Program-made: the position numbers and the translations under genes
In this document: positions 1 to 64,000 of the stretch, piece by piece
Position numbering within the stretch: the first letter of the stretch is position 1
Layout of the letters: each line of letters opens with the position of its first letter
The notes under the pieces: model-generated
The model's database searches: none
The model's input: the letters and a program-made list of their open reading frames with translations, nothing else
Told to the model about the DNA's origin: nothing
Assembly: GCA_965221125.1 (NCBI GenBank)
Contig: CBDCRW010000006.1
Coordinates: forward strand, 736,001-800,000
Length of the DNA: 64,000 nt
Reading direction: 5' to 3'
Source: Alphaproteobacteria bacterium
GTDB lineage: Bacteria > Pseudomonadota > Alphaproteobacteria > UBA828

Positions 1-922
1 CGCTGACGGCGGCGCCCTCCCGCCGGCGCCGGCGGCCTTCGCGCCGGCCGCGCCTGCCCTCGCCCGCCCCCTCGGGCGCCGGCTCGCGGAAGCGGCGGAG
101 CCAGCGCGCGCAGTCGGGGTCGTTGCCGTTCATCATGTCGGCGGCCATGACAGCGGCGACCTCGGCCTCGTGCAGCGGGTTCATGATGGCCGACGTGAGG
201 CCGGAGCGCGCAGCCATGCTGAGGAACGCCGCGTTCACGCTCGGCCGGTTGGGCAGGCCGAAGCCGATGTTGGACGCGCCGCAGGTGGAGTTGACGCCGA
301 GCTCCTCCTTCAGGCGGCGCATGATGGCGAAGGCCTGCACGCCCGCCTTGTTGATGGCGCCGATGGGCATGACCAGCGGGTCGACCACCACGTCCTCCTT
401 GGGGATGCCGTGGTCCATGGCGCGCTCGACGATCTTCTTGGCGATGGCGAAGCGCTCGTCCGGGTCTTCGGAGATGCCGCTCTCGTCGTTGGAGATGGCG
501 ACGACGGCGCAGCCGTACTTCTTCACCAGGGGCAGCACGGATTCGAGCCGCTCCTCCTCGCCGGTGACCGAGTTGAGCAGCGGCTTGCCCTGATAGACCT
601 CGAGGCCGGCTTCCAGCGCGGCCACGATGGAGCTGTCGATGGAGAGCGGAACGTCGGTCAGCGACTGCATGAGCCGGATGCAGTCGGCCAGGATCTTCGG
701 CTCGTCGGCGAGCGGCACGCCCGCGTTCACGTCAAGCATGTGCGCGCCGGCCGCGACCTGGGCCAGCGCGTCCCGCTCCACCCGCGAGTAGTCGCCCGCA
801 GCCATCTCCGCCATCAGCAGCTTGCGGCCGGTGGGGTTGATGCGCTCGCCGATGATGCAGAAGGGCTCGTCGAAGCCGATCACGACTTCCCTGGTGGCGG
901 AACTGACGATGGTGCGTGTCAT
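1..922 (-). CDS. Pterin-binding (DHPS-like) methyltetrahydrofolate:corrinoid methyltransferase, stand-alone MetH folate domain; runs off the left edge
   Basis: Not in ORF track; translated by hand from ATG at 922: MTRTIVSSATREVVIGFDEPFCIIGERINPTGRK...LDVNAG...PLSIDSS...GKPLLNSV...CGASNIGFGLP, typical pterin-binding MeTr motifs. Confidence 0.9.
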   Translation of the reverse strand, partial: MTRTIVSSATREVVIGFDEPFCIIGERINPTGRKLLMAEMAAGDYSRVERDALAQVAAGAHMLDVNAGVPLADEPKILADCIRLMQSLTDVPLSIDSSIVAALEAGLEVYQGKPLLNSVTGEEERLESVLPLVKKYGCAVVAISNDESGISEDPDERFAIAKKIVERAMDHGIPKEDVVVDPLVMPIGAINKAGVQAFAIMRRLKEELGVNSTCGASNIGFGLPNRPSVNAAFLSMAARSGLTSAIMNPLHEAEVAAVMAADMMNGNDPDCARWLRRFREPAPEGAGEGRRGRREGRRRRREGAAVS

Positions 923-1620
923 GGCGCTCCTGCTTCCTCGCCGGCCGCCGCCGCCGCTTGCACGAAATCCGCAAGCTCGCCGTAGCCGACGTGGCGGTGG
1001 ACGTAGCCGAGCCCGAGCCGCTCGGCCGCCACGCGGGCCTTGGCTTCGAGATCGGCGTCCCGGACCTGGGAGATGTAGACGCAGTTGGTGTAGTTGCCGA
1101 AGTAATCGTCGCGCAGCTCGGGCCAGCGGTCGAGGCCAAGGCCCGCGATGATAAGCTGGTCGAATTGGCGCACCATGTAGTCGGTCAGGAAGAACTGGGT
1201 GGGGTCGTCGTCGGTGATGGCCGCGAACGCGTCCTGGCCCGTGTAGAAGGCGTAGCAGTGCGGCCCCTCGATGCGCTCGACGCCTTCCTCCGCGATCACC
1301 TTGTCGAGCAGGCCGCCGGTGCCGCAGTCGCCGTAGGCCACGAAGATCGCGCGGTAGCGGGCCTTGTTGGCCTGGATCTTCGTGCGCACCGCCTCGGGAA
1401 TGAGGTGGGGCCGGTTGTGCAGCTTGGCCGGCAGGCAGGTGATGTCCAGGTGCTCGAAGCCGTTGGCGGCCCGGAAATCCACGATCTCGCGGGCGAGCGC
1501 GCCGCAGGCGATGACCAGGGCACGGGCCGGGCCCGCGCTCGCGAATGCCGCCTCGTCGTCGACCGAGAGGTCGGCATGGGCCGGCACCGCCATCGCGGGC
1601 GGCGTGTGCGCCGCCGTCAC
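919..1620 (-). CDS. DUF1638-type protein associated with split methionine synthase/corrinoid systems
   Basis: IACGALAREI, CLPAKLHNRP, YGDCGTGG, GPHCY, FFLTD motifs; 4-nt overlaps with both neighbours. Confidence 0.8.
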   Translation of the reverse strand: MTAAHTPPAMAVPAHADLSVDDEAAFASAGPARALVIACGALAREIVDFRAANGFEHLDITCLPAKLHNRPHLIPEAVRTKIQANKARYRAIFVAYGDCGTGGLLDKVIAEEGVERIEGPHCYAFYTGQDAFAAITDDDPTQFFLTDYMVRQFDQLIIAGLGLDRWPELRDDYFGNYTNCVYISQVRDADLEAKARVAAERLGLGYVHRHVGYGELADFVQAAAAAGEEAGAP

Positions 1621-2327
1621 GCGGTGCCCGCCGCGGCGGCATCAATGTTATGCCGACGCTTCATCAGCTCCTTGGCGGTCTCGACCGTGATCGCGGCGTC
1701 GGCGCAATAGGCATCGGCGCCGACCGCCATGGCAAAATCCTCGTTCAGCGGCGCGCCGCCCACCATCACCAGGTAATCGTCGCGGATGCCCTTCTCCTTC
1801 ATCGTCTCGATGACGACCTTCATGTAGGGCATGGTGGTGGTTAGCAGGGCCGACATGCCGAGGATGTCGGGCTCGTGCTCCTCGAGCGCGGCGAGGTAGT
1901 TCTCGACCGGGTTGTTGATGCCGAGGTCGATCACCTCGAAGCCGGCACCCTCCATCATCATGGTGACGAGGTTCTTGCCGATGTCGTGGATGTCGCCCTT
2001 CACGGTGCCGATGACCATCTTGCCCGCGCGCGGCGCGCCGGTCTCCGCCAGCAGGGGGCGGAGGATGGCCATGCCGCCCTTCATGGCGTTGGCGGACTTG
2101 AGCACCTCGGGCACGAACAGGATGCCGTCGCGGAAGTCGATGCCGACGATGCGCATGCCCTCGACCAGCGCGTCGGTCAGGATCGTGTAGGGCAGCCAGT
2201 CGCGGCTCAGCAGGATGTTGACGCCCTCCTCGATCTCCTCCTTGAGGCCGTCGTAGAGGTCGTCGTGCATCTGCTCGACGAGGTCGGCGTCGCTCAGCGA
2301 TTTCAGATCGAGGTCGTCGTCCGCCAT
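1617..2327 (-). CDS. Corrinoid protein (cap + B12-binding domain)
   Basis: GTVKGDIHDIGKNLV (DxHxxG), LGMSALLTTT and VGGAP motifs. Confidence 0.93.
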   Translation of the reverse strand: MADDDLDLKSLSDADLVEQMHDDLYDGLKEEIEEGVNILLSRDWLPYTILTDALVEGMRIVGIDFRDGILFVPEVLKSANAMKGGMAILRPLLAETGAPRAGKMVIGTVKGDIHDIGKNLVTMMMEGAGFEVIDLGINNPVENYLAALEEHEPDILGMSALLTTTMPYMKVVIETMKEKGIRDDYLVMVGGAPLNEDFAMAVGADAYCADAAITVETAKELMKRRHNIDAAAAGTA

Positions 2328-2467
2328 GGATCCAGTCCCGCTCATGCCTGCACAGGGGTGGCAAGAATCGCGCGCTCGCCCCGGACGCAGCCGTCCTCCC
2401 AGGGTTCCGACCCTGCGCCCGAACCCAGTACGTATTCAATTACAGACGGGGTGCAAGACTGTTCCAG

Positions 2468-2498
2468 ACTCGACGATGGCTTGCCGGTTCACGACAAA
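2468..2498 (-). promoter_or_regulatory. Candidate AraC/GlxA-type direct-repeat operator upstream of the corrinoid operon
   Basis: GTCG-N17-GTCG (21-bp period) on the minus strand upstream of a TTGCAC -35-like hexamer; adjacent to a GlxA regulator. Confidence 0.3.
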
Positions 2499-2557
2499 GC
2501 GCGCGCCGCCGCCGGGATCGGTCCGACCACACAGATCGGGACCTGAGCGAAGGCGCG

Positions 2558-3562
2558 TCACGGGGCGGGCAGCGCGTCGTCCATTGCCCAGGCATGCCGT
2601 GCCGCGCCGGTCAAGCGCTTGGTCTCCCGCGGGGCGTGGCCGAAGTGCTGGCGGTACGACTTGGAGAAGTGGGAGGCGGAGACGAACCCGGTCGCCAGCG
2701 CCACGTTCGTCACCGACATGCAGGTCTGCTGCAGCAGCGCGCGCGCCCGGTTGAGCCGCATCTCAAGGTAGTAGCGGCTCGGCGTGCAATTCAGGTATTT
2801 CAGGAACAGGCGTTCGAGCTGGCGGGTCGAGAGGCCGATCTCGCTCGCCAGCTCGGTCTGGCTGAGCGGCGCCTCGATGTTGTCCGACATGATGTTGATG
2901 CCGGAGAGCAGCTTGGGCTGGCTCACGGCAAGGCGCAGGCGCAGCGCCATTCTCTGGTGGTCCTCCTCGCCCCTGATGCGCTCGGCGATGAGCCCTTCGG
3001 AGACCGCCGCGGCCAGCTCGTAGCCGTGGTGGCGGTTGATGAAGCTCAGCATCATGTCGGACGCCGCCATGCCGCCCGCGCAGGTGTAGCGGTTGCGGTC
3101 GATGACGAAGATGTCCTCCTTGACCTCGATGTCGGGGAAGTCCTCGACGAAGCCCGGCAGGTTCTCCCAGTGGATGGTGCAGCGGTAGCCGTCCAGCAGC
3201 CCGAGCCGCGCGAGGACGTGGCTGCCGGTGCACAGCGAGCCGATGCTGGTGCCGCGGCGCTCGATCTGCCTGAGCCAGTTGGCGAGCCGCTTGTCCTCGA
3301 ACAGGTGGGTCTCGATGCCGCCGCAGACGAAGACGGTGGACAGCCGCTCGCTCGATTCGAGGGAGAGGTCGGCGGTGACGCTGACGCCTGCCGACGAGGC
3401 CACCGCGCCGCCGTCGAGGGAGACGGTGCGCCACTCGTAGAGCGTCTCGCCGCTGACGTAGTTCGCGAGCCGGAGCGGCTCGATCGCGCTCGAGAACGCC
3501 CCGAGCGAGAACTTCGGGACCATCAGGAAGCCGAACTGGCAACCGGGGTCGGTGGTGCGCAT
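2558..3562 (-). CDS. GlxA/GbdR-family AraC transcriptional regulator (DJ-1/PfpI-like + HTH)
   Basis: IEPLRLAN, SLCTGS, CTIHWEN, RQLERLF, GFVSASHFSKSYR. Confidence 0.92.
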   Translation of the reverse strand: MRTTDPGCQFGFLMVPKFSLGAFSSAIEPLRLANYVSGETLYEWRTVSLDGGAVASSAGVSVTADLSLESSERLSTVFVCGGIETHLFEDKRLANWLRQIERRGTSIGSLCTGSHVLARLGLLDGYRCTIHWENLPGFVEDFPDIEVKEDIFVIDRNRYTCAGGMAASDMMLSFINRHHGYELAAAVSEGLIAERIRGEEDHQRMALRLRLAVSQPKLLSGINIMSDNIEAPLSQTELASEIGLSTRQLERLFLKYLNCTPSRYYLEMRLNRARALLQQTCMSVTNVALATGFVSASHFSKSYRQHFGHAPRETKRLTGAARHAWAMDDALPAP

Positions 3563-3617
3563 CGCGTCACCGTCGGTCTGGCGTCTCCCTACAGCTTGTC
3601 CCGCCGCGCCGCGCAGA

Positions 3618-4949
3618 TCAAATCGGCTGGCGGCTGGCGACCTTCTCGCCCCTGACGTAGACCGCCCCCACGGCGCGGTCGTCGCCCAGCATCATCAGCG
3701 AGAACAGCACGTCCTCCAGGGTCTCCGACAGCTCCTGGCGGGCGGCCAGCACCGGCGTCGCCTGCGGGTCGAGGACGACGACATCGGCCCAGCGGCCGGC
3801 ATCGAGCGTGCCAATCTCGCCATCGAGGCGGAGGCCGCGCGCGTTGCCGAGCGTGGCGAGGTAGAAGCCGTCGAAGGCGCTGAAGCGACAGCCCTTGAGC
3901 CGGGCGATCTTGTAGGCCTCGGCGAGGGTCTGGAGCAGGGAGTAGCTGGTGCCGCCGCCAACGTCCGTGGAGACGCCGACCCTGACCGGGCGCCGGGCCG
4001 CATACAGATGCTCGATGTCGAACAGGCCCGAGCCCAGGAACGCGTTCGACGTGGGGCAGTGGACGACCATCGAGCCCGCCTCGTGCAGGGCCCGGCATTC
4101 GCGCTCCGAGAGGTAGGTGCCGTGGGCGAAGACGGAGGTCTCGCCGACGAGGCCGAAGCGCGCGTAGACGTCGGTGTAATCCCTGGACCAGGGGAAGAGC
4201 CGCTGCACCATCTCGATCTCCGCCACGCTCTCCGAGAGGTGCGTGTGGAGGATGCAGTCGGGATGGTCCGCGAGCAGCGCGCCAGCGAGCCTGAGTTGCT
4301 CCTCGCTCGACGTGATGGCGAAGCGCACCGTGAGCGCGTAGCGCAGGCGGTCCACCCCGTGCCAGGACGCGATGAGTTCCGCGCTCTCCCGCGCGCTCTC
4401 TTCCGCCTCCTGGGTCACGGCGGCAGGCGCGTTCCGGTCCATCATGGTCGCCCCGGTCGCGAGGCAAAGGCCGCGCCGCCGAGCGGCGCGAAAGAGGCAG
4501 TCGGCCGCCTGCCCGTGCACCGACGAGAAGACCAGGGCGCTGGTGGTGCCGTGGCTCACCAGCTTGTCGAGGAAGCGCTCGGCGGCGGCGGCGGCGTGGT
4601 CCTCGGCGGCATAGCGCGCCTCCTCGGGGAAGGCGAAGCGATCCAGCCATTCGAGCAGGTCGTGCGCGGGCGCCGCCAGCATGCGGTGCTGCGGGAAGTG
4701 AACGTGCGCGTCGATGAAGCCGGGCAGGATGACCGCGTCGCCGTAGCGCTCGCAGGGTGCTGCGGCATGCGCCTGCGGCAGGTCGGCGAAGGCGCCGTGC
4801 CAGAGGATGCGGCCCTCCGAGCCCACGACCACCGCACCGTCGTCGTGGCTGCACACTGCCTGCTCGGGACCGACGGCGCGGGGGTCGTCCCCAAAGCTCA
4901 CCGTGCGGCCGCGCAGCACCCGCGCTGCAGAGGTGGCGCCTGCCGTCAT
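3618..4949 (-). CDS. guaD: Guanine deaminase
   Basis: PGFIDAHVHFPQ, RFAITS, HTHLSE, HCPTSNAFLGSG, TDVGGGTS. Confidence 0.95.
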   Translation of the reverse strand: MTAGATSAARVLRGRTVSFGDDPRAVGPEQAVCSHDDGAVVVGSEGRILWHGAFADLPQAHAAAPCERYGDAVILPGFIDAHVHFPQHRMLAAPAHDLLEWLDRFAFPEEARYAAEDHAAAAAERFLDKLVSHGTTSALVFSSVHGQAADCLFRAARRRGLCLATGATMMDRNAPAAVTQEAEESARESAELIASWHGVDRLRYALTVRFAITSSEEQLRLAGALLADHPDCILHTHLSESVAEIEMVQRLFPWSRDYTDVYARFGLVGETSVFAHGTYLSERECRALHEAGSMVVHCPTSNAFLGSGLFDIEHLYAARRPVRVGVSTDVGGGTSYSLLQTLAEAYKIARLKGCRFSAFDGFYLATLGNARGLRLDGEIGTLDAGRWADVVVLDPQATPVLAARQELSETLEDVLFSLMMLGDDRAVGAVYVRGEKVASRQPI

Positions 4950-5479
4950 CCCGCCACCCGATCCTCGATGCGGAAGCGCATGATGCGACAGACGTTCTCG
5001 ATCGCGGTCCCGATCTCGGCCTCCGCCCCGTTGGCGCTGCGCTCCTCGAAGGCAGCAAGGATCATGTCCTTGGTGGCACCCTTGACCGCGAAGATGAAGG
5101 GGATGCCGAAGCGTTCCCTGTAAGCGGCGTTGAACGCGGTGAAGCGCGCGTATTCCTCGGGAGTCAGCCGGTCGAGGCCGGCGCCCGCCTGCTCCCGGCG
5201 GGAATCCTCGGTCAGGTCGCCCGCGATCGCCGCCCGGCCGGCGAGGTCCGGATGCGCGCGCAGCACGGCGAGTTGCTCGTCCCGCGCAGCCCCGCGCAGG
5301 GCGGCGGCGAATGCCTCGGCAACCGCCTCACGGCCGGCGAAGGGACGGGCTGCGGCGGCACGCTCGGCGACCCAAGGCGAATGCTCCGCCACGTCGCCGA
5401 ATGCGGCGACGAAGTCGGCGACCGCCATGCGGTTGAGGTCGTCGGTGGAGAGGCGTGTGTCGGCCGCGCTGGCGCCCAT
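4946..5479 (-). CDS. uraD: OHCU decarboxylase
   Basis: EHSPWVA, LRAHPDLAG, SRREQAGAGL, YRERFGIPFIFAV. Confidence 0.93.
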   Translation of the reverse strand: MGASAADTRLSTDDLNRMAVADFVAAFGDVAEHSPWVAERAAAARPFAGREAVAEAFAAALRGAARDEQLAVLRAHPDLAGRAAIAGDLTEDSRREQAGAGLDRLTPEEYARFTAFNAAYRERFGIPFIFAVKGATKDMILAAFEERSANGAEAEIGTAIENVCRIMRFRIEDRVAG

Positions 5480-5483
5480 GGTC

Positions 5484-6662
5484 CTACCTGTTGTCGATCC
5501 AGGCGCCGAGCTGCTGGCGCTCCTCGTCCGTCATCTCGGTCTCGTTGCCGAGCGGCATGGTGCGGGTCTGGACCGTGAACTTGTCCACCAGCTCTGCATG
5601 CCGGTGCAGGTCGTCGATGCTCTCCAGCACCATGTCCTTGGGCGGCGTGTCGAAGCTCTCATGCGTGGGGCTCGCCGCGTGGCAGGAGACGCAGTGCTTG
5701 TCCACGATGGCCATGATCTCGACGTCCGAGACATCGAGGTCCGCCGTCTCCCGCTGCTGGGGCGAGGTCATCCACACGGCCGCGGCGAGGGCGACCAGCA
5801 TGACCGGCAGGGTCCAGGCGAATTTCGCGAACGGATCGCCCGCCTCGTGGCGGATGAAGGCGTGGCGCAGGCCGGCGCCGCCCACGATGACGAAGGCGAC
5901 GATCAGCCAGGCTTGCGGATGGGCGGAGAGCATCGGGTAATGCCCGCCCACCATGGTGACCAGCACCGGCAGCGTGAGATAGGTGTTGTGCACCGAGCGT
6001 TGCTTGCCGATGGCGCCGAATTTCGCGTCCGGCTCCCGCCCTTCGATCAGAGCCTTGGTGATCTTCTTCTGGTTGGGAATGATCACCGCGAACACGTTGG
6101 CCGCCATGAGGGTGCCGATGAAGGCGCCGACATGGATCATCGCGGCGCGGCCCGCGAACACGTTGGTGTAGACATAGGCCGCCAGGAGAATCCAGATGAA
6201 TGTTGCGATGGCGAGCAGCGTGGGCCGCTTGCCGATGGGCGAGCGGCAGAGGCCGTCGTAGACGAACCAGCCGACGGCGAGGCTGCCTGCCGAGATGCCG
6301 ACCGCGTGCAGGGGCTCGATGTCCAGCACCGCGGGATCGATCATCCAGGTGCCGGCGCTGAGGTAGAACTGGACGATCAGCAGCAGGAAGCCGGTGAACC
6401 AGGTGAGATACGCTTCCCACTTGAACCAGACCAGGTCGCCGGGCAGCTCCTTCGGCGCCACGGTGAACTTCTCGACGTGGTAGAAGCCGCCGCCGTGGAC
6501 CTGCCACGCGGTGCCGAGCACGCCCTCCTTCATCCTCTCGCGCTTCTTCAGCGCGACGTCGAGGGCGATGAAATAGAACGACGTGCCGATCCAGCCGATG
6601 CCGGCGATCATGTGCGCCCAGCGGATCAGGAGATTGAGCCAGTCGAGGGCGAAGGCGGCCAA
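5484..6662 (-). CDS. puuD: Urate hydroxylase PuuD (membrane protein with C-terminal cytochrome c)
   Basis: RWAHMIAGIGWIGTSFYF, VHGGGFY, WFKWEAY, RSVHNTYLTLP; CVSCH haem motif. Confidence 0.9.
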   Translation of the reverse strand: MAAFALDWLNLLIRWAHMIAGIGWIGTSFYFIALDVALKKRERMKEGVLGTAWQVHGGGFYHVEKFTVAPKELPGDLVWFKWEAYLTWFTGFLLLIVQFYLSAGTWMIDPAVLDIEPLHAVGISAGSLAVGWFVYDGLCRSPIGKRPTLLAIATFIWILLAAYVYTNVFAGRAAMIHVGAFIGTLMAANVFAVIIPNQKKITKALIEGREPDAKFGAIGKQRSVHNTYLTLPVLVTMVGGHYPMLSAHPQAWLIVAFVIVGGAGLRHAFIRHEAGDPFAKFAWTLPVMLVALAAAVWMTSPQQRETADLDVSDVEIMAIVDKHCVSCHAASPTHESFDTPPKDMVLESIDDLHRHAELVDKFTVQTRTMPLGNETEMTDEERQQLGAWIDNR

Positions 6663-6748
6663 GCGCGTCTCTCCTCGCGCTTACGTCAGCCGGCGCACCG
6701 CGCCTGCATCGCAGTAGGAACGGTACGCCGGCCGGTAACGGTAACGGA

Positions 6749-7819
6749 CTACTCAGGCAACGTGTCGTCGACGCCCTGGACGTACCAGTTGATGCCCGCC
6801 AGCGTGCCGTCGTCCATGACCTCGCCTTCGGCCACGGCCAGCGTGCCGTCCTGCTTGTAGACGGGGCCGGCGAAGGGGTTGAGCTCGCCCGAAGCGATCT
6901 TGGCCGCCGTATCAGCAGCCATCGCCGCCACGTCATCGGGCATGTTGGTGTAGGGCGCCATCACCACGGTGCCCGCGGCCATCCCGGTCCACGAATTCGC
7001 CGACTCCCAGGTCCCGTCGAGCACCGCCTGGGCACGCTCGACGTAGTAGGGGCCCCACTCGTCGATGATCGCCGTCAACTGCGCCTTGGGCGCGAAGTGG
7101 ATCATGTCAGAGGCCTGACCGAAGCCGAGCACGCCTTCTTCTTCGGCGATCTGCAGCGGCGCCGTCGAATCGGTGTGCTGGGTGATGATGTCCGCACCCT
7201 GGCCGATCAGCACCTTCGCGGCATCGGCTTCCTTGCCCGGGTCGAACCAGGTGTTGACCCAGACCACCTTGAGCTTGAAGTCCGGGTTGATGGTCTGCGC
7301 GCCCAGGATGAACGCGTTGATGCCCATCACGACCTCGGGAATCGGGAAGGACGCGATGTAGCCGGCGATCCCCGACTCCGACATCTGCGCGGCGATCTGG
7401 CCGATGACGTAGCGGCCTTCATGGAAGCGCGCGTTGTAGGACGCAACGTTCTCGGACTGCTTGTAGCCGGTCGCGTGCTCGAATTTCACGTCGGGAAAGC
7501 GCTTGGCGACCTTGATGGTCGGGTCCATGTAGCCGAAGGACGTGGTGAAGATCAGCCCCACACCCTGGCGCGCCAGCCGCTCGATGGCGCGCTCGGCATC
7601 CGGCCCCTCCGGCACGTTCTCGACGTACACGGTCTCCACCTTGTCGCCCAGCGCCGCGTCGATCGCGAGGCGGCCCTGGTCGTGGGCGTAGGTCCAGCCG
7701 TGATCGCCGATGGGTCCGATGTAGATGAACCCGACCTTGAGCTTGTCTTCAGCGGTCGCGGCACCCGCGGCGAACGTCATCGCCAACGCAAGCGCGACCA
7801 TTCCAATGAGCTTCTTCAT
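6749..7819 (-). CDS. BMP-family ABC transporter substrate-binding protein (purine/nucleoside)
   Basis: Signal peptide after AAGGAGG RBS; GPIGDHGWTYAH, FTTSFG, QHTDS. Confidence 0.92.
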   Translation of the reverse strand: MKKLIGMVALALAMTFAAGAATAEDKLKVGFIYIGPIGDHGWTYAHDQGRLAIDAALGDKVETVYVENVPEGPDAERAIERLARQGVGLIFTTSFGYMDPTIKVAKRFPDVKFEHATGYKQSENVASYNARFHEGRYVIGQIAAQMSESGIAGYIASFPIPEVVMGINAFILGAQTINPDFKLKVVWVNTWFDPGKEADAAKVLIGQGADIITQHTDSTAPLQIAEEEGVLGFGQASDMIHFAPKAQLTAIIDEWGPYYVERAQAVLDGTWESANSWTGMAAGTVVMAPYTNMPDDVAAMAADTAAKIASGELNPFAGPVYKQDGTLAVAEGEVMDDGTLAGINWYVQGVDDTLPE

Positions 7820-7911
7820 GATGCCTCCTTTCACTTGAGCAAGTGTCCGTGCGGTGCAACGTGTCACGCCGCCAACGCCCACCGTAACGCGGCGGCGGCG
7901 TTACTCCCCAG

Positions 7912-8832
7912 CTACCTCTCGGGCGCGAAGGGCTGCCCGATCATTGCGGGCGTGTTCACCCGGATCAACGACCTGTTCCCTGAAATGATGACCAGCACCG
8001 CTATCGTGACGAGGTAGGGGAGCGACGACAATAGCTGCGACGGGATTCCGACGCCCAGACCCTGGACGTAGAGGCCCATGATCCAGACCGTGCCGAAGAG
8101 ATAGGCCCCGATCAGCAGACGCCCCGGTAGCCAGGTGGCGAAGACGACCAGCGCGAGCGCGATCCAGCCGCGGCCTGCGCTCATGTTCTCGATCCACTGC
8201 GTGGTGTAGGCAAGCGAGAGGTACGCGCCGGCCAGCCCCGAGCAGGCGCCGCCGAAGGCGATGCAGGCGTAGCGCACCCTGATCACGCCGTAGCCGAGCG
8301 CGTGGGCGGAATGGTGGTTGTTGCCCACCGCGTTGATGACGAGGCCGATCCGGGTGCGGAACAGCACGTAGCTCGTGGCCGCGACCAGCGCGAGCGAGAC
8401 GTAGACCAGGATGTCCTGGCCGAACAGGATCGGCCCGATGAAGGGGATGTCGGTGAGTAGCGGAATGTGGATCGACTCGAGCTTCTCCCCGGGCAGCCCG
8501 GTGAACCCCTCGCCGATCAGGCCGGAGAGCCCGAGCCCCAGCAGGGTGAGCGAGAGCCCGGTCGCGACCTGCGAGGTCATCAGGGTCTGGGTCAGGAAGG
8601 CGAAGAGCAGCGACGTGGCGATGCCCGCGTAGAGCCCGACCAGAATGCCGAGCAGCGGCGAGCCGGTCGTGTAGGCCGCGGCGAAGCTGCACACCGCGCC
8701 CATGATCATCATGCCCTCGACACCCAGGTTGAGGACGCCCGAGCGCTCCGTGACGAGCTCTCCGGTCGCCGCCAGCAGCAAAGGCGTGGACGCCGTGATG
8801 ATCGTCAGGATGACGGCTTCGAGGGCTTCCAT
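7912..8832 (-). CDS. ABC transporter permease (nucleoside/purine type)
   Basis: ERSGVLNLGVEGMM, GRGWIALALVVF. Confidence 0.92.
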   Translation of the reverse strand: MEALEAVILTIITASTPLLLAATGELVTERSGVLNLGVEGMMIMGAVCSFAAAYTTGSPLLGILVGLYAGIATSLLFAFLTQTLMTSQVATGLSLTLLGLGLSGLIGEGFTGLPGEKLESIHIPLLTDIPFIGPILFGQDILVYVSLALVAATSYVLFRTRIGLVINAVGNNHHSAHALGYGVIRVRYACIAFGGACSGLAGAYLSLAYTTQWIENMSAGRGWIALALVVFATWLPGRLLIGAYLFGTVWIMGLYVQGLGVGIPSQLLSSLPYLVTIAVLVIISGNRSLIRVNTPAMIGQPFAPER

Positions 8833-8863
8833 GGGTCGCTGCCTAGACCTCCCCGGCCATCGT

Positions 8864-9918
8864 CTAGTTGCGGACGAGCCTGATGCGGTAGCGGATCAGC
8901 GTGTCGCAGGCCAGGATCAGGAACAGCAGCATGCCCTGGAACACTTGCGTCGTCTTGTCGGAGATGCCGAGGATGACCTGCACCCCCTCTCCGCCCATGT
9001 AGCTGATCGCGAGCAGGACCCCCGCGAAGAACACGCCGATCGGGTTCAGGCGGCCGAGAAAGGCGACGATGATCGCGGTAAAGCCGTAGCCGGGCGAGAC
9101 GTGCGGCTGCAGTTGCCCGCTGGGCCCCGCGACCTCGCAGATGCCGGCCAGCCCCGCAAGCGCGCCGGACAGCATGAAGCAGAAGAGCACCACCCGCTTG
9201 CCCTTGAAGCCGGCGAAGGAGCCCGCACGCGGCGAGGTGCCGACGACGCGGATCTCGAACCCGCGCAGCGTCCGCCCCATCATGAAGGCGACGATGATGA
9301 CGGCGGCGATGGCGAAGAGGGCGCCGATGTGCACCCGTCCCTCGCCGAGAAGCGGCACGAGCTGCCAGCCCTCGAACAATATGGACTGCGGGAAGTTGTA
9401 GCCGTCGGGGTCGCGCCACGGCCCGCGCACCAGCCAGTCCAGCAGAAGCTGGGCAACGTAGACGAGCATCAGGCTGGTGAGGATCTCGTTGGTGGAGAAA
9501 CGGTTCTTCAGGAACGCGGGGATGGCGGCGAAGAGCGCGCCGCCCGCGATGCCGAGCAGCAGCATGAGGAGCAGGACCAGCGGCGATTGCCAGTCGGGAA
9601 AATAGATCGGGACGGAGGCGCCGAGCAGGGCGCCGACGGTGAGCTGGCCCTCCGCGCCGATGTTCCAGACGTTGGCTGTGTAGCAGACCGCGAGGCCGAC
9701 GCCGATGAGGATGAGAGGCGCGGCCTTGACGATCACCTCCTCGATCGACCAAGCGCTGGTCAGGGGATCGATGAAGTAGATGTAGAGCGCTTCGCCGGGA
9801 TCGAAGCCGAGGGCCACGAACATGATGGCGCCGAGGGCGACCGTGACGGCGATCGCCAGCACGGGCGAGAGGAACGCCATCAGCGTCGACCGCTGGCTGC
9901 GCTTCTCCAGCCTGAGGA

Positions 9919-9922
<4 letters not shown>
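8864..9922 (-). CDS. ABC transporter permease (nucleoside/purine type)
   Basis: WNIGAEGQ, NEILTSLML, GYGFTAIIVAFLGRLNP. Confidence 0.92.
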
Positions 9923-11508
<1,586 letters not shown>

Positions 11509-11527
11509 TCGTCCCGACCGGCGCCGG

Positions 11528-12520
11528 TCACGGGGACGCGGCTTCCGCGCTCTCGGCCGCGAGCGCCATCGCGTCCCGGCGCCGCAGCAGGTCCGCAACC
11601 GTCGACGCGGCGATGACCGACGGCTGCTTCGCTTCGATGCCGTCGATGCCGATGGGGCAGACCAGCTTCCCGATATCGTCCTCCCCCAGGCCCGCCTGGC
11701 GCATGCGGCTGACGAAGCGGGCCTTCTTCGACGCAGACCCGATGAGGCCCACATAGGCGAAGCGCCGTGCCCTGAGCGCGGCGAGGACGACGTCGAAGTC
11801 GAGCGCGTGGCTGTGCGACATCACCAGCACGAACGCGCCATCAGGCACCGCGTCGAGCTCCGCTGCCGGCGCCGGCGCCACCACGACGCGCACGTCGCCC
11901 GGCACGATGGAGGGGAAGGCGTCGTCGCGCGGGTCGATCCAGACCACGCTGAAGTCGAGCGGTGCCAGCGCCACGATCATGGCGCGCCCGACGTGGCCGG
12001 CGCCGATGAGCGCCAGAACCTGCTTTTGGGCCCCGAAGCGCTCCAGCAAGCGGCCGTCGGCCGCGAGCGTGCTCTCTTCGCCGCCTTCCGGCGCGCGATC
12101 CAGAATGGTGCGCGCCACCTGCCGCTCGGCGATGCGGCCCTCGGTGGCGAAGGGGCCTGCGCTCTCGGCCTCGGCGAGCGCCTGCACCTCGGCGGATCGT
12201 CCGGGCGTGAACACTTCCAGGAGGATGCGCACGGAGCCGCCGCAGCACTGGCCGAGGTCGGGGCCGAGCGCCATTCGCTCAAGGCCCACCGGCGCAGGCT
12301 CCCCGTCCGCCCCGCCCTTCGCCAGCGCGTCCCGGGCGCGCGCGATCGCCTGCCACTCCAGCGTGCCGCCGCCGATGGTGCCGGCGAACGAGCCGTCCTC
12401 CAGCACGACCATGCGCGCGCCGGGCTCGCGCGGCGCCGAGCCCCTGGCCTCGACGATGCTGACCAGGGCGCAGCGCTGCTCGCTCTGGAGCGCTCGGCCG
12501 ATGGTCGCCCAGGTCTTCAT
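11528..12520 (-). CDS. xdhC: Xanthine dehydrogenase accessory protein
   Basis: GSAPRE, GTIGGGTLE, LGQCCGG, GLIGSASK, CPIG. Confidence 0.93.
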   Translation of the reverse strand: MKTWATIGRALQSEQRCALVSIVEARGSAPREPGARMVVLEDGSFAGTIGGGTLEWQAIARARDALAKGGADGEPAPVGLERMALGPDLGQCCGGSVRILLEVFTPGRSAEVQALAEAESAGPFATEGRIAERQVARTILDRAPEGGEESTLAADGRLLERFGAQKQVLALIGAGHVGRAMIVALAPLDFSVVWIDPRDDAFPSIVPGDVRVVVAPAPAAELDAVPDGAFVLVMSHSHALDFDVVLAALRARRFAYVGLIGSASKKARFVSRMRQAGLGEDDIGKLVCPIGIDGIEAKQPSVIAASTVADLLRRRDAMALAAESAEAASP

Positions 12521-12529
12521 CGCTTCCCC

Positions 12530-14863
12530 TCACGCGTCCCGCATGGAGCGGATCGCGCGGACGATCGCTTCCGGCGTCGCCGGCGCATCCAGTGCCGGTA
12601 CCCGCCCGGGATTGAGGCCGGCGATGGCGTTCACGATCGCCGAGAACACCGATATCGCCAGCATCAGGGGCGGCTCGCCCACCGCCTTCGAGCGGTAGAT
12701 GGTCGCTTCCCTGTTGCCCTTGGACTTCCAGAGCGCGACGTGGAAGTCCGCGGGCACGTCGCTCGCGACGGGTATCTTATAGGTGGACGGCGCGTGAGTC
12801 GTGAGCCGGCCCTTCGCATCGAACACCAGCTCTTCGGTAGTGAGCCAGCCCATGCCCTGCACGAAGCCGCCCTCGATCTGGCCGATGTCGATGGCGGGAT
12901 TGAGCGAGTTGCCGACGTCGTGCAGGAGGTCGACGCGGTCCACCCGCATCTCGCCGGTGAGCGTGTCGATCGTCACCTCGGAACAGGCGGCGCCGCAGGC
13001 GAAGTAGAGGAAGGGCCGACCGCTCGCCGAGGCGCGGTCCCAGGTGAGCTTCGGCGTCGCGAAGAAGCCGGTGGACGACAGCGAGACCCGCTCGAGGAAG
13101 CAGGTTTTCGCCAGCTCGGCGAAGGGGATCTCCCGGCTGCCAACCGTGACCATGCCGCCGGCGAAGCGGACCTGCGCTTGCGGCACCTGATGGAGCCGGC
13201 CGGCGAGCGCGGCCATGCGCCCCTTGATCGTGGCGGCTGCGCGCTTCGCCGCCATGCCGTTGAGGTCGGAGCCGGAGGACGCGGCGGTGGGCGTGGTGTT
13301 GGGCACCATGTCGGTCTTGGTCGCGGTGATCCTCACCTGCTCGAAGCCGATGCCGAACTCCTCAGCCACCACCTGCGCGACCTTGGTGTGGAGCCCCTGC
13401 CCCATCTCGGTGCCGCCGTGGTTCACCAGCACGGAACCGTCGGTATAGACGTGGACCAGCGCGCCCGCCTGGTTGAGGTGCTTCAGCGTGAACGCGATTC
13501 CAAACTTGACGGGGGTGAGCGACATCCCCTTGCGGAGGAAGCGGTTGCTCTGGTTGAAGGCGGCGATCCCCTTGCGGCGCGCCTGGTAGTCGCTGGTCTT
13601 CTCCAGCTGGCTCACCAGCCGCTGGAGAATGCTCTCGCCGACCTTCATGCCGTAGGGCGTGACGTCCCGCCCGCGGCCGTAGAGATTGCGCTTGCGGACG
13701 TCCAGCGGGTCGAGGCCGAGGCGGCAGGCGATGTCGTCCATCATCCGCTCGGCGAGCATCATGCCCTGCGGGCCGCCGAACCCCCGGAACGCCGTGTTGG
13801 AGACGGTATCAGTCTTCACCCGCCGCGAGAGGATTCGCACGCTCGGGTAGTAGTAGGCATTGTCGGCGTGGAACATGGACCGATCGCAGACGGCCATGGA
13901 GAGATCGGCGGAATAGCCGCAGCGCGCGCTGAGCGTGCCGTCGACCGCGAGCATCCTGCCGCTCTCGTCGCAGCCGTAACTGTAGTCGACGCGGAAGTCG
14001 TGGCGCTTGCCGGTCATGATCATGTCGTCGTCGCGGTCGAGGCGGAGCTTGGCGGCCGCACCGGTCACGCTCGCGGCCAGCGCGGCGAGGCAGGCCCATT
14101 GCGCGGCCTGGCTCTCCTTGCCGCCGAAGGCGCCGCCCATGCGCCGGCACTCACACACCACCTCCGAATCCGGCTTGCCCAGCATGGCGGCCACGAGGTG
14201 CTGGATTTCCGTGGGATGCTGCGTCGACGAGAGGACGTGCATCGCCCCGCCCTCGCCGGGGAGCGCGAGGGCGACCTGCCCCTCCAGGTAGAAGTGCTCC
14301 TGCCCGCCCACGTGGAGCGAGCCAGAGGCGGAATGCGGGGCCCGCTTTATCTCCGCGCCGGGCTCGCCACGCAGGAACTGGTAATCGGGCAGGATCGTCT
14401 CGCCCGAGGCGAGGCCGGCCTCGACCGAGACTCGCGGCGCCTCCTCCTCCACCTCGATGCGCGCGAGGCGGGAGGCGCGGCGCGCCTCGTCCCGGCTGCG
14501 CGCCGCCACCGCGAAGACCACCTGGCCGTGGAATTGGATGCGGCCGTCGGCGAGGATCGGGTCGTCGCCGAAGACCGGGCTGCAATCGTTCGATCCGGGG
14601 ATGTCGGCGGCGGTGAGCACCGCCTCGACGCCCGGCGCGGCGCGCACCGCATCGAGGTCGAGCGTGGCGATGCGGCCGCGGGCGCCGTGCGGGGCGTAGC
14701 CGGGTGCCACGTGCACCAGCGCCGCGGGCTCCGGAACGTCGTCGACGAAGCGCGCCGTGCCCTGCACGTGCCGGGCCGCGCTGTCGTGGGCGAGCGCCAG
14801 CCCGACCGCGCTGCGGTCGTCGCCGGGCGCGGCCCGGTCCGTTTGAACGGCGTCAGGCGGCAC
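12530..14863 (-). CDS. xdhB: Xanthine dehydrogenase molybdopterin-binding subunit
   Basis: HDSAARHV, GQEHFYLE, MGGAFGGKE, AFRGFGGPQG, SKAVGEPP; GTG start inferred. Confidence 0.95.
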   Translation of the reverse strand: MPPDAVQTDRAAPGDDRSAVGLALAHDSAARHVQGTARFVDDVPEPAALVHVAPGYAPHGARGRIATLDLDAVRAAPGVEAVLTAADIPGSNDCSPVFGDDPILADGRIQFHGQVVFAVAARSRDEARRASRLARIEVEEEAPRVSVEAGLASGETILPDYQFLRGEPGAEIKRAPHSASGSLHVGGQEHFYLEGQVALALPGEGGAMHVLSSTQHPTEIQHLVAAMLGKPDSEVVCECRRMGGAFGGKESQAAQWACLAALAASVTGAAAKLRLDRDDDMIMTGKRHDFRVDYSYGCDESGRMLAVDGTLSARCGYSADLSMAVCDRSMFHADNAYYYPSVRILSRRVKTDTVSNTAFRGFGGPQGMMLAERMMDDIACRLGLDPLDVRKRNLYGRGRDVTPYGMKVGESILQRLVSQLEKTSDYQARRKGIAAFNQSNRFLRKGMSLTPVKFGIAFTLKHLNQAGALVHVYTDGSVLVNHGGTEMGQGLHTKVAQVVAEEFGIGFEQVRITATKTDMVPNTTPTAASSGSDLNGMAAKRAAATIKGRMAALAGRLHQVPQAQVRFAGGMVTVGSREIPFAELAKTCFLERVSLSSTGFFATPKLTWDRASASGRPFLYFACGAACSEVTIDTLTGEMRVDRVDLLHDVGNSLNPAIDIGQIEGGFVQGMGWLTTEELVFDAKGRLTTHAPSTYKIPVASDVPADFHVALWKSKGNREATIYRSKAVGEPPLMLAISVFSAIVNAIAGLNPGRVPALDAPATPEAIVRAIRSMRDA

Positions 14864-16340
14864 GCTCGGCCTCCTCAGGCCGCAGGCCCAGGAGCCGGGT
14901 CGCGGCGCTCGCCTCGCCGGATGCCTCGTGCAGCGCCTTGCGAAGCAGCGCCTGCGCCGTCTCCAGTCGATAGCGCGCGCTCGCCCGCATGTCGTCGATG
15001 GGCCGAAAATCCGACGCAAGGGCCTCGCAGGCGGCGTCCCAGCTATGCGGGTCGTCGAGCGGCAGGTCTGCGAGGGCGGCTTCCGTGGCGGTGGCCCGCT
15101 TCGGGGTGGCCGCCATGCCGCCGAAGGCGACGCGCGCGCCGGCGACGCGGCGGCTCTCCACCGTGAACCTGAAGGCGCCGAGGAGAGCCGAGATGTCCTG
15201 GTCGAAGCGCTTTGAGATCTTGTAGCAGCGGAAGACCTCGCCGGCCCCAAGGCGCGGCACGTCGATGCCGGTGACGAACTCGCCCGGCGCCCGGTCCTGC
15301 CTGCCGTAGTCGATGAAGAAGTCTTCGAGCGGCAGCGACCGCGTCGCCTCGCCCCGGCGCAGGTGCAGCGTCGTGCCGAGGGCGATCAGGGCGGGCATGG
15401 TGTCGCCGATGGGGGAGCCGTTGGCGATGTTGCCGCCAATGGTCCCCACCGCGCGGATCTGCCTGCCGCCGATGCGGCGGAACAGCTCGACGAGGTCGGG
15501 GTCGATCGCCGCCATGGCGCCCTCGGCCTGCGCGTAGGTGACGGTGGCGCCGATGTGGAAGCCCCGCTCGCTCTCGCGCAGGTCCGCAAGGTCGGCCACT
15601 CTTCCCAGGAGGATGATCTTGGGCAGGGTCCGCAATTGCTTGGTGATCCAGAGCCCGACGTCCGTCGCGCCGGCGACCAGCGTGGCCTCCGGGTGGCGGG
15701 CGTAGAGGCCGGCCAGGGCATCGACGGAAGCCGGCGCCGCGAGGAAACCCGATGCCTCGTCGCCGATGAAGAGGTCTTCGCCGTCGTCGAGCGCCGCCAG
15801 CCGCTCGGCGGTGGCCTCACGGCGCTTCGCGTAGGCGTCGCACGGCGGCCCGTCGCAGGCCTCCAGCGCGGCATCGACGATCGGCCGGTACCCGGTGCAG
15901 CGGCACAAGTTGCCGGCGAGGGTGTCGTTCACCGCCTGCCGGTCGGGGCACCCACCAGCGTGGTAGAGCGTGAAGAGGCTCATCACGATGCCGGGCGTGC
16001 AGAAGCCGCACTGGCTGCCGTGGTGCCTCAGCATCGCGTCCTGCACGGGATGCAGCGCGCCGCCCGGCCCGGCCAGGTCGTCGACGGCGACCAGCTCCTT
16101 GCCGTCGATCATGCCGAGCAGGCAGATGCAGGCGTTGACCGGCTCGTATTCCAGCCTGCCGCCCCGAAGCGTGCCGAGCGCCACGGTGCACGCGCCGCAG
16201 TCGCCCTCGGCGCAGCCCTCCTTGGTGCCGCAGGCGTAGCGGCGCAGCCGGAGATAGTCGAGCAGGGTCTCGCCCGGCGCCACGTCGCGGAGCGAGACGA
16301 CCTCGCCCTGGTGGAGAAACCGGACCGACGCGCGCGTCAT
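14853..16340 (-). CDS. xdhA: Xanthine dehydrogenase small (Fe-S/FAD) subunit
   Basis: GTKEGCAEGDCGAC, QCGFCTPG, GNLCRCTGY, YKISKRFDQDIS. Confidence 0.95.
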   Translation of the reverse strand: MTRASVRFLHQGEVVSLRDVAPGETLLDYLRLRRYACGTKEGCAEGDCGACTVALGTLRGGRLEYEPVNACICLLGMIDGKELVAVDDLAGPGGALHPVQDAMLRHHGSQCGFCTPGIVMSLFTLYHAGGCPDRQAVNDTLAGNLCRCTGYRPIVDAALEACDGPPCDAYAKRREATAERLAALDDGEDLFIGDEASGFLAAPASVDALAGLYARHPEATLVAGATDVGLWITKQLRTLPKIILLGRVADLADLRESERGFHIGATVTYAQAEGAMAAIDPDLVELFRRIGGRQIRAVGTIGGNIANGSPIGDTMPALIALGTTLHLRRGEATRSLPLEDFFIDYGRQDRAPGEFVTGIDVPRLGAGEVFRCYKISKRFDQDISALLGAFRFTVESRRVAGARVAFGGMAATPKRATATEAALADLPLDDPHSWDAACEALASDFRPIDDMRASARYRLETAQALLRKALHEASGEASAATRLLGLRPEEAERAA

Positions 16341-16342
16341 GC

Positions 16343-16741
16343 TCAGCTGCCGCGATAGGTGGAATAGCCGTAGGCCGAGAGCAGCAGCGGCACGTGGTAG
16401 TGGCCTTGCGGATCAGCCACGCCGAAGCGCACCGGCACCACGCCGAGGAACGGCGGCTCGGGATGCGCCCCGCCAGTGCTCCGGCGGTAGTCGCCCGCCA
16501 TGAAGCGCAGCTCGTAGGTGCCGGCGGCGAACGCGTCCCCTTCCAGCAAGGCGTCCTCGACCCGGCCGTCGTCGTTCGTCACGACGGTCTTGAGCCGTTC
16601 CGGCGCCGCGCCGTCCACGCGCCACAGCTCGATCGCCAATCCCCGTGCCGGCGTGCCCGCCGTCAGGTCAAGCACGTGTGTCGTCAACCGCCCGATGGGT
16701 CTCGCTCCCCGGCTGCCTGCGCCGCGTTCCCGTTTCGTCAA
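16343..16741 (-). CDS. uraH: 5-hydroxyisourate hydrolase (transthyretin-like); start uncertain
   Basis: GRLTTHVLD, TNDDGR, HYHVPLLLS, C-terminal YRGS. Confidence 0.92.
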   Translation of the reverse strand: MTKRERGAGSRGARPIGRLTTHVLDLTAGTPARGLAIELWRVDGAAPERLKTVVTNDDGRVEDALLEGDAFAAGTYELRFMAGDYRRSTGGAHPEPPFLGVVPVRFGVADPQGHYHVPLLLSAYGYSTYRGS

Positions 16742-16841
16742 GGCGACCGGGGATTGTCCACGAATTCAGTGGATCGCAAAAGAACCCTGTTTGGGGGACT
16801 GGTATGCGACCGGGGTCATTTCCCGGCGCCGGTGCCTGGTT

Positions 16842-17345
16842 CTACCGCTGCCAGGTGCAGTCGGCGATCATGGCGACCCAGTTGTCGGGCAGGTAGTCGA
16901 CTTCGTAGGTGCAGGTTCCGCCGATGCCTGCATAGACGCCGGTGCCGCCCTGGATTTCCATGGTGCCGGGGCCGCCGCCGCCCGCCTCGATAGTGCCCGC
17001 GCGCCGTTTCGAGTGGGTGTACCACGTGTCGCCCGAGGCAGCGGTCATCGTGCAGGGGGCGTCAAGATCGATGCCCGCCTCCGTGCTCTTGGCGTAGACC
17101 ACGCACGTGATCCGCTCGTGCGTGCCCGCGACGAAGGGGGCGCCGCTGCTCTCCATGACGGTGACCGTGCCCTGCAGCGGCCCGCCGGTGACGCTGCCGC
17201 CGGCATGGTCGATGGTGACGTAGTCCTGCACGTAGGTGCGGACGATGCGGAAGCTGCCGCTCTCCTCCGCCGCTGCGGTGTGCGCCCCGCACAGGGTCGC
17301 CGCCCCGGCGATCAGCGCCGCGGCCAAGGTCCTCGCAGAAGTCAT
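16842..17345 (-). CDS. Secreted hypothetical protein, possibly dirigent/allene-oxide-cyclase-like beta barrel
   Basis: Signal peptide; beta-rich; IQGGTGVYAGIGG motif; four Cys in the mature part. Confidence 0.6.
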   Translation of the reverse strand: MTSARTLAAALIAGAATLCGAHTAAAEESGSFRIVRTYVQDYVTIDHAGGSVTGGPLQGTVTVMESSGAPFVAGTHERITCVVYAKSTEAGIDLDAPCTMTAASGDTWYTHSKRRAGTIEAGGGGPGTMEIQGGTGVYAGIGGTCTYEVDYLPDNWVAMIADCTWQR

Positions 17346-17427
17346 ACTGGTCCTCGCCTGTCGGATAATGGATGGCGGGATGTTAGCCCGGATTTTCGGC
17401 CGCGGTCACGGTCGGCGCAGCGGAGCC

Positions 17428-18045
17428 TCAGTCGTCGCCGTCCTTGCGGCCCTGCCCGCTGAGCGCGTCGAGCTGGGCCTGCATCCGGTCGAGCCGGTCG
17501 AGCACGGCGCCAACGTCGGGCGACTCGTCCTCGCCGTCGCCGTCGGGCTTCGGCTCCTCCCGCCGCTGGCTGGCCGGCATGCCCGCGAACACCTCCATGG
17601 TGCGCTGCATCATCGCCATGTTGCGCTCGGCCATGGCCTGGAACTCGTCCACCGGGAACATGCCGCCGAAGCTCTCGTTCATGCGCTCGCGGATGTCGCC
17701 CCGGTTGCGGGAGAAGGTGTCCATGGTGAGCTCGAGATAACGGGGCACGAAGGCCTGGACGTTGTCGCCGTAGAGCTGGATGAGCTGACGCAGGAAGCTG
17801 AGCGGCAGCATGTTCTGCCCCTTGGCCTCCTGCTCGACGATGATCTGGGTGAGCACCTGGCGGGTGATGTCCTCGCCGCTCCGCGCGTCGCGGACGACGA
17901 AGTCCTCGCCGTTCCGCACCATGTCGCAGAGGTTGTCGAGGGTCACGTAGCTGCTGGTGGCGGTGTTGTAGAGCCTGCGGTTGGCGTACTTCTTGATGGT
18001 GACGGTGGCTCGGTCGGCCTCGTCGGCCCGCTCGGTCGAGGCCAT
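17428..18045 (-). CDS. phaR: Polyhydroxyalkanoate synthesis repressor
   Basis: IKKYANRRLYNTATSSYVTL, GEDITRQVLTQII, FLRQLI. Confidence 0.93.
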   Translation of the reverse strand: MASTERADEADRATVTIKKYANRRLYNTATSSYVTLDNLCDMVRNGEDFVVRDARSGEDITRQVLTQIIVEQEAKGQNMLPLSFLRQLIQLYGDNVQAFVPRYLELTMDTFSRNRGDIRERMNESFGGMFPVDEFQAMAERNMAMMQRTMEVFAGMPASQRREEPKPDGDGEDESPDVGAVLDRLDRMQAQLDALSGQGRKDGDD

Positions 18046-18064
18046 CTCCCCGGCCTCCGCCGGT

Positions 18065-19804
18065 CTATTCTGCAGCCTCCGGCAGCGGCTCGTCCTCGCC
18101 GTAGCGCGCGACCCAGCTCGGCTCGAAGCCGTAGTCCTCGGCCGCGGCCTCGGCGCTGACGTAGCCCTCCAGCACATCCTCCACGACGGCACGCGGGTCG
18201 CGCTCACGCGGCTCGCCGTAGCCGCCGCCGCCCGGCGCCTTCACCGATACCCGCTCGCCGGGGCGGATGGGCACGTTGGAGTACTTGCTGCTGGAGATCT
18301 TGCCGAAGGCCTCGCTGATGGTGGACCAGCGGTTGCCGCCTTCCTGCTGGTAGAGCGTTGCGCCTGCGATGCCGGAGCCGCCGCCGCTGAGCCCCCAGGC
18401 GACCTTCTTGTGCTTGTTGGTCATCTGGCTGATCATCACGTCGCCGGTGCACAGCATGGTCTTGGAGATGCTCAAGCCGCCGCGATGGGCGCCGGCCCCG
18501 GCCGAATCCTGGCGCAGCGCGTATTCCTCCACGATCCACGGGAAGCGCGTCTCGAACACCTCGGTCGGCGTGTTGGCGCAGTTGCCGTTGATCGAATCGG
18601 TGGCGTCGTTGCCATCGGCGAAGCTGCGCCCGCCATAGCCGACGTAAGAGAAGTCGAAGGCGCCGATGGGCTCGTCGTTGCGTGCATCGTAGCCGCCGAA
18701 GACGAAGCAGCCGTGGGTGGTGCCCTCGGACGCCATCACGCGGTCGGGCGCCGCCGGCGCCATGGCGCCCAGGATGATGGCGACGATGAGCGGATGGGTC
18801 TCGGTGTTGCCGCCGACCTCCGAGCCCGGATAGTCGACGTTCATGATCGAGCCGGCCGGGGCGATGACCCGGATCGGGCGGAAGCAGCCCGAGTTCTTCG
18901 GGATCGTCTGGTCGGTGAGATGCAGCATGGCGTTGTAGGAGGCCGACCAGGCGACGCCCAAGGTGGCGTTGATCGGGCCGAGCGCCTGCGGCGAGGAGCC
19001 GGTGTAATCGATCACCACCTCGTCGCCCTGCACGTGGACGGCGCAGCGGATGGTGAACTCCTTTTCCTCGATGCCGTCATCCTCCATCCCGTCCTCGAAG
19101 CGGTAGCAGCCATCGGGGAAGGCGGAAATCTCGGCCCGCATGCGGGCTTCGGAATAGTCCATGAGATCGGTGACGGTGCGGCGGAAGGTCTCGCGCCCGT
19201 ACTTCGCGATCAGCTCCTTCAACCGGGACTCGCCGAGATCGACGGCGGAGATCAGAGCGCGGATGTCGCCGTAATTCTGGCGGGGCGTGCGGACGTTGGC
19301 GAGCATCAGCTTCCAGACCTCGACCACGTCCTCGCCCTGCTTCTTGATCTTGACCGGGGGCACGCGCAGCCCCTCGTGGAAGATCTCGGTGGCTTCGCCG
19401 GGGAAGCCGCCCGGCACCATGCCGCCGGTCTCGACGAAGTGGCCGATGGCGACGGCAAAGCCCATCAGCTCGCCATCGACGAAGATCGGCTTGAACATGG
19501 TGTGCTCGGGCGTGTGCAGGCCGCCCCGATACGGGTCGTTGTGGACGATCACGTCGCCCTCGTGAATCTCGGAGAGCGTGATCTCCTTCACCATCGAGCG
19601 CACGAGCAGCGGCACGCCGCCGATCTGGGCCGGGCAGAACTCGCCCACGGCGATCATCTCGCCTTCGGCGTTGGCGAGCGCGCAGGTGAAGTCCTCGGCT
19701 TCGGAAAAGATGGTGGAATAGGCGGTCTTCTGCACGTTGACGCCCATCTCGCGGCAAATCGCGACGATGGCGGATTCGATGATATTCATCGTGACCATGT
19801 CCAT
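18065..19804 (-). CDS. Hydantoinase B/oxoprolinase family protein
   Basis: TAYSTIFSEAEDF, NDPYRGGLHTPE, EIFHEGLRVPP, NVRTP, PGGGGYG. Confidence 0.92.
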   Translation of the reverse strand: MDMVTMNIIESAIVAICREMGVNVQKTAYSTIFSEAEDFTCALANAEGEMIAVGEFCPAQIGGVPLLVRSMVKEITLSEIHEGDVIVHNDPYRGGLHTPEHTMFKPIFVDGELMGFAVAIGHFVETGGMVPGGFPGEATEIFHEGLRVPPVKIKKQGEDVVEVWKLMLANVRTPRQNYGDIRALISAVDLGESRLKELIAKYGRETFRRTVTDLMDYSEARMRAEISAFPDGCYRFEDGMEDDGIEEKEFTIRCAVHVQGDEVVIDYTGSSPQALGPINATLGVAWSASYNAMLHLTDQTIPKNSGCFRPIRVIAPAGSIMNVDYPGSEVGGNTETHPLIVAIILGAMAPAAPDRVMASEGTTHGCFVFGGYDARNDEPIGAFDFSYVGYGGRSFADGNDATDSINGNCANTPTEVFETRFPWIVEEYALRQDSAGAGAHRGGLSISKTMLCTGDVMISQMTNKHKKVAWGLSGGGSGIAGATLYQQEGGNRWSTISEAFGKISSSKYSNVPIRPGERVSVKAPGGGGYGEPRERDPRAVVEDVLEGYVSAEAAAEDYGFEPSWVARYGEDEPLPEAAE

Positions 19805-19846
19805 GACGGCTTCCTTTCCCTCCCGCGCGCGGAACCGACTTGGCGG

Positions 19847-21886
19847 TCAGTTCTGGCGCGCGATCTCGCCGATCAGAATATTGCCGTAACGGTCGATCCG
19901 CACCGGCTGGCCAGGGCGGATGACGGTGACCGAGGCAGGTTCCTCGATCAGCGCGGGGCCCTCGAAGACGTGCCCCTCCCGCAGCGCGGCGCGGTCGTGG
20001 ACCGGTGTCTCCGCCCAGCCCTCCTCGAAGAGCACCCGGCGCGTCACCGCCGGCGCCGGCGCGCCCCCGGCCCGGCCGACCTCGGCGAGCGCGGGCTTGT
20101 CGGTCACCGAGACCGCCGTCACCTTGACCGAGGTCATCTCGATCTTCTCGCCCGGAATGTCGAAATTGAAGCGCTCGCGATGGGCCCGGTGGAAGGCCTC
20201 CCACAGCCCCGGCAGCGTGGTCTCGTCGAAGCGGTCGAAGGCGATGGGCACGTCGAGCTCGTGGTTCTGCCCGAGGTAGCGCATCTCCAGCGAGCGCAGG
20301 ATCTCGATGTTCTCGGTGTAGCCCTGCTCCTCAAGCAGGGCGACGCCTTCGCGGATCAGGTCCGAGAGCACGCGGTTGGCATGGTCTTCGTCGAAGGCGG
20401 CAGAGGTCATCTGCGCCGTCCGCTCCAGGTCCACACGCGCGTCCGTCATCAGGAAGCCGAAGGCCGAGAACTGGCCCGGATGGTTGGGCACGATGCCGCT
20501 CGGGATGTTGGCATGGACCATGAGGTCGGCCACGTGCACGGGGCCCGCACCGCCGAATGCCAGCAGGGTGAAGTCGCGGGGGTCGAGGCCGCGCTCGGTC
20601 AGCACCGAGCGGAGCGCGCCGATCATGTTGTTGTTGGCGATTTGCACCATGGCGAGCGCGGTCTCCTCGACCGGCTTGTCGATGGCGCCTGCGACCTGGG
20701 CGATGGCCTTCGCGGCCGCATCGGGGTCGAGCGCCATGGCGCCGCCCAGGAAATTCGCCGGGTTGATGCGGCCGAGCGCGAGGTTGGCGTCGGTCGCGGT
20801 CGCCTGCGTGCCGCCGAGGCCGTAGCAGGCGGGCCCCGGATTGGCGCCCGCGCTCTCCGGACCCATGCGCAGCATGCCGCCCTTGTCGATCCACGCGAGC
20901 GAGCCGCCGCCCGCGCCCATGGTGCGGATGTCGATCATGGGGATCTGGATGGGCAGGCCGAACTCGATCTCGAAGCTGGTGGTGAAGCTCTCGTGCCCAC
21001 CGACCACGGTGGAGACGTCGGTGGACGTGCCGCCCATGTCGAGGGTGACGAGGTGGTCCACGCCGACGCTCCGCGCGATCTGCTTGGCGCCGACCACGCC
21101 GCCAGTCGGGCCCGAGAGGGTCATCTGGATGGGGTGGCGCGCGGCCTCCTCCAGGGTCATCTCGCCGCCGTTGGACTTGATCGCGGCGACCTGGCGCGTG
21201 ATGCCCTTGCCGTCGAGCCGCTCCCGCATGGCGCCGAGATGGTTGCCCACGACGGGCTTGATGTAGGCGTCCGTGATGGTGGTGGACGAGCGCTCGAACT
21301 CCTTCCACTTGGGCAGCACTTCGTAGGAGATGCTGACGGGGATGTCCGGGCACTCCTCGGCGAAGACCTCGCGCGCCGTGCGCTCGTGGTCCGGCGTCAC
21401 GAAGGAGAAGAGGAAGTTGATGGCGACCGCCTCGATCCAGCCCAGGGTCTTGATCTCGCGCGCGATGGCGCGGACGCGCTCGATATCCAGCGGGTGGTAG
21501 ACCTCGCCCCGCGCCAGGATGCGCTCGTCCACCTCGTAGCAGTGGCGGCGCTTCACCAGCGGCTTCGCCTTGACCCAGGTGATGTCGTAGTGGCTCTTGC
21601 GCTTGCCCCGCTGGATGAAGGGGACGTCGCGGAAGCCGGTCGTGGTGAGATAGGCGACCGTGGCGCCCTTCCGCTCGAGGATCGCGTTGGTCGCGATGGT
21701 GGTGCCGAAGCGGATGTTGCCGATGGCGCCGGTGTTGCCGGAACGGTCGAGCCCGTCGATGATCCCGTCGATGGGGTCGGCCGGGGTGGAGAGTGTCTTC
21801 CAGACGTCGACGGCCTGGGTCGCCGGATCGTAGCGGACGAAATCCGTGAAGGTTCCGCCCACGTCGATCCCAACCAGATCGCTCAT
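19847..21886 (-). CDS. Hydantoinase A/oxoprolinase family protein (ATP-binding)
   Basis: GIDVGGTFTD, TNAILERKG, DMGGTSTD, GAGGGS, GPESAGANPGP, FGGAGP. Confidence 0.92.
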   Translation of the reverse strand: MSDLVGIDVGGTFTDFVRYDPATQAVDVWKTLSTPADPIDGIIDGLDRSGNTGAIGNIRFGTTIATNAILERKGATVAYLTTTGFRDVPFIQRGKRKSHYDITWVKAKPLVKRRHCYEVDERILARGEVYHPLDIERVRAIAREIKTLGWIEAVAINFLFSFVTPDHERTAREVFAEECPDIPVSISYEVLPKWKEFERSSTTITDAYIKPVVGNHLGAMRERLDGKGITRQVAAIKSNGGEMTLEEAARHPIQMTLSGPTGGVVGAKQIARSVGVDHLVTLDMGGTSTDVSTVVGGHESFTTSFEIEFGLPIQIPMIDIRTMGAGGGSLAWIDKGGMLRMGPESAGANPGPACYGLGGTQATATDANLALGRINPANFLGGAMALDPDAAAKAIAQVAGAIDKPVEETALAMVQIANNNMIGALRSVLTERGLDPRDFTLLAFGGAGPVHVADLMVHANIPSGIVPNHPGQFSAFGFLMTDARVDLERTAQMTSAAFDEDHANRVLSDLIREGVALLEEQGYTENIEILRSLEMRYLGQNHELDVPIAFDRFDETTLPGLWEAFHRAHRERFNFDIPGEKIEMTSVKVTAVSVTDKPALAEVGRAGGAPAPAVTRRVLFEEGWAETPVHDRAALREGHVFEGPALIEEPASVTVIRPGQPVRIDRYGNILIGEIARQN

Positions 21887-21943
21887 GGTGCTCCGCGCCT
21901 GCGCTGGGTGGGATGAATGGATGCGTCGAGCGGCGGCGCGCGC

Positions 21944-22159
21944 TCAGCCGGTCTCGTGGATGCCCTGCTTCGGCAGCGGGATGCGCGGCTGCTCGATGCC
22001 GTCGGCCCGCGCGGTGAACCACTGGACGCACCAGTCGGAGCAGAAGAGCTGATCCTTGCCCTTCACGGTGGCGGAGATGCCCTCGTCGTAAATGAGCACG
22101 CCGCAGTTGTCGCACTTCACGTAGCGCTCGATGTAGTAACCGTTGTCGGAAAAGCGCAT
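21944..22159 (-). CDS. Small Cys-rich metal-binding (TRASH/YHS-like) protein
   Basis: 71 aa with CDNC...FCSDWC; RBS GGGAGGGAG; lies between hydantoinase genes. Confidence 0.7.
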   Translation of the reverse strand: MRFSDNGYYIERYVKCDNCGVLIYDEGISATVKGKDQLFCSDWCVQWFTARADGIEQPRIPLPKQGIHETG

Positions 22160-22263
22160 GCCGTCTCCCTCCCGCGTCCGGCTCTGGCCGCCGGCCCTCA
22201 GCAAGCGGCGCGAGTCTGGAGAGGAAGGCCGTGCGAGTCAATGTTGTGCAGCGCAGCAGGACC

Positions 22264-25200
22264 CTACTCCGCCGCTTCGTCCGCGCCCGGATCGTAGCCG
22301 TAGTCGCGCGCGGCCTCCGCCTCGGTGAGGTAGCCGCGGCTGAGGTCGGCGGCGACGCGGGCGCGGGCGCGGGCGCGCGGATCGCCCAGGCCGCCGCCGC
22401 CGGGCGTGCGCACCTGCACCGTGTCCCCCGGCGCCAGGCGATAACCCTCGCCCTTGGAGAGATGCGGCGGCTCCTCGACCTGGTTGCCGCGGCGCACCTC
22501 GATGCGGTTGCAGGCGCCGGGCAGGCCGCCCGCGAGGCCGTGCGGGCCGGTGCGGCCGTGGTCCATCATGAAGGACGCCTTGGCCTCGCCCCGGAGCAGG
22601 CGGACGCGGTAGCTCACGCCGAAGCCGCCCCGGTGGCGGCCGGCGCCGCCCGAGCCCTCGCGCAGCGCGTACTCCTCGAACAGGATGGGGTAGTGCTGCT
22701 CCAGGATCTCTGCCGGCTGGGTCTTGGAGATGCCGACCGACGAGCAGCCGTTGGTGAGGCCGTCATCCGCCCACCAGCCGCCGTAGCCGCCGCCGGAGAA
22801 GATGTACATGACGTAGCGGCGGCCCTCGGCCGGATCGTCGCCGCCCAGGCTGAAGTTGCCGCTGGTGCCGGCGGGGGCAGCGAACATGCGCTCCGGCATG
22901 GCCTGGCCCAAAGCGCCGAACACCGCCTCCATGATGCGCTGCGCCGTCTCGGCCGCGCAGCCGGAGACGGGCCTCGGATACTCCGCGTAGAGGAAGGTAT
23001 CGTGGGGCGGCTCCACAGCGATGGGGCGGAAGCAGCCGGCGTTGATCGGCACGTCCGGGAAGGTGTGCTTGATCGCGCAGTAGACCGAGGCGAGCGTCGT
23101 CGCCCAGACCGAGTTGACCGGCCCGCGGCAGGGCGGGCTGGAGCCTCCGAAATCCACGGCGAGGTCGCTGCCGTCCACGACGACGCGCGCCCGGACCTCC
23201 AGCGGCGCGTCGTCCACGCCGTCGGAATCCATGTAGCTGGAGAAGACGTACGCGCCGTCGGGCACGGAGGCGATGTGGGCGCGCATGCGGCGTTCCGAGC
23301 GCTCCTTGAGCGCCTCGATGGCGGCGTTGACCGTAGCCTCCCCGTGCTTGTCGAGGAGCTGGGTCAGCCGCCGCTCGCCCACCGAAAGCGCGCCGATCTG
23401 GGCGCGGATGTCGCCGATCCGCTCCTCCGGCACACGGATGTTGGCGAGCACAATCTGCAGGATGTCGTCGTCGAGCTCACCGCGCCTGTGCAGCTTGACC
23501 GGCGGCAGCCTTAGCCCCTCCTGCTGGATCTCGGTCGCCTGCGAGGGGAAGCCGCCCGGCACCATGCCGCCGGTATCGGGCCAGTGGCCGGTGTTGGAGA
23601 GGCAGGCCCAGAGCCTGCCCTTGTAGAAAAACGGCCGCACCATCTTGACGTCCATCAGGTGGGTGCCGCCGAAATAGGGGTCGTTGACCAGCACGATGTC
23701 GCCGGGCTCCAGGTCGTCGCGCGCCTCGATCACGGCCTGCGTGGTGGACTGCATGACACCGAGAAAGATCGGCAGCCCAAGCTCGCCCTGCGCGATGATC
23801 TGGCCGGTCTCGGGATCGTAGATGCCGTTGGAGCGGTCGTAGGCCTCCGAGATCACCGGCGAGAACGAGGTGCGCTGGTGCACCAGGTCCATCTCGCTCG
23901 CGACCTGCTGGAGGCCGCTCTCGATCACCGCGAGCGTGACCGGATCGAGCGCATCGGCGGTGCCGTCGCTGGCCTCCGCCGCCGCCTGCGGCACGGTGAG
24001 CACGAGGTTGCCGAGGGCATCGGCGCGGGCTTCGGAGCCGGGCTCCACCAGGATCGTGGTGTCGAGCTGCTGGACGATGGCGGGACCCTGGATCGCGGCA
24101 TCGCCGGGCAGGGCGTCGCGCCGGTATATCGGCGTCTCCACCCAGGCGCCGTCGAAATGCACCGGCCGGGTCTCGATCAGCGCCGAGGCCAGCGTCGCCC
24201 CGCCGTCCTCGCTCGCGAGCGTGAGGTCGAGGGTCGGGCGGATGCCGCAGACGGTGGTGCGCAGGTTGACCAGGATCGGCTGCATCTCCGGCAGCACGAT
24301 ATCGAAGCGCTCGCGGTAGAGCGCGGCGAAGGCGTCGCGGACTGCTGCCCCGTCGAAGCCGCCCTCCCCCACCGGCACGCGGAAGACGTGACTCTGGCCG
24401 CGGTAGAAGAGGTCGGCCTCGTGCTCGACCTCGACGGCGGTGACGGTGCCTCCCTCCTCCGCCAGCAGCGCCCGGCCCTCCACCGCCTGGTCCGCCAGGA
24501 TGCGGTCGGCCTCCGCCGCGTCCACGTCTTCGAGCGGCTGGTGCAGGGTGCGGACGAAGTCGTGGCGCACGTCGGCCAGCACGCAGCCGAGCGCCGAGGT
24601 GATGCCGGGGTAGCGCGGCACCAGCACATGGGGCACGCCGAGCTCGCGGGCGATCGCGGTCGCGTGCATCGGCCCCGCGCCGCCGAAGGCGAAGAGGGCG
24701 AAGTCGCGCGGGTCGTGCCCCTTGTCCACCGAGACCAGCCGGGCCGCGCCCGCCATCTGGTGGTCCACGACCTTGAGGATTGCGGCGGCGGCCTCCGTCT
24801 CGTCGAGCCCTAAGGGCTCGCCGATCTTCTCACGGACGATGCGGCGCACCGCGTCGATGTCGGGCGGGCTCTCGAGGCCGCCGATGGCGCCGGCGTCGAT
24901 GCGGCCGAGCAGCAGGTTGGCGTCGGTCACTGTGGGCTCGCGCCCGCCCCGGCCGTAGCAGATGGGCCCCGGCGCCGCGCCAGCGCTCTCGGGGCCTACG
25001 CGCAGGATGCCGCCCTCGTCCACCCGCGCGATACTGCCGCCGCCCGCGCCGATGGTCTGGATGTCCACCATGGGCACGCGGAGCGGCATGCCGTAGGCGA
25101 TGTCCTTCTCCGTCGTCGTGGCCGGCACGCCGCCCCGCACGATGGCGATGTCGAAGCTGGTGCCGCCCATGTCGCAGCTGATGAGGTTGGGGAAGCCGGC

Positions 25201-26031
25201 GGCGGCGCCCAGGCGCGCGGCCGCGATGACGCCGGCAGCCGGCCCGGACATGACCGTCTGCACCGCCTTCTCGCCCGCGATGCCGGCGGTCATCATGCCG
25301 CCGTTGCCCTGCATCACCAGCAGCTCGGACTCGACCGCGCCGGCCTTGAGCCGGGCCGCGATGCGGTCGAGATAGCGGGTCATGATGGGCTGGATGTAGC
25401 CGTTGAGCGCCGCCGTGCTGCCACGCTCGAACTCGCGCACCTCGCGCAGGATGTCGGAGCCGAGCGTGATCGGCACGTCGGGCCAGACCTCGCGCGCGAT
25501 CTCGCCGGCGCGGCGCTCGTGGTCGGGATTGAGGTAGGCGTGGATGAAGTGGATGACGAGCGCCTCGGCGCCCGCCGTCCGCGCCGCTTCGACTGCCTCC
25601 CTCACCTCGTCTTCGTCGAGTGCTGTCACCACCGCGCCCGAAGCATCGATCCGCCCCGTCACCTCGAAGCGGCGCTCGCGCGGCACGATGGGCTCGAAGC
25701 TGCCGAACATGCCCCACGGGTTGGGCCGGGTGCGCCGGCCAAGCTCCAGCGTGTCGCGAAAACCCCGGGTGGTGACGAGGGCGCAGCGCACGCCCTTGCG
25801 CTCCAGCACCGCGTTGGTGCCGACCGTGGTGCCGTGGACGACCGTCTCGAAGCCGTCCGCCGCCTCGCCGAGCGCGGCCAGGCCCGCCATGAAGCCGTCC
25901 GACTGGTCGGCGGGCGTCGACGGCACCTTGGCGATGCGCATGCCGCCGGAGGCCTGATCCACCAGCAGCAGGTCGGTGAACGTACCGCCGACGTCGACAC
26001 CGAGGCGGCTTCGGGCCGGCGCCTCGCTCAT
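22264..26031 (-). CDS. Fused hydantoinase A-B / 5-oxoprolinase-type ATP-dependent lactamase
   Basis: 1255 aa; N-half GVDVGGTFTD/DMGGTSFD, C-half NDPYFGGTHLMD/QEGLRLPP/PGGGG. Confidence 0.92.
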   Translation of the reverse strand: MSEAPARSRLGVDVGGTFTDLLLVDQASGGMRIAKVPSTPADQSDGFMAGLAALGEAADGFETVVHGTTVGTNAVLERKGVRCALVTTRGFRDTLELGRRTRPNPWGMFGSFEPIVPRERRFEVTGRIDASGAVVTALDEDEVREAVEAARTAGAEALVIHFIHAYLNPDHERRAGEIAREVWPDVPITLGSDILREVREFERGSTAALNGYIQPIMTRYLDRIAARLKAGAVESELLVMQGNGGMMTAGIAGEKAVQTVMSGPAAGVIAAARLGAAAGFPNLISCDMGGTSFDIAIVRGGVPATTTEKDIAYGMPLRVPMVDIQTIGAGGGSIARVDEGGILRVGPESAGAAPGPICYGRGGREPTVTDANLLLGRIDAGAIGGLESPPDIDAVRRIVREKIGEPLGLDETEAAAAILKVVDHQMAGAARLVSVDKGHDPRDFALFAFGGAGPMHATAIARELGVPHVLVPRYPGITSALGCVLADVRHDFVRTLHQPLEDVDAAEADRILADQAVEGRALLAEEGGTVTAVEVEHEADLFYRGQSHVFRVPVGEGGFDGAAVRDAFAALYRERFDIVLPEMQPILVNLRTTVCGIRPTLDLTLASEDGGATLASALIETRPVHFDGAWVETPIYRRDALPGDAAIQGPAIVQQLDTTILVEPGSEARADALGNLVLTVPQAAAEASDGTADALDPVTLAVIESGLQQVASEMDLVHQRTSFSPVISEAYDRSNGIYDPETGQIIAQGELGLPIFLGVMQSTTQAVIEARDDLEPGDIVLVNDPYFGGTHLMDVKMVRPFFYKGRLWACLSNTGHWPDTGGMVPGGFPSQATEIQQEGLRLPPVKLHRRGELDDDILQIVLANIRVPEERIGDIRAQIGALSVGERRLTQLLDKHGEATVNAAIEALKERSERRMRAHIASVPDGAYVFSSYMDSDGVDDAPLEVRARVVVDGSDLAVDFGGSSPPCRGPVNSVWATTLASVYCAIKHTFPDVPINAGCFRPIAVEPPHDTFLYAEYPRPVSGCAAETAQRIMEAVFGALGQAMPERMFAAPAGTSGNFSLGGDDPAEGRRYVMYIFSGGGYGGWWADDGLTNGCSSVGISKTQPAEILEQHYPILFEEYALREGSGGAGRHRGGFGVSYRVRLLRGEAKASFMMDHGRTGPHGLAGGLPGACNRIEVRRGNQVEEPPHLSKGEGYRLAPGDTVQVRTPGGGGLGDPRARARARVAADLSRGYLTEAEAARDYGYDPGADEAAE

Positions 26032-26996
26032 GCGCCGCCGCCTGCGTCGCTGTCCGCGCCGTCGCCGGGCGCGGGCAGTCCCAGGCCCTCCAGCGCATCC
26101 CGCATCAGCTCCAGCGCCATCCGCAGCAGGCGGTAGGAGGCCTCGGCGGTCATGAAGGCGGCGTGGGGCGTGATCGTCACGTTCTCCAGCGCCGCCAGGG
26201 GATGAGAGCCGTCGATGGGCTCGTCGGCGAAGACGTCGAGGCCGGCGGCGCGGATCTTGCCGGCCCGCAGGACCTCGATTAGCGCCGCCTCGTCGATGAC
26301 CGCGCCGCGCGCGGTGTTGATAAGCATGGCGCCGGGGCGCAGCAGGGCGAGGCGGCGCGCGTCGATCATGCCCCTGGTCTCGTCGTTGAGGCCAAGGTGG
26401 AGCGAGACCACGTGGGCTTCGCTCAGCAGCGCATCGAGGCTTTCAGCCGCCGTGCAGGCGAGGTCGGACGGCACGCCGCTCCGGTTCCAGGCAATGACGT
26501 TCATGCCGATCCCGGCGCCGAGGCGCACCATCTCGCGCCCGACGCCGCCGGTGCCGACCACACCGAGCGTCTTGCCCGCGAACTCGACGCCATCCAGCGT
26601 CTGCCAGGAGCCGTTGCGGAGCGCACGGTCCATCCGCGCGGTCTGGCGGCCGCAGTCGAACATCAGCGCCAGCGCGTGCTCGGCGACCGTGACGTCGCCA
26701 TAGCCCTTGATGGTGCGCACCTCGATGCCGAGTTTTTGCGCCGCCGCCACGTCGATGTAGCTCGACGCGCCCGTGCCCATGAAGACGATGACCTTGAGCG
26801 CGCGGCAGGCGGCGAGCACCTCCTCCGTCATGTAGGTGTGGTCGTTGATGACGCCGACGGCATCGCCGACGTAGGCCGCAATGTCGTTGCCCGGCACGTC
26901 GTCGATGGTCATGGCGAGGTCGGGGACGATGGCCCGGAGCTCGTCGTCGTAGAGATCGGCCAGGAAGGAAGGACAGTCGAAGAAGATTGCGCGCAC
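26028..26996 (-). CDS. D-isomer-specific 2-hydroxyacid dehydrogenase family protein
   Basis: GVVGTGGVG, INTARG, GLDVFADEP, TPHAA. Confidence 0.9.
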   Translation of the reverse strand: MRAIFFDCPSFLADLYDDELRAIVPDLAMTIDDVPGNDIAAYVGDAVGVINDHTYMTEEVLAACRALKVIVFMGTGASSYIDVAAAQKLGIEVRTIKGYGDVTVAEHALALMFDCGRQTARMDRALRNGSWQTLDGVEFAGKTLGVVGTGGVGREMVRLGAGIGMNVIAWNRSGVPSDLACTAAESLDALLSEAHVVSLHLGLNDETRGMIDARRLALLRPGAMLINTARGAVIDEAALIEVLRAGKIRAAGLDVFADEPIDGSHPLAALENVTITPHAAFMTAEASYRLLRMALELMRDALEGLGLPAPGDGADSDAGGGA

Positions 26997-27064
26997 CGCT
27001 CGCCTCCAGGATCGCTATGGGCGGCCGATTGTAGCAGGCGCCGCCGCCGGCGCCTTGGCGGGGC

Positions 27065-28063
27065 TCACGACGGCGCGGCCTTGACCGTACGCCGCCGGGC
27101 GCCGGTGTTGACCAGCCAGAGGCCCACCACCATGCACGCGAGCGCCGCCCACACCCAGAGCCCGAGGGTCTCGTCGAAGATGATCAGCGCCCAGAAGATG
27201 CCGGCGGCCACCACCAGGTAGTTGAACTGCGCGAAGAAGACCGCACCGGCGCGCTGCGTCACCTCCTGGAAGCAGTAGAAGGTGACGCAGTGGATCGCCG
27301 CGGCCCAGGCCATGCCGGCGATGCCGTGCCAGCCTGCGTGCGTGAAGAGGAAGGGGCCGTCCGCCACCAGCATCACCGGCAGCATCACCGCTGCGGCGGC
27401 GAGCAGGATGCCGCAGGCGAGCGCGAGCGAGCGCGTCTGCGGCGGCCGGTAGGCGGCAGCGACGACGTTGGAGCCCGCAGCCGCGACCGCCGCGATCAGC
27501 GCCACCAGCATCCACACCCAGGCGCCGGCCTCGGGCAGGCCCTGGTCGGGCAGCACGATCAGCAGCACCCCGCCCGCGCCGAGCGCGAGACCTGCGAGGC
27601 TCAGCGCCTCGAAGCGCTCCAGCCGCATGGCGAAGGACATCAGGTACGTGAGCCCCGGCACCAGGGTGAGCACCAGGGTGATGACGCCGGCGGGCAGCTC
27701 GCGCGCGGCGAAGGCGGTCGCCAGCACCGGCAGCATCACCGCGAGCAGGGCGAGGCGGAGGTACTGCAGCAGGTGCGCGCGGCTCACCGGCGGCAGATTG
27801 CCGCTCAAGGCGCCCACGATCAGGAGCGCAAGGCCGGCGAAGAGCGCGATCCAGAAGGTGTAGGCGAAGACGGGGAACGAGACCCCGGCCGCGAGCTTGT
27901 TGGCCGAGAAGATGCCGCCGTAGGAGATGCCGCCCAGCAGCAGGAGCAGCGTCGGCACGATGAGCGCGCGCCCGCGCAGGCGCCCGGCGTCCCCCGTGCC
28001 GTCATCCGGCCCGCCGCCTTGTGGAGCGTTCTTATCTGGCGGCGCTGCCGACATCGCCGCCAC
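27065..28063 (-). CDS. DMT/EamA family transporter
   Basis: About ten hydrophobic segments in two EamA-like repeats. Confidence 0.85.
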   Translation of the reverse strand: MAAMSAAPPDKNAPQGGGPDDGTGDAGRLRGRALIVPTLLLLLGGISYGGIFSANKLAAGVSFPVFAYTFWIALFAGLALLIVGALSGNLPPVSRAHLLQYLRLALLAVMLPVLATAFAARELPAGVITLVLTLVPGLTYLMSFAMRLERFEALSLAGLALGAGGVLLIVLPDQGLPEAGAWVWMLVALIAAVAAAGSNVVAAAYRPPQTRSLALACGILLAAAAVMLPVMLVADGPFLFTHAGWHGIAGMAWAAAIHCVTFYCFQEVTQRAGAVFFAQFNYLVVAAGIFWALIIFDETLGLWVWAALACMVVGLWLVNTGARRRTVKAAPS

Positions 28064-28131
28064 GGTAGCGGCGGGAGGCGTGCGAGGTCCAGGGCGGCTG
28101 CGGGCCAGCGCCCAGACAGACTATCGACGCG

Positions 28132-29277
28132 CTAGAAACACGCCTCCAGCAGCGCTCGCGTGTTCTCCGCCGTCATGGGGACCGGGTTGCCGCCGGCGGT
28201 GGGGTCGTCGAGGGCCATGGCGGTGAGGTCGTCGAGGCGGTCGGCGGTCACACCCATGGCGCTTAGCGTCTTGGGGGTGCGCAAGGTCTCGCGCAGCTCC
28301 AGCACGCGCTCGTGGAAGGCCGCGTAGCCGCCCGCGATCCCGAGATAGGCGGCGGCGTGGGTGAGGCGCTCCTCCACCGCAGGGCGGTTCATGTCGAGCA
28401 CGTAGGGCATGACGCAGGCGTTGGTGGTGCCGTGGTGGGTGTCGAACACCGCGCCCACCGGGTGGCTCAGCGCGTGGATCGCGCCGAGGCCCTTCTGGAA
28501 CGCCGTGGCGCCCATGGAGGCTGCGGCCATCATGTGGCCGCGCGCCTCGATATCGCCGCCGTCGGCGTAGGCGCGGCAGAGGTTCTCGTGCACGAGGCGC
28601 ATCCCCTCCAGCGCGATGCCCTGGCCCATGGGGTGGTAGAAGGGCGAGCAGTAGGCCTCCAGGCAGTGGGCGAAGGCGTCCATCCCCGTGCCGGCCGTGA
28701 TCGGCTTCGGCATGCCGACGGTGAGCTCCGGGTCGGCGATCACCACCACGGGCAGCACCCTGGGGTGGAAGATGATCTTCTTCACGTGCGTCGCGGAGTT
28801 GGTGATGACGCTGGCGCGGCCTACCTCCGACCCCGTGCCGGCGGTGGTGGGGACGGCGACCGTCGGCGCGATGGCGTCGGCATCGGCGCGGGTCCACCAG
28901 TCGCCCACGTCCTCAAAATCCCAGACCGGGCGGGTCTGGCCGGCCATGAAGGCGACCATCTTGCCGAGGTCGAGCGCGGACCCGCCGCCGAAGGCGACGA
29001 CGCCGTCATGCTCGCCCGCGCGAAAGGCGGCGACGCCGGCATCGAGGTTCTTCTCGGTGGGATTGGCGTCGACGCCGGAGAAGACCGCGCGGCCGAGCCC
29101 GCTCGCCTCCAGGATATCGAGCGCGGCCTGCGTCATCGGCAGCGAGGCCAGGCCCCGGTCGGTCACGAAGAGCGGTCTCTCGATGCCGGCCTCGGCGCAG
29201 GCGGCCGGCAGCTCGGTGACGCGGCCTGCGCCGAAGCGGATGGCGGTGGGATAGGACCAGTTGGCGGTGAGCGTCAT
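28132..29277 (-). CDS. Iron-containing alcohol dehydrogenase
   Basis: GGGSALD, PTTAGTGSE, GMDAFAHCLE, HALSH, HHG. Confidence 0.93.
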   Translation of the reverse strand: MTLTANWSYPTAIRFGAGRVTELPAACAEAGIERPLFVTDRGLASLPMTQAALDILEASGLGRAVFSGVDANPTEKNLDAGVAAFRAGEHDGVVAFGGGSALDLGKMVAFMAGQTRPVWDFEDVGDWWTRADADAIAPTVAVPTTAGTGSEVGRASVITNSATHVKKIIFHPRVLPVVVIADPELTVGMPKPITAGTGMDAFAHCLEAYCSPFYHPMGQGIALEGMRLVHENLCRAYADGGDIEARGHMMAAASMGATAFQKGLGAIHALSHPVGAVFDTHHGTTNACVMPYVLDMNRPAVEERLTHAAAYLGIAGGYAAFHERVLELRETLRTPKTLSAMGVTADRLDDLTAMALDDPTAGGNPVPMTAENTRALLEACF

Positions 29278-29324
29278 GGCGCGGCCTTCCGGATGTGAAG
29301 GGTCTCGGGCCGGACGCGCGCGGA

Positions 29325-29855
29325 TCATCCGGCGCCCGGCGAAGACCCTCCATACAGTGCCCCGGCGATGACGGCGAGGGGAAGCACGAGCTTGAGCGGA
29401 TCGTCCACGAGCGGCACGGCGCCGAAGCGCTCATACCAGCGAACGGCGTTCCGGTCCTTCGCGTCGATGGCGAGCGCGACGCCGCCCACTTCATCCGCGA
29501 CGGCAAGAGCGCGCGCGCCGGTCGCCAGCAACAGATCGCCGCCGAGCCCCTTGCGCTGCACGGATCGATCGACCGCCAGACGACCCAACCGGAAAACCGG
29601 CACGTCGTAGCGGCCGAGGCTCCGCGTTACGGTCTCCGGCACATCGGCGAAGGCGATGGCGCCGGGGCTGATCGTGTAGAAGCCGAGAATGCGGGCCGGT
29701 TCGGTCTCGGACACGGCAACGAACGTCTTGGCCCCGCCGGAGGCATGGTTCTGCCGGGCGTAGCGGCGGAGATAACTGTTGAGGTTCTCAACCCCGCAAT
29801 CGAAGTTTTTGCGGTCGTGATGGCGGCCGATGGGCTCTTCCCGCCAGTCCGGCAA
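29325..29855 (-). CDS. GNAT acetyltransferase toxin (AtaT/TacT type)
   Basis: FDCG..LN.YL, ILGFYTI, LGRLAVD..QRKGLG, WYERFG; downstream of DUF1778 gene. Confidence 0.88.
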   Translation of the reverse strand: MPDWREEPIGRHHDRKNFDCGVENLNSYLRRYARQNHASGGAKTFVAVSETEPARILGFYTISPGAIAFADVPETVTRSLGRYDVPVFRLGRLAVDRSVQRKGLGGDLLLATGARALAVADEVGGVALAIDAKDRNAVRWYERFGAVPLVDDPLKLVLPLAVIAGALYGGSSPGAG

Positions 29856-29860
29856 CGGGC

Positions 29861-30139
29861 CTAGCCGCGTGCAGCGCGCCGGCGTGCCGCTTCCATCAGG
29901 GCAGGCGTTGGCTCGGGCGGAGTCTCCAGCAGCGCCAGCACGCGCTCGCTGTCGCGCCGGGAGAGCACGATGCGCTCGGCCCGATCCATAACCTCCCGTG
30001 CGGCAGGCAGTGCGTTGCGCATGATGAAACTGGTCAGGTCCAACCTCTCGTGAGCAGCGGCGGCAGTCAGCAGCCGCTTCTCATCGCTGGTGGCCCGCAA
30101 CTCGATTCGCTCCTCGCGCGGCGCGGCGGTCGCCGGCAT
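29861..30139 (-). CDS. DUF1778 ribbon-helix-helix antitoxin
   Basis: ERIELRAT.DEK.LL..AA, IVLS, LETPPEPTPAL. Confidence 0.88.
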   Translation of the reverse strand: MPATAAPREERIELRATSDEKRLLTAAAAHERLDLTSFIMRNALPAAREVMDRAERIVLSRRDSERVLALLETPPEPTPALMEAARRRAARG

Positions 30140-30162
30140 GGCGCCCTCCCCGTTTCGACTAA

Positions 30163-30183
30163 TGTACGGATTACATACGGACA
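30163..30183. promoter_or_regulatory. Probable antitoxin operator (imperfect palindrome)
   Basis: TGTACGGATTACATACGGACA, 14/21 self-complementary, just upstream of the antitoxin start. Confidence 0.45.
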
Positions 30184-30966
30184 GATCCGCGTCCGTCAAG
30201 GCCCGTCCGTGCTCGCCATTTGTGCACGCGCGTTCAGCCCAGGCTCACCGAGCGGCGCTTGCGGCCCCAGTCGCCCGGCGGGCCGCCGTCGCGGCCTGTC
30301 GCGCGTCCGTCAAAGTCGGACGCGCTGTAGCGGCGGTTCCCACAAATCAGGGACGACCGCCTCCGCTCGCTGGAGGCAGCCGTCCCCCCTCGCTGGGCCC
30401 GCGTACCGGTCGGGGCCCGGTCTTTCGTTTGTGTCTACCCCCGGAGAACGAAGTCTTCCGTTACGTGACGGGACGACGTGAACTCCTGTCGTGCGATGGT
30501 GCCCCTGGCTTACGAAGCGAGGCGGGTCACGGCATTATCCGCTTGCCCTACCCCTGGCCCCGACTTGCTGGCGGGGGACCCATCACGAGAAATCCTTTCT
30601 GCTCCACCTCCTTTGCCGGGCCGTGTTCTTCGACGGCGCTCAGCCATGCAGGGGAAGGTGCCTGACCGCTTTGATCCGGTCCAATACCGAATTCTCATGA
30701 CCCGCATAAGCGCCTCTTATGCAGAGATGGCATGGAAGCCGGGAGAGGAATACGTGGGGCATTGGCCGCCACTTTCATGGGCGGAGCGGGCGCCACAGCA
30801 GGTACTGACCCTCAACAGGAGTTATTCGACACAGCCGGGGCCGAAAGGCGCGGCCGTCGTCTACAATCACCGTGACGGAGGGCTCACCCTCGAGCCGCCG
30901 GCCGCGCCGCTCACTCCTGGCGCATGGAGCGGTACAAGAAGTCCGTCACCGGCTTGACCAGGACGC

Positions 30967-31677
30967 TCATGACTTACGGCATCCCGTAAGCAAGAGGAGC
31001 CGGATGACGGCGACCTGAAGGGGGTGCCGGCCTGCAAGGACCGACAGCCTTGAAGACAGGCGGCGGAGTTCGTCGTCGGTGAGAAAGCGCTTGCGCCCCT
31101 TGCGGCGATAGCGCCGGATGCCCCTGCAGGGGTTGGAATCCTTGGGCCGCAGGCCCATTCGTTCCGCTTCCCGCATGATGACGGACAGCACCGGCATGGA
31201 CCGGTCCGCCGCGACCGGCGTCGCGCCGAGCGAGGCGAACCAGATACGCACGTCCTCCGGTTCGATGTCGGCGATCCGGCGCCCCGCGAAATGCGGCAGG
31301 AGCTGTTTCCGCAGATAGCTCCGGTTCACGGCGAAGGTCCGGGCTTTCCAGATCCGCTCGTAACGGATGAACACGGTCTCGGCTATCGTCTCGAAGAGTG
31401 TTTCTTCGGGCGCGACAGGCAGGCCTTCGCCCCGCCGGATCGCGATAAGCATCTCGCCGGCGCGCAAGCGCGCCTCGCCGACGGTCATCGGTCCGGCGCT
31501 GCCGATGACCTTCCAGATGCGTTCCCCCGCATACTGGCAGTGGATGAAGAAACGCTTCTTGCCCGAGGGCAGAACCCGGACGCCGAAACCCCTGAGCTTG
31601 CCGTCGCGAACGTCGCGAGCGGTCTTGCGGGGCTTGAGCATTCTGACACGGGCTTCGGTAAGGGATTTCTTCCGCAT
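30967..31677 (-). pseudogene. C-terminally truncated tyrosine integrase (arm DNA-binding domain type)
   Basis: RDGKLRGFGVRVLPSGKK arm domain; ends at LLLLTGCRKS just after the first catalytic Arg, with no HxxR or Tyr. Confidence 0.8.
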
Positions 31678-31924
31678 GGTTCTTTCTCCAGGTTTCGGGA
31701 ACAGCCGGGTCGGCGGGCATTGCGTCGGCCACCGCCCGCCGGAGGAGTTCTGGAGAAAGACGAGCGCCAAACCAGTCGGCAGAGGACCGGGTATTTCCCC
31801 GGGAGGGCTGTCTTTCGGTGTCGCCGGCCAACCGCCCGGACGCCTCGCATGAAACGCCGATCGGGCGGACGCGCCCGGGCCGATGTGATTGCAGCCAGCG
31901 CGGACTCCTCCCAGGATGGCGCGC

Positions 31925-32398
31925 ATGAAGGCGCTTGAGAGTATTCTGGTGGAGTGCCCCGGGTGCGACCGGCAGGCGACCATCGACGCGGCTATGCTGG
32001 AATCCCGGCTCGATCGACCGCTCTCGATCAATTCCGTCGGACAGCTCTACGGAAGGCTGCGTTGCTCGGGCTGCGGCAGCACGAATATCCGCATCGGGGA
32101 CGCGGCCGGGCGAACGCTGATCGACCCTGCCGGGATTACCCTGTGCCGTGCCTGCGGCCGCCCCATTCCCCTGCCGCGCCTGGAAGCGTTGCCGGATGCG
32201 AACATATGCATGCCCTGCGCGGAAGACGGGGCGAAGCCGCCCGCCTCGCCTCCCTACCCCCAGCCGCCGGCCGACAAGCAAGAATGTCCGCGCTGCGGGC
32301 GCCCGACGATCGTTCGCCAGAATAGCGAGGACCAGGGGTATTTCCTGGGCTGCACGTCCTTTCCGAAGTGCCGCTGGACCCGGCCCCTCGATGAATAA
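31925..32398 (+). CDS. Multi-zinc-finger protein (DksA/TraR-like C4 finger + topoisomerase-type Zn ribbon)
   Basis: CPGC..CSGC; CRACGRPIPLPRLEALPDANICMPC; CPRC...FLGCTSFPKCRW. Confidence 0.7.
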   Translation: MKALESILVECPGCDRQATIDAAMLESRLDRPLSINSVGQLYGRLRCSGCGSTNIRIGDAAGRTLIDPAGITLCRACGRPIPLPRLEALPDANICMPCAEDGAKPPASPPYPQPPADKQECPRCGRPTIVRQNSEDQGYFLGCTSFPKCRWTRPLDE

Positions 32399-32626
32399 TG
32401 CCCGGAGCCGGCGACACGTCGATGCCTAGCTGTCAATCGGCTTTGAAGATTGACCCCCTATCGGCGTGCAAAATTGACCCCCCTGAGAGGCACGGCGGAG
32501 GTTGTCCCGGTAGCCAATAGGGGGGACCCGCGCGGCTTCGTGTAGCGTCTCACGCTACGCGAAGCCGCGTGGGGGGGTCCTGTTGGCCCACCGGGGCAAC
32601 CGGGCCGCAGTGACTCCGATGCTGGT

Positions 32627-33355
32627 TCAGGAGCGGTTTTTGAAGCGCCAGCTCTCGTTTCCGGTCTCGATGATCTCGCAGTGATGGGTGAGACGATCGA
32701 GGAGCGCCGTGGTCATCTTTGGGTCGCCGAAGACGGAGGGCCACTCGCCGAAGGCGAGGTTGGTGGTGATGACGGTTGATGTCCTCTCGTAGAGCCGGCT
32801 CATGAGGTGGAAGAGGAGCTGCCCGCCGGCCTGGGCGAAGGGCAGGTATCCGAGCTCGTCGAGGATGACGAAGTCGCGGCGGGCGAGCTGCTCTGCGGTG
32901 CGGCCCTGGCGGCCTGCGCGGAGCTCGGCCTCGAGGTGGTTGACCAGGTCGACGACGTTGTAGCACCGGCCCCGGGCGCCCTTTCGGATGCAGGAGCGCG
33001 TGACGGCGACGGCGAGATGGGTCTTGCCGGTGCCGGTTCCGCCGACGAGCACGATGTTGCGCTGGCCTTCGAGGAAGCCGCCCGTGGCGAGCTCCTGGAT
33101 CAGGGGCTCGTTGACGGGCGAGGCGGCGAAGTCGAAGTCGGCCAGCTCCTTGGCCGTCGGCAGCTTGGCGCTCTTCATCTGGTACTTGATCGAGCGTGCC
33201 TTCTTGTCGGCGATCTCGGCCTGGAGCAGCGTGCCGATGATCTGCTGCACCGGGTGACGGCGCTTGAGCCCGTCGGCAAGGATGTCGTCGTAGACGGCGC
33301 GCATGCCCGCGAGCTTGAGCGCCGTCATCATCTCGAGGACGTCATGGCGCTCCAT
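32627..33355 (-). CDS. istB: IS21 helper ATPase
   Basis: [34 protein letters not shown]. Confidence 0.95.
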
Positions 33356-34856
33356 GACCGGCCTCCCTCAGGCTGTCGTAGCGCTGACAGTCGGCCACCG
33401 GCTGGTGGCGGAGCTGCAGGCCCTCGGGCGTCGGGATGGTTGCCGCCGGCGCCGGCTGGCGCTGACGGGCGAGGATGTTGAGCACCACATCCGCGCTGCA
33501 GGCGCCGCAGTCGAGCGCTTCGGCGCAGGCCGCCTCGACCGCTTCCAGCCCGTCCTCCTGAACGGTAGCCAGGATTCTGACGAACTGGCGGTCGCCGTCG
33601 TCACGGCTCGCGAGCCGGGTCCGCATGCGGCCGAGGGCATTGGGCAGCCGCCAGCCCTTGAAGGGGGCACCGTTCCGAAGCGCGCCGGGCTTGCGCTCCA
33701 GGATCGGCACGTAGTGCCACGGGTCGTAGGCGATCTCGCCGCGCCCGAAGCTGCGGGGATGCTCGGCGACGATCTCGCCATCCTGGCGGATGACGATCCG
33801 ATCGGCGTAGGCCCGCACATCCACCGGCCGCCCGACCGCACGAGCGGCAACGCTGTACTGGTTGTTGTCGAAGCGCACCAGGCAGGTCTTCGACACCGAC
33901 GCCTCGGTGGCGTGGAAGCCGTCGAAAGGGCCGCGCCAGGCTATCAGGAAGGGCTGCTCCTCCTCGAACACTTGCCACACCGTCTTGCCCGGGATCGTCG
34001 GGTGCGGATGTTTCTTGGCCTCCTCGATGCATCGGTCCATCAACCACGCGTTGATCTCGGCGTATGAGCGGCCTCGAGGGATAGGCACGAACAGGCGGCC
34101 ACGGACGTCGCCCACCTGCTTCTCCACCTGCCCCTTCTCCCAGCCCGCGCCTGGCGTGCATGCCACGGGCTCCACCAGGTGGTGGGAGCACATCTCCTGG
34201 AAGCGGCGGTTGTAATCCCGCTTCTTGCCGGTGAAGACCGTGGTCACGGCCGTCTTCATGTTGTCGTAGATGCCCCGCCGGCAGACCCCGCCGAAGAAGC
34301 GGAAGGAGCGCTCGTGCGCCTCAAAGACCATCTCCTGGCCCTCGCGCGGAAAGATCTGGACCAGACGCATGCGGCTGTAGCAGAGCCGCATCTGTGCGGC
34401 CTTCACCCGGGTCGTCGCACCCGCCAGACGCGCGTACTCGTGGCTCCAGTCGAACTGGTAGGCCTCGCCCGGGTCGAAGCTCAGCGGCACGTAGGCCTGT
34501 GACGGCGACAACAGCCGGCGCCGCCGACGCCACGCCCTGGCGTAGCGACGAACCGCGTCATAGCCGCCCTCATAGCCCTGAGCCGCGAGGTCCTCGTAAA
34601 TCCGCAGCAAAGACAGCCGCAGTCGGCGTGGCGTCCTCTCGTTGGCCTCCAGCCGGCGCTCCAGCTCGTCCACCCACGGCCCAAGCTTCGGCAGCGGCTG
34701 GATCTTGCGCTCGTAGGTGTGCGAGGTCGCATCGCCCCGCACCACCTTGCGTATCGTGTTCTTCGAAACCCTCAAATCACGGGCCAGCTTCTTGATCGGA
34801 ACGCCCTTCACCAGATGATCCCGACGGATCCGCGCAATCGTCTCCACAACAAGCAT
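33342..34856 (-). CDS. istA: IS21 transposase
   Basis: [31 protein letters not shown]. Confidence 0.95.
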
Positions 34857-35564
34857 CTCCCCCTCGCCCCGTCCGTCCAACGACGGGGCGTGTTCATGGA
34901 CACAATCCATGGGGGGTCAATTTTGGACGCCGATCACCCCCAATAGGGGGTCACTTTTCCACGCCTAACAACACTCCTTGTTCCTTTACACTGCGCGGCC
35001 GTCCCGACCTTAGATGCCTTGGCGCCGCTCTTGCCTTCCAACTTCCGGCTCAGGTATCGCAAGCGCAAGCTTGTGCAGGCGTGCAGCGGACAACTCACCA
35101 AACCGGGGTGCTCAACAGGACGGCTTCGAGCATCGCTGCTTGGCCGTTGAGGGTGACGCGGTGAGGTCGGCCGGGAGCGGGCCGGAGGCAGGGCCAGTGC
35201 GTTCTCGCCATTACACGGTGAGGCGCCGGTCGACCGTCTGGAGCCGGCCGCAGGAGCGGCGAGAGGCAGGGGAGCGGTCCATGATGGGGCGGCGGTCTCA
35301 ACTTGATCGGACGACGTGGACAAGAGGGATCCGAACCACGGCGGAGAGCAAGCATGGGGCGTTGATACATTCGCAGCGACGGTCCCGATGCATTGCAGAC
35401 CTTCCTGGCCGATCCGGCCGAACGTTGGAAGACTGGCTATTCTGCCAAGACCCTGGCTCATTCCTGGGGGGTGATCGACTCCCCGACGAGGTTGCTTCGC
35501 TGATCGGAACCATTCCACGGTACAAGAGCGAAAAGCCTGAGTCGCTTATGGCCATGCACGAGTC

Positions 35565-35672
35565 ATGCCGAGCTGGCCGCCCGGCTCCGCTACGCTTCGC
35601 CGGCCACCCAGTTTGGTCGAGAAACCGTCGATGCACTAACATTCTACTCGCACCAGTCGACGGGGGCAGGTC
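35565..35672 (+). mobile_element. Remnant right end of an IS3-family element
   Basis: Encodes MPSWPPGSATLRRPPSLVEKPSMH*, resembling alphaproteobacterial IS3 OrfB C-termini as I recall them, followed by an IR-like ...GGGGGCAGGTC. Confidence 0.55.
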
Positions 35673-35699
35673 GGGTCACCAGCGACGCATTGACGGAGG

Positions 35700-36422
35700 T
35701 TGCCCGTGGGTGGCGTTCTCGTTCTCGGCCTTCTGGTCGGCATGCGGCATGCGCTTGAAGCTGACCATGTCGCCGCCGTCGCCGCGCTGACTGCGCGCAG
35801 CCGGGGTCTGCTGAGCGCCCTTCGCCTCGGTGCGGCCTGGGGGCTGGGGCACACGCTGACGCTCTTCGCTGCAGGCACCGTGGTGCTCTCGCTCGACGGC
35901 GTCATGCCCGAGCGCATCGCGCACCTCTTCGAGTTTGCCGTCGGCATCATGCTGGTGCTGCTGGGAGCTGACCTTCTGCGGCGCCTGATCGCCGCGCGCG
36001 TTCATTTCCACATCCACCGCCACGGCAACGGCACGACCCACTTTCATGCCCACAGCCACGCCGGCGAGGTCGATCACGCCGGATCGCGCCATGACCACGT
36101 GCACGTGCGGGGGCTGCCCTTGCGTGCACTGGCAGTCGGGTTGATGCATGGTCTCGCGGGGTCTGCGGCGCTGATCCTGCTGACGGCAGGGCAGATCGAC
36201 TCGCTTCTTTGGGCGCTCGCATACCTTGCGCTCTTCGGCATCGGCTCGATGATCGGCATGGCCGCACTCTCGGTGGTCATCGCGTTTCCGCTGCAACGGA
36301 TGGCGCTCAGCCTATCCTGGGCGCACAACGCGCTGGGCGCCGCTGTCGGGCTTGGCACCATCGGTCTCGGCGCCTGGATTGCCTTCCGGATTGGCGTCGT
36401 CGAAGGGCTGACGCTTGGCTAG
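35700..36422 (+). CDS. UreH/NiCoT-like nickel/cobalt transporter
   Basis: GMRHALEADH, WGLGH, His-rich loop HFHIHRH...HFHAHSH, GLMHGLAGSA. Confidence 0.85.
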   Translation: MPVGGVLVLGLLVGMRHALEADHVAAVAALTARSRGLLSALRLGAAWGLGHTLTLFAAGTVVLSLDGVMPERIAHLFEFAVGIMLVLLGADLLRRLIAARVHFHIHRHGNGTTHFHAHSHAGEVDHAGSRHDHVHVRGLPLRALAVGLMHGLAGSAALILLTAGQIDSLLWALAYLALFGIGSMIGMAALSVVIAFPLQRMALSLSWAHNALGAAVGLGTIGLGAWIAFRIGVVEGLTLG

Positions 36423-36429
36423 CTAGCGC

Positions 36430-36543
36430 ATGGTGATCGAGAAGCCAGACGGAACGAAGGTCTTGATTGTCGCGAGTGAAGCGAATGCCGAAGCCGAGCA
36501 CGATGACATCGACGCCATGATCGAGAAGGTGCCAGATCCATGA
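36430..36543 (+). pseudogene. Fragment of a small gene translationally coupled to the integrase remnant
   Basis: MVIEKPDGTKVLIV...DDIDAMIEKVPDP*; ATGA overlap with 36540. Confidence 0.35.
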
Positions 36544-36938
36544 AGCGCCGAAAGAACCCCTTTCCGGGTGTCAACACCGTGGAGGACCGCCACGGCAAGC
36601 TGCGGTATCGGCTCCGCCGCACGATCAGAGGCCGCACCGTCGACACCTACGTGCCCGGCCCCTACGGCTCGCCCGAGTTTCGGGCCGCATACGAGGAAGC
36701 GTGTGAAGGCGCGCGGCTGGCGGAGCACGGCGCGACCGAATGGGAGGTCATGGCCTTCCTCGCGCACCGCACCGCGAAGGAGGCAAGCCGGTACACGGCG
36801 GCCGCGAACCGGGCGAAGCTGACCACCACTGGCATGGCGAAGCTGGGGGCGGAACCGGACAGGTTTTGTCCAACCCTTCCGAAAGGTTGGACAAACAGAG
36901 ATTCTAACCATGTGAAATATAAAGAGAAACGAGAATGA
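36540..36938 (+). pseudogene. Internally deleted tyrosine integrase
   Basis: N-terminus DRHGKLRYRLRR...PGPYGSPEFRAAY fused in frame to C-terminus RLAEHGATEWEVMAFLAH...SRYT; core missing; ends at the att site. Confidence 0.75.
36865..36895. repeat. Inverted repeat near att (possible arm site or terminator of the older element)
   Basis: TTTGTCCAACC-N9-GGTTGGACAAA, perfect 11-bp arms. Confidence 0.6.
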
Positions 36939-36939
36939 A

Positions 36940-36954
36940 TGGTGACCCCTACGG
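36940..36954. repeat. att core: copy of the tRNA-Glu 3' end
   Basis: TGGTGACCCCTACGG identical to 53496-53510. Confidence 0.92.
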
Positions 36955-37095
36955 TAACCATTCCAAGACTGCGTAAGACCGTATTGTACTTCTAACACTT
37001 TGTAATACCGTATAAACGTCGAGACGATGCGTCTCGGGTTGTCTTATTCTGTCGCATAGGTTATTACTTGAAAAGTCATAACTGGAGTCGCCGCC

Positions 37096-38283
37096 ATGGG
37101 TACGGAATGGAAGCCGGGACAGAAAAAGCCGGGAAGGCCCAAGACGCTTAGCGCCGCATTCGTTCGGACTGTAACCGCACCGGGGCGGTATGGCGACGGC
37201 CGGGGCGGGCACGGCCTGTCCCTGCTAGTCAAGCCCATGCGCAACGGCCGCACGTCGCGCTCGTGGGCACAGCGCATCATCATCAACGGCAAGGTGGCCA
37301 ACATTGGTCTCGGCGCCTATCCGGTGTTGGGCTTGGCCGACGCACGGGCCAAGGCGCTGGCCAATGCGCGGGAGGTTGCGGCCGGGCGCGACCCGCGCGG
37401 CAGTGGCATCCCCACCTTTGCCGAGGCGTCCGAGAAAGTCATCAAGCTGCATGAGCCGAAGTGGAAGAACGGCACGCGCACCGCTGCAACGTGGCGCCAG
37501 TCACTCAAGGACCATGCCGGACCGCAGTTAGGCAAGCGCCGGGTAGACGAGATTACCGTGGCGCATGTGCTGGCCGCGCTCACACCAATCTGGCACGAGA
37601 AACGCGAGGTCAGCCGCAAGGTGCGGCAACGCATTTCAACGGTGATGAAATGGGCCGTGGCGCAAGGTTACCGGCAGGATGACCCGGCCGGGCCGGCCAT
37701 CAACGCAGCCCTGCCACGCGGCGCCACCAATGGCAAGCATCACCGCGCGCTGCCCTACCGGGATGTGGCCCCGGCACTGGCAACCGTGGACGCCTCGGGC
37801 GCATGGGATGCAACCAAGCTGTGCATCCGCATGGTGGCGCTGACTGCCGTGCGCAGCATCGAGGCGCGGGGCGCCACGTGGGATGAGTTCGACCTGGAGG
37901 CGCGCGAGTGGCGCATACCTGCCAGCCGCATGAAAACCGGCATCGAGCACCGCGTGCCATTGAGCGCTGCGACCATGCAAGTGCTTGAGCAGGCCAAGGC
38001 GGCATACGGCGGCGACGGCCTTGTGTTCCCTGCGCAAAGCGGCCGGCCGTTGTCCGACAACACCCTGTCCAAGCTGTTCCGCACGAACGGCATCAACAGC
38101 ACCATCCACGGGCTGCGCTCCTCATTTCGCGACTGGTGCGCCGAAACGGGCCAGCCTCGCGAGATCGCCGAGGCGGCTCTGGCGCACATGGTAGGGGGTG
38201 TTGAAGGCGCCTATTTTCGCTCGGATTTGTTCGATCGCCGCCGTAAATTGATGCAGGAATGGGCCGACTACTTGAACACTTGA
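37096..38283 (+). CDS. P4-like tyrosine integrase, intact
   Basis: GRYGDG..GLSL arm domain, GLGAYP, LTAVRSIE, HRVPLS, IHGLRSSFRDW, LAH, AYFRSD. Confidence 0.95.
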   Translation: MGTEWKPGQKKPGRPKTLSAAFVRTVTAPGRYGDGRGGHGLSLLVKPMRNGRTSRSWAQRIIINGKVANIGLGAYPVLGLADARAKALANAREVAAGRDPRGSGIPTFAEASEKVIKLHEPKWKNGTRTAATWRQSLKDHAGPQLGKRRVDEITVAHVLAALTPIWHEKREVSRKVRQRISTVMKWAVAQGYRQDDPAGPAINAALPRGATNGKHHRALPYRDVAPALATVDASGAWDATKLCIRMVALTAVRSIEARGATWDEFDLEAREWRIPASRMKTGIEHRVPLSAATMQVLEQAKAAYGGDGLVFPAQSGRPLSDNTLSKLFRTNGINSTIHGLRSSFRDWCAETGQPREIAEAALAHMVGGVEGAYFRSDLFDRRRKLMQEWADYLNT

Positions 38284-38423
38284 CCGTCAAAAGACCGCAT
38301 TGTAAATTACAAGACGATCACGTTATCTCCTGGCCGGGGTGGAGACTCTAAGCCCGGCGACCTCCCGAGACGGGAGACCGACGCGCCCGAGATGGGCAAA
38401 ATCCCCGTCCACCAAGGGAGGTC

Positions 38424-38618
38424 ATGATGACCCAGCCCGCACCGCAGTTTCTCCGCCTGCCGCAAGTCATGGCGCGCATCGGCTTGAGCAAGCCGAGCAT
38501 CTACAGGTTGATGAAGGCCGGCCAGTTCCCGAAGCCCGTGAAGCTCGGCAGTCGCGCATCCGGCTGGCGCGTTGACGAGTTGGACGAGTGGGCCAAGTCG
38601 CGCCCCCGTGCAGCCTGA
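38424..38618 (+). CDS. alpA: AlpA-family regulator/excisionase
   Basis: FLRLPQV..RIGLSKPSIYRLMKAGQFPKPVKLGSRASGW. Confidence 0.92.
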   Translation: MMTQPAPQFLRLPQVMARIGLSKPSIYRLMKAGQFPKPVKLGSRASGWRVDELDEWAKSRPRAA

Positions 38619-38620
38619 CC

Positions 38621-40474
38621 ATGCCGGGCGCCTTGGAGGCGCTGGCCGAGGCTGGCGCGCATTTCGTTCTGTGCAGGACGGACAAGCGGCCCCGAACGAA
38701 AGCTTGGCAGAAGACCCCGGCGGCGCTCGAAGCGGCCCGGCGGCACGAGGGGCCGGTCGGAGTGGTGCCAGCCTCGCTCGGCTGCATCGTGGTGGACGTG
38801 GACCAGGGGGGCGAGGCGGCGGTCGATGGCGTGATAAGGGCGCTCGGCCAGCCGCTGGCCCGCGTTCCCACGCGGCGCGAAGGTGGCGAGCACCTTTGGT
38901 ATCAGTGCCGCGACGCCGAAGAGGTCGGAAACCGCGCGTGGCGGCACGGCGACATTCGCGGCGGCCGGGGCTATGTGATCCTGTGGGACGCGGAGAGCGT
39001 CGCTGAGGGACTGGCCGACACCTCGCGCCCCTTGGCCGACCTCAACCTTGCGGACCTTGCCCAGCTCCCGCCCAAGGCGAACGGCGGGGTGGAGGGAGAG
39101 CGCAACGATACACTGAATCGGCGCGTCTATCTGGCCACGCGCAACGGCGCGCCCATCGAGCCGCACGTGGCGGCCGCGCGTGAGGCCGGGCTATCGGAGC
39201 GAGAGATTCAGGCCACGGCCGAGAGCGCCAAGAAGGCTGCTAAGCGCGACGGCGCGCGGGTGTTCATTGAGAATGCTCGCACCCCGGCCGGCCTCGCGGC
39301 GGCGTTCGACGCGGCAGGCGTCGGACTGCGGCTCAACTCTCGGGCCAAGCGCTACGAGTACCGGATCGACGGCGTCTGGGTGAATGCCCGCGACGAGGAA
39401 AGTGCGGATTTGTGCCGGACGCTATTCCCGAACACATGCAGCGCCAAGAAAGGGGAGAGCGTAGGCCCGCTGACGTATGGCAAGGACCTCTTCCTTGAGC
39501 TGCGTGCCGCGTTGGGAAGCCGGCGGGAGGTGGACCCGTTCCTGGCATGGGTGGAGGCGTTGCCCGAGTGGGACGGCCATCCTCGCATCGACAGCCTGCT
39601 AACGGCCATGTTCGGTGCCGAGGACGACGAGCTGTCCAGGTGGGGCGGCCGCTACATCAGCCTCGGCGCGATCCAGCGCGCCTATGAGCCGGGGTGCAAG
39701 CTCGACGAAATACCTGTGCTTCTCGGCGCCCAAGGGTGCGGTAAATCAGCCTTCGTCCGTGAATGGTTCACCGACGACCAGCACGAGTGGCACGGCGACG
39801 GCCTAGACCTTTCCGCCAAGGCAAAGGAACAAGCTGAACAAATGGCCGGCCGGGTGGTGGTCGAGTTGAGCGAGCTGGCCGGCATGCGCCGCGCCGAAAT
39901 CGAGCGCCTCAAATCTTTCATCACGCGCCGCGACGACGGCCAGTTCCGCTGGGCGTACAAAAGAGCCACCGAGACAAGTCCAAGGCGCTGCGTGCTCGTG
40001 GGCACGACGAACGACGGCGCCTGTCTCCCCGACGATCCTTCTGGCAACCGGCGCTTCGTCGTTGTCGAACTGCGGCATGGCTGTGATGTTCAAGCGGCCG
40101 CGTCCGAACGGGAGCAATGGTGGGCCGAGGCGCTGGCCCGTTACCGGCAGGGCGAGCGGGCCAACCTGCCTCGTGAGCTAATGCCCAAGGCGGCCGAGAG
40201 GGCGGAAGAGCACCGCGCGAGCGACGCCATGGAGGATGAAGTGCGGGAGGCGTTGGCCTGCTTGACCGACAAAAGTCCGGAGGGATTTACGATGAGCGAC
40301 TTGCACCAGGAAGTGGCCGGGGTGGGGTCGAGACCCGCAAGCAAGCTCGACCAGATGCGCTACGCGAGGGCGCTGCAACATCTCAAGTTTTCCAAGCAAC
40401 GAGTGCGGCGCGGCGGCGAGCGATTGATGCTGTGGGTCGGGCCACCCCCGCCGGTGCAGGAGGAGCCATTTTGA
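38621..40474 (+). CDS. Primase-polymerase-like N-terminus fused to VapE/VirE-type helicase
   Basis: IVVDVD, GGEHLWY, DIRGGRGYVI, GERNDTL; C-terminal LLGAQGCGKS, ELSEL, GTTND, GNRRF. Confidence 0.85.
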   Translation: MPGALEALAEAGAHFVLCRTDKRPRTKAWQKTPAALEAARRHEGPVGVVPASLGCIVVDVDQGGEAAVDGVIRALGQPLARVPTRREGGEHLWYQCRDAEEVGNRAWRHGDIRGGRGYVILWDAESVAEGLADTSRPLADLNLADLAQLPPKANGGVEGERNDTLNRRVYLATRNGAPIEPHVAAAREAGLSEREIQATAESAKKAAKRDGARVFIENARTPAGLAAAFDAAGVGLRLNSRAKRYEYRIDGVWVNARDEESADLCRTLFPNTCSAKKGESVGPLTYGKDLFLELRAALGSRREVDPFLAWVEALPEWDGHPRIDSLLTAMFGAEDDELSRWGGRYISLGAIQRAYEPGCKLDEIPVLLGAQGCGKSAFVREWFTDDQHEWHGDGLDLSAKAKEQAEQMAGRVVVELSELAGMRRAEIERLKSFITRRDDGQFRWAYKRATETSPRRCVLVGTTNDGACLPDDPSGNRRFVVVELRHGCDVQAAASEREQWWAEALARYRQGERANLPRELMPKAAERAEEHRASDAMEDEVREALACLTDKSPEGFTMSDLHQEVAGVGSRPASKLDQMRYARALQHLKFSKQRVRRGGERLMLWVGPPPPVQEEPF

Positions 40475-40480
40475 GGCTTC

Positions 40481-40571
40481 TGGCCACACCCGGCCACACC
40501 TCTACCTGCGTAGGGGTACTTTACGGGTGTAACGGTGTTTAGTGCAGGGGGAGGTGTGGCCAGTGTGGCCA
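40481..40571. repeat. Inverted iteron pairs, candidate replication origin
   Basis: GGCCACAC x2 ... GTGTGGCC x2 within ~28-bp imperfect inverted arms directly after the primase stop. Confidence 0.6.
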
Positions 40572-40612
40572 CGGCGCGTTCAACTGGCACAACAGAGGAA
40601 GGAGAACGAGGC

Positions 40613-40861
40613 ATGTTCGACGACGAAAACGAGGCGGCGCTGGTGTTCGCGGCGCAACTGGTGGCGGAGCTCTTGCGGACCTGCGGGATCAGCGAGCAAC
40701 GCACGAACGAGTGCGCGGCGGCGGCGATGGGGCGCATGTTCGCGGCCGAGCAGGGGGACGAGGAGGCCACGCGCACCGTCGCGGCGAACACAAGCGTCTG
40801 CGTGGCCCAGGTGCGGCAGGTGATCGACGCCCGCGCGGCGAAGGCCGCCAGCATCAACTAG
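40613..40861 (+). CDS. Hypothetical protein (82 aa)
   Basis: ATG after AGGAG RBS; satellite core position. Confidence 0.55.
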   Translation: MFDDENEAALVFAAQLVAELLRTCGISEQRTNECAAAAMGRMFAAEQGDEEATRTVAANTSVCVAQVRQVIDARAAKAASIN

Positions 40862-40870
40862 GAGGAAACG

Positions 40871-41050
40871 ATGGTTAGACTGAGCGTGAACATGCCGATG
40901 GACGTTGCCGAGAGTGGCGACGTTGTGACGGTAACGGTGGAGAGCGGGACGGGGGGCCAGGCCGTGGTCGAACTGCAGAAGGTGATGGACGCCGTGGCGA
41001 AGGCGCGCGACAACGGCAGGCTGACGGTGCCCGATGCTCCACGCGAATGA
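40871..41050 (+). CDS. Hypothetical protein (59 aa)
   Basis: GGAGG RBS; MVRLSVNMPMDVAESGDVVTVTVESG...; below the ORF track cutoff. Confidence 0.55.
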   Translation: MVRLSVNMPMDVAESGDVVTVTVESGTGGQAVVELQKVMDAVAKARDNGRLTVPDAPRE

Positions 41051-41916
41051 CGTACGAGAGGGGGCGTTATGCTATGCACCTAACGCATGACATGCCCCCT
41101 TTATGGCACCGCCGGCCCGCTCTAAGGGGGCGTCCAGCGTCGGCGGTTCCTGTTGAGTGCACATCGATGAGGCAAAATAGGCCGAATTCGGCCCCTTCAG
41201 CCATACCAAAGGTGCATGGCGCATGACCGATTTGCGGCGCTTCCAGCGGGATTTCATTCGCGCCGCAATGGCGCCGGGGGTGGATACGGCCGCGTTATCC
41301 ATCCCGCGCGGCAACGGCAAGAGCTTCCTGGCGGCGCACCTCCTAACGCGCGTGATGACCGAAATAGACCCGTTATTCACGCCCGGAACTGAGAGTGTTT
41401 TGTGCGCGGCTTCTATCGAACAAGCGCGAATTGTTTTCAGATTCATGCGCGCTGCGCTGGAGCACGACGATAGCTATAAGCTGGTGGACAGCGCCAACCG
41501 TATCGGGGTGGTTCACAAGCCGACGAATACGCGCTTGCGCATCATCGGCTCAAGCGGGCGCACTGCAATGGGTCTGGTCAATACCCCTTGGGCGGTGTGC
41601 GATGAGCCCGGCAGTTGGGAAACGCTCGGCGGGCAGTTGATGCACGACGCCATACAGACGGCGCAGGGTAAGCCCGGCTCGCCGTTGAGAGCGGTTTATA
41701 TCGGCACTCTGGCGCCGGCTATGAGCGGCTGGTGGCACGATATGATCGCGGATGGCACCCGCGCCACAACCTACGTCCAAGCGCTCCAAGGCGACCCCGA
41801 GCGGTGGGACAACTGGCATGAGATACGGCGATGCAACCCGCTGGTCTCGGTGTCGCCCGAGTTTCGCCGCAAGCTGCTACAGGAGCGGGACGACGCGCGG
41901 CGGGATAGCCGCTTAA

Positions 41917-43529
41917 CCCGACCTATTCATGGACTGCCTTGCACTTGATGCTCGGTTGATTGGGCGCGTCGGGGCCTGACGCGGTTTGGCGTCGGGAACT
42001 GAGGATGGTCGTTATCGGGTTGATGGTTTATGGAGCCTGGGTGATTGGGGCACGCCGCCCCGTCGCTCATGGGCCTGCTGCGGCGAGGCGGCCTGCGAGC
42101 AGGCGGAAGAGGGCGGCGTCGGGGCAGGCCGAGGCGAAGTGGATGCGGATGCGGGTGGCCTTCTCGATGACGCGGGCACCGATCTTGAGGAGGCGCAGCC
42201 TGAGGGTTGCAAACTCTGCACGGGCGAGCGGCGCGGCGCGGGGAATGGCGTCGCGCAGCGCGAGCATGAGCCAGTAGGCTGCGGTGTGGAGGACCAGCCT
42301 GAGCTGATTGGCGAGCGGGCTCTGGCAGGAGGTGCGGTCCGAGGCGAGCTGGCCCTTGTGCATCTTGATCAGGTTCTCGGCCTGGCCGCGGGCGCAGTAG
42401 ATGTCTTCGTAGAGATGGCGGGGCTCGCCCTTGAGTGAGGTGACGACATAGCGGGCATCGAAGCCGCGGGTGCTCGCCTCGAGCCGGGCGACGACCCGGC
42501 GTTCGCAGCTCCAGGAGCGGGCGGCGTAGTCGAAGGCGGTGAAGCTGCGCATCCTGTCTGCGCCGGCCTTGGCGCGGCGCACCTTGAGATCGTCGGCCAT
42601 CTCGTATGCGAGCGCGTGCAGCGCGCGGTTGCCCGCGAGGCCGAAGATGTAGTCGACCCCGTTCTCCTCGCACCAGGCCATGGCTTCCGGGCGGCCGTAG
42701 TGGCTGTCTCCGCGGAAGACGATCCGGGTGTGCGGCCAGTGGCGGCGGATGCGGCGGACCAGATGCTTGATGAGGGTGCGGACCTCAGGGCCCGACGGCG
42801 TCTTGCCCGGGCGCAGGAGGACCGCCACCGGCTTGCCGCTTTCCACATGGTAGACGTGGACGGGCAGGAAGCAGCGCGTGTCGTAATGAGCGTTGAAGAG
42901 CGAGAGCTGCTGGTGGCCGTGCACCGCATCGCAGGTGTCGTCGATGTCAAGGGTTATGGCGGCGGGAGGGGCTTGGAAGCTGCGGCAGAAGAGATCGACC
43001 AGCGCCGCCGTCATGCGCGCCACCTCGATACGAGACGGCGCGTTCTCCAGGCGGCTCATGGTCGGCTGGGAGCAGAGTGCGCGGCCGCTCTCCGGCGCCT
43101 TGCCTGAGGCCAGCTTGAACAGAGGGTCCGCGCGCAGCGCGTCGCAGTCGTCGGCATCTTCGTAGCCACACGCAATGGCGAACATGCGGAAGCGCAGCAT
43201 GGCCGAGAGCGAGTGGATCACCTGCGCCTGCTTGCGCCGGTCGCGGATGCAGCCGGCCAGGGTCTCGGCCAGGCGCAAGCTGCGTTCCGCCTCACGAAGC
43301 AGGACGAGGCCGCCGTCAGACGAGATCAGGCCGCCGTCGAAGGCGGCGCTCACCTTCTTGCGTTGGACGCTTGGCAGATCGAAGGGAAGAAGACTATCGT
43401 CGGTCATGGCGGGCGTGGCATTTTCGTTGTTCGGAGAGGAAGACGCCTCGGCAACGAATTCCTACCCGATGGCAACGACTTACGCTACGTCCGCCACCCC
43501 AAAACCAGACCTGCCATGAATAATTCGGG
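41917..43529 (-). mobile_element. IS1380-family insertion sequence
   Basis: 16-bp IRs CCCGACCTATTCATGG / CCCGAATTATTCATGG; TTAA duplication at 41913-41916 and 43530-43533. Confidence 0.93.
42067..43407 (-). CDS. IS1380 transposase
   Basis: FDGGLISSDGG, GYEDADD, SQPTMSRLEN, LDIDDT, RGDSHY, YCARGQAEN. Confidence 0.94.
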   Translation of the reverse strand: MTDDSLLPFDLPSVQRKKVSAAFDGGLISSDGGLVLLREAERSLRLAETLAGCIRDRRKQAQVIHSLSAMLRFRMFAIACGYEDADDCDALRADPLFKLASGKAPESGRALCSQPTMSRLENAPSRIEVARMTAALVDLFCRSFQAPPAAITLDIDDTCDAVHGHQQLSLFNAHYDTRCFLPVHVYHVESGKPVAVLLRPGKTPSGPEVRTLIKHLVRRIRRHWPHTRIVFRGDSHYGRPEAMAWCEENGVDYIFGLAGNRALHALAYEMADDLKVRRAKAGADRMRSFTAFDYAARSWSCERRVVARLEASTRGFDARYVVTSLKGEPRHLYEDIYCARGQAENLIKMHKGQLASDRTSCQSPLANQLRLVLHTAAYWLMLALRDAIPRAAPLARAEFATLRLRLLKIGARVIEKATRIRIHFASACPDAALFRLLAGRLAAAGP

Positions 43530-44355
43530 TTAAAGGCGCGGTTTCTGAGCTACCGCTTGAACGTGCCGAGCGGTGATGAGAGCACTATGTTGCTGACGGT
43601 GGACGACTGGGAGCGGGTGTGCGAACGGCCGGTGCCGCCGCGCGAGGGCCGGCCTTTGTTCGCCTACGATCTCGGGGGTGGAAGAGCGTGGTCGGCAGGC
43701 GTGGCGTTGTGGCGCAACGGTCGGGTGGAGGCGCTGGCACTGGCGCCCGGCATCCCTAGCCTTGCCGAGCAGGAGAAGCGGGATAGGGTGCCGGCTGGAA
43801 CGTATCGCAAGCTGGCACAGAGCGGCGCCCTGCTCGTTGCCGAGAGCTTGCGGGTGCAACCCCCGGCCGCGCTGCATCGCGCCTGCACGGCCGCCTGGGG
43901 GCGCCCAGAGGTGATTCTATGCGACCACTTCCGGGTGAACGACCTGCGCGACTGTGTCAACGGCGCCGAAATCGTGGCCCGTCGCACCCGGTGGAGCGAG
44001 GCGGCCGAGGATATCCGGGCGCTGCGCCAGATGGCAGCCGACGGCCCGCTGTCGTGCGAGCAAGGCAGCCGGGCGCTGTTGACCGCGTCGCTATCGGGGG
44101 CGCTGGTGCTCAACGACGACCAAGGCAACGTCCGGTTGCGGAAGAAAGGCGTAAACAACGAGGCGCGCGATGACGTGGCCGCTGCCCTGGTGCTAGCGGC
44201 GGGTGCCTACAGCCGGTCGCTGAGGACGCCCCGTCAGCGGTGGCGGTACGCAGGCATGGCGGCTTGAGCGGGAATCACCTAAAGATATCCGCGCGCACAG
44301 GTCTCGAGTCCGGTGGCGCTGTGAGGTGAACATGTCGCAAGGTAAGCCTTAGAGT

Positions 44356-45045
44356 ATGAAGCGTCTTACGAAGATCGGTCTTATCGTTACCGGGGCGTGG
44401 GCACTAGCGTTTGCCATCGTTATCTACTTTCGCGCCGGCGACGCGATCGGGATGGATTTGAATGAGTGGGGTGACTTTCTCGCAGGAGCGTTCGCCCCAT
44501 TGGCTCTGTTCTGGCTGGTAATTGGTTACTTCCAGCACGGACAAGAATTGCGACTCAATACAAAGGCACTGAAGACGCAAGAGGAAGAATTACGTCGGCA
44601 GGCAAAGGAAACAGCGCGCCTTGTAGACGCAACTCAGGAGGAGCTCGGGTTCATGCAAGAGCGCGAGCGGCGGGAAGCTATGCCCGATCTCGTACCCACG
44701 GGAGGAGGGGCGAGAACGTCAGACGGGGCATTGGTGACTGATTTGCAGAACCGTGGCGCAGAAGTGCGCGATATTGTGGTTATCTGTGAAGAATCGTACG
44801 GTCTCACCTTTAGTCCGTCCAAGATTTGGGAGCCGAATAAGATTGGACATCTTATATTACGTCATACAGAACACCCGTCACCAGACTACCCAATTTTGTT
44901 TAGCATAGAATGCGTCGACCTAGTCGGATACTTACATACTATCAATTGCGAACTCCTTGGAGACAATATGGTTCAAATACTCGGACATACTTCTAAAAAT
45001 CTGACAATGGCGGAATTAGATGAGGTCAGAGAGACTGTAGGTTGA
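44356..45045 (+). CDS. Membrane-anchored accessory (cargo) protein
   Basis: Two N-terminal TM segments, LNEWGDFLAG..APLA..WLV, coiled coil; visibly AT-richer than flanks. Confidence 0.75.
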   Translation: MKRLTKIGLIVTGAWALAFAIVIYFRAGDAIGMDLNEWGDFLAGAFAPLALFWLVIGYFQHGQELRLNTKALKTQEEELRRQAKETARLVDATQEELGFMQERERREAMPDLVPTGGGARTSDGALVTDLQNRGAEVRDIVVICEESYGLTFSPSKIWEPNKIGHLILRHTEHPSPDYPILFSIECVDLVGYLHTINCELLGDNMVQILGHTSKNLTMAELDEVRETVG

Positions 45046-45326
45046 GCCACCACCACACCCGCCTAGACCCGCGCCGCTCGCAGCGCGTGCGCCGCGCGGC
45101 GTTCCGCCGAGATGGCTACCGCTGCCGCCAGTGCGGCCGGGCCGGCCGGCTGGAGTGCGACCACATTGTGCCGCTTGACCGGGGTGGGGCGCCGTATGAC
45201 TTGGCCAACCTGCAAACGCTGTGCCGGGGGTGCCACATTGAGAAAACGGCGGGGGAGAACCGGCACCAGCCAAGCCCCGAGCAACAGGCTTGGCGGGAAT
45301 ACCTTGCGTGCATGACCAGAATGTAA
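45042..45326 (+). CDS. HNH endonuclease (packaging-associated, HK97 gp74-like)
   Basis: RDGYRCRQCG, DHIVP, NLQTLCRGCH. Confidence 0.9.
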   Translation: MSHHHTRLDPRRSQRVRRAAFRRDGYRCRQCGRAGRLECDHIVPLDRGGAPYDLANLQTLCRGCHIEKTAGENRHQPSPEQQAWREYLACMTRM

Positions 45327-47097
45327 TACCAATACAGTTGGGTTGGTGCCGCCTGTTGGCTCCGGTCGCAGCAACCCAAGACTCGGGCGAGACGCCCACC
45401 GACTCGGCCGTGATGGCCTCCCCCTTCAACGCAACAAGGGAGGCCTCCGGCCGTGACCCCTGCACAAAGGAGACTTCGCGAATTGCGCGAGCGCCAATCG
45501 CGCGAGCGTGGCCGCATGGCCGAGCTTGGCATGGTCGATGCGCTGACCGACGAACAGCGCTCCGAACTCGACGCCATCGAAGCCGGCACGCCTGACCTGG
45601 AGCGCCAGATCAGGGCCGCCACCATCGCGGTCGATCAGGAAGATGCCGAGTAGCACACAGAGACCCGGACGCACGAGCCGGACGCCGAGCAGCGCGAGCG
45701 GATCGAACTGCGCAGCAAGGCGAGCCTGACCGAGTACCTGTTGGCGGCAGCACAAGGCCGGATGGTGGCCGGCGCGGAGGCGGAGCTACAGGCGGCTGCC
45801 GGCGTCAAAGGCATCCCCATTGAACTGTGGGACGTGCCAGAGACCCGTAACCGAGGCGACGGCCGCGAGACCCGTGCCATCACCGAGGCGCCCGGCACGG
45901 TCGGCGTCAACCTCGACCCCATCCGCCCCGCCGTCTTCGCCAACAGCATCGCGGCCCGGCTTGGCATCGACATGCCCAGGGTGGCAAGTGGCACCTATGC
46001 GACAGCGACCATCACCACGTCGCAGACTGCGGAGGCCAAGGCGAAGAGTGCTGCCATCGCCGCGACGGCGGGCGCCTTCACCCTCAGCACGGCGACGCCG
46101 AAGCGGGTGAGCGCGCGACTGGAACTCACGCTCGAGGACATCGCAGCCGTGGGGCAGGCCAACTTCGAGAGCATTCTCCGCGAGAACCTGTCGCTCGCGT
46201 TGTCCGATGAACTGGACGATCAGGCGATCAACGGCGCTGGCCAGAACAATGATCTCAACGGAATGTTCAAGGCGCTCACCGACCCGTCCGCACCGGCGGC
46301 GGGGGTGGCGAGCTTCGACACCTTCGTTGCCGCTTTCGCGGGTGGTATCGACGGTCTTTGGGCGAACACCGTCGGCGATGTGGCCATCGTCGCGGGGGTG
46401 GATACCTACCAGCTGTCTGCGAAGGTGTTCCGAGATGTGGGCACGAACAACGGCCATCGCGGCGACATCAGCTTTGCCGACTACGCCAAGGAACACTTCG
46501 GCGGCTTCTGGACGAATAAGAGGATGCCGGCGAAGGCGAACCATATCCAGCAGGCCATCCTGTACCGGAAGGGCCGGTCCATGATGGGCGGGGGCGGGGC
46601 GATGCGCACCGCCGTTTGCCCGCATTGGGGCGAGGTGTCCATTGATGACATCTACAGCGGCTCCGCGAAGGCGGAGCGCTACGTGACCATGCTGTTGTTT
46701 CGCACGTTATTTGACGCCGAATCTCCCAGATTATTTGACGTGATCGCTGCCCTGATTTCCCAGATTGCTCGGTCTTTTCCGGATCGAAGCGTAGGAGCTC
46801 ATGGTCTCTGCGGGCGGTCCGGGGTCGCTGTCTGATTGAGGTTTGGACTGGTGCTTGAGGAGAGCTGACGAGGTGTCGCGCGGCCGTCGGCGCGTCAAGC
46901 GGCTGCGCCGCTCCTGCGCTTCGCTTCGGCCCTTCGGGTGACTCGCCACCGTCCACACGACGAAGTGCTGCCATGGCCTGAAGCAAGCTTCCGGCCACGG
47001 ACTGGCCGCTCACCTGACGTAGTATCCCGGTGGAGGCGCAGCGCCTTCCGGACCGTTGGGGAAGGGTGGTTCCCGACGGCGGTTCCGGCTCGAACCC

Positions 47098-48138
47098 CTA
47101 GGCGTTGGCGGAACCGGGCTCCGGGAACCGCGGGGCCTGCGGCCGACTGCTGCCGTTGGCGGCGGCGGCCGCCGCCCGCTTGTCCGCTGCGCCTGCGACG
47201 ACGCTGTAGCCGCCCTCGGCGTTGCGCGCGACGCGACCCTCCTGGACGAGCTTTTGCAAGATTACGCCGACGGTCTTGTGCCGGGTCGCGGCGCGTTCCC
47301 GGATCTGGCGTTGCGAGAGCGGCGCCCCGGCGTCGGCGAGCGCCTTGAGAACGCGGCATTCGGGTGTTTCGGGCTGAGGCGCCCCGCCGCCGGCCGTGGG
47401 CGGCTGGCGCAGCCGGAAGGAGGGCTCCTCTCCGTCTTCCTTGAGCTCGATCTCGATGTCGTCGAGACCGCGTGCGGCGCGATGCTCGACGGTCATGAGG
47501 GTCTGCCGGTCCCGGCGGCGCAGGTAGAGGTTCGAGTCCCCCCAGGCGTGCAGCTCACTGCTGCCCCGCAGGGCCTGCCCCGGCCTCGTGGCCCCGCTCT
47601 TGCGGGCGTGGTGGACGAGGAGGACGGCGGTCTCGAAGCGGCGTTGCAGGTCGCGCAGGAAGCCGAGGATCGGGGCGACGTCCGCAACCGTGTTCTCGTC
47701 CACGCCGTGCAGGCGGACCAGGGGGTCGAGGACCACGAGGCGCGGTGCGATGCGCTCCACGGTCTGCTGCAGGCGGCGGCGGTCGTCGAGATGGTCGAGG
47801 CGCAGTGTGGGCACGTCGATGACGGCGATGTCGAGGGTCTCGAAGCGGGCGCCTGCGGCGCGGGCGATCCCCTGCAGGCGCTTGCGCACGAGGTGGCCGG
47901 CGTCTTCTGCGGCGAACAGCAGGACCGGGCCAGGCCGGGCCGGGGCGAAGTGCCGCAGGCATGGGACGCCGGCGGCGACTGCGACCGCGAGGTCCAGCGC
48001 CAGGATGGACTTGCCGCACTTCGGCTCGCCGCCGACGATGCCGACGGCCTGCTCGCCCCATAGCGTGTCCACCAGCCATTGCTGCTCGCGCGGCCGCTCC
48101 TCCAGCTCGATCGGGGCGCGGGTCGGGAAGCCGGTCAT
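47098..48138 (-). CDS. AAA_25 (RepA/RecA-like) ATPase with C-terminal winged-helix-like region
   Basis: WLVDTLW, GGEPKCGKS, AAED, LVVLDPL, LLVHHARK, LRGSS; ATGA overlap with the ExeA-like gene. Confidence 0.85.
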   Translation of the reverse strand: MTGFPTRAPIELEERPREQQWLVDTLWGEQAVGIVGGEPKCGKSILALDLAVAVAAGVPCLRHFAPARPGPVLLFAAEDAGHLVRKRLQGIARAAGARFETLDIAVIDVPTLRLDHLDDRRRLQQTVERIAPRLVVLDPLVRLHGVDENTVADVAPILGFLRDLQRRFETAVLLVHHARKSGATRPGQALRGSSELHAWGDSNLYLRRRDRQTLMTVEHRAARGLDDIEIELKEDGEEPSFRLRQPPTAGGGAPQPETPECRVLKALADAGAPLSQRQIRERAATRHKTVGVILQKLVQEGRVARNAEGGYSVVAGAADKRAAAAAANGSSRPQAPRFPEPGSANA

Positions 48139-48935
48139 GGCCGCAGTTCCTCGAGCGCGTGCTGCAGGTGGTCGGCACTGACGGTCCTCGCCTCGTCGAG
48201 AGCGGCGGCGGAGAGCGCGTAGTGGGCGATGCGGTTGATCTGGCGCGGCAGGCCGCGCGCGCCCTGGAACAGGGCCTCGACGGCGGGCTCTTCGAACAGC
48301 GGCAGTTCGCATCCCGCGAGCCTGAGGCGGTGCTTGATGTAAGCGTCGACCTCGTCGCGGTCGAGACCGCTCAGGTGGTGGCGGACGACGAGGCGCTGGC
48401 TGAGGGATTCGTGCATGGCCATGGCCAGGCGGCGCCTGAGCTCGGTCAGACCGACGAGGACGAGGCACAGGCGCTGCTCTGCATCCATGGCGAAGTTGGT
48501 GAGCAGGCGCAGGTCCTCAAGGACGTCGTTGCGCAGATGATGGGCCTCGTCGATGACGAGGACCGGCAGCTGCTTGGCCTCGGTGACGAGGCGGGAGATC
48601 TCGTTTCGGATGGCCTGATAGGCCGAGGCGCGGGAGCGCTCGATGGGCAGGCCGATCTCCCACGCGATCGCCTTGTACATGTCGAGCACGTTGCCCGTGG
48701 TCAGCGAGACGTAGTGGACCCGGTAGAGGCCTGGATGAAGCTGCGCGGTCAGATGCCGGCACACGGTGGTCTTGCCGGAGCCCACCTCGCCGGTGAGCAG
48801 GCCGATGCCGCGCAGGTCGATGAGGTGGCCGAGCCTGGCCTCGGCCTCGCGGCGCGCGTTGGACTCGAACAGCTCGTCGGTCTCTGCCGGGGTCTCGAAG
48901 GGCAGGCGGGTGAAGGCGAAGTGGCGCAGGTACAT
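48135..48935 (-). CDS. ExeA/GspA-like AAA ATPase (transposition regulator)
   Basis: YLRHFAFTRLPF, TGEVGSGKTT, LVIDEAH, GLPRQIN. Confidence 0.9.
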   Translation of the reverse strand: MYLRHFAFTRLPFETPAETDELFESNARREAEARLGHLIDLRGIGLLTGEVGSGKTTVCRHLTAQLHPGLYRVHYVSLTTGNVLDMYKAIAWEIGLPIERSRASAYQAIRNEISRLVTEAKQLPVLVIDEAHHLRNDVLEDLRLLTNFAMDAEQRLCLVLVGLTELRRRLAMAMHESLSQRLVVRHHLSGLDRDEVDAYIKHRLRLAGCELPLFEEPAVEALFQGARGLPRQINRIAHYALSAAALDEARTVSADHLQHALEELRP

Positions 48936-50263
48936 CACTCGTCCTCCTTCTTGTCCTTGAGGTTGCGCATGGCCAGCGGCGAGGGCGGAGGCTCGGGCGC
49001 CGGATCTTCGGCCTCGATCTCCCTGGCCGGGTAGGTGCGCCTGACGGCGGTATTGGCGTAGGCGTCGAGAGGGCTGGCCTTGCCGGCCGGCTTGCCGTCA
49101 TGGACCACGTCGAGAGGGCGCGAGGGCGGCGCGGCCGGGTCGTAGCGCAGGATGACGTTCTGACCCACCAGGAGGGCGTCGACCTCGTAGACGCGGCCGT
49201 TCAGACTAACGGTGCGGTCCTTGTAGACACGGCGCCTGGCCTCGAAGAGGAACAGATCGTCGAGGTCCATGGTGGCGTCGGGATAGCGCACGCCGGCCGA
49301 GGCCAGCGCCCACTGCTCAAGCGGGGTGCGCCCCTCGTCGAGGCCACGATGCGGGCTGTTGTGATACTCCCCCTCGATCCAGGCCCAGAGGCTGCGGTTG
49401 AGCGCCTCCAGGCTGTCGACGTCATCGCCGAGGTGGCGGAGCCAGCCGGCCCGGAGGGTGCGGAAGAAGCGCTCGATCTTACCCTTTCCCGCTGGCTGGA
49501 ACGCCCTTGCGTGAATCAACGCAACGCCGAGCCTGGCGCAGACCAGGGAGAGATGACGGGAGCGGTAGGCGCTTCCGTTGTCGACGTACAAGCGGGCCGG
49601 GAGGCCGCGCCGGATCAGCGCGTCCTTGAACACCGGCAGGAACGCCGCAGTGTTCTCCGCCATGGCGAAGGCGGCGAACGGGATGACGCGGGTGGCGTCG
49701 TCGATGAAGGCGATCAGGTAGGTCTTGCGCCGGGTTCGGCCGTGCCGGACCTTGGGTCCGTGCATGACGTCGCTCATCCACATCTCGCCGGCATGCCGGA
49801 AGGCGAAGCGGCGGCGATCCGCCCCGTCGGGCGGCTTCTTGTCGAACAGGCCCTCGCGGCTGAAGAGGCGGTGCACGGTGGACGAGGCGAGCGGGTGGTC
49901 GATACCCTCCTCCTTGACCTTCTGGATGATGGCGCGAACCGACAATGCGTCGTTCTCGGTCTTCAGCGCGATGAGGCGCTCGGCGACCTCGGGCGGCAGC
50001 CGCCGGGGCTTCCCCCGGTCGGTGCGGGGCTTGGGGTAGAGCGCGTCGAAGCCGCCGTAGCGGTAGTCCTTGATCCAGCGCCGCATGGTCTCGGCGGCGA
50101 CCCGGGTCCTGGTGGTTCCGGGGATCGTGTAGGTCTTCTCGGCTTTGGCGCGCATCATCGCGCCGGCACCCGGTGCACCCACGGGCAGATGCACCAGATC
50201 GGCGATGACGTCGTATCGGAAGAGCGCGATCTGTTGGCGAAGGTCGTCGTCTGAGCTGTTCAT
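48935..50263 (-). CDS. DDE transposase (rve core, Mu-type C-terminus)
   Basis: WMSD, FIDDATR, LYVDNGSAY, GKGKIERFF, RRVYKDRTVSLNG. Confidence 0.92.
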   Translation of the reverse strand: MNSSDDDLRQQIALFRYDVIADLVHLPVGAPGAGAMMRAKAEKTYTIPGTTRTRVAAETMRRWIKDYRYGGFDALYPKPRTDRGKPRRLPPEVAERLIALKTENDALSVRAIIQKVKEEGIDHPLASSTVHRLFSREGLFDKKPPDGADRRRFAFRHAGEMWMSDVMHGPKVRHGRTRRKTYLIAFIDDATRVIPFAAFAMAENTAAFLPVFKDALIRRGLPARLYVDNGSAYRSRHLSLVCARLGVALIHARAFQPAGKGKIERFFRTLRAGWLRHLGDDVDSLEALNRSLWAWIEGEYHNSPHRGLDEGRTPLEQWALASAGVRYPDATMDLDDLFLFEARRRVYKDRTVSLNGRVYEVDALLVGQNVILRYDPAAPPSRPLDVVHDGKPAGKASPLDAYANTAVRRTYPAREIEAEDPAPEPPPSPLAMRNLKDKKEDE

Positions 50264-50308
50264 GGTGCGATCCTCGTTCAGGGACTCCCTGGCCCCGGGA
50301 TCGTCACG

Positions 50309-50944
50309 CTACGAACTCTCCGGCGGCGGGTCCGGCCCCGCCCGTTGTTGGAACTGCGGTTTGCGATTCCCCACGTCGATGCCGTGGGGTTGGAAGCCCA
50401 GAGGCGCGGGTAGCGTCCGGAGCTGCCCGGCGACCAGGCCGCGCAGTTCCATCAACGCGCTGTCGCTCTTCAGACGCTCGCGCACCGCGCTCATGGTGGG
50501 CGCGCAGCCCGCGAGCAGGTCGGGGATCAGGCCGATGACGCGCACAAGCGCGTCGTGCACAAGCTTCAGCCTGCGGCGGATCCAACGCACGGCGCCGGGA
50601 AGCTCGATGGCGTCCTCGTCCTCGGGGCAGCGCACCTCGTCCGCTGCCTCCTCCAGGCTGCCGGCCTCCTCCGCCACGACAACAACCGCTTCCAGCGCAT
50701 CGAGCGTGCCCGGCAGCCGCGCCGCCAGACAGTCGGCCAGCAGGCCGATGGTCGTATGGCTCTCACGGCAATACCAGCGAGGAACCCTTGCGCCGGGCGG
50801 GGTCTTCCGCTCGTAGGTGCCGTGGCTTGCCACAGAACATCCGCCGTGCGGGTGATTCGGGCAGCGCTCAAGCCTTGCGTCGCGCCACGCCTCGGTCTTA
50901 ACGTATTCCTCGCTGGTGAGCCCCGTTTCGTAGCGAAGCTGCAC
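50309..50944 (-). CDS. First ORF of the transposon, Cys/His putative Zn-binding protein
   Basis: CPNH...C..HGTYER...RWYC...T..LL.DCL..R; resembles DUF6431-like leaders by inference. Confidence 0.65.
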   Translation of the reverse strand: MQLRYETGLTSEEYVKTEAWRDARLERCPNHPHGGCSVASHGTYERKTPPGARVPRWYCRESHTTIGLLADCLAARLPGTLDALEAVVVVAEEAGSLEEAADEVRCPEDEDAIELPGAVRWIRRRLKLVHDALVRVIGLIPDLLAGCAPTMSAVRERLKSDSALMELRGLVAGQLRTLPAPLGFQPHGIDVGNRKPQFQQRAGPDPPPESS

Positions 50945-51033
50945 CGGCCCTGGCCCGGCGGGAGTTCCGTCCCCCGGGCCTCTCTTTGTCGTTCAGTGAG
51001 AGGCCAAGATTACGGACGCTCCCCGCCGCCGCC

Positions 51034-51167
51034 AAGCTGTGGAGCCGTGGACGCGTCCTGCGGACCGATCGGCGTCCTGCGGACCGTGTGGACAGCCCGT
51101 GGACAAGCTGGCGCTTGCCCACCGCCTGACCACACTCGCCGATCTCGCGCCCACCGCTCCACAGCTT
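51034..51167. other. Long nested hairpin in the transposon leader
   Basis: AAGCTGTGGAGC/GCTCCACAGCTT, GTGGACGCG/CGCGCCCAC, GTGTGGACAG/CTGACCACAC, GTGGACAAGC/GCTTGCCCAC. Confidence 0.7.
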
Positions 51168-51413
51168 CAACAGCAATGAGGATTCTGCTGAGGATCAAAA
51201 AAATGCCGCAGGCAGCGTCCTTCCCGCACTCGGCCACCATCCCGGGAAATCCACCAACCAATCAAAGTGAGAAAAAAACCCGTGCTTCTATCCGGCTAGA
51301 CCGGAAAACAACACATGCACGTCTTACTTGGTGACGTGATCCTCGTTCAGCCCGACGCCTACGCCCAGGTGGCATTCCGCGTCTCGACCTAAGCGGGCGC
51401 CCAGGGGGCGACC

Positions 51414-51986
51414 ATGGCCGAGTATCCGATCTTCGACGGGGCGCTGGAGCTGCGGCGCTCCGGAGGCGCCCGCACGCTCCACGGCCGTTTCAACTACGGC
51501 AGCACGGCGACTACCCGTGACCGGGGCCGAGTGCGGAAGGAGCGGTTTCAACCCCGCGCCTTTCGCTACGCCATCGACCAGGATCCAGAGCGACGCGTCG
51601 ACCTTCTGGTCGGACACGACTACGGGAAGCCGCTCGCGAGCCGGCAGGCGGGCACGCTCGACATCGCTGACGGCGACGACGCGGTGACGTTCACGGCGCG
51701 CCTGCCCGAAGACCCGCCGACATGGGTCCGCGATGCCGAGCTTGCCATCGCAGCCGGCTTGATGGTTGGGCTTAGCCCCGGCTTCACCGTGCCGCCGACA
51801 TCGGTGGTGCCGGACGCGGAGGTGCTTGAGGACGAGCCGGGCAACCCCGGCGTCCAGGTGCGCGTCATTCGCGAGGCGGTGCTGCGAGAGTTCAGCGTGG
51901 TGACATCGCCCGCCTACACGGACGCGGCGGTCGACATCCGGTCGGACCTTCTCACACCCCCTCGGAGGCGCCGGCTATGGCTGTAG
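51414..51986 (+). CDS. HK97-type prohead protease
   Basis: ERFQPRAF, LLVGHD, GLSPGF, LREFSVVTSPAY. Confidence 0.9.
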   Translation: MAEYPIFDGALELRRSGGARTLHGRFNYGSTATTRDRGRVRKERFQPRAFRYAIDQDPERRVDLLVGHDYGKPLASRQAGTLDIADGDDAVTFTARLPEDPPTWVRDAELAIAAGLMVGLSPGFTVPPTSVVPDAEVLEDEPGNPGVQVRVIREAVLREFSVVTSPAYTDAAVDIRSDLLTPPRRRRLWL

Positions 51987-52333
51987 CAACGTTGTCGCCG
52001 TGGCCTACCACACCGGCTGCGCTCACGGCCGCGACGGCGTGCCTGAAAGCCGCCCTCGGCGAGGATGACGATGCGACAGCGCAGCGGCTCGGCGCATCCG
52101 CCGCTGCGCTGGTAGAGCGCTACGCGCCGGATGCGCCGCATCCCGTCAAGAACGAAGCGGTGATCCGTTGCGCGGGGTGGCTGCTCGGGGCGCCATCTAA
52201 CGGAGTGCGTCAAGAGGCGGTCGGGCCGCTGAGTGTGGAATACGCGCCTTCGATGTTTTCTGCCCTGCGTCATAGCGGCGCGATGGCGCTGCTCTCGCCG
52301 TTCAAGGTGCGGCGTGCGGGAGCCATTGGCTAA
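51977..52333 (+). CDS. Putative head-tail connector (gp6-like)
   Basis: CLKAALG.DDD...LVERY...AVIRCAGWL...ALLSPFK pattern; position in the head module. Confidence 0.65.
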   Translation: MAVATLSPWPTTPAALTAATACLKAALGEDDDATAQRLGASAAALVERYAPDAPHPVKNEAVIRCAGWLLGAPSNGVRQEAVGPLSVEYAPSMFSALRHSGAMALLSPFKVRRAGAIG

Positions 52334-53397
52334 TGCGTTGGCCTTGGCAGAAGCGAGAGACGCGGGACAGCGGCGGTGACTTCGCCGATGCCGTTGTGCG
52401 GCTGATCGAAGCACGGGCTGCCGGCACGGCTGCGGACGCATCGAGCACGGCGGCGGTCGAGGCGGCAGCGGGAGCGCTGTCTCGCGCGTTTGCGAGTGCC
52501 GAGGTGGTCGCGGAGGCTTGGGTTGCCGAGACCGTCACGCCGGCCGTGCTCGCGCAGATAGGGCGCGACCTGGTGCGCGACGGCGATAGCCTCCACGTCA
52601 TCCGCATGGGCGCGGACGGGGTGGCGAAGCTGATCCCGTGTTCCTCCTGGCATTGGGAGGGTTCGCACGACCCGGCCAGCTGGACCGTGCGAGCGACAGC
52701 CTACGGGCCGTCAACGTCCACGACTTGGAACTTGCCTGTCTCGTCCGTCGTCTTCGTCCGCTGGGGCGGCACACCGGGGCAGCCCTACATAGGGACATCG
52801 CCGCTGTCCTGGGCGCATACGACGGCGCGGCTACAGTCCGAGGCCGAGCGCAGTCTTGCGGACGAGGCCGGCGGGCCGGTCGCCCAGCTGCTCGCCGTGC
52901 CGCAGGACGGCGGTGACGGTGGCGAGGGAGACCCGCTCGCGACCCTCAAAGGCGACCTGGCCGGCGCGCGCGGTAAGGCGCTCCTTATCGAGACCGTGGC
53001 AGCAGCATGGGGCGAAGGCCGGACAGCGGCGCCGCAGCGAGACTGGATTGCGTCTCGCCTCGGGCCAGCGCCGCCGGACGCAATGGTGAAGGTGGCCGAT
53101 GCCGCGTTCGCGCGCGTGCTCGCCGCGTGCGGAGCGTCGCCAAGCCTATTCACTGACGCCGATGGCACGTCGCAGCGGGAGGCGTTGCGGCGCTGGCACC
53201 TTGGCACGGTGCTACCGCTGGCCAAGCTGCTCGAGCACGAGCTGTCGGCGAAGTTTGAAACGCCGGTGCGGCTCACCTTTGACAGCTACCCGAAGGACAT
53301 GGTTTCAAGGGCGCAGGTGTTCGCCAAGCTCATCGCGGCCGAAGGCGTGTCGGTTGAGAAGGCGCTAGAGGTCGCGGGGCTGGTGGACGCCGAGTAG
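52333..53397 (+). CDS. Divergent, short HK97-like portal protein
   Basis: AAVEAAAGALSRAFAS, LVRDGDSLHVI, IGTSPL, LAACGASPSL, TVLPLAKLLEHELSAKF match portal motif order. Confidence 0.7.
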   Translation: MRWPWQKRETRDSGGDFADAVVRLIEARAAGTAADASSTAAVEAAAGALSRAFASAEVVAEAWVAETVTPAVLAQIGRDLVRDGDSLHVIRMGADGVAKLIPCSSWHWEGSHDPASWTVRATAYGPSTSTTWNLPVSSVVFVRWGGTPGQPYIGTSPLSWAHTTARLQSEAERSLADEAGGPVAQLLAVPQDGGDGGEGDPLATLKGDLAGARGKALLIETVAAAWGEGRTAAPQRDWIASRLGPAPPDAMVKVADAAFARVLAACGASPSLFTDADGTSQREALRRWHLGTVLPLAKLLEHELSAKFETPVRLTFDSYPKDMVSRAQVFAKLIAAEGVSVEKALEVAGLVDAE

Positions 53398-53430
53398 GCC
53401 TTTTGCTGCGCTGGTGGCCCGTCGTAAACT

Positions 53431-53484
53431 AAGTCATAACTGAAAAAGGCCTGACCACGGTTTCTCTTATTTATCAATGAATTA
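53431..53484. promoter_or_regulatory. Integrase arm-type site and IHF site of the att region
   Basis: AAGTCATAACTG (53431-53442) also at 37073-37084; TATCAATGAATTA (53472-53484) matches IHF consensus WATCAANNNNTTR. Confidence 0.65.
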
Positions 53485-53495
53485 TGTCATAAGAG

Positions 53496-53570
53496 TGGTG
53501 ACCCCTACGGGAATCGAACCCGTGTCTCCACCTTGAAAGAGTGGTGTCCTAACCTCTAGACGAAGGGGTC
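53496..53570 (-). tRNA. tRNA-Glu(TTC)
   Basis: GACCCCTTCGTCTAGAGGTTAGGACACCACTCTTTCAAGGTGGAGACACGGGTTCGATTCCCGTAGGGGTCACCA folds as a cloverleaf; CCA encoded. Confidence 0.97.
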
Positions 53571-53624
53571 TCTGCCCTAGGCCGCGCTATGTAGCGGGCA
53601 GGGCGCGTCGAAATCAAGGGGCGA

Positions 53625-55427
53625 TCACGGGTCCTCCGCCGGGGGCGCAGGCACGCCGTCGTCGACGTGCAGCTCGACCGCGCGGGCGCCGCGGCGGCGG
53701 TCGAGACGGAGCCGGCCCGCGAGGTGGAAGGGCGCGCCCGTGCCCGCCAGCAGCGCATGGCCCAGCGCATTGTCGGCGGCGCGGAAGGCGATGCCCTTGA
53801 GCCGCTTGCCCGTGCGCCCCGCGAGCTGGCAGCGCACGTGGCCGCGGCCCACGATGTCGGCGCGCCGGAGCTGGGCGCTCGCGATGGCGAAGCGCGGCTC
53901 CGGGTTACCGGCACCGTAGGGGCCCGCCGCCTCCAGCATCTCCAATAAGTCCGCCGTCGCACCCTCGACGCCGAGCGCGCCGTCGAGGCCGATGCTCGGC
54001 GCAAGCGCCGCGTCGTTCGCTACATCGGCGAGGCGGGCGCGCAGGAAGTCGCCAAGCGCCTCCAGCTTCGCATGCTCGACCGTGAAGCCCGCCGCCATCG
54101 GGTGCCCGCCGCCGTTCACCAGCAGGTCCGCCTGCCGCGCCGCGGTGATGGCCGCGCCGATGTCCACGCCCGGCACCGAGCGGCAGGAGGCCTTGCCGAT
54201 GCCGTCCTCCCAGGCGACGACGATGGCGGGCCGGTTGTAGCGCTCCTTCAGCCGGCTCGCGACGATGCCGATGACGCCGGCGTGCCAGCGCTCGTCGTGC
54301 GCCAGCACCAGGGGCGCCGACGAGCGCTCTCCAACGCTGGCCGACTCGACCTGCTCGATGGCCTCCTCCAGCACCGCCTGCTCGATCTGCTGGCGCTCGC
54401 GGTTGAGCGCATCGAGGTGGCGGGCGATCTTCGTCGCCTCGTCCTCATCTGCCGTGGTCATGAGGCGCGCGCCCAAGGAGGCCTCGCCCACACGGCCGCC
54501 GGCGTTGACGCGGGGGCCGAGGATGAAGCCCAGGTGATAGACGCCTGGCGGCTCCTCCAGCCCGGCGACATCGCCGAGCGCCCGGAGCCCCGTGTTGCGG
54601 CGCTGGCGCATCACCGTGAGCCCCTGGCGGACGAAGGCGCGGTTGACGCCGGTGAGCGGCACCACGTCGCAAACGGTGCCGAGCGCCACCAGATCGAGCC
54701 ACTGCAGGAGGTCGGGCTCCGCCCGGTCGCCGCCGTACCAGCCGGCCTCCCTCAGATGCCGGTTGAGGCCGACGACGAGTAGGAAGGCCACGCCCACGGC
54801 GGCGAGCTGGCCGTGCGGGCTCGCGTCATCCAGCCGGTTGGGATCGATCACGGCGCACGCCCGGGGCAGCCGCGCCTCGGCCACGTGGTGGTCGACCACG
54901 ATCACGTCGAGGCCCGCCTCGGCGGCGTCCGCCAGCGCGTCGAAGGCGCTGATCCCGCAGTCGACGGTGACCACGACGCGCACGTCCTGCGCCGCGAGCG
55001 TGCGCATGGCGGTGGCGTTTGGGCCGTAGCCCTCGCGCAGGCGGTCGGGGATGTAGATGGTGGGCGCCTCGGCGACGGCGTCGAGGAAGCGGCTCAGCAG
55101 CGCCGCCGAGGTCGCGCCGTCCACGTCGTAGTCGCCGAAGATGGCGATCTTCTCGCCCGCCTCCAGCGCGCGGGCGAGCCGCGCGATGGCCGTCTCCATG
55201 TCCCGCAGGTGCAGCGGGTCGGGCAGGAGGCGGCGGAGGGTGGGCTCGAGGTAGTCGGGCGCATCTTCAGCCTCAATGCCGCGCGCCGCGAGCACGCGGC
55301 CGACCAGCTCCGGCACCTCGATGGCCTGGGCCAGCGTGAGGCCCGCCATGGCATCGGCGAGCCGCGCACGCCAGCGCTTGCCGAGCAGCGATCGCTCGAC
55401 ACCGAGCATCGCCGCTCCGTCGTTCAT
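53625..55427 (-). CDS. recJ: ssDNA exonuclease RecJ
   Basis: FGDYDVDG, PDRLREGYG, TVDCG, VDHH, GGGHPMAAG. Confidence 0.96.
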   Translation of the reverse strand: MNDGAAMLGVERSLLGKRWRARLADAMAGLTLAQAIEVPELVGRVLAARGIEAEDAPDYLEPTLRRLLPDPLHLRDMETAIARLARALEAGEKIAIFGDYDVDGATSAALLSRFLDAVAEAPTIYIPDRLREGYGPNATAMRTLAAQDVRVVVTVDCGISAFDALADAAEAGLDVIVVDHHVAEARLPRACAVIDPNRLDDASPHGQLAAVGVAFLLVVGLNRHLREAGWYGGDRAEPDLLQWLDLVALGTVCDVVPLTGVNRAFVRQGLTVMRQRRNTGLRALGDVAGLEEPPGVYHLGFILGPRVNAGGRVGEASLGARLMTTADEDEATKIARHLDALNRERQQIEQAVLEEAIEQVESASVGERSSAPLVLAHDERWHAGVIGIVASRLKERYNRPAIVVAWEDGIGKASCRSVPGVDIGAAITAARQADLLVNGGGHPMAAGFTVEHAKLEALGDFLRARLADVANDAALAPSIGLDGALGVEGATADLLEMLEAAGPYGAGNPEPRFAIASAQLRRADIVGRGHVRCQLAGRTGKRLKGIAFRAADNALGHALLAGTGAPFHLAGRLRLDRRRGARAVELHVDDGVPAPPAEDP

Positions 55428-55448
55428 TGCCTCATGCGGGGTGGCGGG

Positions 55449-56435
55449 TCACATGCCCACCCGCTCGGGCGCGCGCGTGAAGTCGTGCTCGGCTTCGATC
55501 ATGCGCAGGGTGCCGGTCTGGGAGCGCATGACCACCGAGCTGGTCCGCGCGCCGTTGGGCAGGCGCGAGACGCCGCGCAGCATGGCGCCGTCGGTCACCC
55601 CGGTCGCGCAGAACATCACGTTGCCGCCGGCGAGCTCGTGCAGGCCGTACTTGCGGGTGAGGTCGGTGACGCCCATCGCCCGCGCGCGCCTCTTCTCGTC
55701 GTCGTTGCGAAAGGCGAGCCGGCCCATCATCTGGCCGCCGATGCAGCGCAGCGCGGCGGCCGCGAGCACGCCCTCCGGCGCGCCGCCGATCCCCATGTAG
55801 ATGTCGACGGTGCGGTTGAGCCGGGTGGTCGCGATCACGCCCGCGACGTCGCCGTCCCGAATGAGCTGGATGCGGGCCTGCGTCTCGCGCACCCTGGCGA
55901 TCAGCTCCTCGTGCCGGGGCCGGTCCAGGATGAGCACGGTGAGCTCGTTCACGTCGCAGGCCTTGGCCTTGGCGAGCTTGGTGAGCGTCGTGGCCGGCGG
56001 GTCGTCGATATCAATCAGCTCGTCCGGCAGCCCGTCGCCGACGGCGATCTTGTCCATGTAGGTGTCGGGCGCGGCGAGGAAGCCGCCTTTCTCCGCCATG
56101 GCGAGCACGGCGAGCGCGTTGGGGCCGCCGGTCGCGCAGATCGTGGTGCCCTCCAGCGGGTCGAGCGCGACATCGAGGCTGGGTCCCCTGCCGGTGCCCA
56201 CGGTCTCGCCGATGTAGAGCATCGGGGCCTCGTCCCGCTCGCCCTCGCCGATTACCACGGTGCCGGCGATGTCGAGCGCATTGAGGCCGCGCCGCATGGC
56301 GTCGACGGCGGCCTGGTCCGCGGCCATCTCGTCGCCCCGGCCGATCAGCCGGGCCGCCGCGCGGGCCGCGGCCTCCGTCACGCGCACCGCATCCAGCGCC
56401 AGGTTGCGGTCGAGGGAGATGACGTCGTCGACCAC
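55449..56435 (-). CDS. glpX: Fructose-1,6-bisphosphatase class II
   Basis: VIGEGERDEAPMLYIGE, DPLEGT, GGAPEGVL. Confidence 0.96.
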   Translation of the reverse strand: MVDDVISLDRNLALDAVRVTEAAARAAARLIGRGDEMAADQAAVDAMRRGLNALDIAGTVVIGEGERDEAPMLYIGETVGTGRGPSLDVALDPLEGTTICATGGPNALAVLAMAEKGGFLAAPDTYMDKIAVGDGLPDELIDIDDPPATTLTKLAKAKACDVNELTVLILDRPRHEELIARVRETQARIQLIRDGDVAGVIATTRLNRTVDIYMGIGGAPEGVLAAAALRCIGGQMMGRLAFRNDDEKRRARAMGVTDLTRKYGLHELAGGNVMFCATGVTDGAMLRGVSRLPNGARTSSVVMRSQTGTLRMIEAEHDFTRAPERVGM

Positions 56436-56444
56436 GGACGCCCC

Positions 56445-57752
56445 CTAGAACGCTTCGATGCGGATCATGCGCGGCGGTTCCAGCACCGTCTCGAGCCGGT
56501 CGATCGCGGCGAGCGCGCGCACGACGGCTGCCTCCTGTGACTCGTGGGTGGTCAGCACCACCGGGACAAGCTCGCCGGGGTTCCGCCCGCGCTGCAGCAT
56601 TGCCTCGACGGAGACCTGCTCGTCGCGCAGGCAGGCGGCGATGCCGGCGATGACGCCCGGCTTGTCCACCACCATGAGCCGAATGTAGTAGGCGCCGACG
56701 TGGTGGTCCATGGGCTTCGCCGAGGGCCGGGGCGTGCCTGGAGCGGCCGCGGGGAAGGCCGGCATGATCGCGCCGCGGGCGATATCGACGAGGTCGGCCA
56801 CCACGGCCGACGCGGTCGGCCCCGCGCCCGCCCCCGGTCCCTCGAAGAGCGCGCTTCCGATCCGGTCGCCTTCCGCCACCACGGCGTTGAAGACGCCATC
56901 GACGCGGGCGATGGGCGCCGCTTCTCGGATCATGCAGGGGTGCACGCGCTGGGTGACGCCGGCCTCGCCGGTGCGGGCTACGCCCAAGAGCTTGACCCGG
57001 TAGCCGAGTTCGATGGCGAAGCCGATGTCGAGCGCGCTGACGTGGCGGATGCCCTCGACGTGGACGGCGTCGTAATCGACCGGGCAGCCGAACACGACGC
57101 TGGTCAGGATCGCGAGCTTGTGCGCGGTATCGACCCCGTCGATGTCGGTGGACGGGTCTGCCTCCGCATAGCCGAGCTCCTGCGCCTCCTGGAGCACGGA
57201 GTCGAAGTCCCGTGCCTGGCCGGCCTGCACGGATTCGTGCATCGCCGTCATGATGTAGTTGCAGGTGCCGTTCAGGATGCCGTAGACGCCGCCGATGCGG
57301 TTGCCCGCGAGGCCCTCGCGGAGCGCCTTGACGATGGGGATGCCGCCGGCGACGGCGGCCTCGTAGCCGAGATGGCGCTCCGCTCGGCGGGCGGCCTCGG
57401 CGAGCGCCGCGCCGTGGTGGGCGAGCAGCGCCTTGTTGGCCGTCACCAGGTGCTTGCCGTTGGCGAGCGCCGCCTCCGAGAGCGCCCGCGCGGTGCCTTC
57501 CGCCCCCCCGATCAGCTCGAGAACGACATCGGCGGCGGGATGGGCCGCGAGCTCACGGGCGTCGTCCCGCCAGTCGAGCCCGTCGAGCGCGACGCCGCGA
57601 TCCTTTCCCTTATCGCGCGCCGAGACCGCGACCACCTCGATCGAGCGCCCGGTCCGTTGCTCCAGCAGCGCGGCGTTGTCGCGCAGCAGCGCCAGCACCC
57701 CGCAGCCGACCGTGCCCAGCCCGGCAATCGCGATACGCAGCGGTTCAGGCAT
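56445..57752 (-). CDS. hom: Homoserine dehydrogenase
   Basis: AGLGTVG, VTANK, EAAVAGGIP, ILNGTCNY, GYAEADP; C-terminal ACT domain. Confidence 0.95.
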   Translation of the reverse strand: MPEPLRIAIAGLGTVGCGVLALLRDNAALLEQRTGRSIEVVAVSARDKGKDRGVALDGLDWRDDARELAAHPAADVVLELIGGAEGTARALSEAALANGKHLVTANKALLAHHGAALAEAARRAERHLGYEAAVAGGIPIVKALREGLAGNRIGGVYGILNGTCNYIMTAMHESVQAGQARDFDSVLQEAQELGYAEADPSTDIDGVDTAHKLAILTSVVFGCPVDYDAVHVEGIRHVSALDIGFAIELGYRVKLLGVARTGEAGVTQRVHPCMIREAAPIARVDGVFNAVVAEGDRIGSALFEGPGAGAGPTASAVVADLVDIARGAIMPAFPAAAPGTPRPSAKPMDHHVGAYYIRLMVVDKPGVIAGIAACLRDEQVSVEAMLQRGRNPGELVPVVLTTHESQEAAVVRALAAIDRLETVLEPPRMIRIEAF

Positions 57753-57949
57753 GGGCGTGTGCTTCTTGAGGCTTCGATCGTGGCGCAAGCGGCGGCCGGC
57801 CGGCCGATCCCTGGCCGGCCGGCGCATAGAGAGAGCGATCGGTCACGATGGAATGGTCGTCCGGGCGGGCAGGATGATTGACGGGCGGCGAGGCACGCCG
57901 GCGGAGGCCGGCGCGCCTTTAGTTCTTGCGTGCGGAACGGCCGCCGCGA

Positions 57950-58390
57950 TCATCCGCCGTTCGCCGCGGCGGGCTCGTCCGTCTCGTCCGCCGGCTGATA
58001 GACGGCGCGCACCTGCGACATCGGCTCTTCCGGGTCCACGCGCGCGCGCAGCTCTTCCGCCGTGTGCTGCGCCTTCTCCCGGTCCGCAACCAGGCCGGCG
58101 GTCAGCGCGGCGCGCTCTTCGGCACTCGACATGGCGGGCGCCTCGTCCGGCACCTCGCTCAACGAGCGGTAAGGCTCGTCGGCGCCGGGCACGCCGCCCT
58201 CGGCACGCATCTCCTCGTCTTCCTCGGCATAGCTGAACAGGTCGCCGATGTAGTCGGTCGTATCCTCGATCGCCGAGCATCCGCCGACGGCGAGGCCGAG
58301 AGCGAGCGGTCCAAGGGCGAGGAGCGTCAGGGGCCGCATCCGCCGCCTGCGAGTCAACTCAGTCGTCTGGGTGGTCTGCGACCGGGACAT
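57950..58390 (-). CDS. Putative lipoprotein
   Basis: Hydrophobic signal followed by lipobox-like VGGC; PGADEPY.SL..VP, GLVADRE. Confidence 0.65.
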   Translation of the reverse strand: MSRSQTTQTTELTRRRRMRPLTLLALGPLALGLAVGGCSAIEDTTDYIGDLFSYAEEDEEMRAEGGVPGADEPYRSLSEVPDEAPAMSSAEERAALTAGLVADREKAQHTAEELRARVDPEEPMSQVRAVYQPADETDEPAAANGG

Positions 58391-58543
58391 AGCGCATTCT
58401 CCTGGGTTGTTGGCGACGTTCGCCGACCGTCGGCGTTGAGAACGATCCGACTCGTTAGTAGCATATACCCTAATCTGATCAATCGCATTCGCGGGCGCCG
58501 GCCGGCCGGCGGGCCGCGGATTCTCACATGGATGCGGCTTGCA

Positions 58544-60337
58544 ATGACTGACGACCCTCCCGCCGCGGACGCGGCGGAAAACGACATGGCTGAGCAGCTC
58601 GCCGCCCTTGCGGCGCAGAGCCAGCGGATGGCTGCACGCTTCCTGAGCGGGGAGCGCGTGGCGGGCGCGGGATCGAACGCCGATCCGCTCAACCTCGCGG
58701 GCGCCTTCGGGGCGATGGCGCGGAGCCTCGCTGCCGACCCTTCGCCGCTGGTCGACGCCCAGATGAAGTGGTGGGACGGCTATCTCCGGCTGTGGCAGCA
58801 GAGCGCGCAGCGCCTGCAGGGGGAGGACCCGGCGGAGCCGGTCGCGGAGCCCGCGCCGGACGACCGGCGCTTTCGCGATCCGGCCTGGACCGAGAACTGG
58901 GTCTTCGATCACCTGAAGCAGTCCTACCTGCTCACCGCGGCCTGCGTTCAGTCGGCGGTGGCGGACGTTCAGGGGCTTGACGAGAAGGACGCCACGAAGC
59001 TCGCCTTTTACAGCCGGCAATTCGTCGACGCGCTGGCGCCCACGAATTTCCTGGCCACCAATCCCACGGCGCTGCGGGAGGCCGCCGAGACGAAAGGCGA
59101 GAGCCTGCTGCGGGGCCTGCGCAACGTGCTCGACGATCTCGAGCGGAACGAGGGCCGGTTCGCGCCGAAGATGTCCGACGAGGGGCACTTCACGCTCGGC
59201 GAGACCATCGCCACCACGGACGGAAAGATCGTCTTCCAGAACGACCTCATGCAGCTGATCCAGTATGCGCCCGGCACGGAGACCGCGTTCCGCCGGCCGC
59301 TCCTCATCGTGCCGCCCTGGATCAACAAGTACTACGTGCTGGATCTAAGGCCGAAGAACTCGTTCGTGAGCTGGGCGGTGTCGAAGGGCTACACGGTCTT
59401 CATGATCTCCTGGGTCAACCCGGACGAGACGCTGGCCGAGAAGACTTTTGAGGACTACATGCTGGAGGGGCCGCTGGCGGCGCTCGATGCCATCGAGCAG
59501 GCGACCGGCGAGCGCGATGTCGCGGCCATCGGCTACTGCCTCGGCGGCACGCTCACGGCGGCGACTCTGGCCTGCCTCGCGGCGCGGGGCGACAAGCGCA
59601 TCAGGAGCGCGACCTTCTTCGCCTCCCTCGTCGACTTCGCCGAGCCCGGTGACCTCGGCGTCTTCATCGACGATGCCCAGATCGAATCGCTCGAGGCCAT
59701 GATGGCGGAGACGGGCTACCTCGACGGCCGCAGCATGGCCGCGACCTTCAGCATGCTGCGCGCCAACGACCTGATCTGGTCGTTCGTCGTCAACAACTAC
59801 CTCCTCGGCCGCGAGCCGATGCCCTTCGACCTGCTGTTCTGGAATTCCGACTCCACGCGGATGCCGGCGGCGATGCACGCCTTCTACCTGCACAAGATGT
59901 ACCGGGAGAACCTGCTCGCCGAGCCGGGCGGCCTGAGCCTCGCCGGCGTCCCCATCGACCTCGGGCGCATCGACATCCCGACCTACATCGTGGCGACGCG
60001 GGAGGACCATATCGCGCCCTGGCAGTCCTGCTACGCCGCATGCGGGCTCTACGGCGGGCAGCGCCGCTTCATCCTCGGCGCCTCCGGCCACATCGCCGGC
60101 ATCATCAATCCGCCTGCAGGCGGCAAGTACGGCTACTGGACCGGGCCGGTGGTGGACGGGCAGGGCGCCGACACCTGGCTCGCCGCTGCCGAACGGCGCG
60201 ACGGCTCCTGGTGGAACGACTGGCACACCTGGCAAAGCAGGCGCACCGGCGGCAAAAAGGTGCCTGCGCGCGTGCCCGGCGCAGGCGGCCTCACACCGAT
60301 CGAGGACGCGCCCGGCTCCTACGTCCTGGCGTCGTGA
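58544..60337 (+). CDS. phaC: Class I PHA synthase
   Basis: DRRFRDPAW, PPWINKYYVLDL, GYCLGG, DHIAPW, SGHIAG, GSWW. Confidence 0.96.
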   Translation: MTDDPPAADAAENDMAEQLAALAAQSQRMAARFLSGERVAGAGSNADPLNLAGAFGAMARSLAADPSPLVDAQMKWWDGYLRLWQQSAQRLQGEDPAEPVAEPAPDDRRFRDPAWTENWVFDHLKQSYLLTAACVQSAVADVQGLDEKDATKLAFYSRQFVDALAPTNFLATNPTALREAAETKGESLLRGLRNVLDDLERNEGRFAPKMSDEGHFTLGETIATTDGKIVFQNDLMQLIQYAPGTETAFRRPLLIVPPWINKYYVLDLRPKNSFVSWAVSKGYTVFMISWVNPDETLAEKTFEDYMLEGPLAALDAIEQATGERDVAAIGYCLGGTLTAATLACLAARGDKRIRSATFFASLVDFAEPGDLGVFIDDAQIESLEAMMAETGYLDGRSMAATFSMLRANDLIWSFVVNNYLLGREPMPFDLLFWNSDSTRMPAAMHAFYLHKMYRENLLAEPGGLSLAGVPIDLGRIDIPTYIVATREDHIAPWQSCYAACGLYGGQRRFILGASGHIAGIINPPAGGKYGYWTGPVVDGQGADTWLAAAERRDGSWWNDWHTWQSRRTGGKKVPARVPGAGGLTPIEDAPGSYVLAS

Positions 60338-60884
60338 GCGCTGGGGCCCGCTGCGGCGGGCCCGACGACGCGCGGTACTCGCCGGCCCGGTTCGCGTAGC
60401 GCCGGGCGATGCTCACGATCGTCTCGCGCTCCGCATTGCTCACCATGCGCACGGCCTTTGCCGGCCGGCCCATCCACATCTCGCCGCTCTTGACCCGCTT
60501 GCCCGGCGTCACCAGTGCGCCGGCGGCGACCCAGGCGCCGGTCTCGACCACGGCATAGTCCATCACCGTGGCGCCCATGCCGATCATGCAGCCATCCTCC
60601 AGCACGCAGGCGTGGAGCAGGCACATGTGGCCCACTACAACGTCCTCGCCGATCAGCGTGGGGCCGTCGGCGGTGGCGGTGTGGACGATCGTGCCGTCCT
60701 GGACGTTGCTGCGCGCGCCCACGCGGATGTGGTTCACGTCGCCCCGCAGGACGCAGTTGAACCAGATGCTCGACTGCGCGCCGAGCACGACATCGCCGAT
60801 CACGTGGCTGCCGGCGGCGACGAAGGCGCTCGGCGCCACGTTGGGCCAGCGGTGGTGGTAGGGGAGCAGCAGGCCGGCGGACAT
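60291..60884 (-). CDS. Gamma carbonic anhydrase family (YrdA/PaaY-like) protein
   Basis: IGDVVLG..SSIWFNCVLRGDVN.IRVG..SNVQDG, VGH..LLH hexapeptide repeats. Confidence 0.9.
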   Translation of the reverse strand: MSAGLLLPYHHRWPNVAPSAFVAAGSHVIGDVVLGAQSSIWFNCVLRGDVNHIRVGARSNVQDGTIVHTATADGPTLIGEDVVVGHMCLLHACVLEDGCMIGMGATVMDYAVVETGAWVAAGALVTPGKRVKSGEMWMGRPAKAVRMVSNAERETIVSIARRYANRAGEYRASSGPPQRAPALTTPGRRSRARPRSV

Positions 60885-60898
60885 TCGCTCCGGCACTC

Positions 60899-61957
60899 CT
60901 ATGGGAACAGCGGCGCCTGCTCGAGCCCGGTCGTCTCCGGCAGGGCGTGTATCAGGTTCATGTTCTGGATCGCCTGGCCGGAGGCACCCTTCACCAGGTT
61001 GTCGATGGCCGAGATCAGGATGGCGCGTCCCTCGATGCGGTCGTCGAAGACCCCGATGAGGCAGTGGTTCGAGCCCCGCACGTGGCGGGTCGCGGGCGCC
61101 GCGCCCTCGGGCAGGACGCGCACGAAGGGCTCGTCCGCGTAGCGCCGGGCAAGCGCCTTGCGCAGGGCATCGGCGCCCTTGGTGGTGCGGACGTAGATCG
61201 TCGCCAGGATGCCCCGGTTCATCGGCATGAGGTGGGGCGTGAAGTTGACCCGCACGTCGCGCCCCGCCGCTGCCGCGAGGCCTTGCTCGATCTCCGGCGC
61301 ATGACGATGGCGGGCGACGCCGTAGGCATGCACGCCCTCGCCGACCTCGGCGAAGAGGCTCCCCTGCTTCGCCTCGCGGCCGGCGCCAGAGACCCCCGAC
61401 TTGGCGTCGATGATGATGTCCTCGCTCTCGATCAGCCCGTCTTCGAGCAGCGGCGCCAGCGGAAGCTGGGAGGCGGTCGGGTAGCAGCCGGGGTTGGCGA
61501 TGAGGCGCGCGCCGCGAATATTGTCCCGCGCAAGCTCGGTCAGCCCGTACACGGCCTCGCCCTGGAGCGCGACGGCGCCGTGCGCCCGCCCGTACCACGC
61601 GGCGTAGACCTCCGGGTCCGCGAGCCGGAAGTCGGCCGAGAGGTCCACCACCTTGAGATGGCCGGGCAGCGCCGCGACGACCTCTTGCGTGGTGCCGTGG
61701 GGCAGGCAGCAGAAGACCGCGTCGAGCGCGTCCCAGGCGGCGTCCCCGATCTTGACGAGGTCGGGGAAGCCCGCGCCGTCGAGGTGGGGAAAGACCGCGC
61801 CGAGCCTCTGGCCCGCGCGCCGCTCGGCGGTGAGCAGACCCACCGAGAAGCCGTCGTGGCCCGCCAGCAGGCGCAGCAGTTCGCCGCCGGTATAGCCGCT
61901 CGCGCCGAGCACGCCCACGCGCGCGGTGTTGCCCGTGCCGGTGGAGGAGGGGCTCAT
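60899..61957 (-). CDS. argC: N-acetyl-gamma-glutamyl-phosphate reductase
   Basis: GASGYTG, DLSADFR, ANPGCYPT, SGVSGAG, DNLVKGASGQA. Confidence 0.96.
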   Translation of the reverse strand: MSPSSTGTGNTARVGVLGASGYTGGELLRLLAGHDGFSVGLLTAERRAGQRLGAVFPHLDGAGFPDLVKIGDAAWDALDAVFCCLPHGTTQEVVAALPGHLKVVDLSADFRLADPEVYAAWYGRAHGAVALQGEAVYGLTELARDNIRGARLIANPGCYPTASQLPLAPLLEDGLIESEDIIIDAKSGVSGAGREAKQGSLFAEVGEGVHAYGVARHRHAPEIEQGLAAAAGRDVRVNFTPHLMPMNRGILATIYVRTTKGADALRKALARRYADEPFVRVLPEGAAPATRHVRGSNHCLIGVFDDRIEGRAILISAIDNLVKGASGQAIQNMNLIHALPETTGLEQAPLFP

Positions 61958-62014
61958 GGGTCGCCTATTGCGGTCGCGAAAGCCGGAGGAAAAGGCGCGC
62001 CGGCAACGCCTGCC

Positions 62015-62497
62015 TCAGCGTTTGGAGAACTGGAAGCTCCGGCGGGCCTTGCGCTTGCCGTACTTCTTGCGCTCCACGACGCGGCTGTCGCGGGTGAGGA
62101 AGCCGCCGGACTTGAGCATCTTGCGGAGCTCCGGCTCGCGCGCGGCGAGCGCCCGGCTGATGCCGTGTCGAAGCGCACCTGCCTGGCCGGAGAGGCCGCC
62201 GCCCTTGACCGTGCAGATGACGTCGTACTGAGTGCGGCGCCCCACCAGCTCCGCCGGCTGGTTGATGATCATCCGGAGCGCAGGGCGGGCGAAATAGGTC
62301 TCCACCGCGCGCTTGTTGACCGTGATCGTGCCGATGCCGGGGCGCAGCCACACCCGGGCCACCGCGTCCTTGCGCTTGCCGGTCGCGTAGGTGCGGCCCA
62401 GGCGGTCGATCTGCGGCTCGGGCTCGATGTCCGCGTCGGGCCGGGCGACCTCGCCGAGCTCGGCAAGGCTGGTCAGGGTTTTCGGCTCGTCAGCCAC
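62015..62497 (-). CDS. rpsI: 30S ribosomal protein S9
   Basis: [26 protein letters not shown]. Confidence 0.97.
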
Positions 62498-62963
62498 GGA
62501 GCGTGCTCCTCGCGTTCTTCGGATTCATCGCGGCGATGTCGAGGGGTTCGGGTTGCTGCGCCTCGTGCGGATGGTCCGGGCCGGCATAGACCTTGAGGTT
62601 CGCCATCTGCTGGCGCCCCAAGGGGCCCTTGGGGATCATCCGCTGCACCGCCTTGATCACCACCGTCTCCGGCTTCTTGCCGCCGAGGATGCGCGCTGCG
62701 GTGCGGGTCTTGAGCCCGCCGGGGTAGCCGGTGTGGTGATGGTAGAGCTTGTCTTCCCGCTTGCGCCCGGTGAGCCGCACCTTGCCGGCATTGACGATGA
62801 TGATGTTGTCGCCGCAATCCATGTGCGGCGTGTAGCTCGGCTTGTGCTTGCCGCGCAGGCGGGTGGCGACGATGGACGCGAGCCTGCCGAGGACGATGTC
62901 CTCGGCGTCCACCAGCATCCACTTCTTCTCGATGGTGGCAGGCGTTGCCGAGAAGGTTTTCAT
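62490..62963 (-). CDS. rplM: 50S ribosomal protein L13
   Basis: [36 protein letters not shown]. Confidence 0.97.
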
Positions 62964-63119
62964 TGCGCTCACGACGGTGGGATTAGATGCAACGGCGCGC
63001 GGGTGTATCCGGCGAACGCCGGCCCGCGCGTCGGGGCGCAGTATGCCACAGGATCGGCCGCAGTCAACGGCGGCTTTGCGCGGCGCAGGGTCTGCTCTGG
63101 CGGTGCGTCAGTGGGCGTG

Positions 63120-64000
63120 TCAGTGGGCGTCGGCCCAGCTCCCGCCGGTGCCGACATCGACGGTGAGCGGCACGTCGAGATAGGCCGCGCCTTCCATCAC
63201 CCGCTTCACCACCGCGGCGGTCTCGTCCACCTCCGCTTCCGGCACCTCGAACACCAGCTCGTCGTGGACCTGCAGCAGCATCCGGGCGCCCAGGCCTTGG
63301 GCCTCCAGCGCGCCCTGCATGGGGATCATCGCGCGCTTGATGACGTCGGCCGCGGCCCCCTGGATCGGCGCGTTGATCGCCGCCCGCTCCGAGAACGCGC
63401 GGCGCGCCGGGTTGCGGTCGTTGATCCCCGGCAACCGGCACTTGCGGCCGAAGAGCGTGGTCACGAAGCCCTCCGCATGGGCCGCCTTCTTGGTGCGCTC
63501 CATGTAATCCCTTATGCCGGGATAGCGCGTGAAATAGGCCTCGATGTAGCCCTTGGCCTCGGCCTGCGGCACGCCGATCTGGCGCGCGAGCCCGAAGGGG
63601 CTGATGCCGTAGATGATACCGAAGTTGATCGCCTTGGCCGAGCGGCGGACCATCGGGTCCATGCCCTCCAGCGGCACGTCGAACACCTGGCTCGCGGTCA
63701 GCGCGTGGATGTCGATCCCCTCGCGGAAGGCGTCCTTCAGCGGGTCCACGCCGGCCACGTGGGCGAGGATGCGAAGCTCGATCTGCGAGTAGTCGGCGGA
63801 CATCAGCACGTGGCCCGGCGCGGCCACGAAGGCGCGGCGGATGCGGCGGCCCTCCTCGGTGCGGATCGGGATGTTCTGCAGGTTCGGGTCGTTGGACGAC
63901 AGCCTGCCGGTGTTGGCGGCGGTCATGGTGAAGGTCGTGTGCACGCGCCGGCTCCGGGGGTCGATGTGCTCAATCAGGGCATCGGTGTAAGTGCTCTTGA
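63120..64000 (-). CDS. polA: DNA polymerase I, C-terminal part (runs off the right edge)
   Basis: TGRLSS.DPNLQNIP, ADYSQIELR, KAINFGIIYG, LQVHDEL. Confidence 0.96.
   Translation of the reverse strand, partial: KSTYTDALIEHIDPRSRRVHTTFTMTAANTGRLSSNDPNLQNIPIRTEEGRRIRRAFVAAPGHVLMSADYSQIELRILAHVAGVDPLKDAFREGIDIHALTASQVFDVPLEGMDPMVRRSAKAINFGIIYGISPFGLARQIGVPQAEAKGYIEAYFTRYPGIRDYMERTKKAAHAEGFVTTLFGRKCRLPGINDRNPARRAFSERAAINAPIQGAAADVIKRAMIPMQGALEAQGLGARMLLQVHDELVFEVPEAEVDETAAVVKRVMEGAAYLDVPLTVDVGTGGSWADAH

Follow-up and report, generated by a model that had tools for sequence, protein, structure and literature searches.

A degenerate, tail-less, capsid-encoding island at tRNA-Glu belongs to a large family of small elements that probably act as tail-borrowing satellites

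The DNA analysed here, called the window, is the whole 64,000-nt stretch from Alphaproteobacteria bacterium (UBA828; GCA_965221125.1, contig CBDCRW010000006.1, positions 736,001-800,000, forward strand), and all positions below are window coordinates. One part of it is an island at a tRNA-Glu gene with the gene order int, AlpA, Prim-Pol/VapE, TerL, cargo, HNH, capsid, S78 protease, adaptor and portal. Its features are:

36540..36938, +, fused remnant of a second tyrosine integrase, 132 aa, abutting attL and ending 1 nt before it (tblastn)
36940..36954, +, attL core, 15 bp, exact repeat of the tRNA-Glu 3' end
37074..37084, +, 11-mer AGTCATAACTG, candidate integrase arm site; only other copy at 53432-53442
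37096..38283, +, tyrosine integrase with arm-binding domain, 395 aa, intact ORF (Pfam)
38424..38618, +, AlpA-type regulator/excisionase, 64 aa (Pfam Phage_AlpA, E 9.5e-19)
38588..40474, +, replication protein, Prim-Pol N-terminus and VapE/D5-type helicase, 628 aa (Pfam, PHROGs)
40535..41050, +, two small ORFs ahead of TerL (108 aa, 40535-40861; 59 aa, 40871-41050)
41223..41916, +, TerL N-terminal ATPase part, cut by an IS (phrog_9 terminase large subunit, 1e-21)
41917..43529, -, IS1380-type IS in TerL, 1,613 bp, TTAA target duplication; transposase at 42067-43407
43534..44267, +, TerL C-terminal nuclease part (phrog_9, 7.3e-9)
44356..45045, +, cargo ORF, 229 aa, in a variable slot between TerL and HNH (phrog_9267, unknown function, 5e-22)
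45042..45326, +, HNH endonuclease of the packaging-associated type, 94 aa (Pfam HNH 1.4e-11; phrog_589 4.7e-20)
45453..46692, +, major capsid protein gene, HK97 type, with N-terminal scaffold-like extension (Pfam Phage_capsid)
46693..51313, -, four-gene transposon in the capsid gene, 4,621 bp, CATGC duplication (Pfam)
51319..51392, +, last 24 codons of the capsid gene, in frame with 46692 without the transposon and one duplication copy
51414..51986, +, prohead serine protease, 190 aa (Pfam Peptidase_S78 2.3e-15; phrog_80 8.9e-16)
51977..52333, +, probable head-tail adaptor, 118 aa (phrog_477 'head-tail adaptor Ad1', E 0.0018)
52333..53397, +, portal protein, 354 aa (Foldseek, profile match)
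53496..53570, -, tRNA-Glu(ttc) (ARAGORN); its 3' 15 nt (53496-53510) form attR

The boundaries are sharply drawn. The 15-bp sequence TGGTGACCCCTACGG has two exact copies in the 64-kb window (36940-36954 and 53496-53510) against a chance expectation of 0.10, and two or more matches arose in 0 of 100 shuffles. The att repeats enclose 16,571 bp, and subtracting both insertions (1,617 and 4,626 bp) leaves 10,328 bp, with the interrupted genes in frame. A shorter repeat, AGTCATAACTG, is found twice in 64 kb, each exact copy lying just within an att site (chance mean 0.16; at least two copies in 1 of 100 shuffles), and may serve as the integrase arm site. An earlier note on this DNA had described the repeats, a size of about 10.3 kb without the insertions and the gene content from integrase to portal. 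All three were borne out, the content by Pfam, PHROGs and fold search, as was its statement that no tail, lysis or repressor gene is recognisable: no ORF of the island matches such families in Pfam or PHROGs. An element of 10,328 bp leaves no space for a tail module. The proposal to look for sequence spanning attP drew a blank, with neither an attP nor an empty attB junction in contigs of public runs.

Two features had been overlooked in that note: an in-frame stop codon in the capsid gene, described below, and the integrase remnant adjoining attL. The remnant has no Pfam match of its own, but its N- and C-terminal parts match integrases of about 356 aa at 44-80% identity (tblastn), which sit after the portal gene in six related loci (L034, L051, L054, L056, L059 and L068). 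It probably remains from an element that occupied this tRNA-Glu site before.

The left arm comprises the integrase (Phage_int_M 2.4e-23, Phage_integrase 9e-15, Arm-DNA-bind_3 1.3e-10), the AlpA-type regulator and a replication protein that matches VapE-like (7.8e-59) and Prim-Pol (2.5e-8) families in Pfam and helicase/primase families in PHROGs. The two small ORFs that follow have GC3 values of 0.83 and 0.80, which suggests that both are coding; neither matches Pfam, PHROGs or PADLOC, and their best Atlas score, 0.79, is uninformative. No window ORF matches a TerS family in Pfam or PHROGs, and no conserved TerS gene was recognised in the related loci considered below.

Read through the IS, TerL resumes its frame at 43534 and totals 475 aa, its C-terminal part being 71% identical to the TerL C-terminus of one relative (L026). 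The cargo ORF after it has no PADLOC match and lies in a region of lower GC (0.565-0.572 in the 1-kb windows from 44000 and 44500, against 0.65-0.67 in flanking windows). The capsid protein exceeds its Pfam cut-off (30.3 versus 24.2 bits); both pieces of its gene are collinear with single capsid proteins of 425-455 aa in relatives, and the piece at 51319..51392 matches their conserved C-terminus. The portal falls below its Pfam cut-off (29.2 versus 39.1 bits), but the fold search returned 103 portal-type matches at E <= 1e-3, led by the portals of Mycofy1, HFTV1, G20c, HK97, GBSV1 and the gene transfer agent (GTA; best E 4.5e-9), and a profile search matched the portal of PDB 9i8c (9.3e-5). 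The 118-aa ORF is a probable head-tail adaptor on the strength of its AF2 model (pLDDT 76.6): adaptor chains from phages and the SaPI1 neck fill six of the seven top VIA-align rows, with moderate scores (Z 5.2-6.7, below 8) to Douge, T1, FCWL1, T5, SPP1 and the SaPI1 neck; Foldseek alone gave nothing significant (E 0.6 or worse). No second neck gene or head-closure gene was recognised beside it in the window.

To judge from its reading frames, the window copy is non-functional. The IS that splits TerL has 16-bp inverted ends and a DDE_Tnp_1_4 transposase (4.5e-166) with 11 identical copies in the genome. The transposon that cuts the capsid gene after 46692, 24 codons short of its end, encodes a 211-aa protein, a Mu-like DDE transposase (20 identical copies in the genome), an AAA_22 ATPase and an AAA_25+MarR protein; its read depth is far above that of its flanks, about 14-49 fold by bin. 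Public-run contigs break at the insertion ends (41939, 43504, 46720 and 51285), and TerL and the capsid gene are each in frame once the insert and one duplication copy are removed in silico. On top of the two insertions, an in-frame TAG at 45654-45656 (codon 68) of the capsid gene, where relatives encode Gln, means that this copy has been disabled three times over. The integrase, AlpA, replicase, protease, adaptor and portal frames are still open. In the genome, which is 92% complete, there is no second copy of the island, no match to tape-measure, sheath or TerL_nuclease families and no further Phage_capsid gene, so that no resident helper phage is visible in its sequence.

The island is one of an apparently undescribed, large family found in bacteria of several phyla. 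Portal relatives at E <= 1e-5 number 1,793 among 8,000 scored candidates, the best 120 being 72-94% identical, and matches occur in 14 of the 49 genomes from the order and in 12 of the 20 from the genus. A tblastn comparison with 50,697 phage records matched neither capsid nor portal. The earlier note had envisaged an alphaproteobacterial family. This proved too narrow: a species-genome collection yielded 43 loci in records whose titles, which are the submitters' titles of metagenome bins, span at least six phyla and include Binatia, Gemmatimonadetes, Dehalococcoidia, Acidimicrobiia, Gammaproteobacteria and others.

Architecture is conserved across this spread. Among 59 non-duplicate loci with a portal relative, 47 have TerL, capsid and portal, and in 43 of the 47 the genes lie on a single strand as TerL-(HNH)-capsid-(protease)-(adaptor)-portal, so that the order is a family trait, as had been proposed. 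The family is inserted at many different tRNA genes, with an opposite-strand tRNA no more than 2.5 kb past the portal in 20 of 43 loci. Of 21 loci tested, 11 have direct repeats of a tRNA end, and ten of these delimit elements of 9,489-10,737 bp, close to the 10 kb of the syntenic elements that the earlier note had suggested searching for. Past the portal, related loci run directly into a tRNA or host genes rather than tail genes. Three elements bounded by host genes (L028, L029 and L033) have no tail module, and the 65 non-core ORFs of seven att-delimited elements yielded no set of tail tube, tape measure, sheath or baseplate genes. Ahead of TerL, isolated small proteins related to tails do occur in a few relatives (Dit-like, 7.9e-17, in L048; PF18352 in L022), so 'tail-less', applied to the family, means without a tail module and not without any tail-related gene.

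Other parts of the element vary. The replication module, Prim-Pol/VapE in the window, is an AAA_25, an HTH_36 Rep or a plasmid-type replicase in relatives. The slot ahead of TerL is variable and sometimes holds tail- or neck-related proteins, and in 16 loci the portal is followed by a protein of one cluster, whose N-terminus is DNA-binding-like. Relatives carry low-GC inserts in the TerL-HNH slot, among them defence-type cargo (PD-T7-4, 1.2e-78; SocA/Panacea). Many relatives have extra neck genes (Hc1 head closure, Neck1 and collar-like proteins). No TerS or head-closure gene was recognised in the window, as the earlier note had reported; for head closure this is a feature of its sub-lineage. 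Three of seven IMG/VR contigs have terminal repeats and element size (L087, 13,632 bp including a Tn3 transposase; L092, 11,731 bp; L094, 9,490 bp). These circular contigs lack an integrase and carry only replicase, head and packaging genes, suggesting that some members may live as plasmid-like episomes.

Our favoured reading, which we consider probable, is that the island is a decayed copy from a lineage of satellites that is independent of cf-PICIs and smaller than them, but works in the way they do, forming its own capsids and borrowing tails. The sequences establish what the genes are, where the element ends, which lesions it has and that order and size are conserved across the family; from these we infer the dependence on a helper's tail, the trigger and the capsid size. 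In favour of the reading are the satellite-type left arm, the conserved order and size, the circular contigs, the neck proteins suited to tail docking, the defence-type cargo of relatives and the distance of capsid and portal from phages. Against it stand the lack of a visible resident helper, of a recognised TerS and of attP or empty attB junctions, the moderate scores of the adaptor, the single tail-related proteins of a few relatives and the circular contigs without an integrase. An intact member would be inserted into the 3' end of a tRNA gene by its P4-type tyrosine integrase; the AlpA-type regulator would turn on excision and the late operon, and the swappable replication module would copy the circle. 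TerL and the HNH nuclease would then cleave the DNA and drive one genome length through the portal into procapsids. The capsid protein forming these would bring its own N-terminal scaffold domain, and the S78 protease would mature them into small HK97-type heads. The adaptor, with the extra neck proteins of many relatives, would ready the portal vertex for the tail of an unrelated phage, which would also supply lysis. The window copy cannot complete such a cycle, given its split TerL, its broken capsid gene and the lack of a second copy in the genome.

Three alternatives deserve consideration. The elements could be more parasitic than cf-PICIs, making their own heads but needing a helper's TerS, lysis and perhaps activation. 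HK97-type packaging normally requires TerS, and no gene for TerS or lysis was recognised in the window, nor one conserved across the family; the variable slot ahead of TerL, with its occasional tail- or neck-related proteins, also fits a closer dependence. On the other hand, a TerS could have escaped recognition among the small ORFs that precede TerL or follow the portal, such as the post-portal cluster of 16 loci with its DNA-binding-like N-terminus, and the closest working analogues, the cf-PICIs, bring a TerS of their own. We regard this version as unlikely.

It also seems improbable that these are self-sufficient, minimal tail-less capsid-plasmids or viruses that spread without borrowed tails, by capsid uptake or another route, or that use the capsid as a protective container. 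The portal-bearing HK97 particles known so far all deliver their DNA through a tail. The family keeps a portal and an adaptor, and in many members head-closure or Neck1-type proteins, whose known role is tail joining, and neither a delivery device nor a lysis gene was recognised. The integrase-less circular contigs and the lack of a visible helper in the window's genome do speak for such a life style, and portal-less small HK97 genomes have been proposed as satellites or unconventional viruses (PMC13669383). A prophage remnant, left when the tail and lysis modules were deleted from a temperate HK97-like phage, would explain the phage-type head genes, the weak kinship of TerL to HK97-like coliphage terminases and the visible decay of the window copy, but is largely refuted and very remote, as had been foreseen in treating the island as a discrete element: dozens of loci, at various tRNA genes and in several phyla, share this reduced gene set, its order and its size of 9.5-10.7 kb, with att repeats directly flanking int and portal, circular contigs have the same size, no locus continues into a tail module, and capsid and portal are unmatched in deposited phages.

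A bolder proposition can be advanced tentatively. The family may be a fourth independent lineage of capsid-forming satellites and, at about 9.4-10.7 kb, may comprise the smallest known DNA elements with a complete portal-bearing HK97 head and packaging motor, below the floor of 11.6 kb quoted for tailed-phage and satellite genomes. It may have moved among at least six phyla, likely through tail-less heads that can take tails from unrelated phages. Which tails fit would then be tuned by neck genes that vary among members and by the slot ahead of TerL, with its Dit-like, spike-N-like and Neck1-like proteins.

Several known systems share parts of this design. The GTA of Rhodobacter capsulatus also has a small HK97-type head in Alphaproteobacteria, and the island's portal model matches GTA portal chains (E 3e-7). 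A GTA, however, is encoded by a chromosomal cluster that stays in place, includes tail genes and lacks both an integrase and att sites, and its particles carry host DNA, whereas the island is mobile, tail-less and sized to carry itself. We rejected this identity in view of the integrase, the att repeats and the family's presence at many different tRNA genes. HK97 and HK97-like coliphages share with the island an HNH-assisted TerL, a portal, an S78 protease and a scaffold domain that is part of the capsid protein; the portal fold matches that of HK97, and TerL is weakly related to the terminases of HK544, HK75, HK633 and mEpX2 (27-33% identity; N-terminus 33% over 155 aa, E 4e-7). In these phages the order is TerS-TerL-portal-protease-capsid followed by a full tail module, in contrast to the TerL-HNH-capsid-protease-adaptor-portal of the island, which has no tail.

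Among small elements, the marine VEIME satellites (Eppley et al. 2022, PMC9618062) are described as integrative and encode an integrase, AlpA and primase like the island; some are reported from Alphaproteobacteria. Aguilar et al. 2026 (PMC13669383) describe small 'twilight-zone' HK97-fold genomes under 11.6 kb, including a group described as lacking portal, terminase and connector genes, all three of which the island's family has.

The closest comparison is with cf-PICIs, which are described as forming tail-less capsids and taking tails from other phages. Like their prototype EcCIEDL933 (E. coli O157:H7 EDL933), the island is integrative, has an int-AlpA-primase left arm and encodes its own HK97-type capsid, S78 protease, portal, adaptor, HNH nuclease and TerL, with no tail or lysis module; in the window copy, TerL is split by the IS and the capsid gene is broken. 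SatelliteFinder detects a cf-PICI by at least 9 of 11 core profiles, and counted by function the island has eight clear components and the probable adaptor. The SatelliteFinder cfPICI model lists tail and holin as forbidden components; both are absent from the island, and no window ORF has a tail or lysis match. The earlier note's view that the element is distinct from cf-PICIs is supported by the distance of its capsid and portal from those of EcCIEDL933, with no tblastn match and hhalign probabilities of 0.6% and 17.6%. AlpA shares 42% identity with the HTH protein of EcCIEDL933. The packaging module lies outside the 50-90% similarity to EcCIEDL933 reported for proteobacterial cf-PICIs, with 26% identity for the protease and 28% for the TerL N-terminus (tblastn). 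The island is also smaller (10.3 kb, family about 9.5-10.7 kb, versus 15.4 kb for EcCIEDL933 and a reported cf-PICI median of 14 kb), its family integrates at tRNA genes, unlike EcCIEDL933, and the family's hosts lie outside the families named in the main texts of the cf-PICI papers. EcCIEDL933 encodes its own P27-type TerS, whereas neither a P27-type TerS nor a head-closure gene was recognised in the island. As to order, the island and 43 of 47 relatives depart from the capsid-protease-portal-connectors-hnh-terS-terL reported for proteobacterial cf-PICIs: TerL-HNH opens the operon rather than closing it, and the adaptor precedes the portal rather than following it. To that extent the order is non-canonical, as had been claimed, but it is less unusual than supposed because the described proteobacterial cf-PICIs, EcCIEDL933 included, likewise place capsid, then protease, then portal.

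The island at tRNA-Glu, as we read it, is likely to represent a lineage of capsid-forming, tail-borrowing satellites with an origin separate from that of the described capsid-forming PICI (cf-PICI) groups, with the window holding a dead member of that lineage. Its limits are set by the 15-mer TGGTGACCCCTACGG, which occurs exactly twice in the 64-kb window (36940-36954 and 53496-53510; 0.10 expected by chance, two matches in 0 of 100 shuffles) and whose right copy is the 3' end of tRNA-Glu(ttc) (53496-53570, minus strand), the window's sole tRNA gene. A further repeat, the 11-mer AGTCATAACTG, has one copy immediately inward of each att site and no other in the window (37074-37084 and 53432-53442, same orientation); the two are candidate integrase arm sites. 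The reading frames of the genes in between are backed by GC3 values.

Genes of the island, with the basis of each assignment
37096-38283, plus strand: tyrosine integrase with arm-binding domain (Pfam, PHROGs)
38424-38618, plus strand: AlpA-type regulator (Pfam, PHROGs)
38588-40474, plus strand: Prim-Pol/VapE replication protein (Pfam, PHROGs)
in two pieces, plus strand: large terminase, TerL (Pfam, PHROGs)
44356-45045, plus strand: cargo ORF of low GC in the slot between TerL and HNH (Pfam, PHROGs)
45042-45326, plus strand: HNH nuclease (Pfam, PHROGs)
interrupted, plus strand: Phage_capsid protein (Pfam, PHROGs)
51414-51986, plus strand: Peptidase_S78 prohead protease (Pfam, PHROGs)
51977-52333, plus strand: 118-aa ORF, probable adaptor
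52333-53397, plus strand: portal, 354 aa (weak Pfam score, fold search)

The family uses two integrase types: that of the window, distal to the tRNA, and a second of about 356 aa, which follows the portal and abuts the tRNA. A 132-aa fused ORF (36540-36938) ending 1 nt before attL consists of N- and C-terminal remnants of this second type, intact homologues of which adjoin the tRNA after the portal in other members, which suggests that the tRNA-Glu site had an earlier occupant and may have been occupied serially.

The window copy is a fossil, and its worth is as a pointer to the family. TerL is cut by an IS1380-type element of 1,613 bp (41917-43529; 16-bp inverted ends, TTAA duplication), and the capsid gene, which starts with a GTG at 45453 preceded by a GGGAGG ribosome-binding motif, is cut after 46692 by a 4,621-bp transposon (46693-51313; 5-bp CATGC duplication) with four genes, for a 211-aa protein, a Mu-like DDE transposase, an AAA_22 ATPase and an AAA_25+MarR protein. 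Both cut genes are in frame once the insert and one duplication copy are skipped, TerL then having 475 aa, and removing both inserts in silico leaves 10,328 bp, which bears out the size estimated in the earlier note. That note had missed a third lesion, an in-frame TAG in the capsid gene (45654-45656); the same stretch is uninterrupted in nine aligned relatives (425-455 aa), three of which have Gln at the TAG column (L044, L046 and L068; L numbers denote related loci in other genomes). With the IS in TerL and both the transposon and the TAG in the capsid gene, terminase and capsid protein are lost, and neither the portal gene nor the Phage_capsid gene has another copy in the genome.

Public-run contigs covering this region stop some 25-30 bases into the inserts, at all four of their ends, and contig depth relative to the flanks is, by bin, about 4-13-fold over the IS and about 14-49-fold over the transposon, which fits the 11 IS and 20 transposon copies that the genome carries with identical transposases. 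The transposon, with 20 copies of a 100% identical transposase, looks like a recent burst. It also lies inside one relative (L030, 9932-13785), and an IS1380-type element 94% identical to that of the window sits between TerL and HNH in another genome of the genus (L021, 8516-9856). We considered and dropped the idea that these elements target the satellite, as chance insertion suffices to explain shared inserts at 20 and 11 copies genome-wide. The AAA_25 protein of the transposon is 28-31% identical to replication proteins of relatives L029, L033, L049 and L057. Decay is common among family copies: IS21-type elements (IstA/IstB) interrupt or flank L022/L055, L058, L061, L081 and L083, splitting the capsid gene in L061 and TerL in L083.

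The portal scores 29.2 bits in Pfam, under the 39.1 cut-off, which relatives L033 (54 bits) and L094 (49 bits) do reach. Its AlphaFold model (pLDDT 68.9) has 103 Foldseek matches at E ≤ 1e-3, led by portal chains of Mycofy1, HFTV1, G20c, HK97, GBSV1 and the Rhodobacter GTA, and the family profile matches PDB portal 9i8c at 9.3e-5. The protein had been called short; at 354 aa it is about as long as the portal chains solved for HK97 and the GTA (346-370 residues), so its length is unremarkable. The 118-aa ORF has a weak match to the PHROG "head-tail adaptor Ad1" (E 0.0018); its model (pLDDT 76.6) gave nothing significant by Foldseek, and a sequence-profile search against the PDB gave no meaningful match. 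With VIA-align, adaptor or neck chains occupy six of the top seven rows and cover nearly the whole model (Z: Douge 6.7, SaPI1 neck 6.1, T1 6.1, FCWL1 5.8, T5 5.2, SPP1 gp15 5.2), and because values below 8 can, as the tool warns, reflect a common helical arrangement, we call the protein a probable head-tail adaptor.

Of 8,000 candidates scored, 1,793 are relatives of the portal at E ≤ 1e-5, and the best 120 of these are 72-94% identical and 330-384 aa long; 14 of 49 genomes of the window's order and 12 of 20 of its genus have a portal match. A scan of one genome per species yielded 43 family loci and IMG/VR another seven. After five duplicate records were left out, 59 loci had a portal relative, 47 of them also with TerL and capsid by tblastn. 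The order TerL-(HNH)-capsid-(protease)-(adaptor)-portal, on one strand, is kept in 43 of these 47, a count over kin loci that measures conservation and is not a statistical test. Four loci depart from it: L034, where HNH follows the portal; L068, which is rotated; L075, in which TerL-HNH is inverted; and L092, an IMG/VR contig that is circular and so deviates by rotation only. An opposite-strand tRNA gene lies within 2.5 kb past the portal in 20 of 43 loci, and 11 of 21 loci tested have a direct repeat of the tRNA 3' end (13-46 nt) upstream of the integrase, where calculation gives about 0.004 expected chance occurrences of a 13-mer from a 67-nt segment within 5 kb. Element lengths between these repeats are 9,489-10,737 bp in ten of the 11 loci and 6.6 kb in the remaining, IS-ridden one. 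Free forms exist as well: of the seven IMG/VR contigs, three are of element size and carry exact terminal repeats, namely L087 (13,632 bp, including a 971-aa Tn3 transposase; 55-bp repeat), L092 (11,731 bp; 99-bp repeat) and L094 (9,490 bp; 99-bp repeat). They are family molecules in closed or concatemeric form, and all three lack a recognisable integrase. L094 encodes nothing beyond a replicase of plasmid type, three small ORFs, TerL, HNH and capsid, two further small proteins, protease, an adaptor-like protein and portal.

The 43 scanned loci carry the titles Alphaproteobacteria, Rhodospirillaceae, Micropepsaceae, Gammaproteobacteria, Pseudomonadales, Candidatus Binatia, Gemmatimonadetes, Longimicrobiales, Dehalococcoidia, Acidimicrobiia, Trueperaceae and Candidatus Versatilivoraceae, all from metagenome-assembled genomes, whose bins can contain foreign contigs. 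Many lie on contigs of 2-5.8 Mb (L044, L052, L064, L066, L071, L074, L084), and chromosome-scale assemblies with members are titled Binatia, Longimicrobiales, Dehalococcoidia, Acidimicrobiales, Pseudomonadales and Alphaproteobacteria. Across phyla, the portals of chromosome-scale loci are 48-77% and the capsids 29-78% identical, values that seem too high for vertical descent since the phyla split. A quick portal tree places the window in a starred clade of seven rows (three Pseudomonadota, two Binatota, two unlabelled); over the whole tree, six changes suffice for six phylum labels, so that lineages are largely phylum-bound after transfer. Individual genes are mosaic: between the window and the Binatia locus L044, capsid (78%) and portal (77%) are far more alike than TerL (41%) and integrase (45%).

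Around the conserved head genes, several modules vary. The replication module is freely swapped, from the Prim-Pol/VapE protein of the window to AAA_25 proteins, HTH_36/O-like initiators, a topoisomerase-like PHROG family or Replicase in relatives. TerL and HNH overlap by 3 nt in at least 11 loci and are otherwise separated by an insert of 0.4-1.25 kb and clearly lower GC (L023 8772-9524, L057 6251-6805, L059 5436-6314, window 44356-45045); cargo here includes the anti-phage protein PD-T7-4 in one relative (PADLOC 1.2e-78), a SocA/Panacea protein and a DUF4238 protein. Neck genes also differ: the window has the adaptor only, many relatives place between adaptor and portal a protein of about 160 aa, which matches phrog_939 (1e-8) and, below the cut-off, the E217 collar protein (1.4e-4), and Hc1-like and Neck1-like proteins occur. 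Some relatives carry a single small tail- or neck-related protein ahead of TerL (L048 3107-3595, L022 6776-7417, L044 4450-4887, L065 3960-4577), with matches to Pfam Dit_like (7.9e-17), the PF18352 N-terminal domain (2.2e-18) and the PHROG "tail completion or Neck1" (2e-6 and 5e-5); these proteins may fit the head to particular helper tails. Several relatives have a small P-loop protein between capsid and protease with weak AAA_16/AAA_33 matches (L044 8418-8864, L094 6546-7304, L021 5891-6328), which is absent from the window. In a distant sub-family, whose portals are 32-39% identical, adaptor and portal are separated by a protein of 500-860 aa that belongs to no known family (L092 6-2582, L071 5835-7784, L031 5750-7261, and gaps in L089-L091).

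We infer tail borrowing from the portal and neck proteins, from the absence of tail and lysis modules in an element of 10 kb and from the precedent of tail piracy described in passages of the cf-PICI literature. Against it, no helper is visible in the window's own genome (92% complete), where, of four families tried, PF10145, PF04984 and PF20441 gave no match and PF05065 no second one, and there was no sign of an excision product. Among contigs from four public runs mapped to 36000-54500, none bridged an empty attB, an attP, or an IS- or transposon-free site, an absence that says nothing since these are contigs and not reads; six further runs, with 5-10% of sampled words each, were left out of this mapping. 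An apparent joint of 37816 to 53502 was rejected, one side being 25 letters long, too short for trust.

A satellite of this kind might also need its helper's small terminase. No small terminase was recognised in the island by Pfam, PHROGs or PADLOC, or by the protein Atlas for the 108-aa ORF, and neither of the two ORFs that precede TerL (108 and 59 aa) matched a family in the same searches; we give this version a small chance. The main rival to tail borrowing is a tail-independent life as a capsid plasmid, which we consider improbable. A prophage remnant is effectively excluded: homologous loci do not continue into tail genes, which the earlier note had named as an outcome that would refute its reading, ordinary host genes border L028, L029 and L033 with nothing tail-like within by Pfam annotation of the flanks, and among 65 non-core ORFs of seven att-delimited elements (integrase, TerL, capsid and portal ORFs left out) no tail tube, tape measure, sheath or baseplate family was found, the single tail-related match being a 162-aa ORF of L048 ("tail fiber/endolysin" PHROGs and the Dit_like match).

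If the tail-borrowing reading is right, a compact lineage of 10 kb that has a gene order of its own extends this lifestyle, documented so far for cf-PICIs in Enterobacteriaceae, a few other Proteobacteria and Firmicutes, to environmental bacteria, and offers a natural test of whether tail piracy carries DNA across phyla. Its capsid and portal are unlike those of any deposited phage, having no match at E ≤ 1e-3 among 50,697 phage records, and the N-terminus of TerL shares 27-33% identity with HK97-like coliphages and Butyrivibrio phages. About six genes make up a minimal head-and-motor set for structural and synthetic work, and the conserved slot between TerL and HNH makes these elements possible carriers of anti-phage genes.

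Full-text search found no description of the family, and "Alphaproteobacteria" is absent from the main texts of the cf-PICI papers searched, whose supplementary host lists (PMC10085698, preprint tables) could include relatives. Host passages of the SatelliteFinder paper name Enterobacteriaceae, Pasteurellaceae, Morganellaceae, several Firmicutes families, together with genera including Bordetella, Pseudomonas and Xanthomonas; the median cfPICI size given there is 14 kb. As portrayed in passages of their sources, VEIMEs (PMC9618062) lack capsid genes and the small HK97 genomes of Aguilar et al. (PMC13669383) lack portal and terminase, unlike this family; the latter source also quotes 11.6 kb for the smallest tailed-phage and satellite genomes and projects a capacity of about 10 kb for a T=4 shell. 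Passages of the cf-PICI preprint describe int-alpA-rep with capsid, protease, portal, connectors, HNH, TerS and TerL, tails being absent, and a proteobacterial order of capsid-protease-portal-connectors followed by hnh-terS-terL, which is also the annotated order of the prototype EcCIEDL933, located in the chromosome of E. coli O157:H7 EDL933. Against that prototype, AlpA is 42% and the protease 26% identical, HNH matches at E 2.5e-4 and the TerL N-terminus at E 1e-3, and capsid and portal have no tblastn match (hhalign probability 0.6% and 17.6%). The earlier note's distinct gene order stands in part: the window element differs from the described proteobacterial cf-PICIs in its TerL-HNH lead, in an adaptor that precedes the portal, in the lack of a recognised P27-type TerS and in its smaller size, and it shares with EcCIEDL933, by the annotated order of the latter, a core in which capsid comes before protease and protease before portal.

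Follow-up and report, generated by a model that had tools for sequence, protein, structure and literature searches.

We describe a 4,621-bp transposon of four genes (window positions 46693–51313) that is an active DDE transposon of the Mu/Tn552 kind, with TGT...ACA ends and 5-bp target duplications, and that carries a helicase-like gene apparently imported from a second transposon family. This identity and chimeric origin we hold to be close to certain. The window is the whole stretch analysed, that is, 64,000 nucleotides from an Alphaproteobacteria bacterium of the lineage UBA828 (assembly GCA_965221125.1, contig CBDCRW010000006.1, positions 736,001–800,000 of the forward strand). Mu-kind transposons are generally regarded as relying on the host for replication; the comparisons below suggest that those bearing the helicase-like gene supply part of their own DNA-replication machinery. 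A widespread group that retains a helicase, in some cases accompanied by a primase-like protein, would change this host-only picture. The genes are named X, A, B and H in their order on the minus strand.

46688–46692, no strand: left target duplication CATGC, 5 bp, repeated at 51314–51318 (sequence)
46693–46787, minus strand: helicase-side end, with terminal TGTTGTTT (from 46693) and subterminal direct repeats (X-A-B-family end sequence)
46857–47000, minus strand: conserved non-coding segment, candidate structured RNA or single-stranded DNA element (comparison of H-bearing elements)
47098–48138, minus strand: H, 346-aa AAA_25 protein (Pfam, PDB sequence match, AF2 fold match)
48135–48935, minus strand: B, 266-aa AAA+ ATPase (AAA_22, ExeA/MuB-like), presumed target-DNA activator (Pfam)
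48935–50263, minus strand: A, 442-aa DDE transposase with HTH_32, rve core and Mu transposase C-terminal domain (Pfam)
50309–50944, minus strand: X, 211-aa Cys/His protein with a helical domain after a divergent zinc ribbon of the DUF6431 type (profile comparison)
50945–51313, minus strand: X-side end, a 369-bp non-coding leader with terminal AAACAACA at 51306–51313 (sequence)
51314–51318, no strand: right target duplication CATGC, 5 bp (sequence)

An active transposon in twenty identical copies

The genome holds 20 copies of the element, every one 100% identical. Seventeen are uninterrupted and 4,621 bp each, which gives the exact boundaries and bears out those drawn in the initial annotation; the remaining three are interrupted by a 1,453-bp IS. 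Neither the copy boundaries nor empty sites are at odds with the identity of the element. The TGT...ACA ends, the CATGC duplication, the subterminal repeats, the four co-oriented genes and their overlaps (TGATG between A and B, ATGA between B and H), also listed there, are all present in the sequence. A perfect 5-bp target duplication flanks 15 of the 20 copies, the flanks of three match over 4 bp only, and two copies have exchanged flanks (GAGGG/CCCCG), which points to an inversion between that pair. The mostly intact duplications and the absence of a resolvase gene are compatible with simple insertions by a copying mechanism. In the likely source runs, the element is covered about 400-fold and its flanks about 19-fold. 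The contigs of 23 runs on the element list no end-to-end joint (that is, a circle), although contigs cannot exclude one. Contigs of one metatranscriptome run span 50702–51319, which is not proof of transcription, and four RNA runs have small shares on the element, which are no evidence for it.

At the helicase-side end, the subterminal repeat TTATTTGACG occupies two sites (46707–46716 and 46731–46740) and T[CT]TCCCAGATT another two (46722–46732 and 46756–46766); the latter has 5 matches window-wide versus 4.4 expected, which is chance level, and only its clustering at the end is notable. The last 95 bp of the element resemble the end of an H-less relative (L012; 74% over 96 bp), and X-A-B ends start with TGTTG... 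family-wide. Inside the X-side leader lies a 22-nt inverted repeat (51034–51055 and 51146–51167), and a simple scan returned no sigma-70 consensus promoter.

Three of the genes recur together as a cassette. The transposase A matches the Pfam models rve (E = 1e-10) and Mu-transpos_C (E = 2e-7), both above cut-off; its translation shows the D, D and E motifs SDV, VDNG and KIERFF, its best NCBIfam model is IS481 (202 bits, under the cut-off of 224), and it matches the transposase family phrog_310 (E = 3e-49) and, as top PDB sequence match, TnsB (E = 5e-7). The ATPase B matches AAA_22 (E = 6e-27, 95 bits), TniB weakly, the phrog_296 'DNA transposition protein' family (E = 1e-29) and, as its top PDB sequence match, MuB (8xvb, E = 0.001); it has the motifs GSGKT and VIDEAH and starts, as in relatives, with the ATG at 48935. 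The X protein has no Pfam or NCBIfam match of its own, and the residues C28, C36, H41 and C59 vary little or not at all among 29 homologues. Its family profile aligns with DUF6431-type ORFs at 96.4% probability (E = 1.3e-9), and DUF6431 is found on part of the members in 28 of the 30 Atlas clusters nearest to it. An AF2 model of X (pLDDT 84.7) matched no solved PDB fold (best E = 0.13), and its profile found nothing among PDB sequences. Pfam and NCBIfam revealed no TniQ, resolvase, TnsA or Cas in the four proteins, in line with the initial assignment to the Mu/Tn552/Tn5053 kind, and the element has no further ORFs of note.

Among 79 related loci found by tblastn, X is present at 59 and B at 76, and a zinc-ribbon ORF lies upstream in the same place at 15 of 16 more distant loci examined, one such ORF exceeding the Pfam DUF6431 cut-off. 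The trio recurs across many phyla, and RefSeq labels DUF6431, a transposase and an AAA ATPase on the plasmids pGeo12a (Geobacillus) and pBB2 (Cupriavidus). To judge from this distribution, X, the Cys/His ORF of the initial annotation, is a conserved third core gene beside A and B. No description of the trio as a family was found in the literature, 'uncatalogued' here resting on papers and RefSeq labels only. The same holds for the second family considered below: both are undescribed in print as found, and their genes carry generic annotation only.

The H-bearing element inserts at dispersed sites that show no more than a weak N-Y-N-R-N bias, which is also seen in H-less relatives. There is no sign of site-specific or att-site targeting, and nothing points to the target-selection module proposed at first.

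Composition, distribution and origin of H

The fourth gene encodes a two-part protein, with an RSF1010-RepA-like helicase core at about residues 11–225 and a C-terminal winged helix at about 259–313. It matches AAA_25 in Pfam (E = 9e-37) and MarR_2 weakly. Among PDB sequences it matches RepA (1g8y, E = 9.6e-10), with GKS, AED, VLD, HHA and RGSS aligned; these correspond to the Walker A, catalytic Glu, Walker B, His sensor and Arg finger of a RecA-fold core. The best fold matches of its AF2 model are likewise RepA (1nlf, 1olo and 1g8y). Profile, alignment and model together show a putative RSF1010-RepA-like hexameric-helicase core joined to a winged helix, with helicase activity predicted. A complex prediction for B with H scored 0.00, which is no answer and uninformative either way. 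Stop codons that seemed to lie inside H in three genomes were rejected as such, each being the natural stop a few residues earlier.

In the X-A-B family H is a minority gene, present at 8 of the 79 loci (6 genomes) and missing from 71. Elements without H are also multi-copy (3–6 per genome), which means that X-A-B transposition as such can do without H. The slot after B is variable: it can be empty, or hold an unrelated 73-aa ORF (8 loci), a DUF3991-Toprim gene (14 loci of 9 genomes) or H. In metagenomes, where enough upstream DNA was available, a B-type gene lies directly upstream of H at 58 of 62 loci, an A-type transposase at 41 of 43 and X′ at 33 of 39. Most of these belong to a second family, X′-A′-B′-H, in which H is a standard gene. 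Homology between X′ and X or DUF6431 has no support from hhalign (1.9% and 7.5%). A 5,192-bp relative, X′-A′-B′-H-Toprim, exists in about 8 full copies that have both H and Toprim (L090 is a truncated copy, and the boundary was set from L095). Toprim follows H in this one lineage only; none of the 21 metagenome loci that extend far enough past H has it. A sequence search gave the Toprim protein no relative of solved structure. Both families were seen in sponge, marine and soil metagenomes and reach 20–51 copies per genome in this genus, in six genomes of which 64 of 67 copies of A have an adjacent H, the other three being in low-copy forms.

In the H tree, the nine X-A-B sequences group together in one starred clade (98). 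It is nested in a starred clade of 13 rows, to which four X′-A′-B′ sequences belong as well, and nearly all of the 77 remaining rows are X′-A′-B′. The DNA 3′ of H is 84–88% identical to the post-H DNA of X′-A′-B′-H elements, and the last 95 bp are of the X-A-B type. To judge from tree and flanking DNA, H was almost certainly imported once from the X′-A′-B′-H family, bringing with it about 250 bp of the DNA that lies downstream, the conserved segment included. The Cys/His ORF and the AAA_25 gene, first taken for one module, thus come apart into a core gene and a gene imported from another transposon family.

The conserved segment (about 130 nt) is 83–91% identical across 10 H-bearing elements of both families. 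Its consensus fold, one hairpin and a long branched helix, has 95.9% of cells paired, versus 23–48% in slid controls, and five pairs are changed on both sides (equalled in 2 of 500 shuffles), all of this derived from and tested on the same 10 related sequences; the single-sequence fold is ordinary (z = −0.73). Rfam gave no match to the segment and two chance-level matches only to the whole element. The segment that moves with H is apparently structured.

The dN/dS of H (0.22–0.39) is close to that of A (0.21–0.45) at similar dS, and H has diverged in step with A, B and X under comparable purifying selection, which shows that it has a function without indicating which. This selection, the B-linked metagenome loci and the H tree support the initial proposal that the AAA_25 gene is other than passive cargo. 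One outcome named there as counting against the proposal, that close relatives usually lack the gene, is true of X-A-B elements and tells partly against it.

Possible roles of H

We suggest that H may be an element-encoded replication helper, an overall reading that is the best of those considered and over which our own judgement is evenly divided. Its parts differ in strength: H probably serves the element and not the host, and that the service rendered is replication is a plausible step on which we are rather more hesitant than confident. By analogy with Mu and Tn7, A would bind the terminal and subterminal repeats, pair the ends and join the element's 3′ ends to target DNA 5 bp apart, at a target marked by ATP-bound B and chosen nearly independently of sequence. 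H would be a maintained accessory of this machinery that most likely opens DNA and helps to start the DNA synthesis required by such transposition, acting either at the strand-transfer fork or during copying out of a circle. The DUF3991-Toprim protein in the slot of other lineages may be its primase-like counterpart, with loading or priming possibly taking place at the conserved hairpin segment. A tentative extension, which we think doubtful, is that these DDE transposons carry a small primosome of their own (H, Toprim in some lineages and the hairpin as loading or priming site) that would form on the strand-transfer intermediate and there initiate the synthesis by which transposition is completed; the element would then be largely independent of host PriA-type restart, and the module exchangeable between transposon families. 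Elements in which the slot is empty or holds Toprim, H or both form a natural series, which offers a test bed for how replication is recruited to a transposition intermediate.

Alternatively, H could be a regulator or target chooser, that is, a RecA-fold ATPase with a winged helix that steers or throttles transposition without replicative unwinding by binding forks, its own ends or a promoter, comparable to TnsE, TniQ-type selectors or a repressor. The conserved winged helix, the position of H directly 3′ of and translationally coupled to the gene of a target-DNA ATPase, and the lack of a recognisable TniQ in the family are all in keeping with this, as is the finding that the highest copy numbers in the genus belong to H-bearing forms, a difference that rests on related, non-independent genomes. 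We consider it unlikely given that insertions are dispersed with a bias equal to that of H-less relatives, that all checked RepA catalytic motifs are kept, which a mere DNA-binding regulator would not need, and that the slot can hold a Toprim protein in place of H or next to it.

That H is a passenger unrelated to transposition, in a permissive slot that gathers genes from which the host or other mobile elements profit, appears improbable. Its variable occupancy (the 73-aa ORF fits a general cargo slot), the scarcity of H among X-A-B relatives and its gain by recombination are what such a slot would produce; however, 58 of the 62 H homologues in the metagenomes are fixed behind transposon B-type ATPase genes, H has diverged along with A, B and X under like constraint, and both recurrent large occupants are replication-type proteins. 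A gene of benefit to the host would, moreover, gain nothing from 20–51 copies, as such redundancy implies weak selection per copy for host benefit, and no close homologue of H was found on PLSDB plasmids (no match at E ≤ 1e-30).

Very improbable, finally, is a role for H in the transient replication of excised circular copies as small replicons, which would raise donor number, the winged helix binding an origin-like site that the helicase core opens and the hairpin segment serving as a single-strand initiation site as in RSF1010: the replicative helicase of RSF1010 is the closest solved relative of H, the structured segment travels with H and IS481/IS3-related transposases use circular intermediates, yet no circle junction appeared in the contigs (which, as noted, could miss one), initiator and polymerase genes are absent, and the MuB-like ATPase and Mu C-terminal domain indicate strand transfer of the Mu type.

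Relation to known systems

Among the known systems closest to the element are Mu and the B3/D3112-type phages, with which it has in common a DDE transposase with a Mu C-terminal domain, a MuB-like AAA+ ATPase directly downstream, TG...CA ends, 5-bp duplications and a weak N-Y-N-R-N preference, and in PHROG its A and B match best the transposase and 'DNA transposition protein' families of transposable phages. Unlike Mu, it has no phage genes and is only 4.6 kb, its 442-aa transposase is without the large MuA N-terminal domains, and it has an extra upstream zinc-ribbon gene and a helicase-like gene of its own; Mu depends on host restart proteins. Tn552, Tn5053/Tn402 and Tn7-like elements share with it a transposase with an AAA+ regulator and TGT/ACA ends, and a tblastn search with A matched 408 Staphylococcus plasmids at below 60% identity, which we take, uninspected, to be Tn552-type transposases. 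It differs from Tn552 (BinL) and Tn5053 (TniR) in having no resolvase, and from Tn7-like elements in having no TnsA, TniQ/TnsD or att-site targeting.

Two insertion sequence families come near to parts of the element. IS481 provides the best NCBIfam model for A, and RefSeq calls some homologues 'IS481 family transposase'; however, A falls below the model cut-off, and four genes in 4.6 kb contrast with IS481 elements, which have a single gene and are about 1–1.3 kb. IS21 likewise pairs a DDE transposase with an ATPase gene, but A reaches 43 bits against an IS21 transposase cut-off of 160, and B is AAA_22/MuB-like, with IstB_IS21 not among its 25 listed Pfam matches. The gene set and order of X-A-B equal those of an unnamed cassette of DUF6431, DDE transposase and AAA ATPase, of which a 2026 preprint (10.64898/2026.08.16.744336) gives 15 copies in Clostridium sp. 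JS66. In the pGeo12a, pBB2 and JS66 records the cassette has no fourth gene, and ends, duplication and family are left undefined. The X of the window is too divergent for the Pfam DUF6431 model.

H itself has in common with RepA of plasmid RSF1010 the Walker A, AED, Walker B, HHA and RGSS motifs and the best-matching fold. The likeness extends to its surroundings, given that in some elements a primase-like Toprim gene and a hairpin-forming segment adjoin H, recalling the roles of the RepB′ primase and the ssi sites of RSF1010. H differs from RepA in its added winged helix and in its location, in a transposon rather than in the origin region of a plasmid.

An active transposon with exact boundaries

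The transposon occupies 4,621 bp of the window, from 46693 (the start of TGTTGTTT) to 51313 (the last base of AAACAACA), is flanked on either side by CATGC and encodes four proteins:

50309-50944, minus strand: X, Cys/His zinc-ribbon protein, 211 aa
48935-50263, minus strand: A, DDE transposase, 442 aa
48135-48935, minus strand: B, MuB/ExeA-like AAA+ ATPase, 266 aa (counted from the ATG used by relatives)
47098-48138, minus strand: H, AAA_25 RepA-like helicase with a winged helix, 346 aa

The genes overlap at A/B (TGATG) and at B/H (ATGA), and the initial annotation, which had described the ends, the CATGC duplication and four co-oriented overlapping genes, matches the window in these respects. 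The genome carrying the window (4.58 Mb in 7 contigs, 92% complete) holds 20 copies of the element; 17 are uninterrupted, each 4,621 bp long and 100% identical from end to end, and the other three are each broken by another insertion sequence (IS). The element boundaries are exact, and the 5-bp target duplication is perfect in 15 of the 20 copies, with only a 4-bp match in three. Contig depth in the likely source runs is ~400 over the element versus ~19 over its flanks, in agreement with about 20 copies; the element is real and active. For one inverted pair on contig C4 (671960-676580, plus strand; 716887-721507, minus strand), the flanks are swapped (GAGGG/CCCCG), and the ~40 kb between the copies was inverted either by recombination of the inverted copies or by one intramolecular replicative event, between which the swapped flanks do not discriminate.

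The window copy splits a Phage_capsid-family gene (45741-46692 and 51319-51392) 24 codons short of its stop, and the next gene (51414-51986) encodes a Peptidase_S78 prohead protease; together these point to insertion within a prophage or a gene-transfer-agent-like cluster. The same genome contains 14 copies of a 1,453-bp IS whose transposase is of the IS256 type (mutator-like) and which is flanked by 8-bp duplications (for example, contig C6:194952-196404). Three of these lie inside copies of the element near its ends (element positions ~58-65, 81-94 and 4443-4450) and several more lie within 0.5-1.5 kb of an element copy, the element making up only ~2% of the genome. Around half of the sampled element words were found in marine and sponge metagenome runs (X5-X16, four studies), and contigs from two of these runs are 1-10% divergent from the element, which places close relatives of it in these habitats.

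The X-A-B core and its variable fourth slot

Transposase A has HTH_32, an rve core and a Mu transposase C-terminal domain (Pfam); its top NCBIfam model is IS481 (202 bits, cut-off 224), its top PHROG is a transposable-phage transposase and, among solved structures, TnsB is the closest to it in sequence. In Pfam, B falls under the AAA_22 ATPases and matches TniB weakly; its top PHROG is 'DNA transposition protein' and its top PDB sequence match MuB. A scan for relatives, using one genome per species, gave 79 loci with transposases 98-37% identical to A, in Alpha- and Gammaproteobacteria, Spirochaetia, Bryobacterales, Verrucomicrobiae, Desulfobacterota, an Anoxybacillus and others. Using tblastn, B was found in 76 of these (the loci without B are contig ends) and X in 59. 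The 19 loci whose transposases are furthest from A (37-43%) gave no X match by tblastn; in 15 of the 16 inspected among them, an upstream ORF has the zinc-ribbon pattern CPxC...HG...RYRCxxC.

X itself has no match in Pfam or NCBIfam. The upstream ORF of Anoxybacillus lies above the Pfam DUF6431 cut-off (37.7 bits), and RefSeq labels for Geobacillus pGeo12a and Cupriavidus pBB2 give the order DUF6431 domain-containing protein, transposase, AAA/ATP-binding protein. Residues C28, C36, H41 and C59 of X are invariant or almost so in an alignment of 29 homologues. The X profile matches DUF6431-type ORFs (96.4% probability, E = 1.3e-9, 82 columns), and DUF6431 is found on part of the members in 28 of the 30 protein Atlas clusters nearest X; X is thus a divergent member of the DUF6431 family, with His in place of some Cys ligands. 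Its confident AF2 model (pLDDT 84.7) comprises an N-terminal sheet and a helical domain, with no solved structural relative; the universal presence and the position of X suggest that it may serve either as an adaptor linking A, B and DNA or in regulation. Across the family, multi-copy genomes reveal TGTTG... termini, 5-bp duplications and a three-gene form of 3.3-3.5 kb.

Occupants of the slot after B in the X-A-B family

H: 8 of 79 loci, 6 genomes; transposase 77-98% identical to A
73-aa ORF, family unknown: 8 loci
DUF3991 + Toprim_2 protein, 280-300 aa: 14 loci, 9 genomes
None of H, the 73-aa ORF or Toprim: 28 loci, among those with 1 kb or more of sequence beyond B

In close relatives lacking H, the 73-aa ORF (locus L012:9132-9353; also L015, L016, L017/18/25 and L028/29) overlaps the B stop codon; it is 39-59% identical between lineages and has no Pfam match. 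In a transposase tree (quick method), the window's own copy and loci L009, L010, L011 and L024 form a starred clade, the H-bearing L013 clusters weakly with loci that carry the small ORF, and Toprim bearers fall towards the base. Because H occupies so few of the loci and H-less elements are also multi-copy (for example, six loci in one gammaproteobacterial genome), the X-A-B core does not need H.

H as a probable accessory with a second, larger home

The only solved relative of H by sequence is the RSF1010 RepA helicase (E = 9.6e-10), in an alignment that includes GKS, AED, VLD..H, HHA.K and RGSS. The H model is moderate overall (pLDDT 69.8) and good in the core and winged helix, and its fold is best matched by RepA (TM 0.63-0.66 on target), followed by RadA, Rad51 paralogues, DnaB and KaiC. 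In five H-bearing elements, dN/dS is 0.22-0.39 for H, 0.21-0.45 for A, 0.14-0.39 for B and 0.28-0.47 for X, and synonymous divergence is alike across the four genes; H has thus changed in step with its three neighbours, under comparable constraint, and is a retained, functional gene. The proposal that the AAA_25 gene may be part of a target-selection or replication module rather than passive cargo stands in part: the gene is retained under constraint but absent from 71 of the 79 X-A-B loci. Within the genus (12 species drawn), 64 of 67 A copies adjoin H (20, 30, 9, 4 and 1 in five genomes) and the three without H are single or double copies, a hint, among genomes that are kin, that H-bearing forms reach higher copy number. 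One database protein from a single metagenome contig (P0128, 597 aa) joins an AAA_22 B-type domain to H; either the two genes are truly fused at the ATGA junction or the sequence contains an error.

A search of 40 related genomes found H in the window's genus only: 8 of the 20 other species searched there carry it, and a single genome can have as many as 51 matches. Three of these genomes have H sub-families, 69-78% identical to the window's H, that lie behind other genes: A', which shares 27-31% identity with A, and B', which shares 27-30% with B. The related genome G013 carries ~8 full and many partial copies of a 5,192-bp transposon with TGAGCG... ends (L095:1505-6696), which encodes X', A', B', H and a DUF3991-Toprim protein. 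X' (205 aa) contains a Cys-rich motif and matches HTH_23 weakly, and profile comparison does not support its homology to X or DUF6431. A further copy of this type (L090) is cut by another element's end reading ...AACAACA.

Scanning metagenomes with the H alignment gave 80 loci (49-88% identity). Of the 62 loci that extend 900 bp or more ahead of H, 58 have a B-type gene directly upstream; 56 of these genes are nearest B' and two are nearest B, at only 29-33% identity. Where enough DNA was present, an A-type transposase was found in 41 of 43 loci and X' in 33 of 39; of the 21 loci that continue for 1 kb or more beyond H, none has Toprim adjoining it. A locus in a Spirochaetia genome brings the two transposon families together: ~1 kb separates an X-A-B element from an H homologue (L029:10212-11201, minus strand; 45% identity) that is preceded by a B'-type gene.

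In an unrooted tree of 90 H sequences (quick method), all nine X-A-B sequences fall in a single starred clade (98), nested in a starred 13-row clade with four X'-A'-B' sequences; nearly all of the other 77 rows are X'-A'-B'. The 408 bp beyond H are a mosaic: positions 101-244 share 84-88% identity with the corresponding DNA of X'-A'-B'-H elements, and the final 95 bp correspond to the terminus of an X-A-B element that lacks H. H was thus acquired a single time, with its downstream DNA, and set between B and the original end; the window's element is a chimera, and its extra gene, exchanged between families, is probably a maintained accessory.

Ten elements drawn from both families share the conserved non-coding segment beyond H (46857-47000) at 83-91% identity, a conservation at least equal to that of the adjoining gene. 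Its consensus fold pairs 95.9% of cells (slid controls, 23-48%), and five pairs vary on both sides (reached in 2 of 500 shuffles), spanning ten such cells (0 of 500), the fold being derived from the same ten, mutually related sequences. The fold energy of the single sequence is ordinary (z = -0.73), and the segment has no Rfam match. One marine metagenome, one sponge metagenome and one sponge metatranscriptome yielded contigs of the element that lack the 65-bp inside of the long helix (46884-46948).

Probable copying route, target choice and known systems

A 2026 preprint reports a DUF6431/DDE/AAA ATPase cassette in 15 copies in Clostridium sp. JS66 and regards these cassettes as recombination substrates (10.64898/2026.08.16.744336). 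In the one other paper found to mention it, DUF6431 is an entry in a gene table, and the papers searched yielded no account of X-A-B, of X'-A'-B'-H or of any helicase-bearing DDE transposon. The element is of a known kind, but its families are undescribed in the papers searched.

The grounds observed here, rather than inferred, are the parts, ends, duplications, recent activity, chimeric history and constraint on H. By analogy with Mu, Tn7 and IS21, A would pair and nick the ends and join them to a target gripped by ATP-bound B, with neither a second-strand nuclease nor a resolvase. Given the mostly intact duplications and persisting donors, the element probably copies itself, through either Mu-type strand transfer followed by replication or a circle that is copied out. 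Either route would demand starting DNA synthesis on an unusual substrate, a step in which the RepA-like H may act; the Toprim protein in the slot or beside H, and the hairpin-forming segment that travels with H, would fit such a role too.

The idea of a target-selection module fared less well. This genome contributed 17 and other genomes 22 of 39 compiled duplications, among which position 2 is C/T in 26 and position 4 is G/A in 30, with both in 18 versus 9.75 expected; the central base is A/T in 21, in genomes of ~69% G+C. The 20 insertion sites of this genome have no common target; the pattern is a weak N-Y-N-R-N preference, like that of phage Mu, and not an attachment site.
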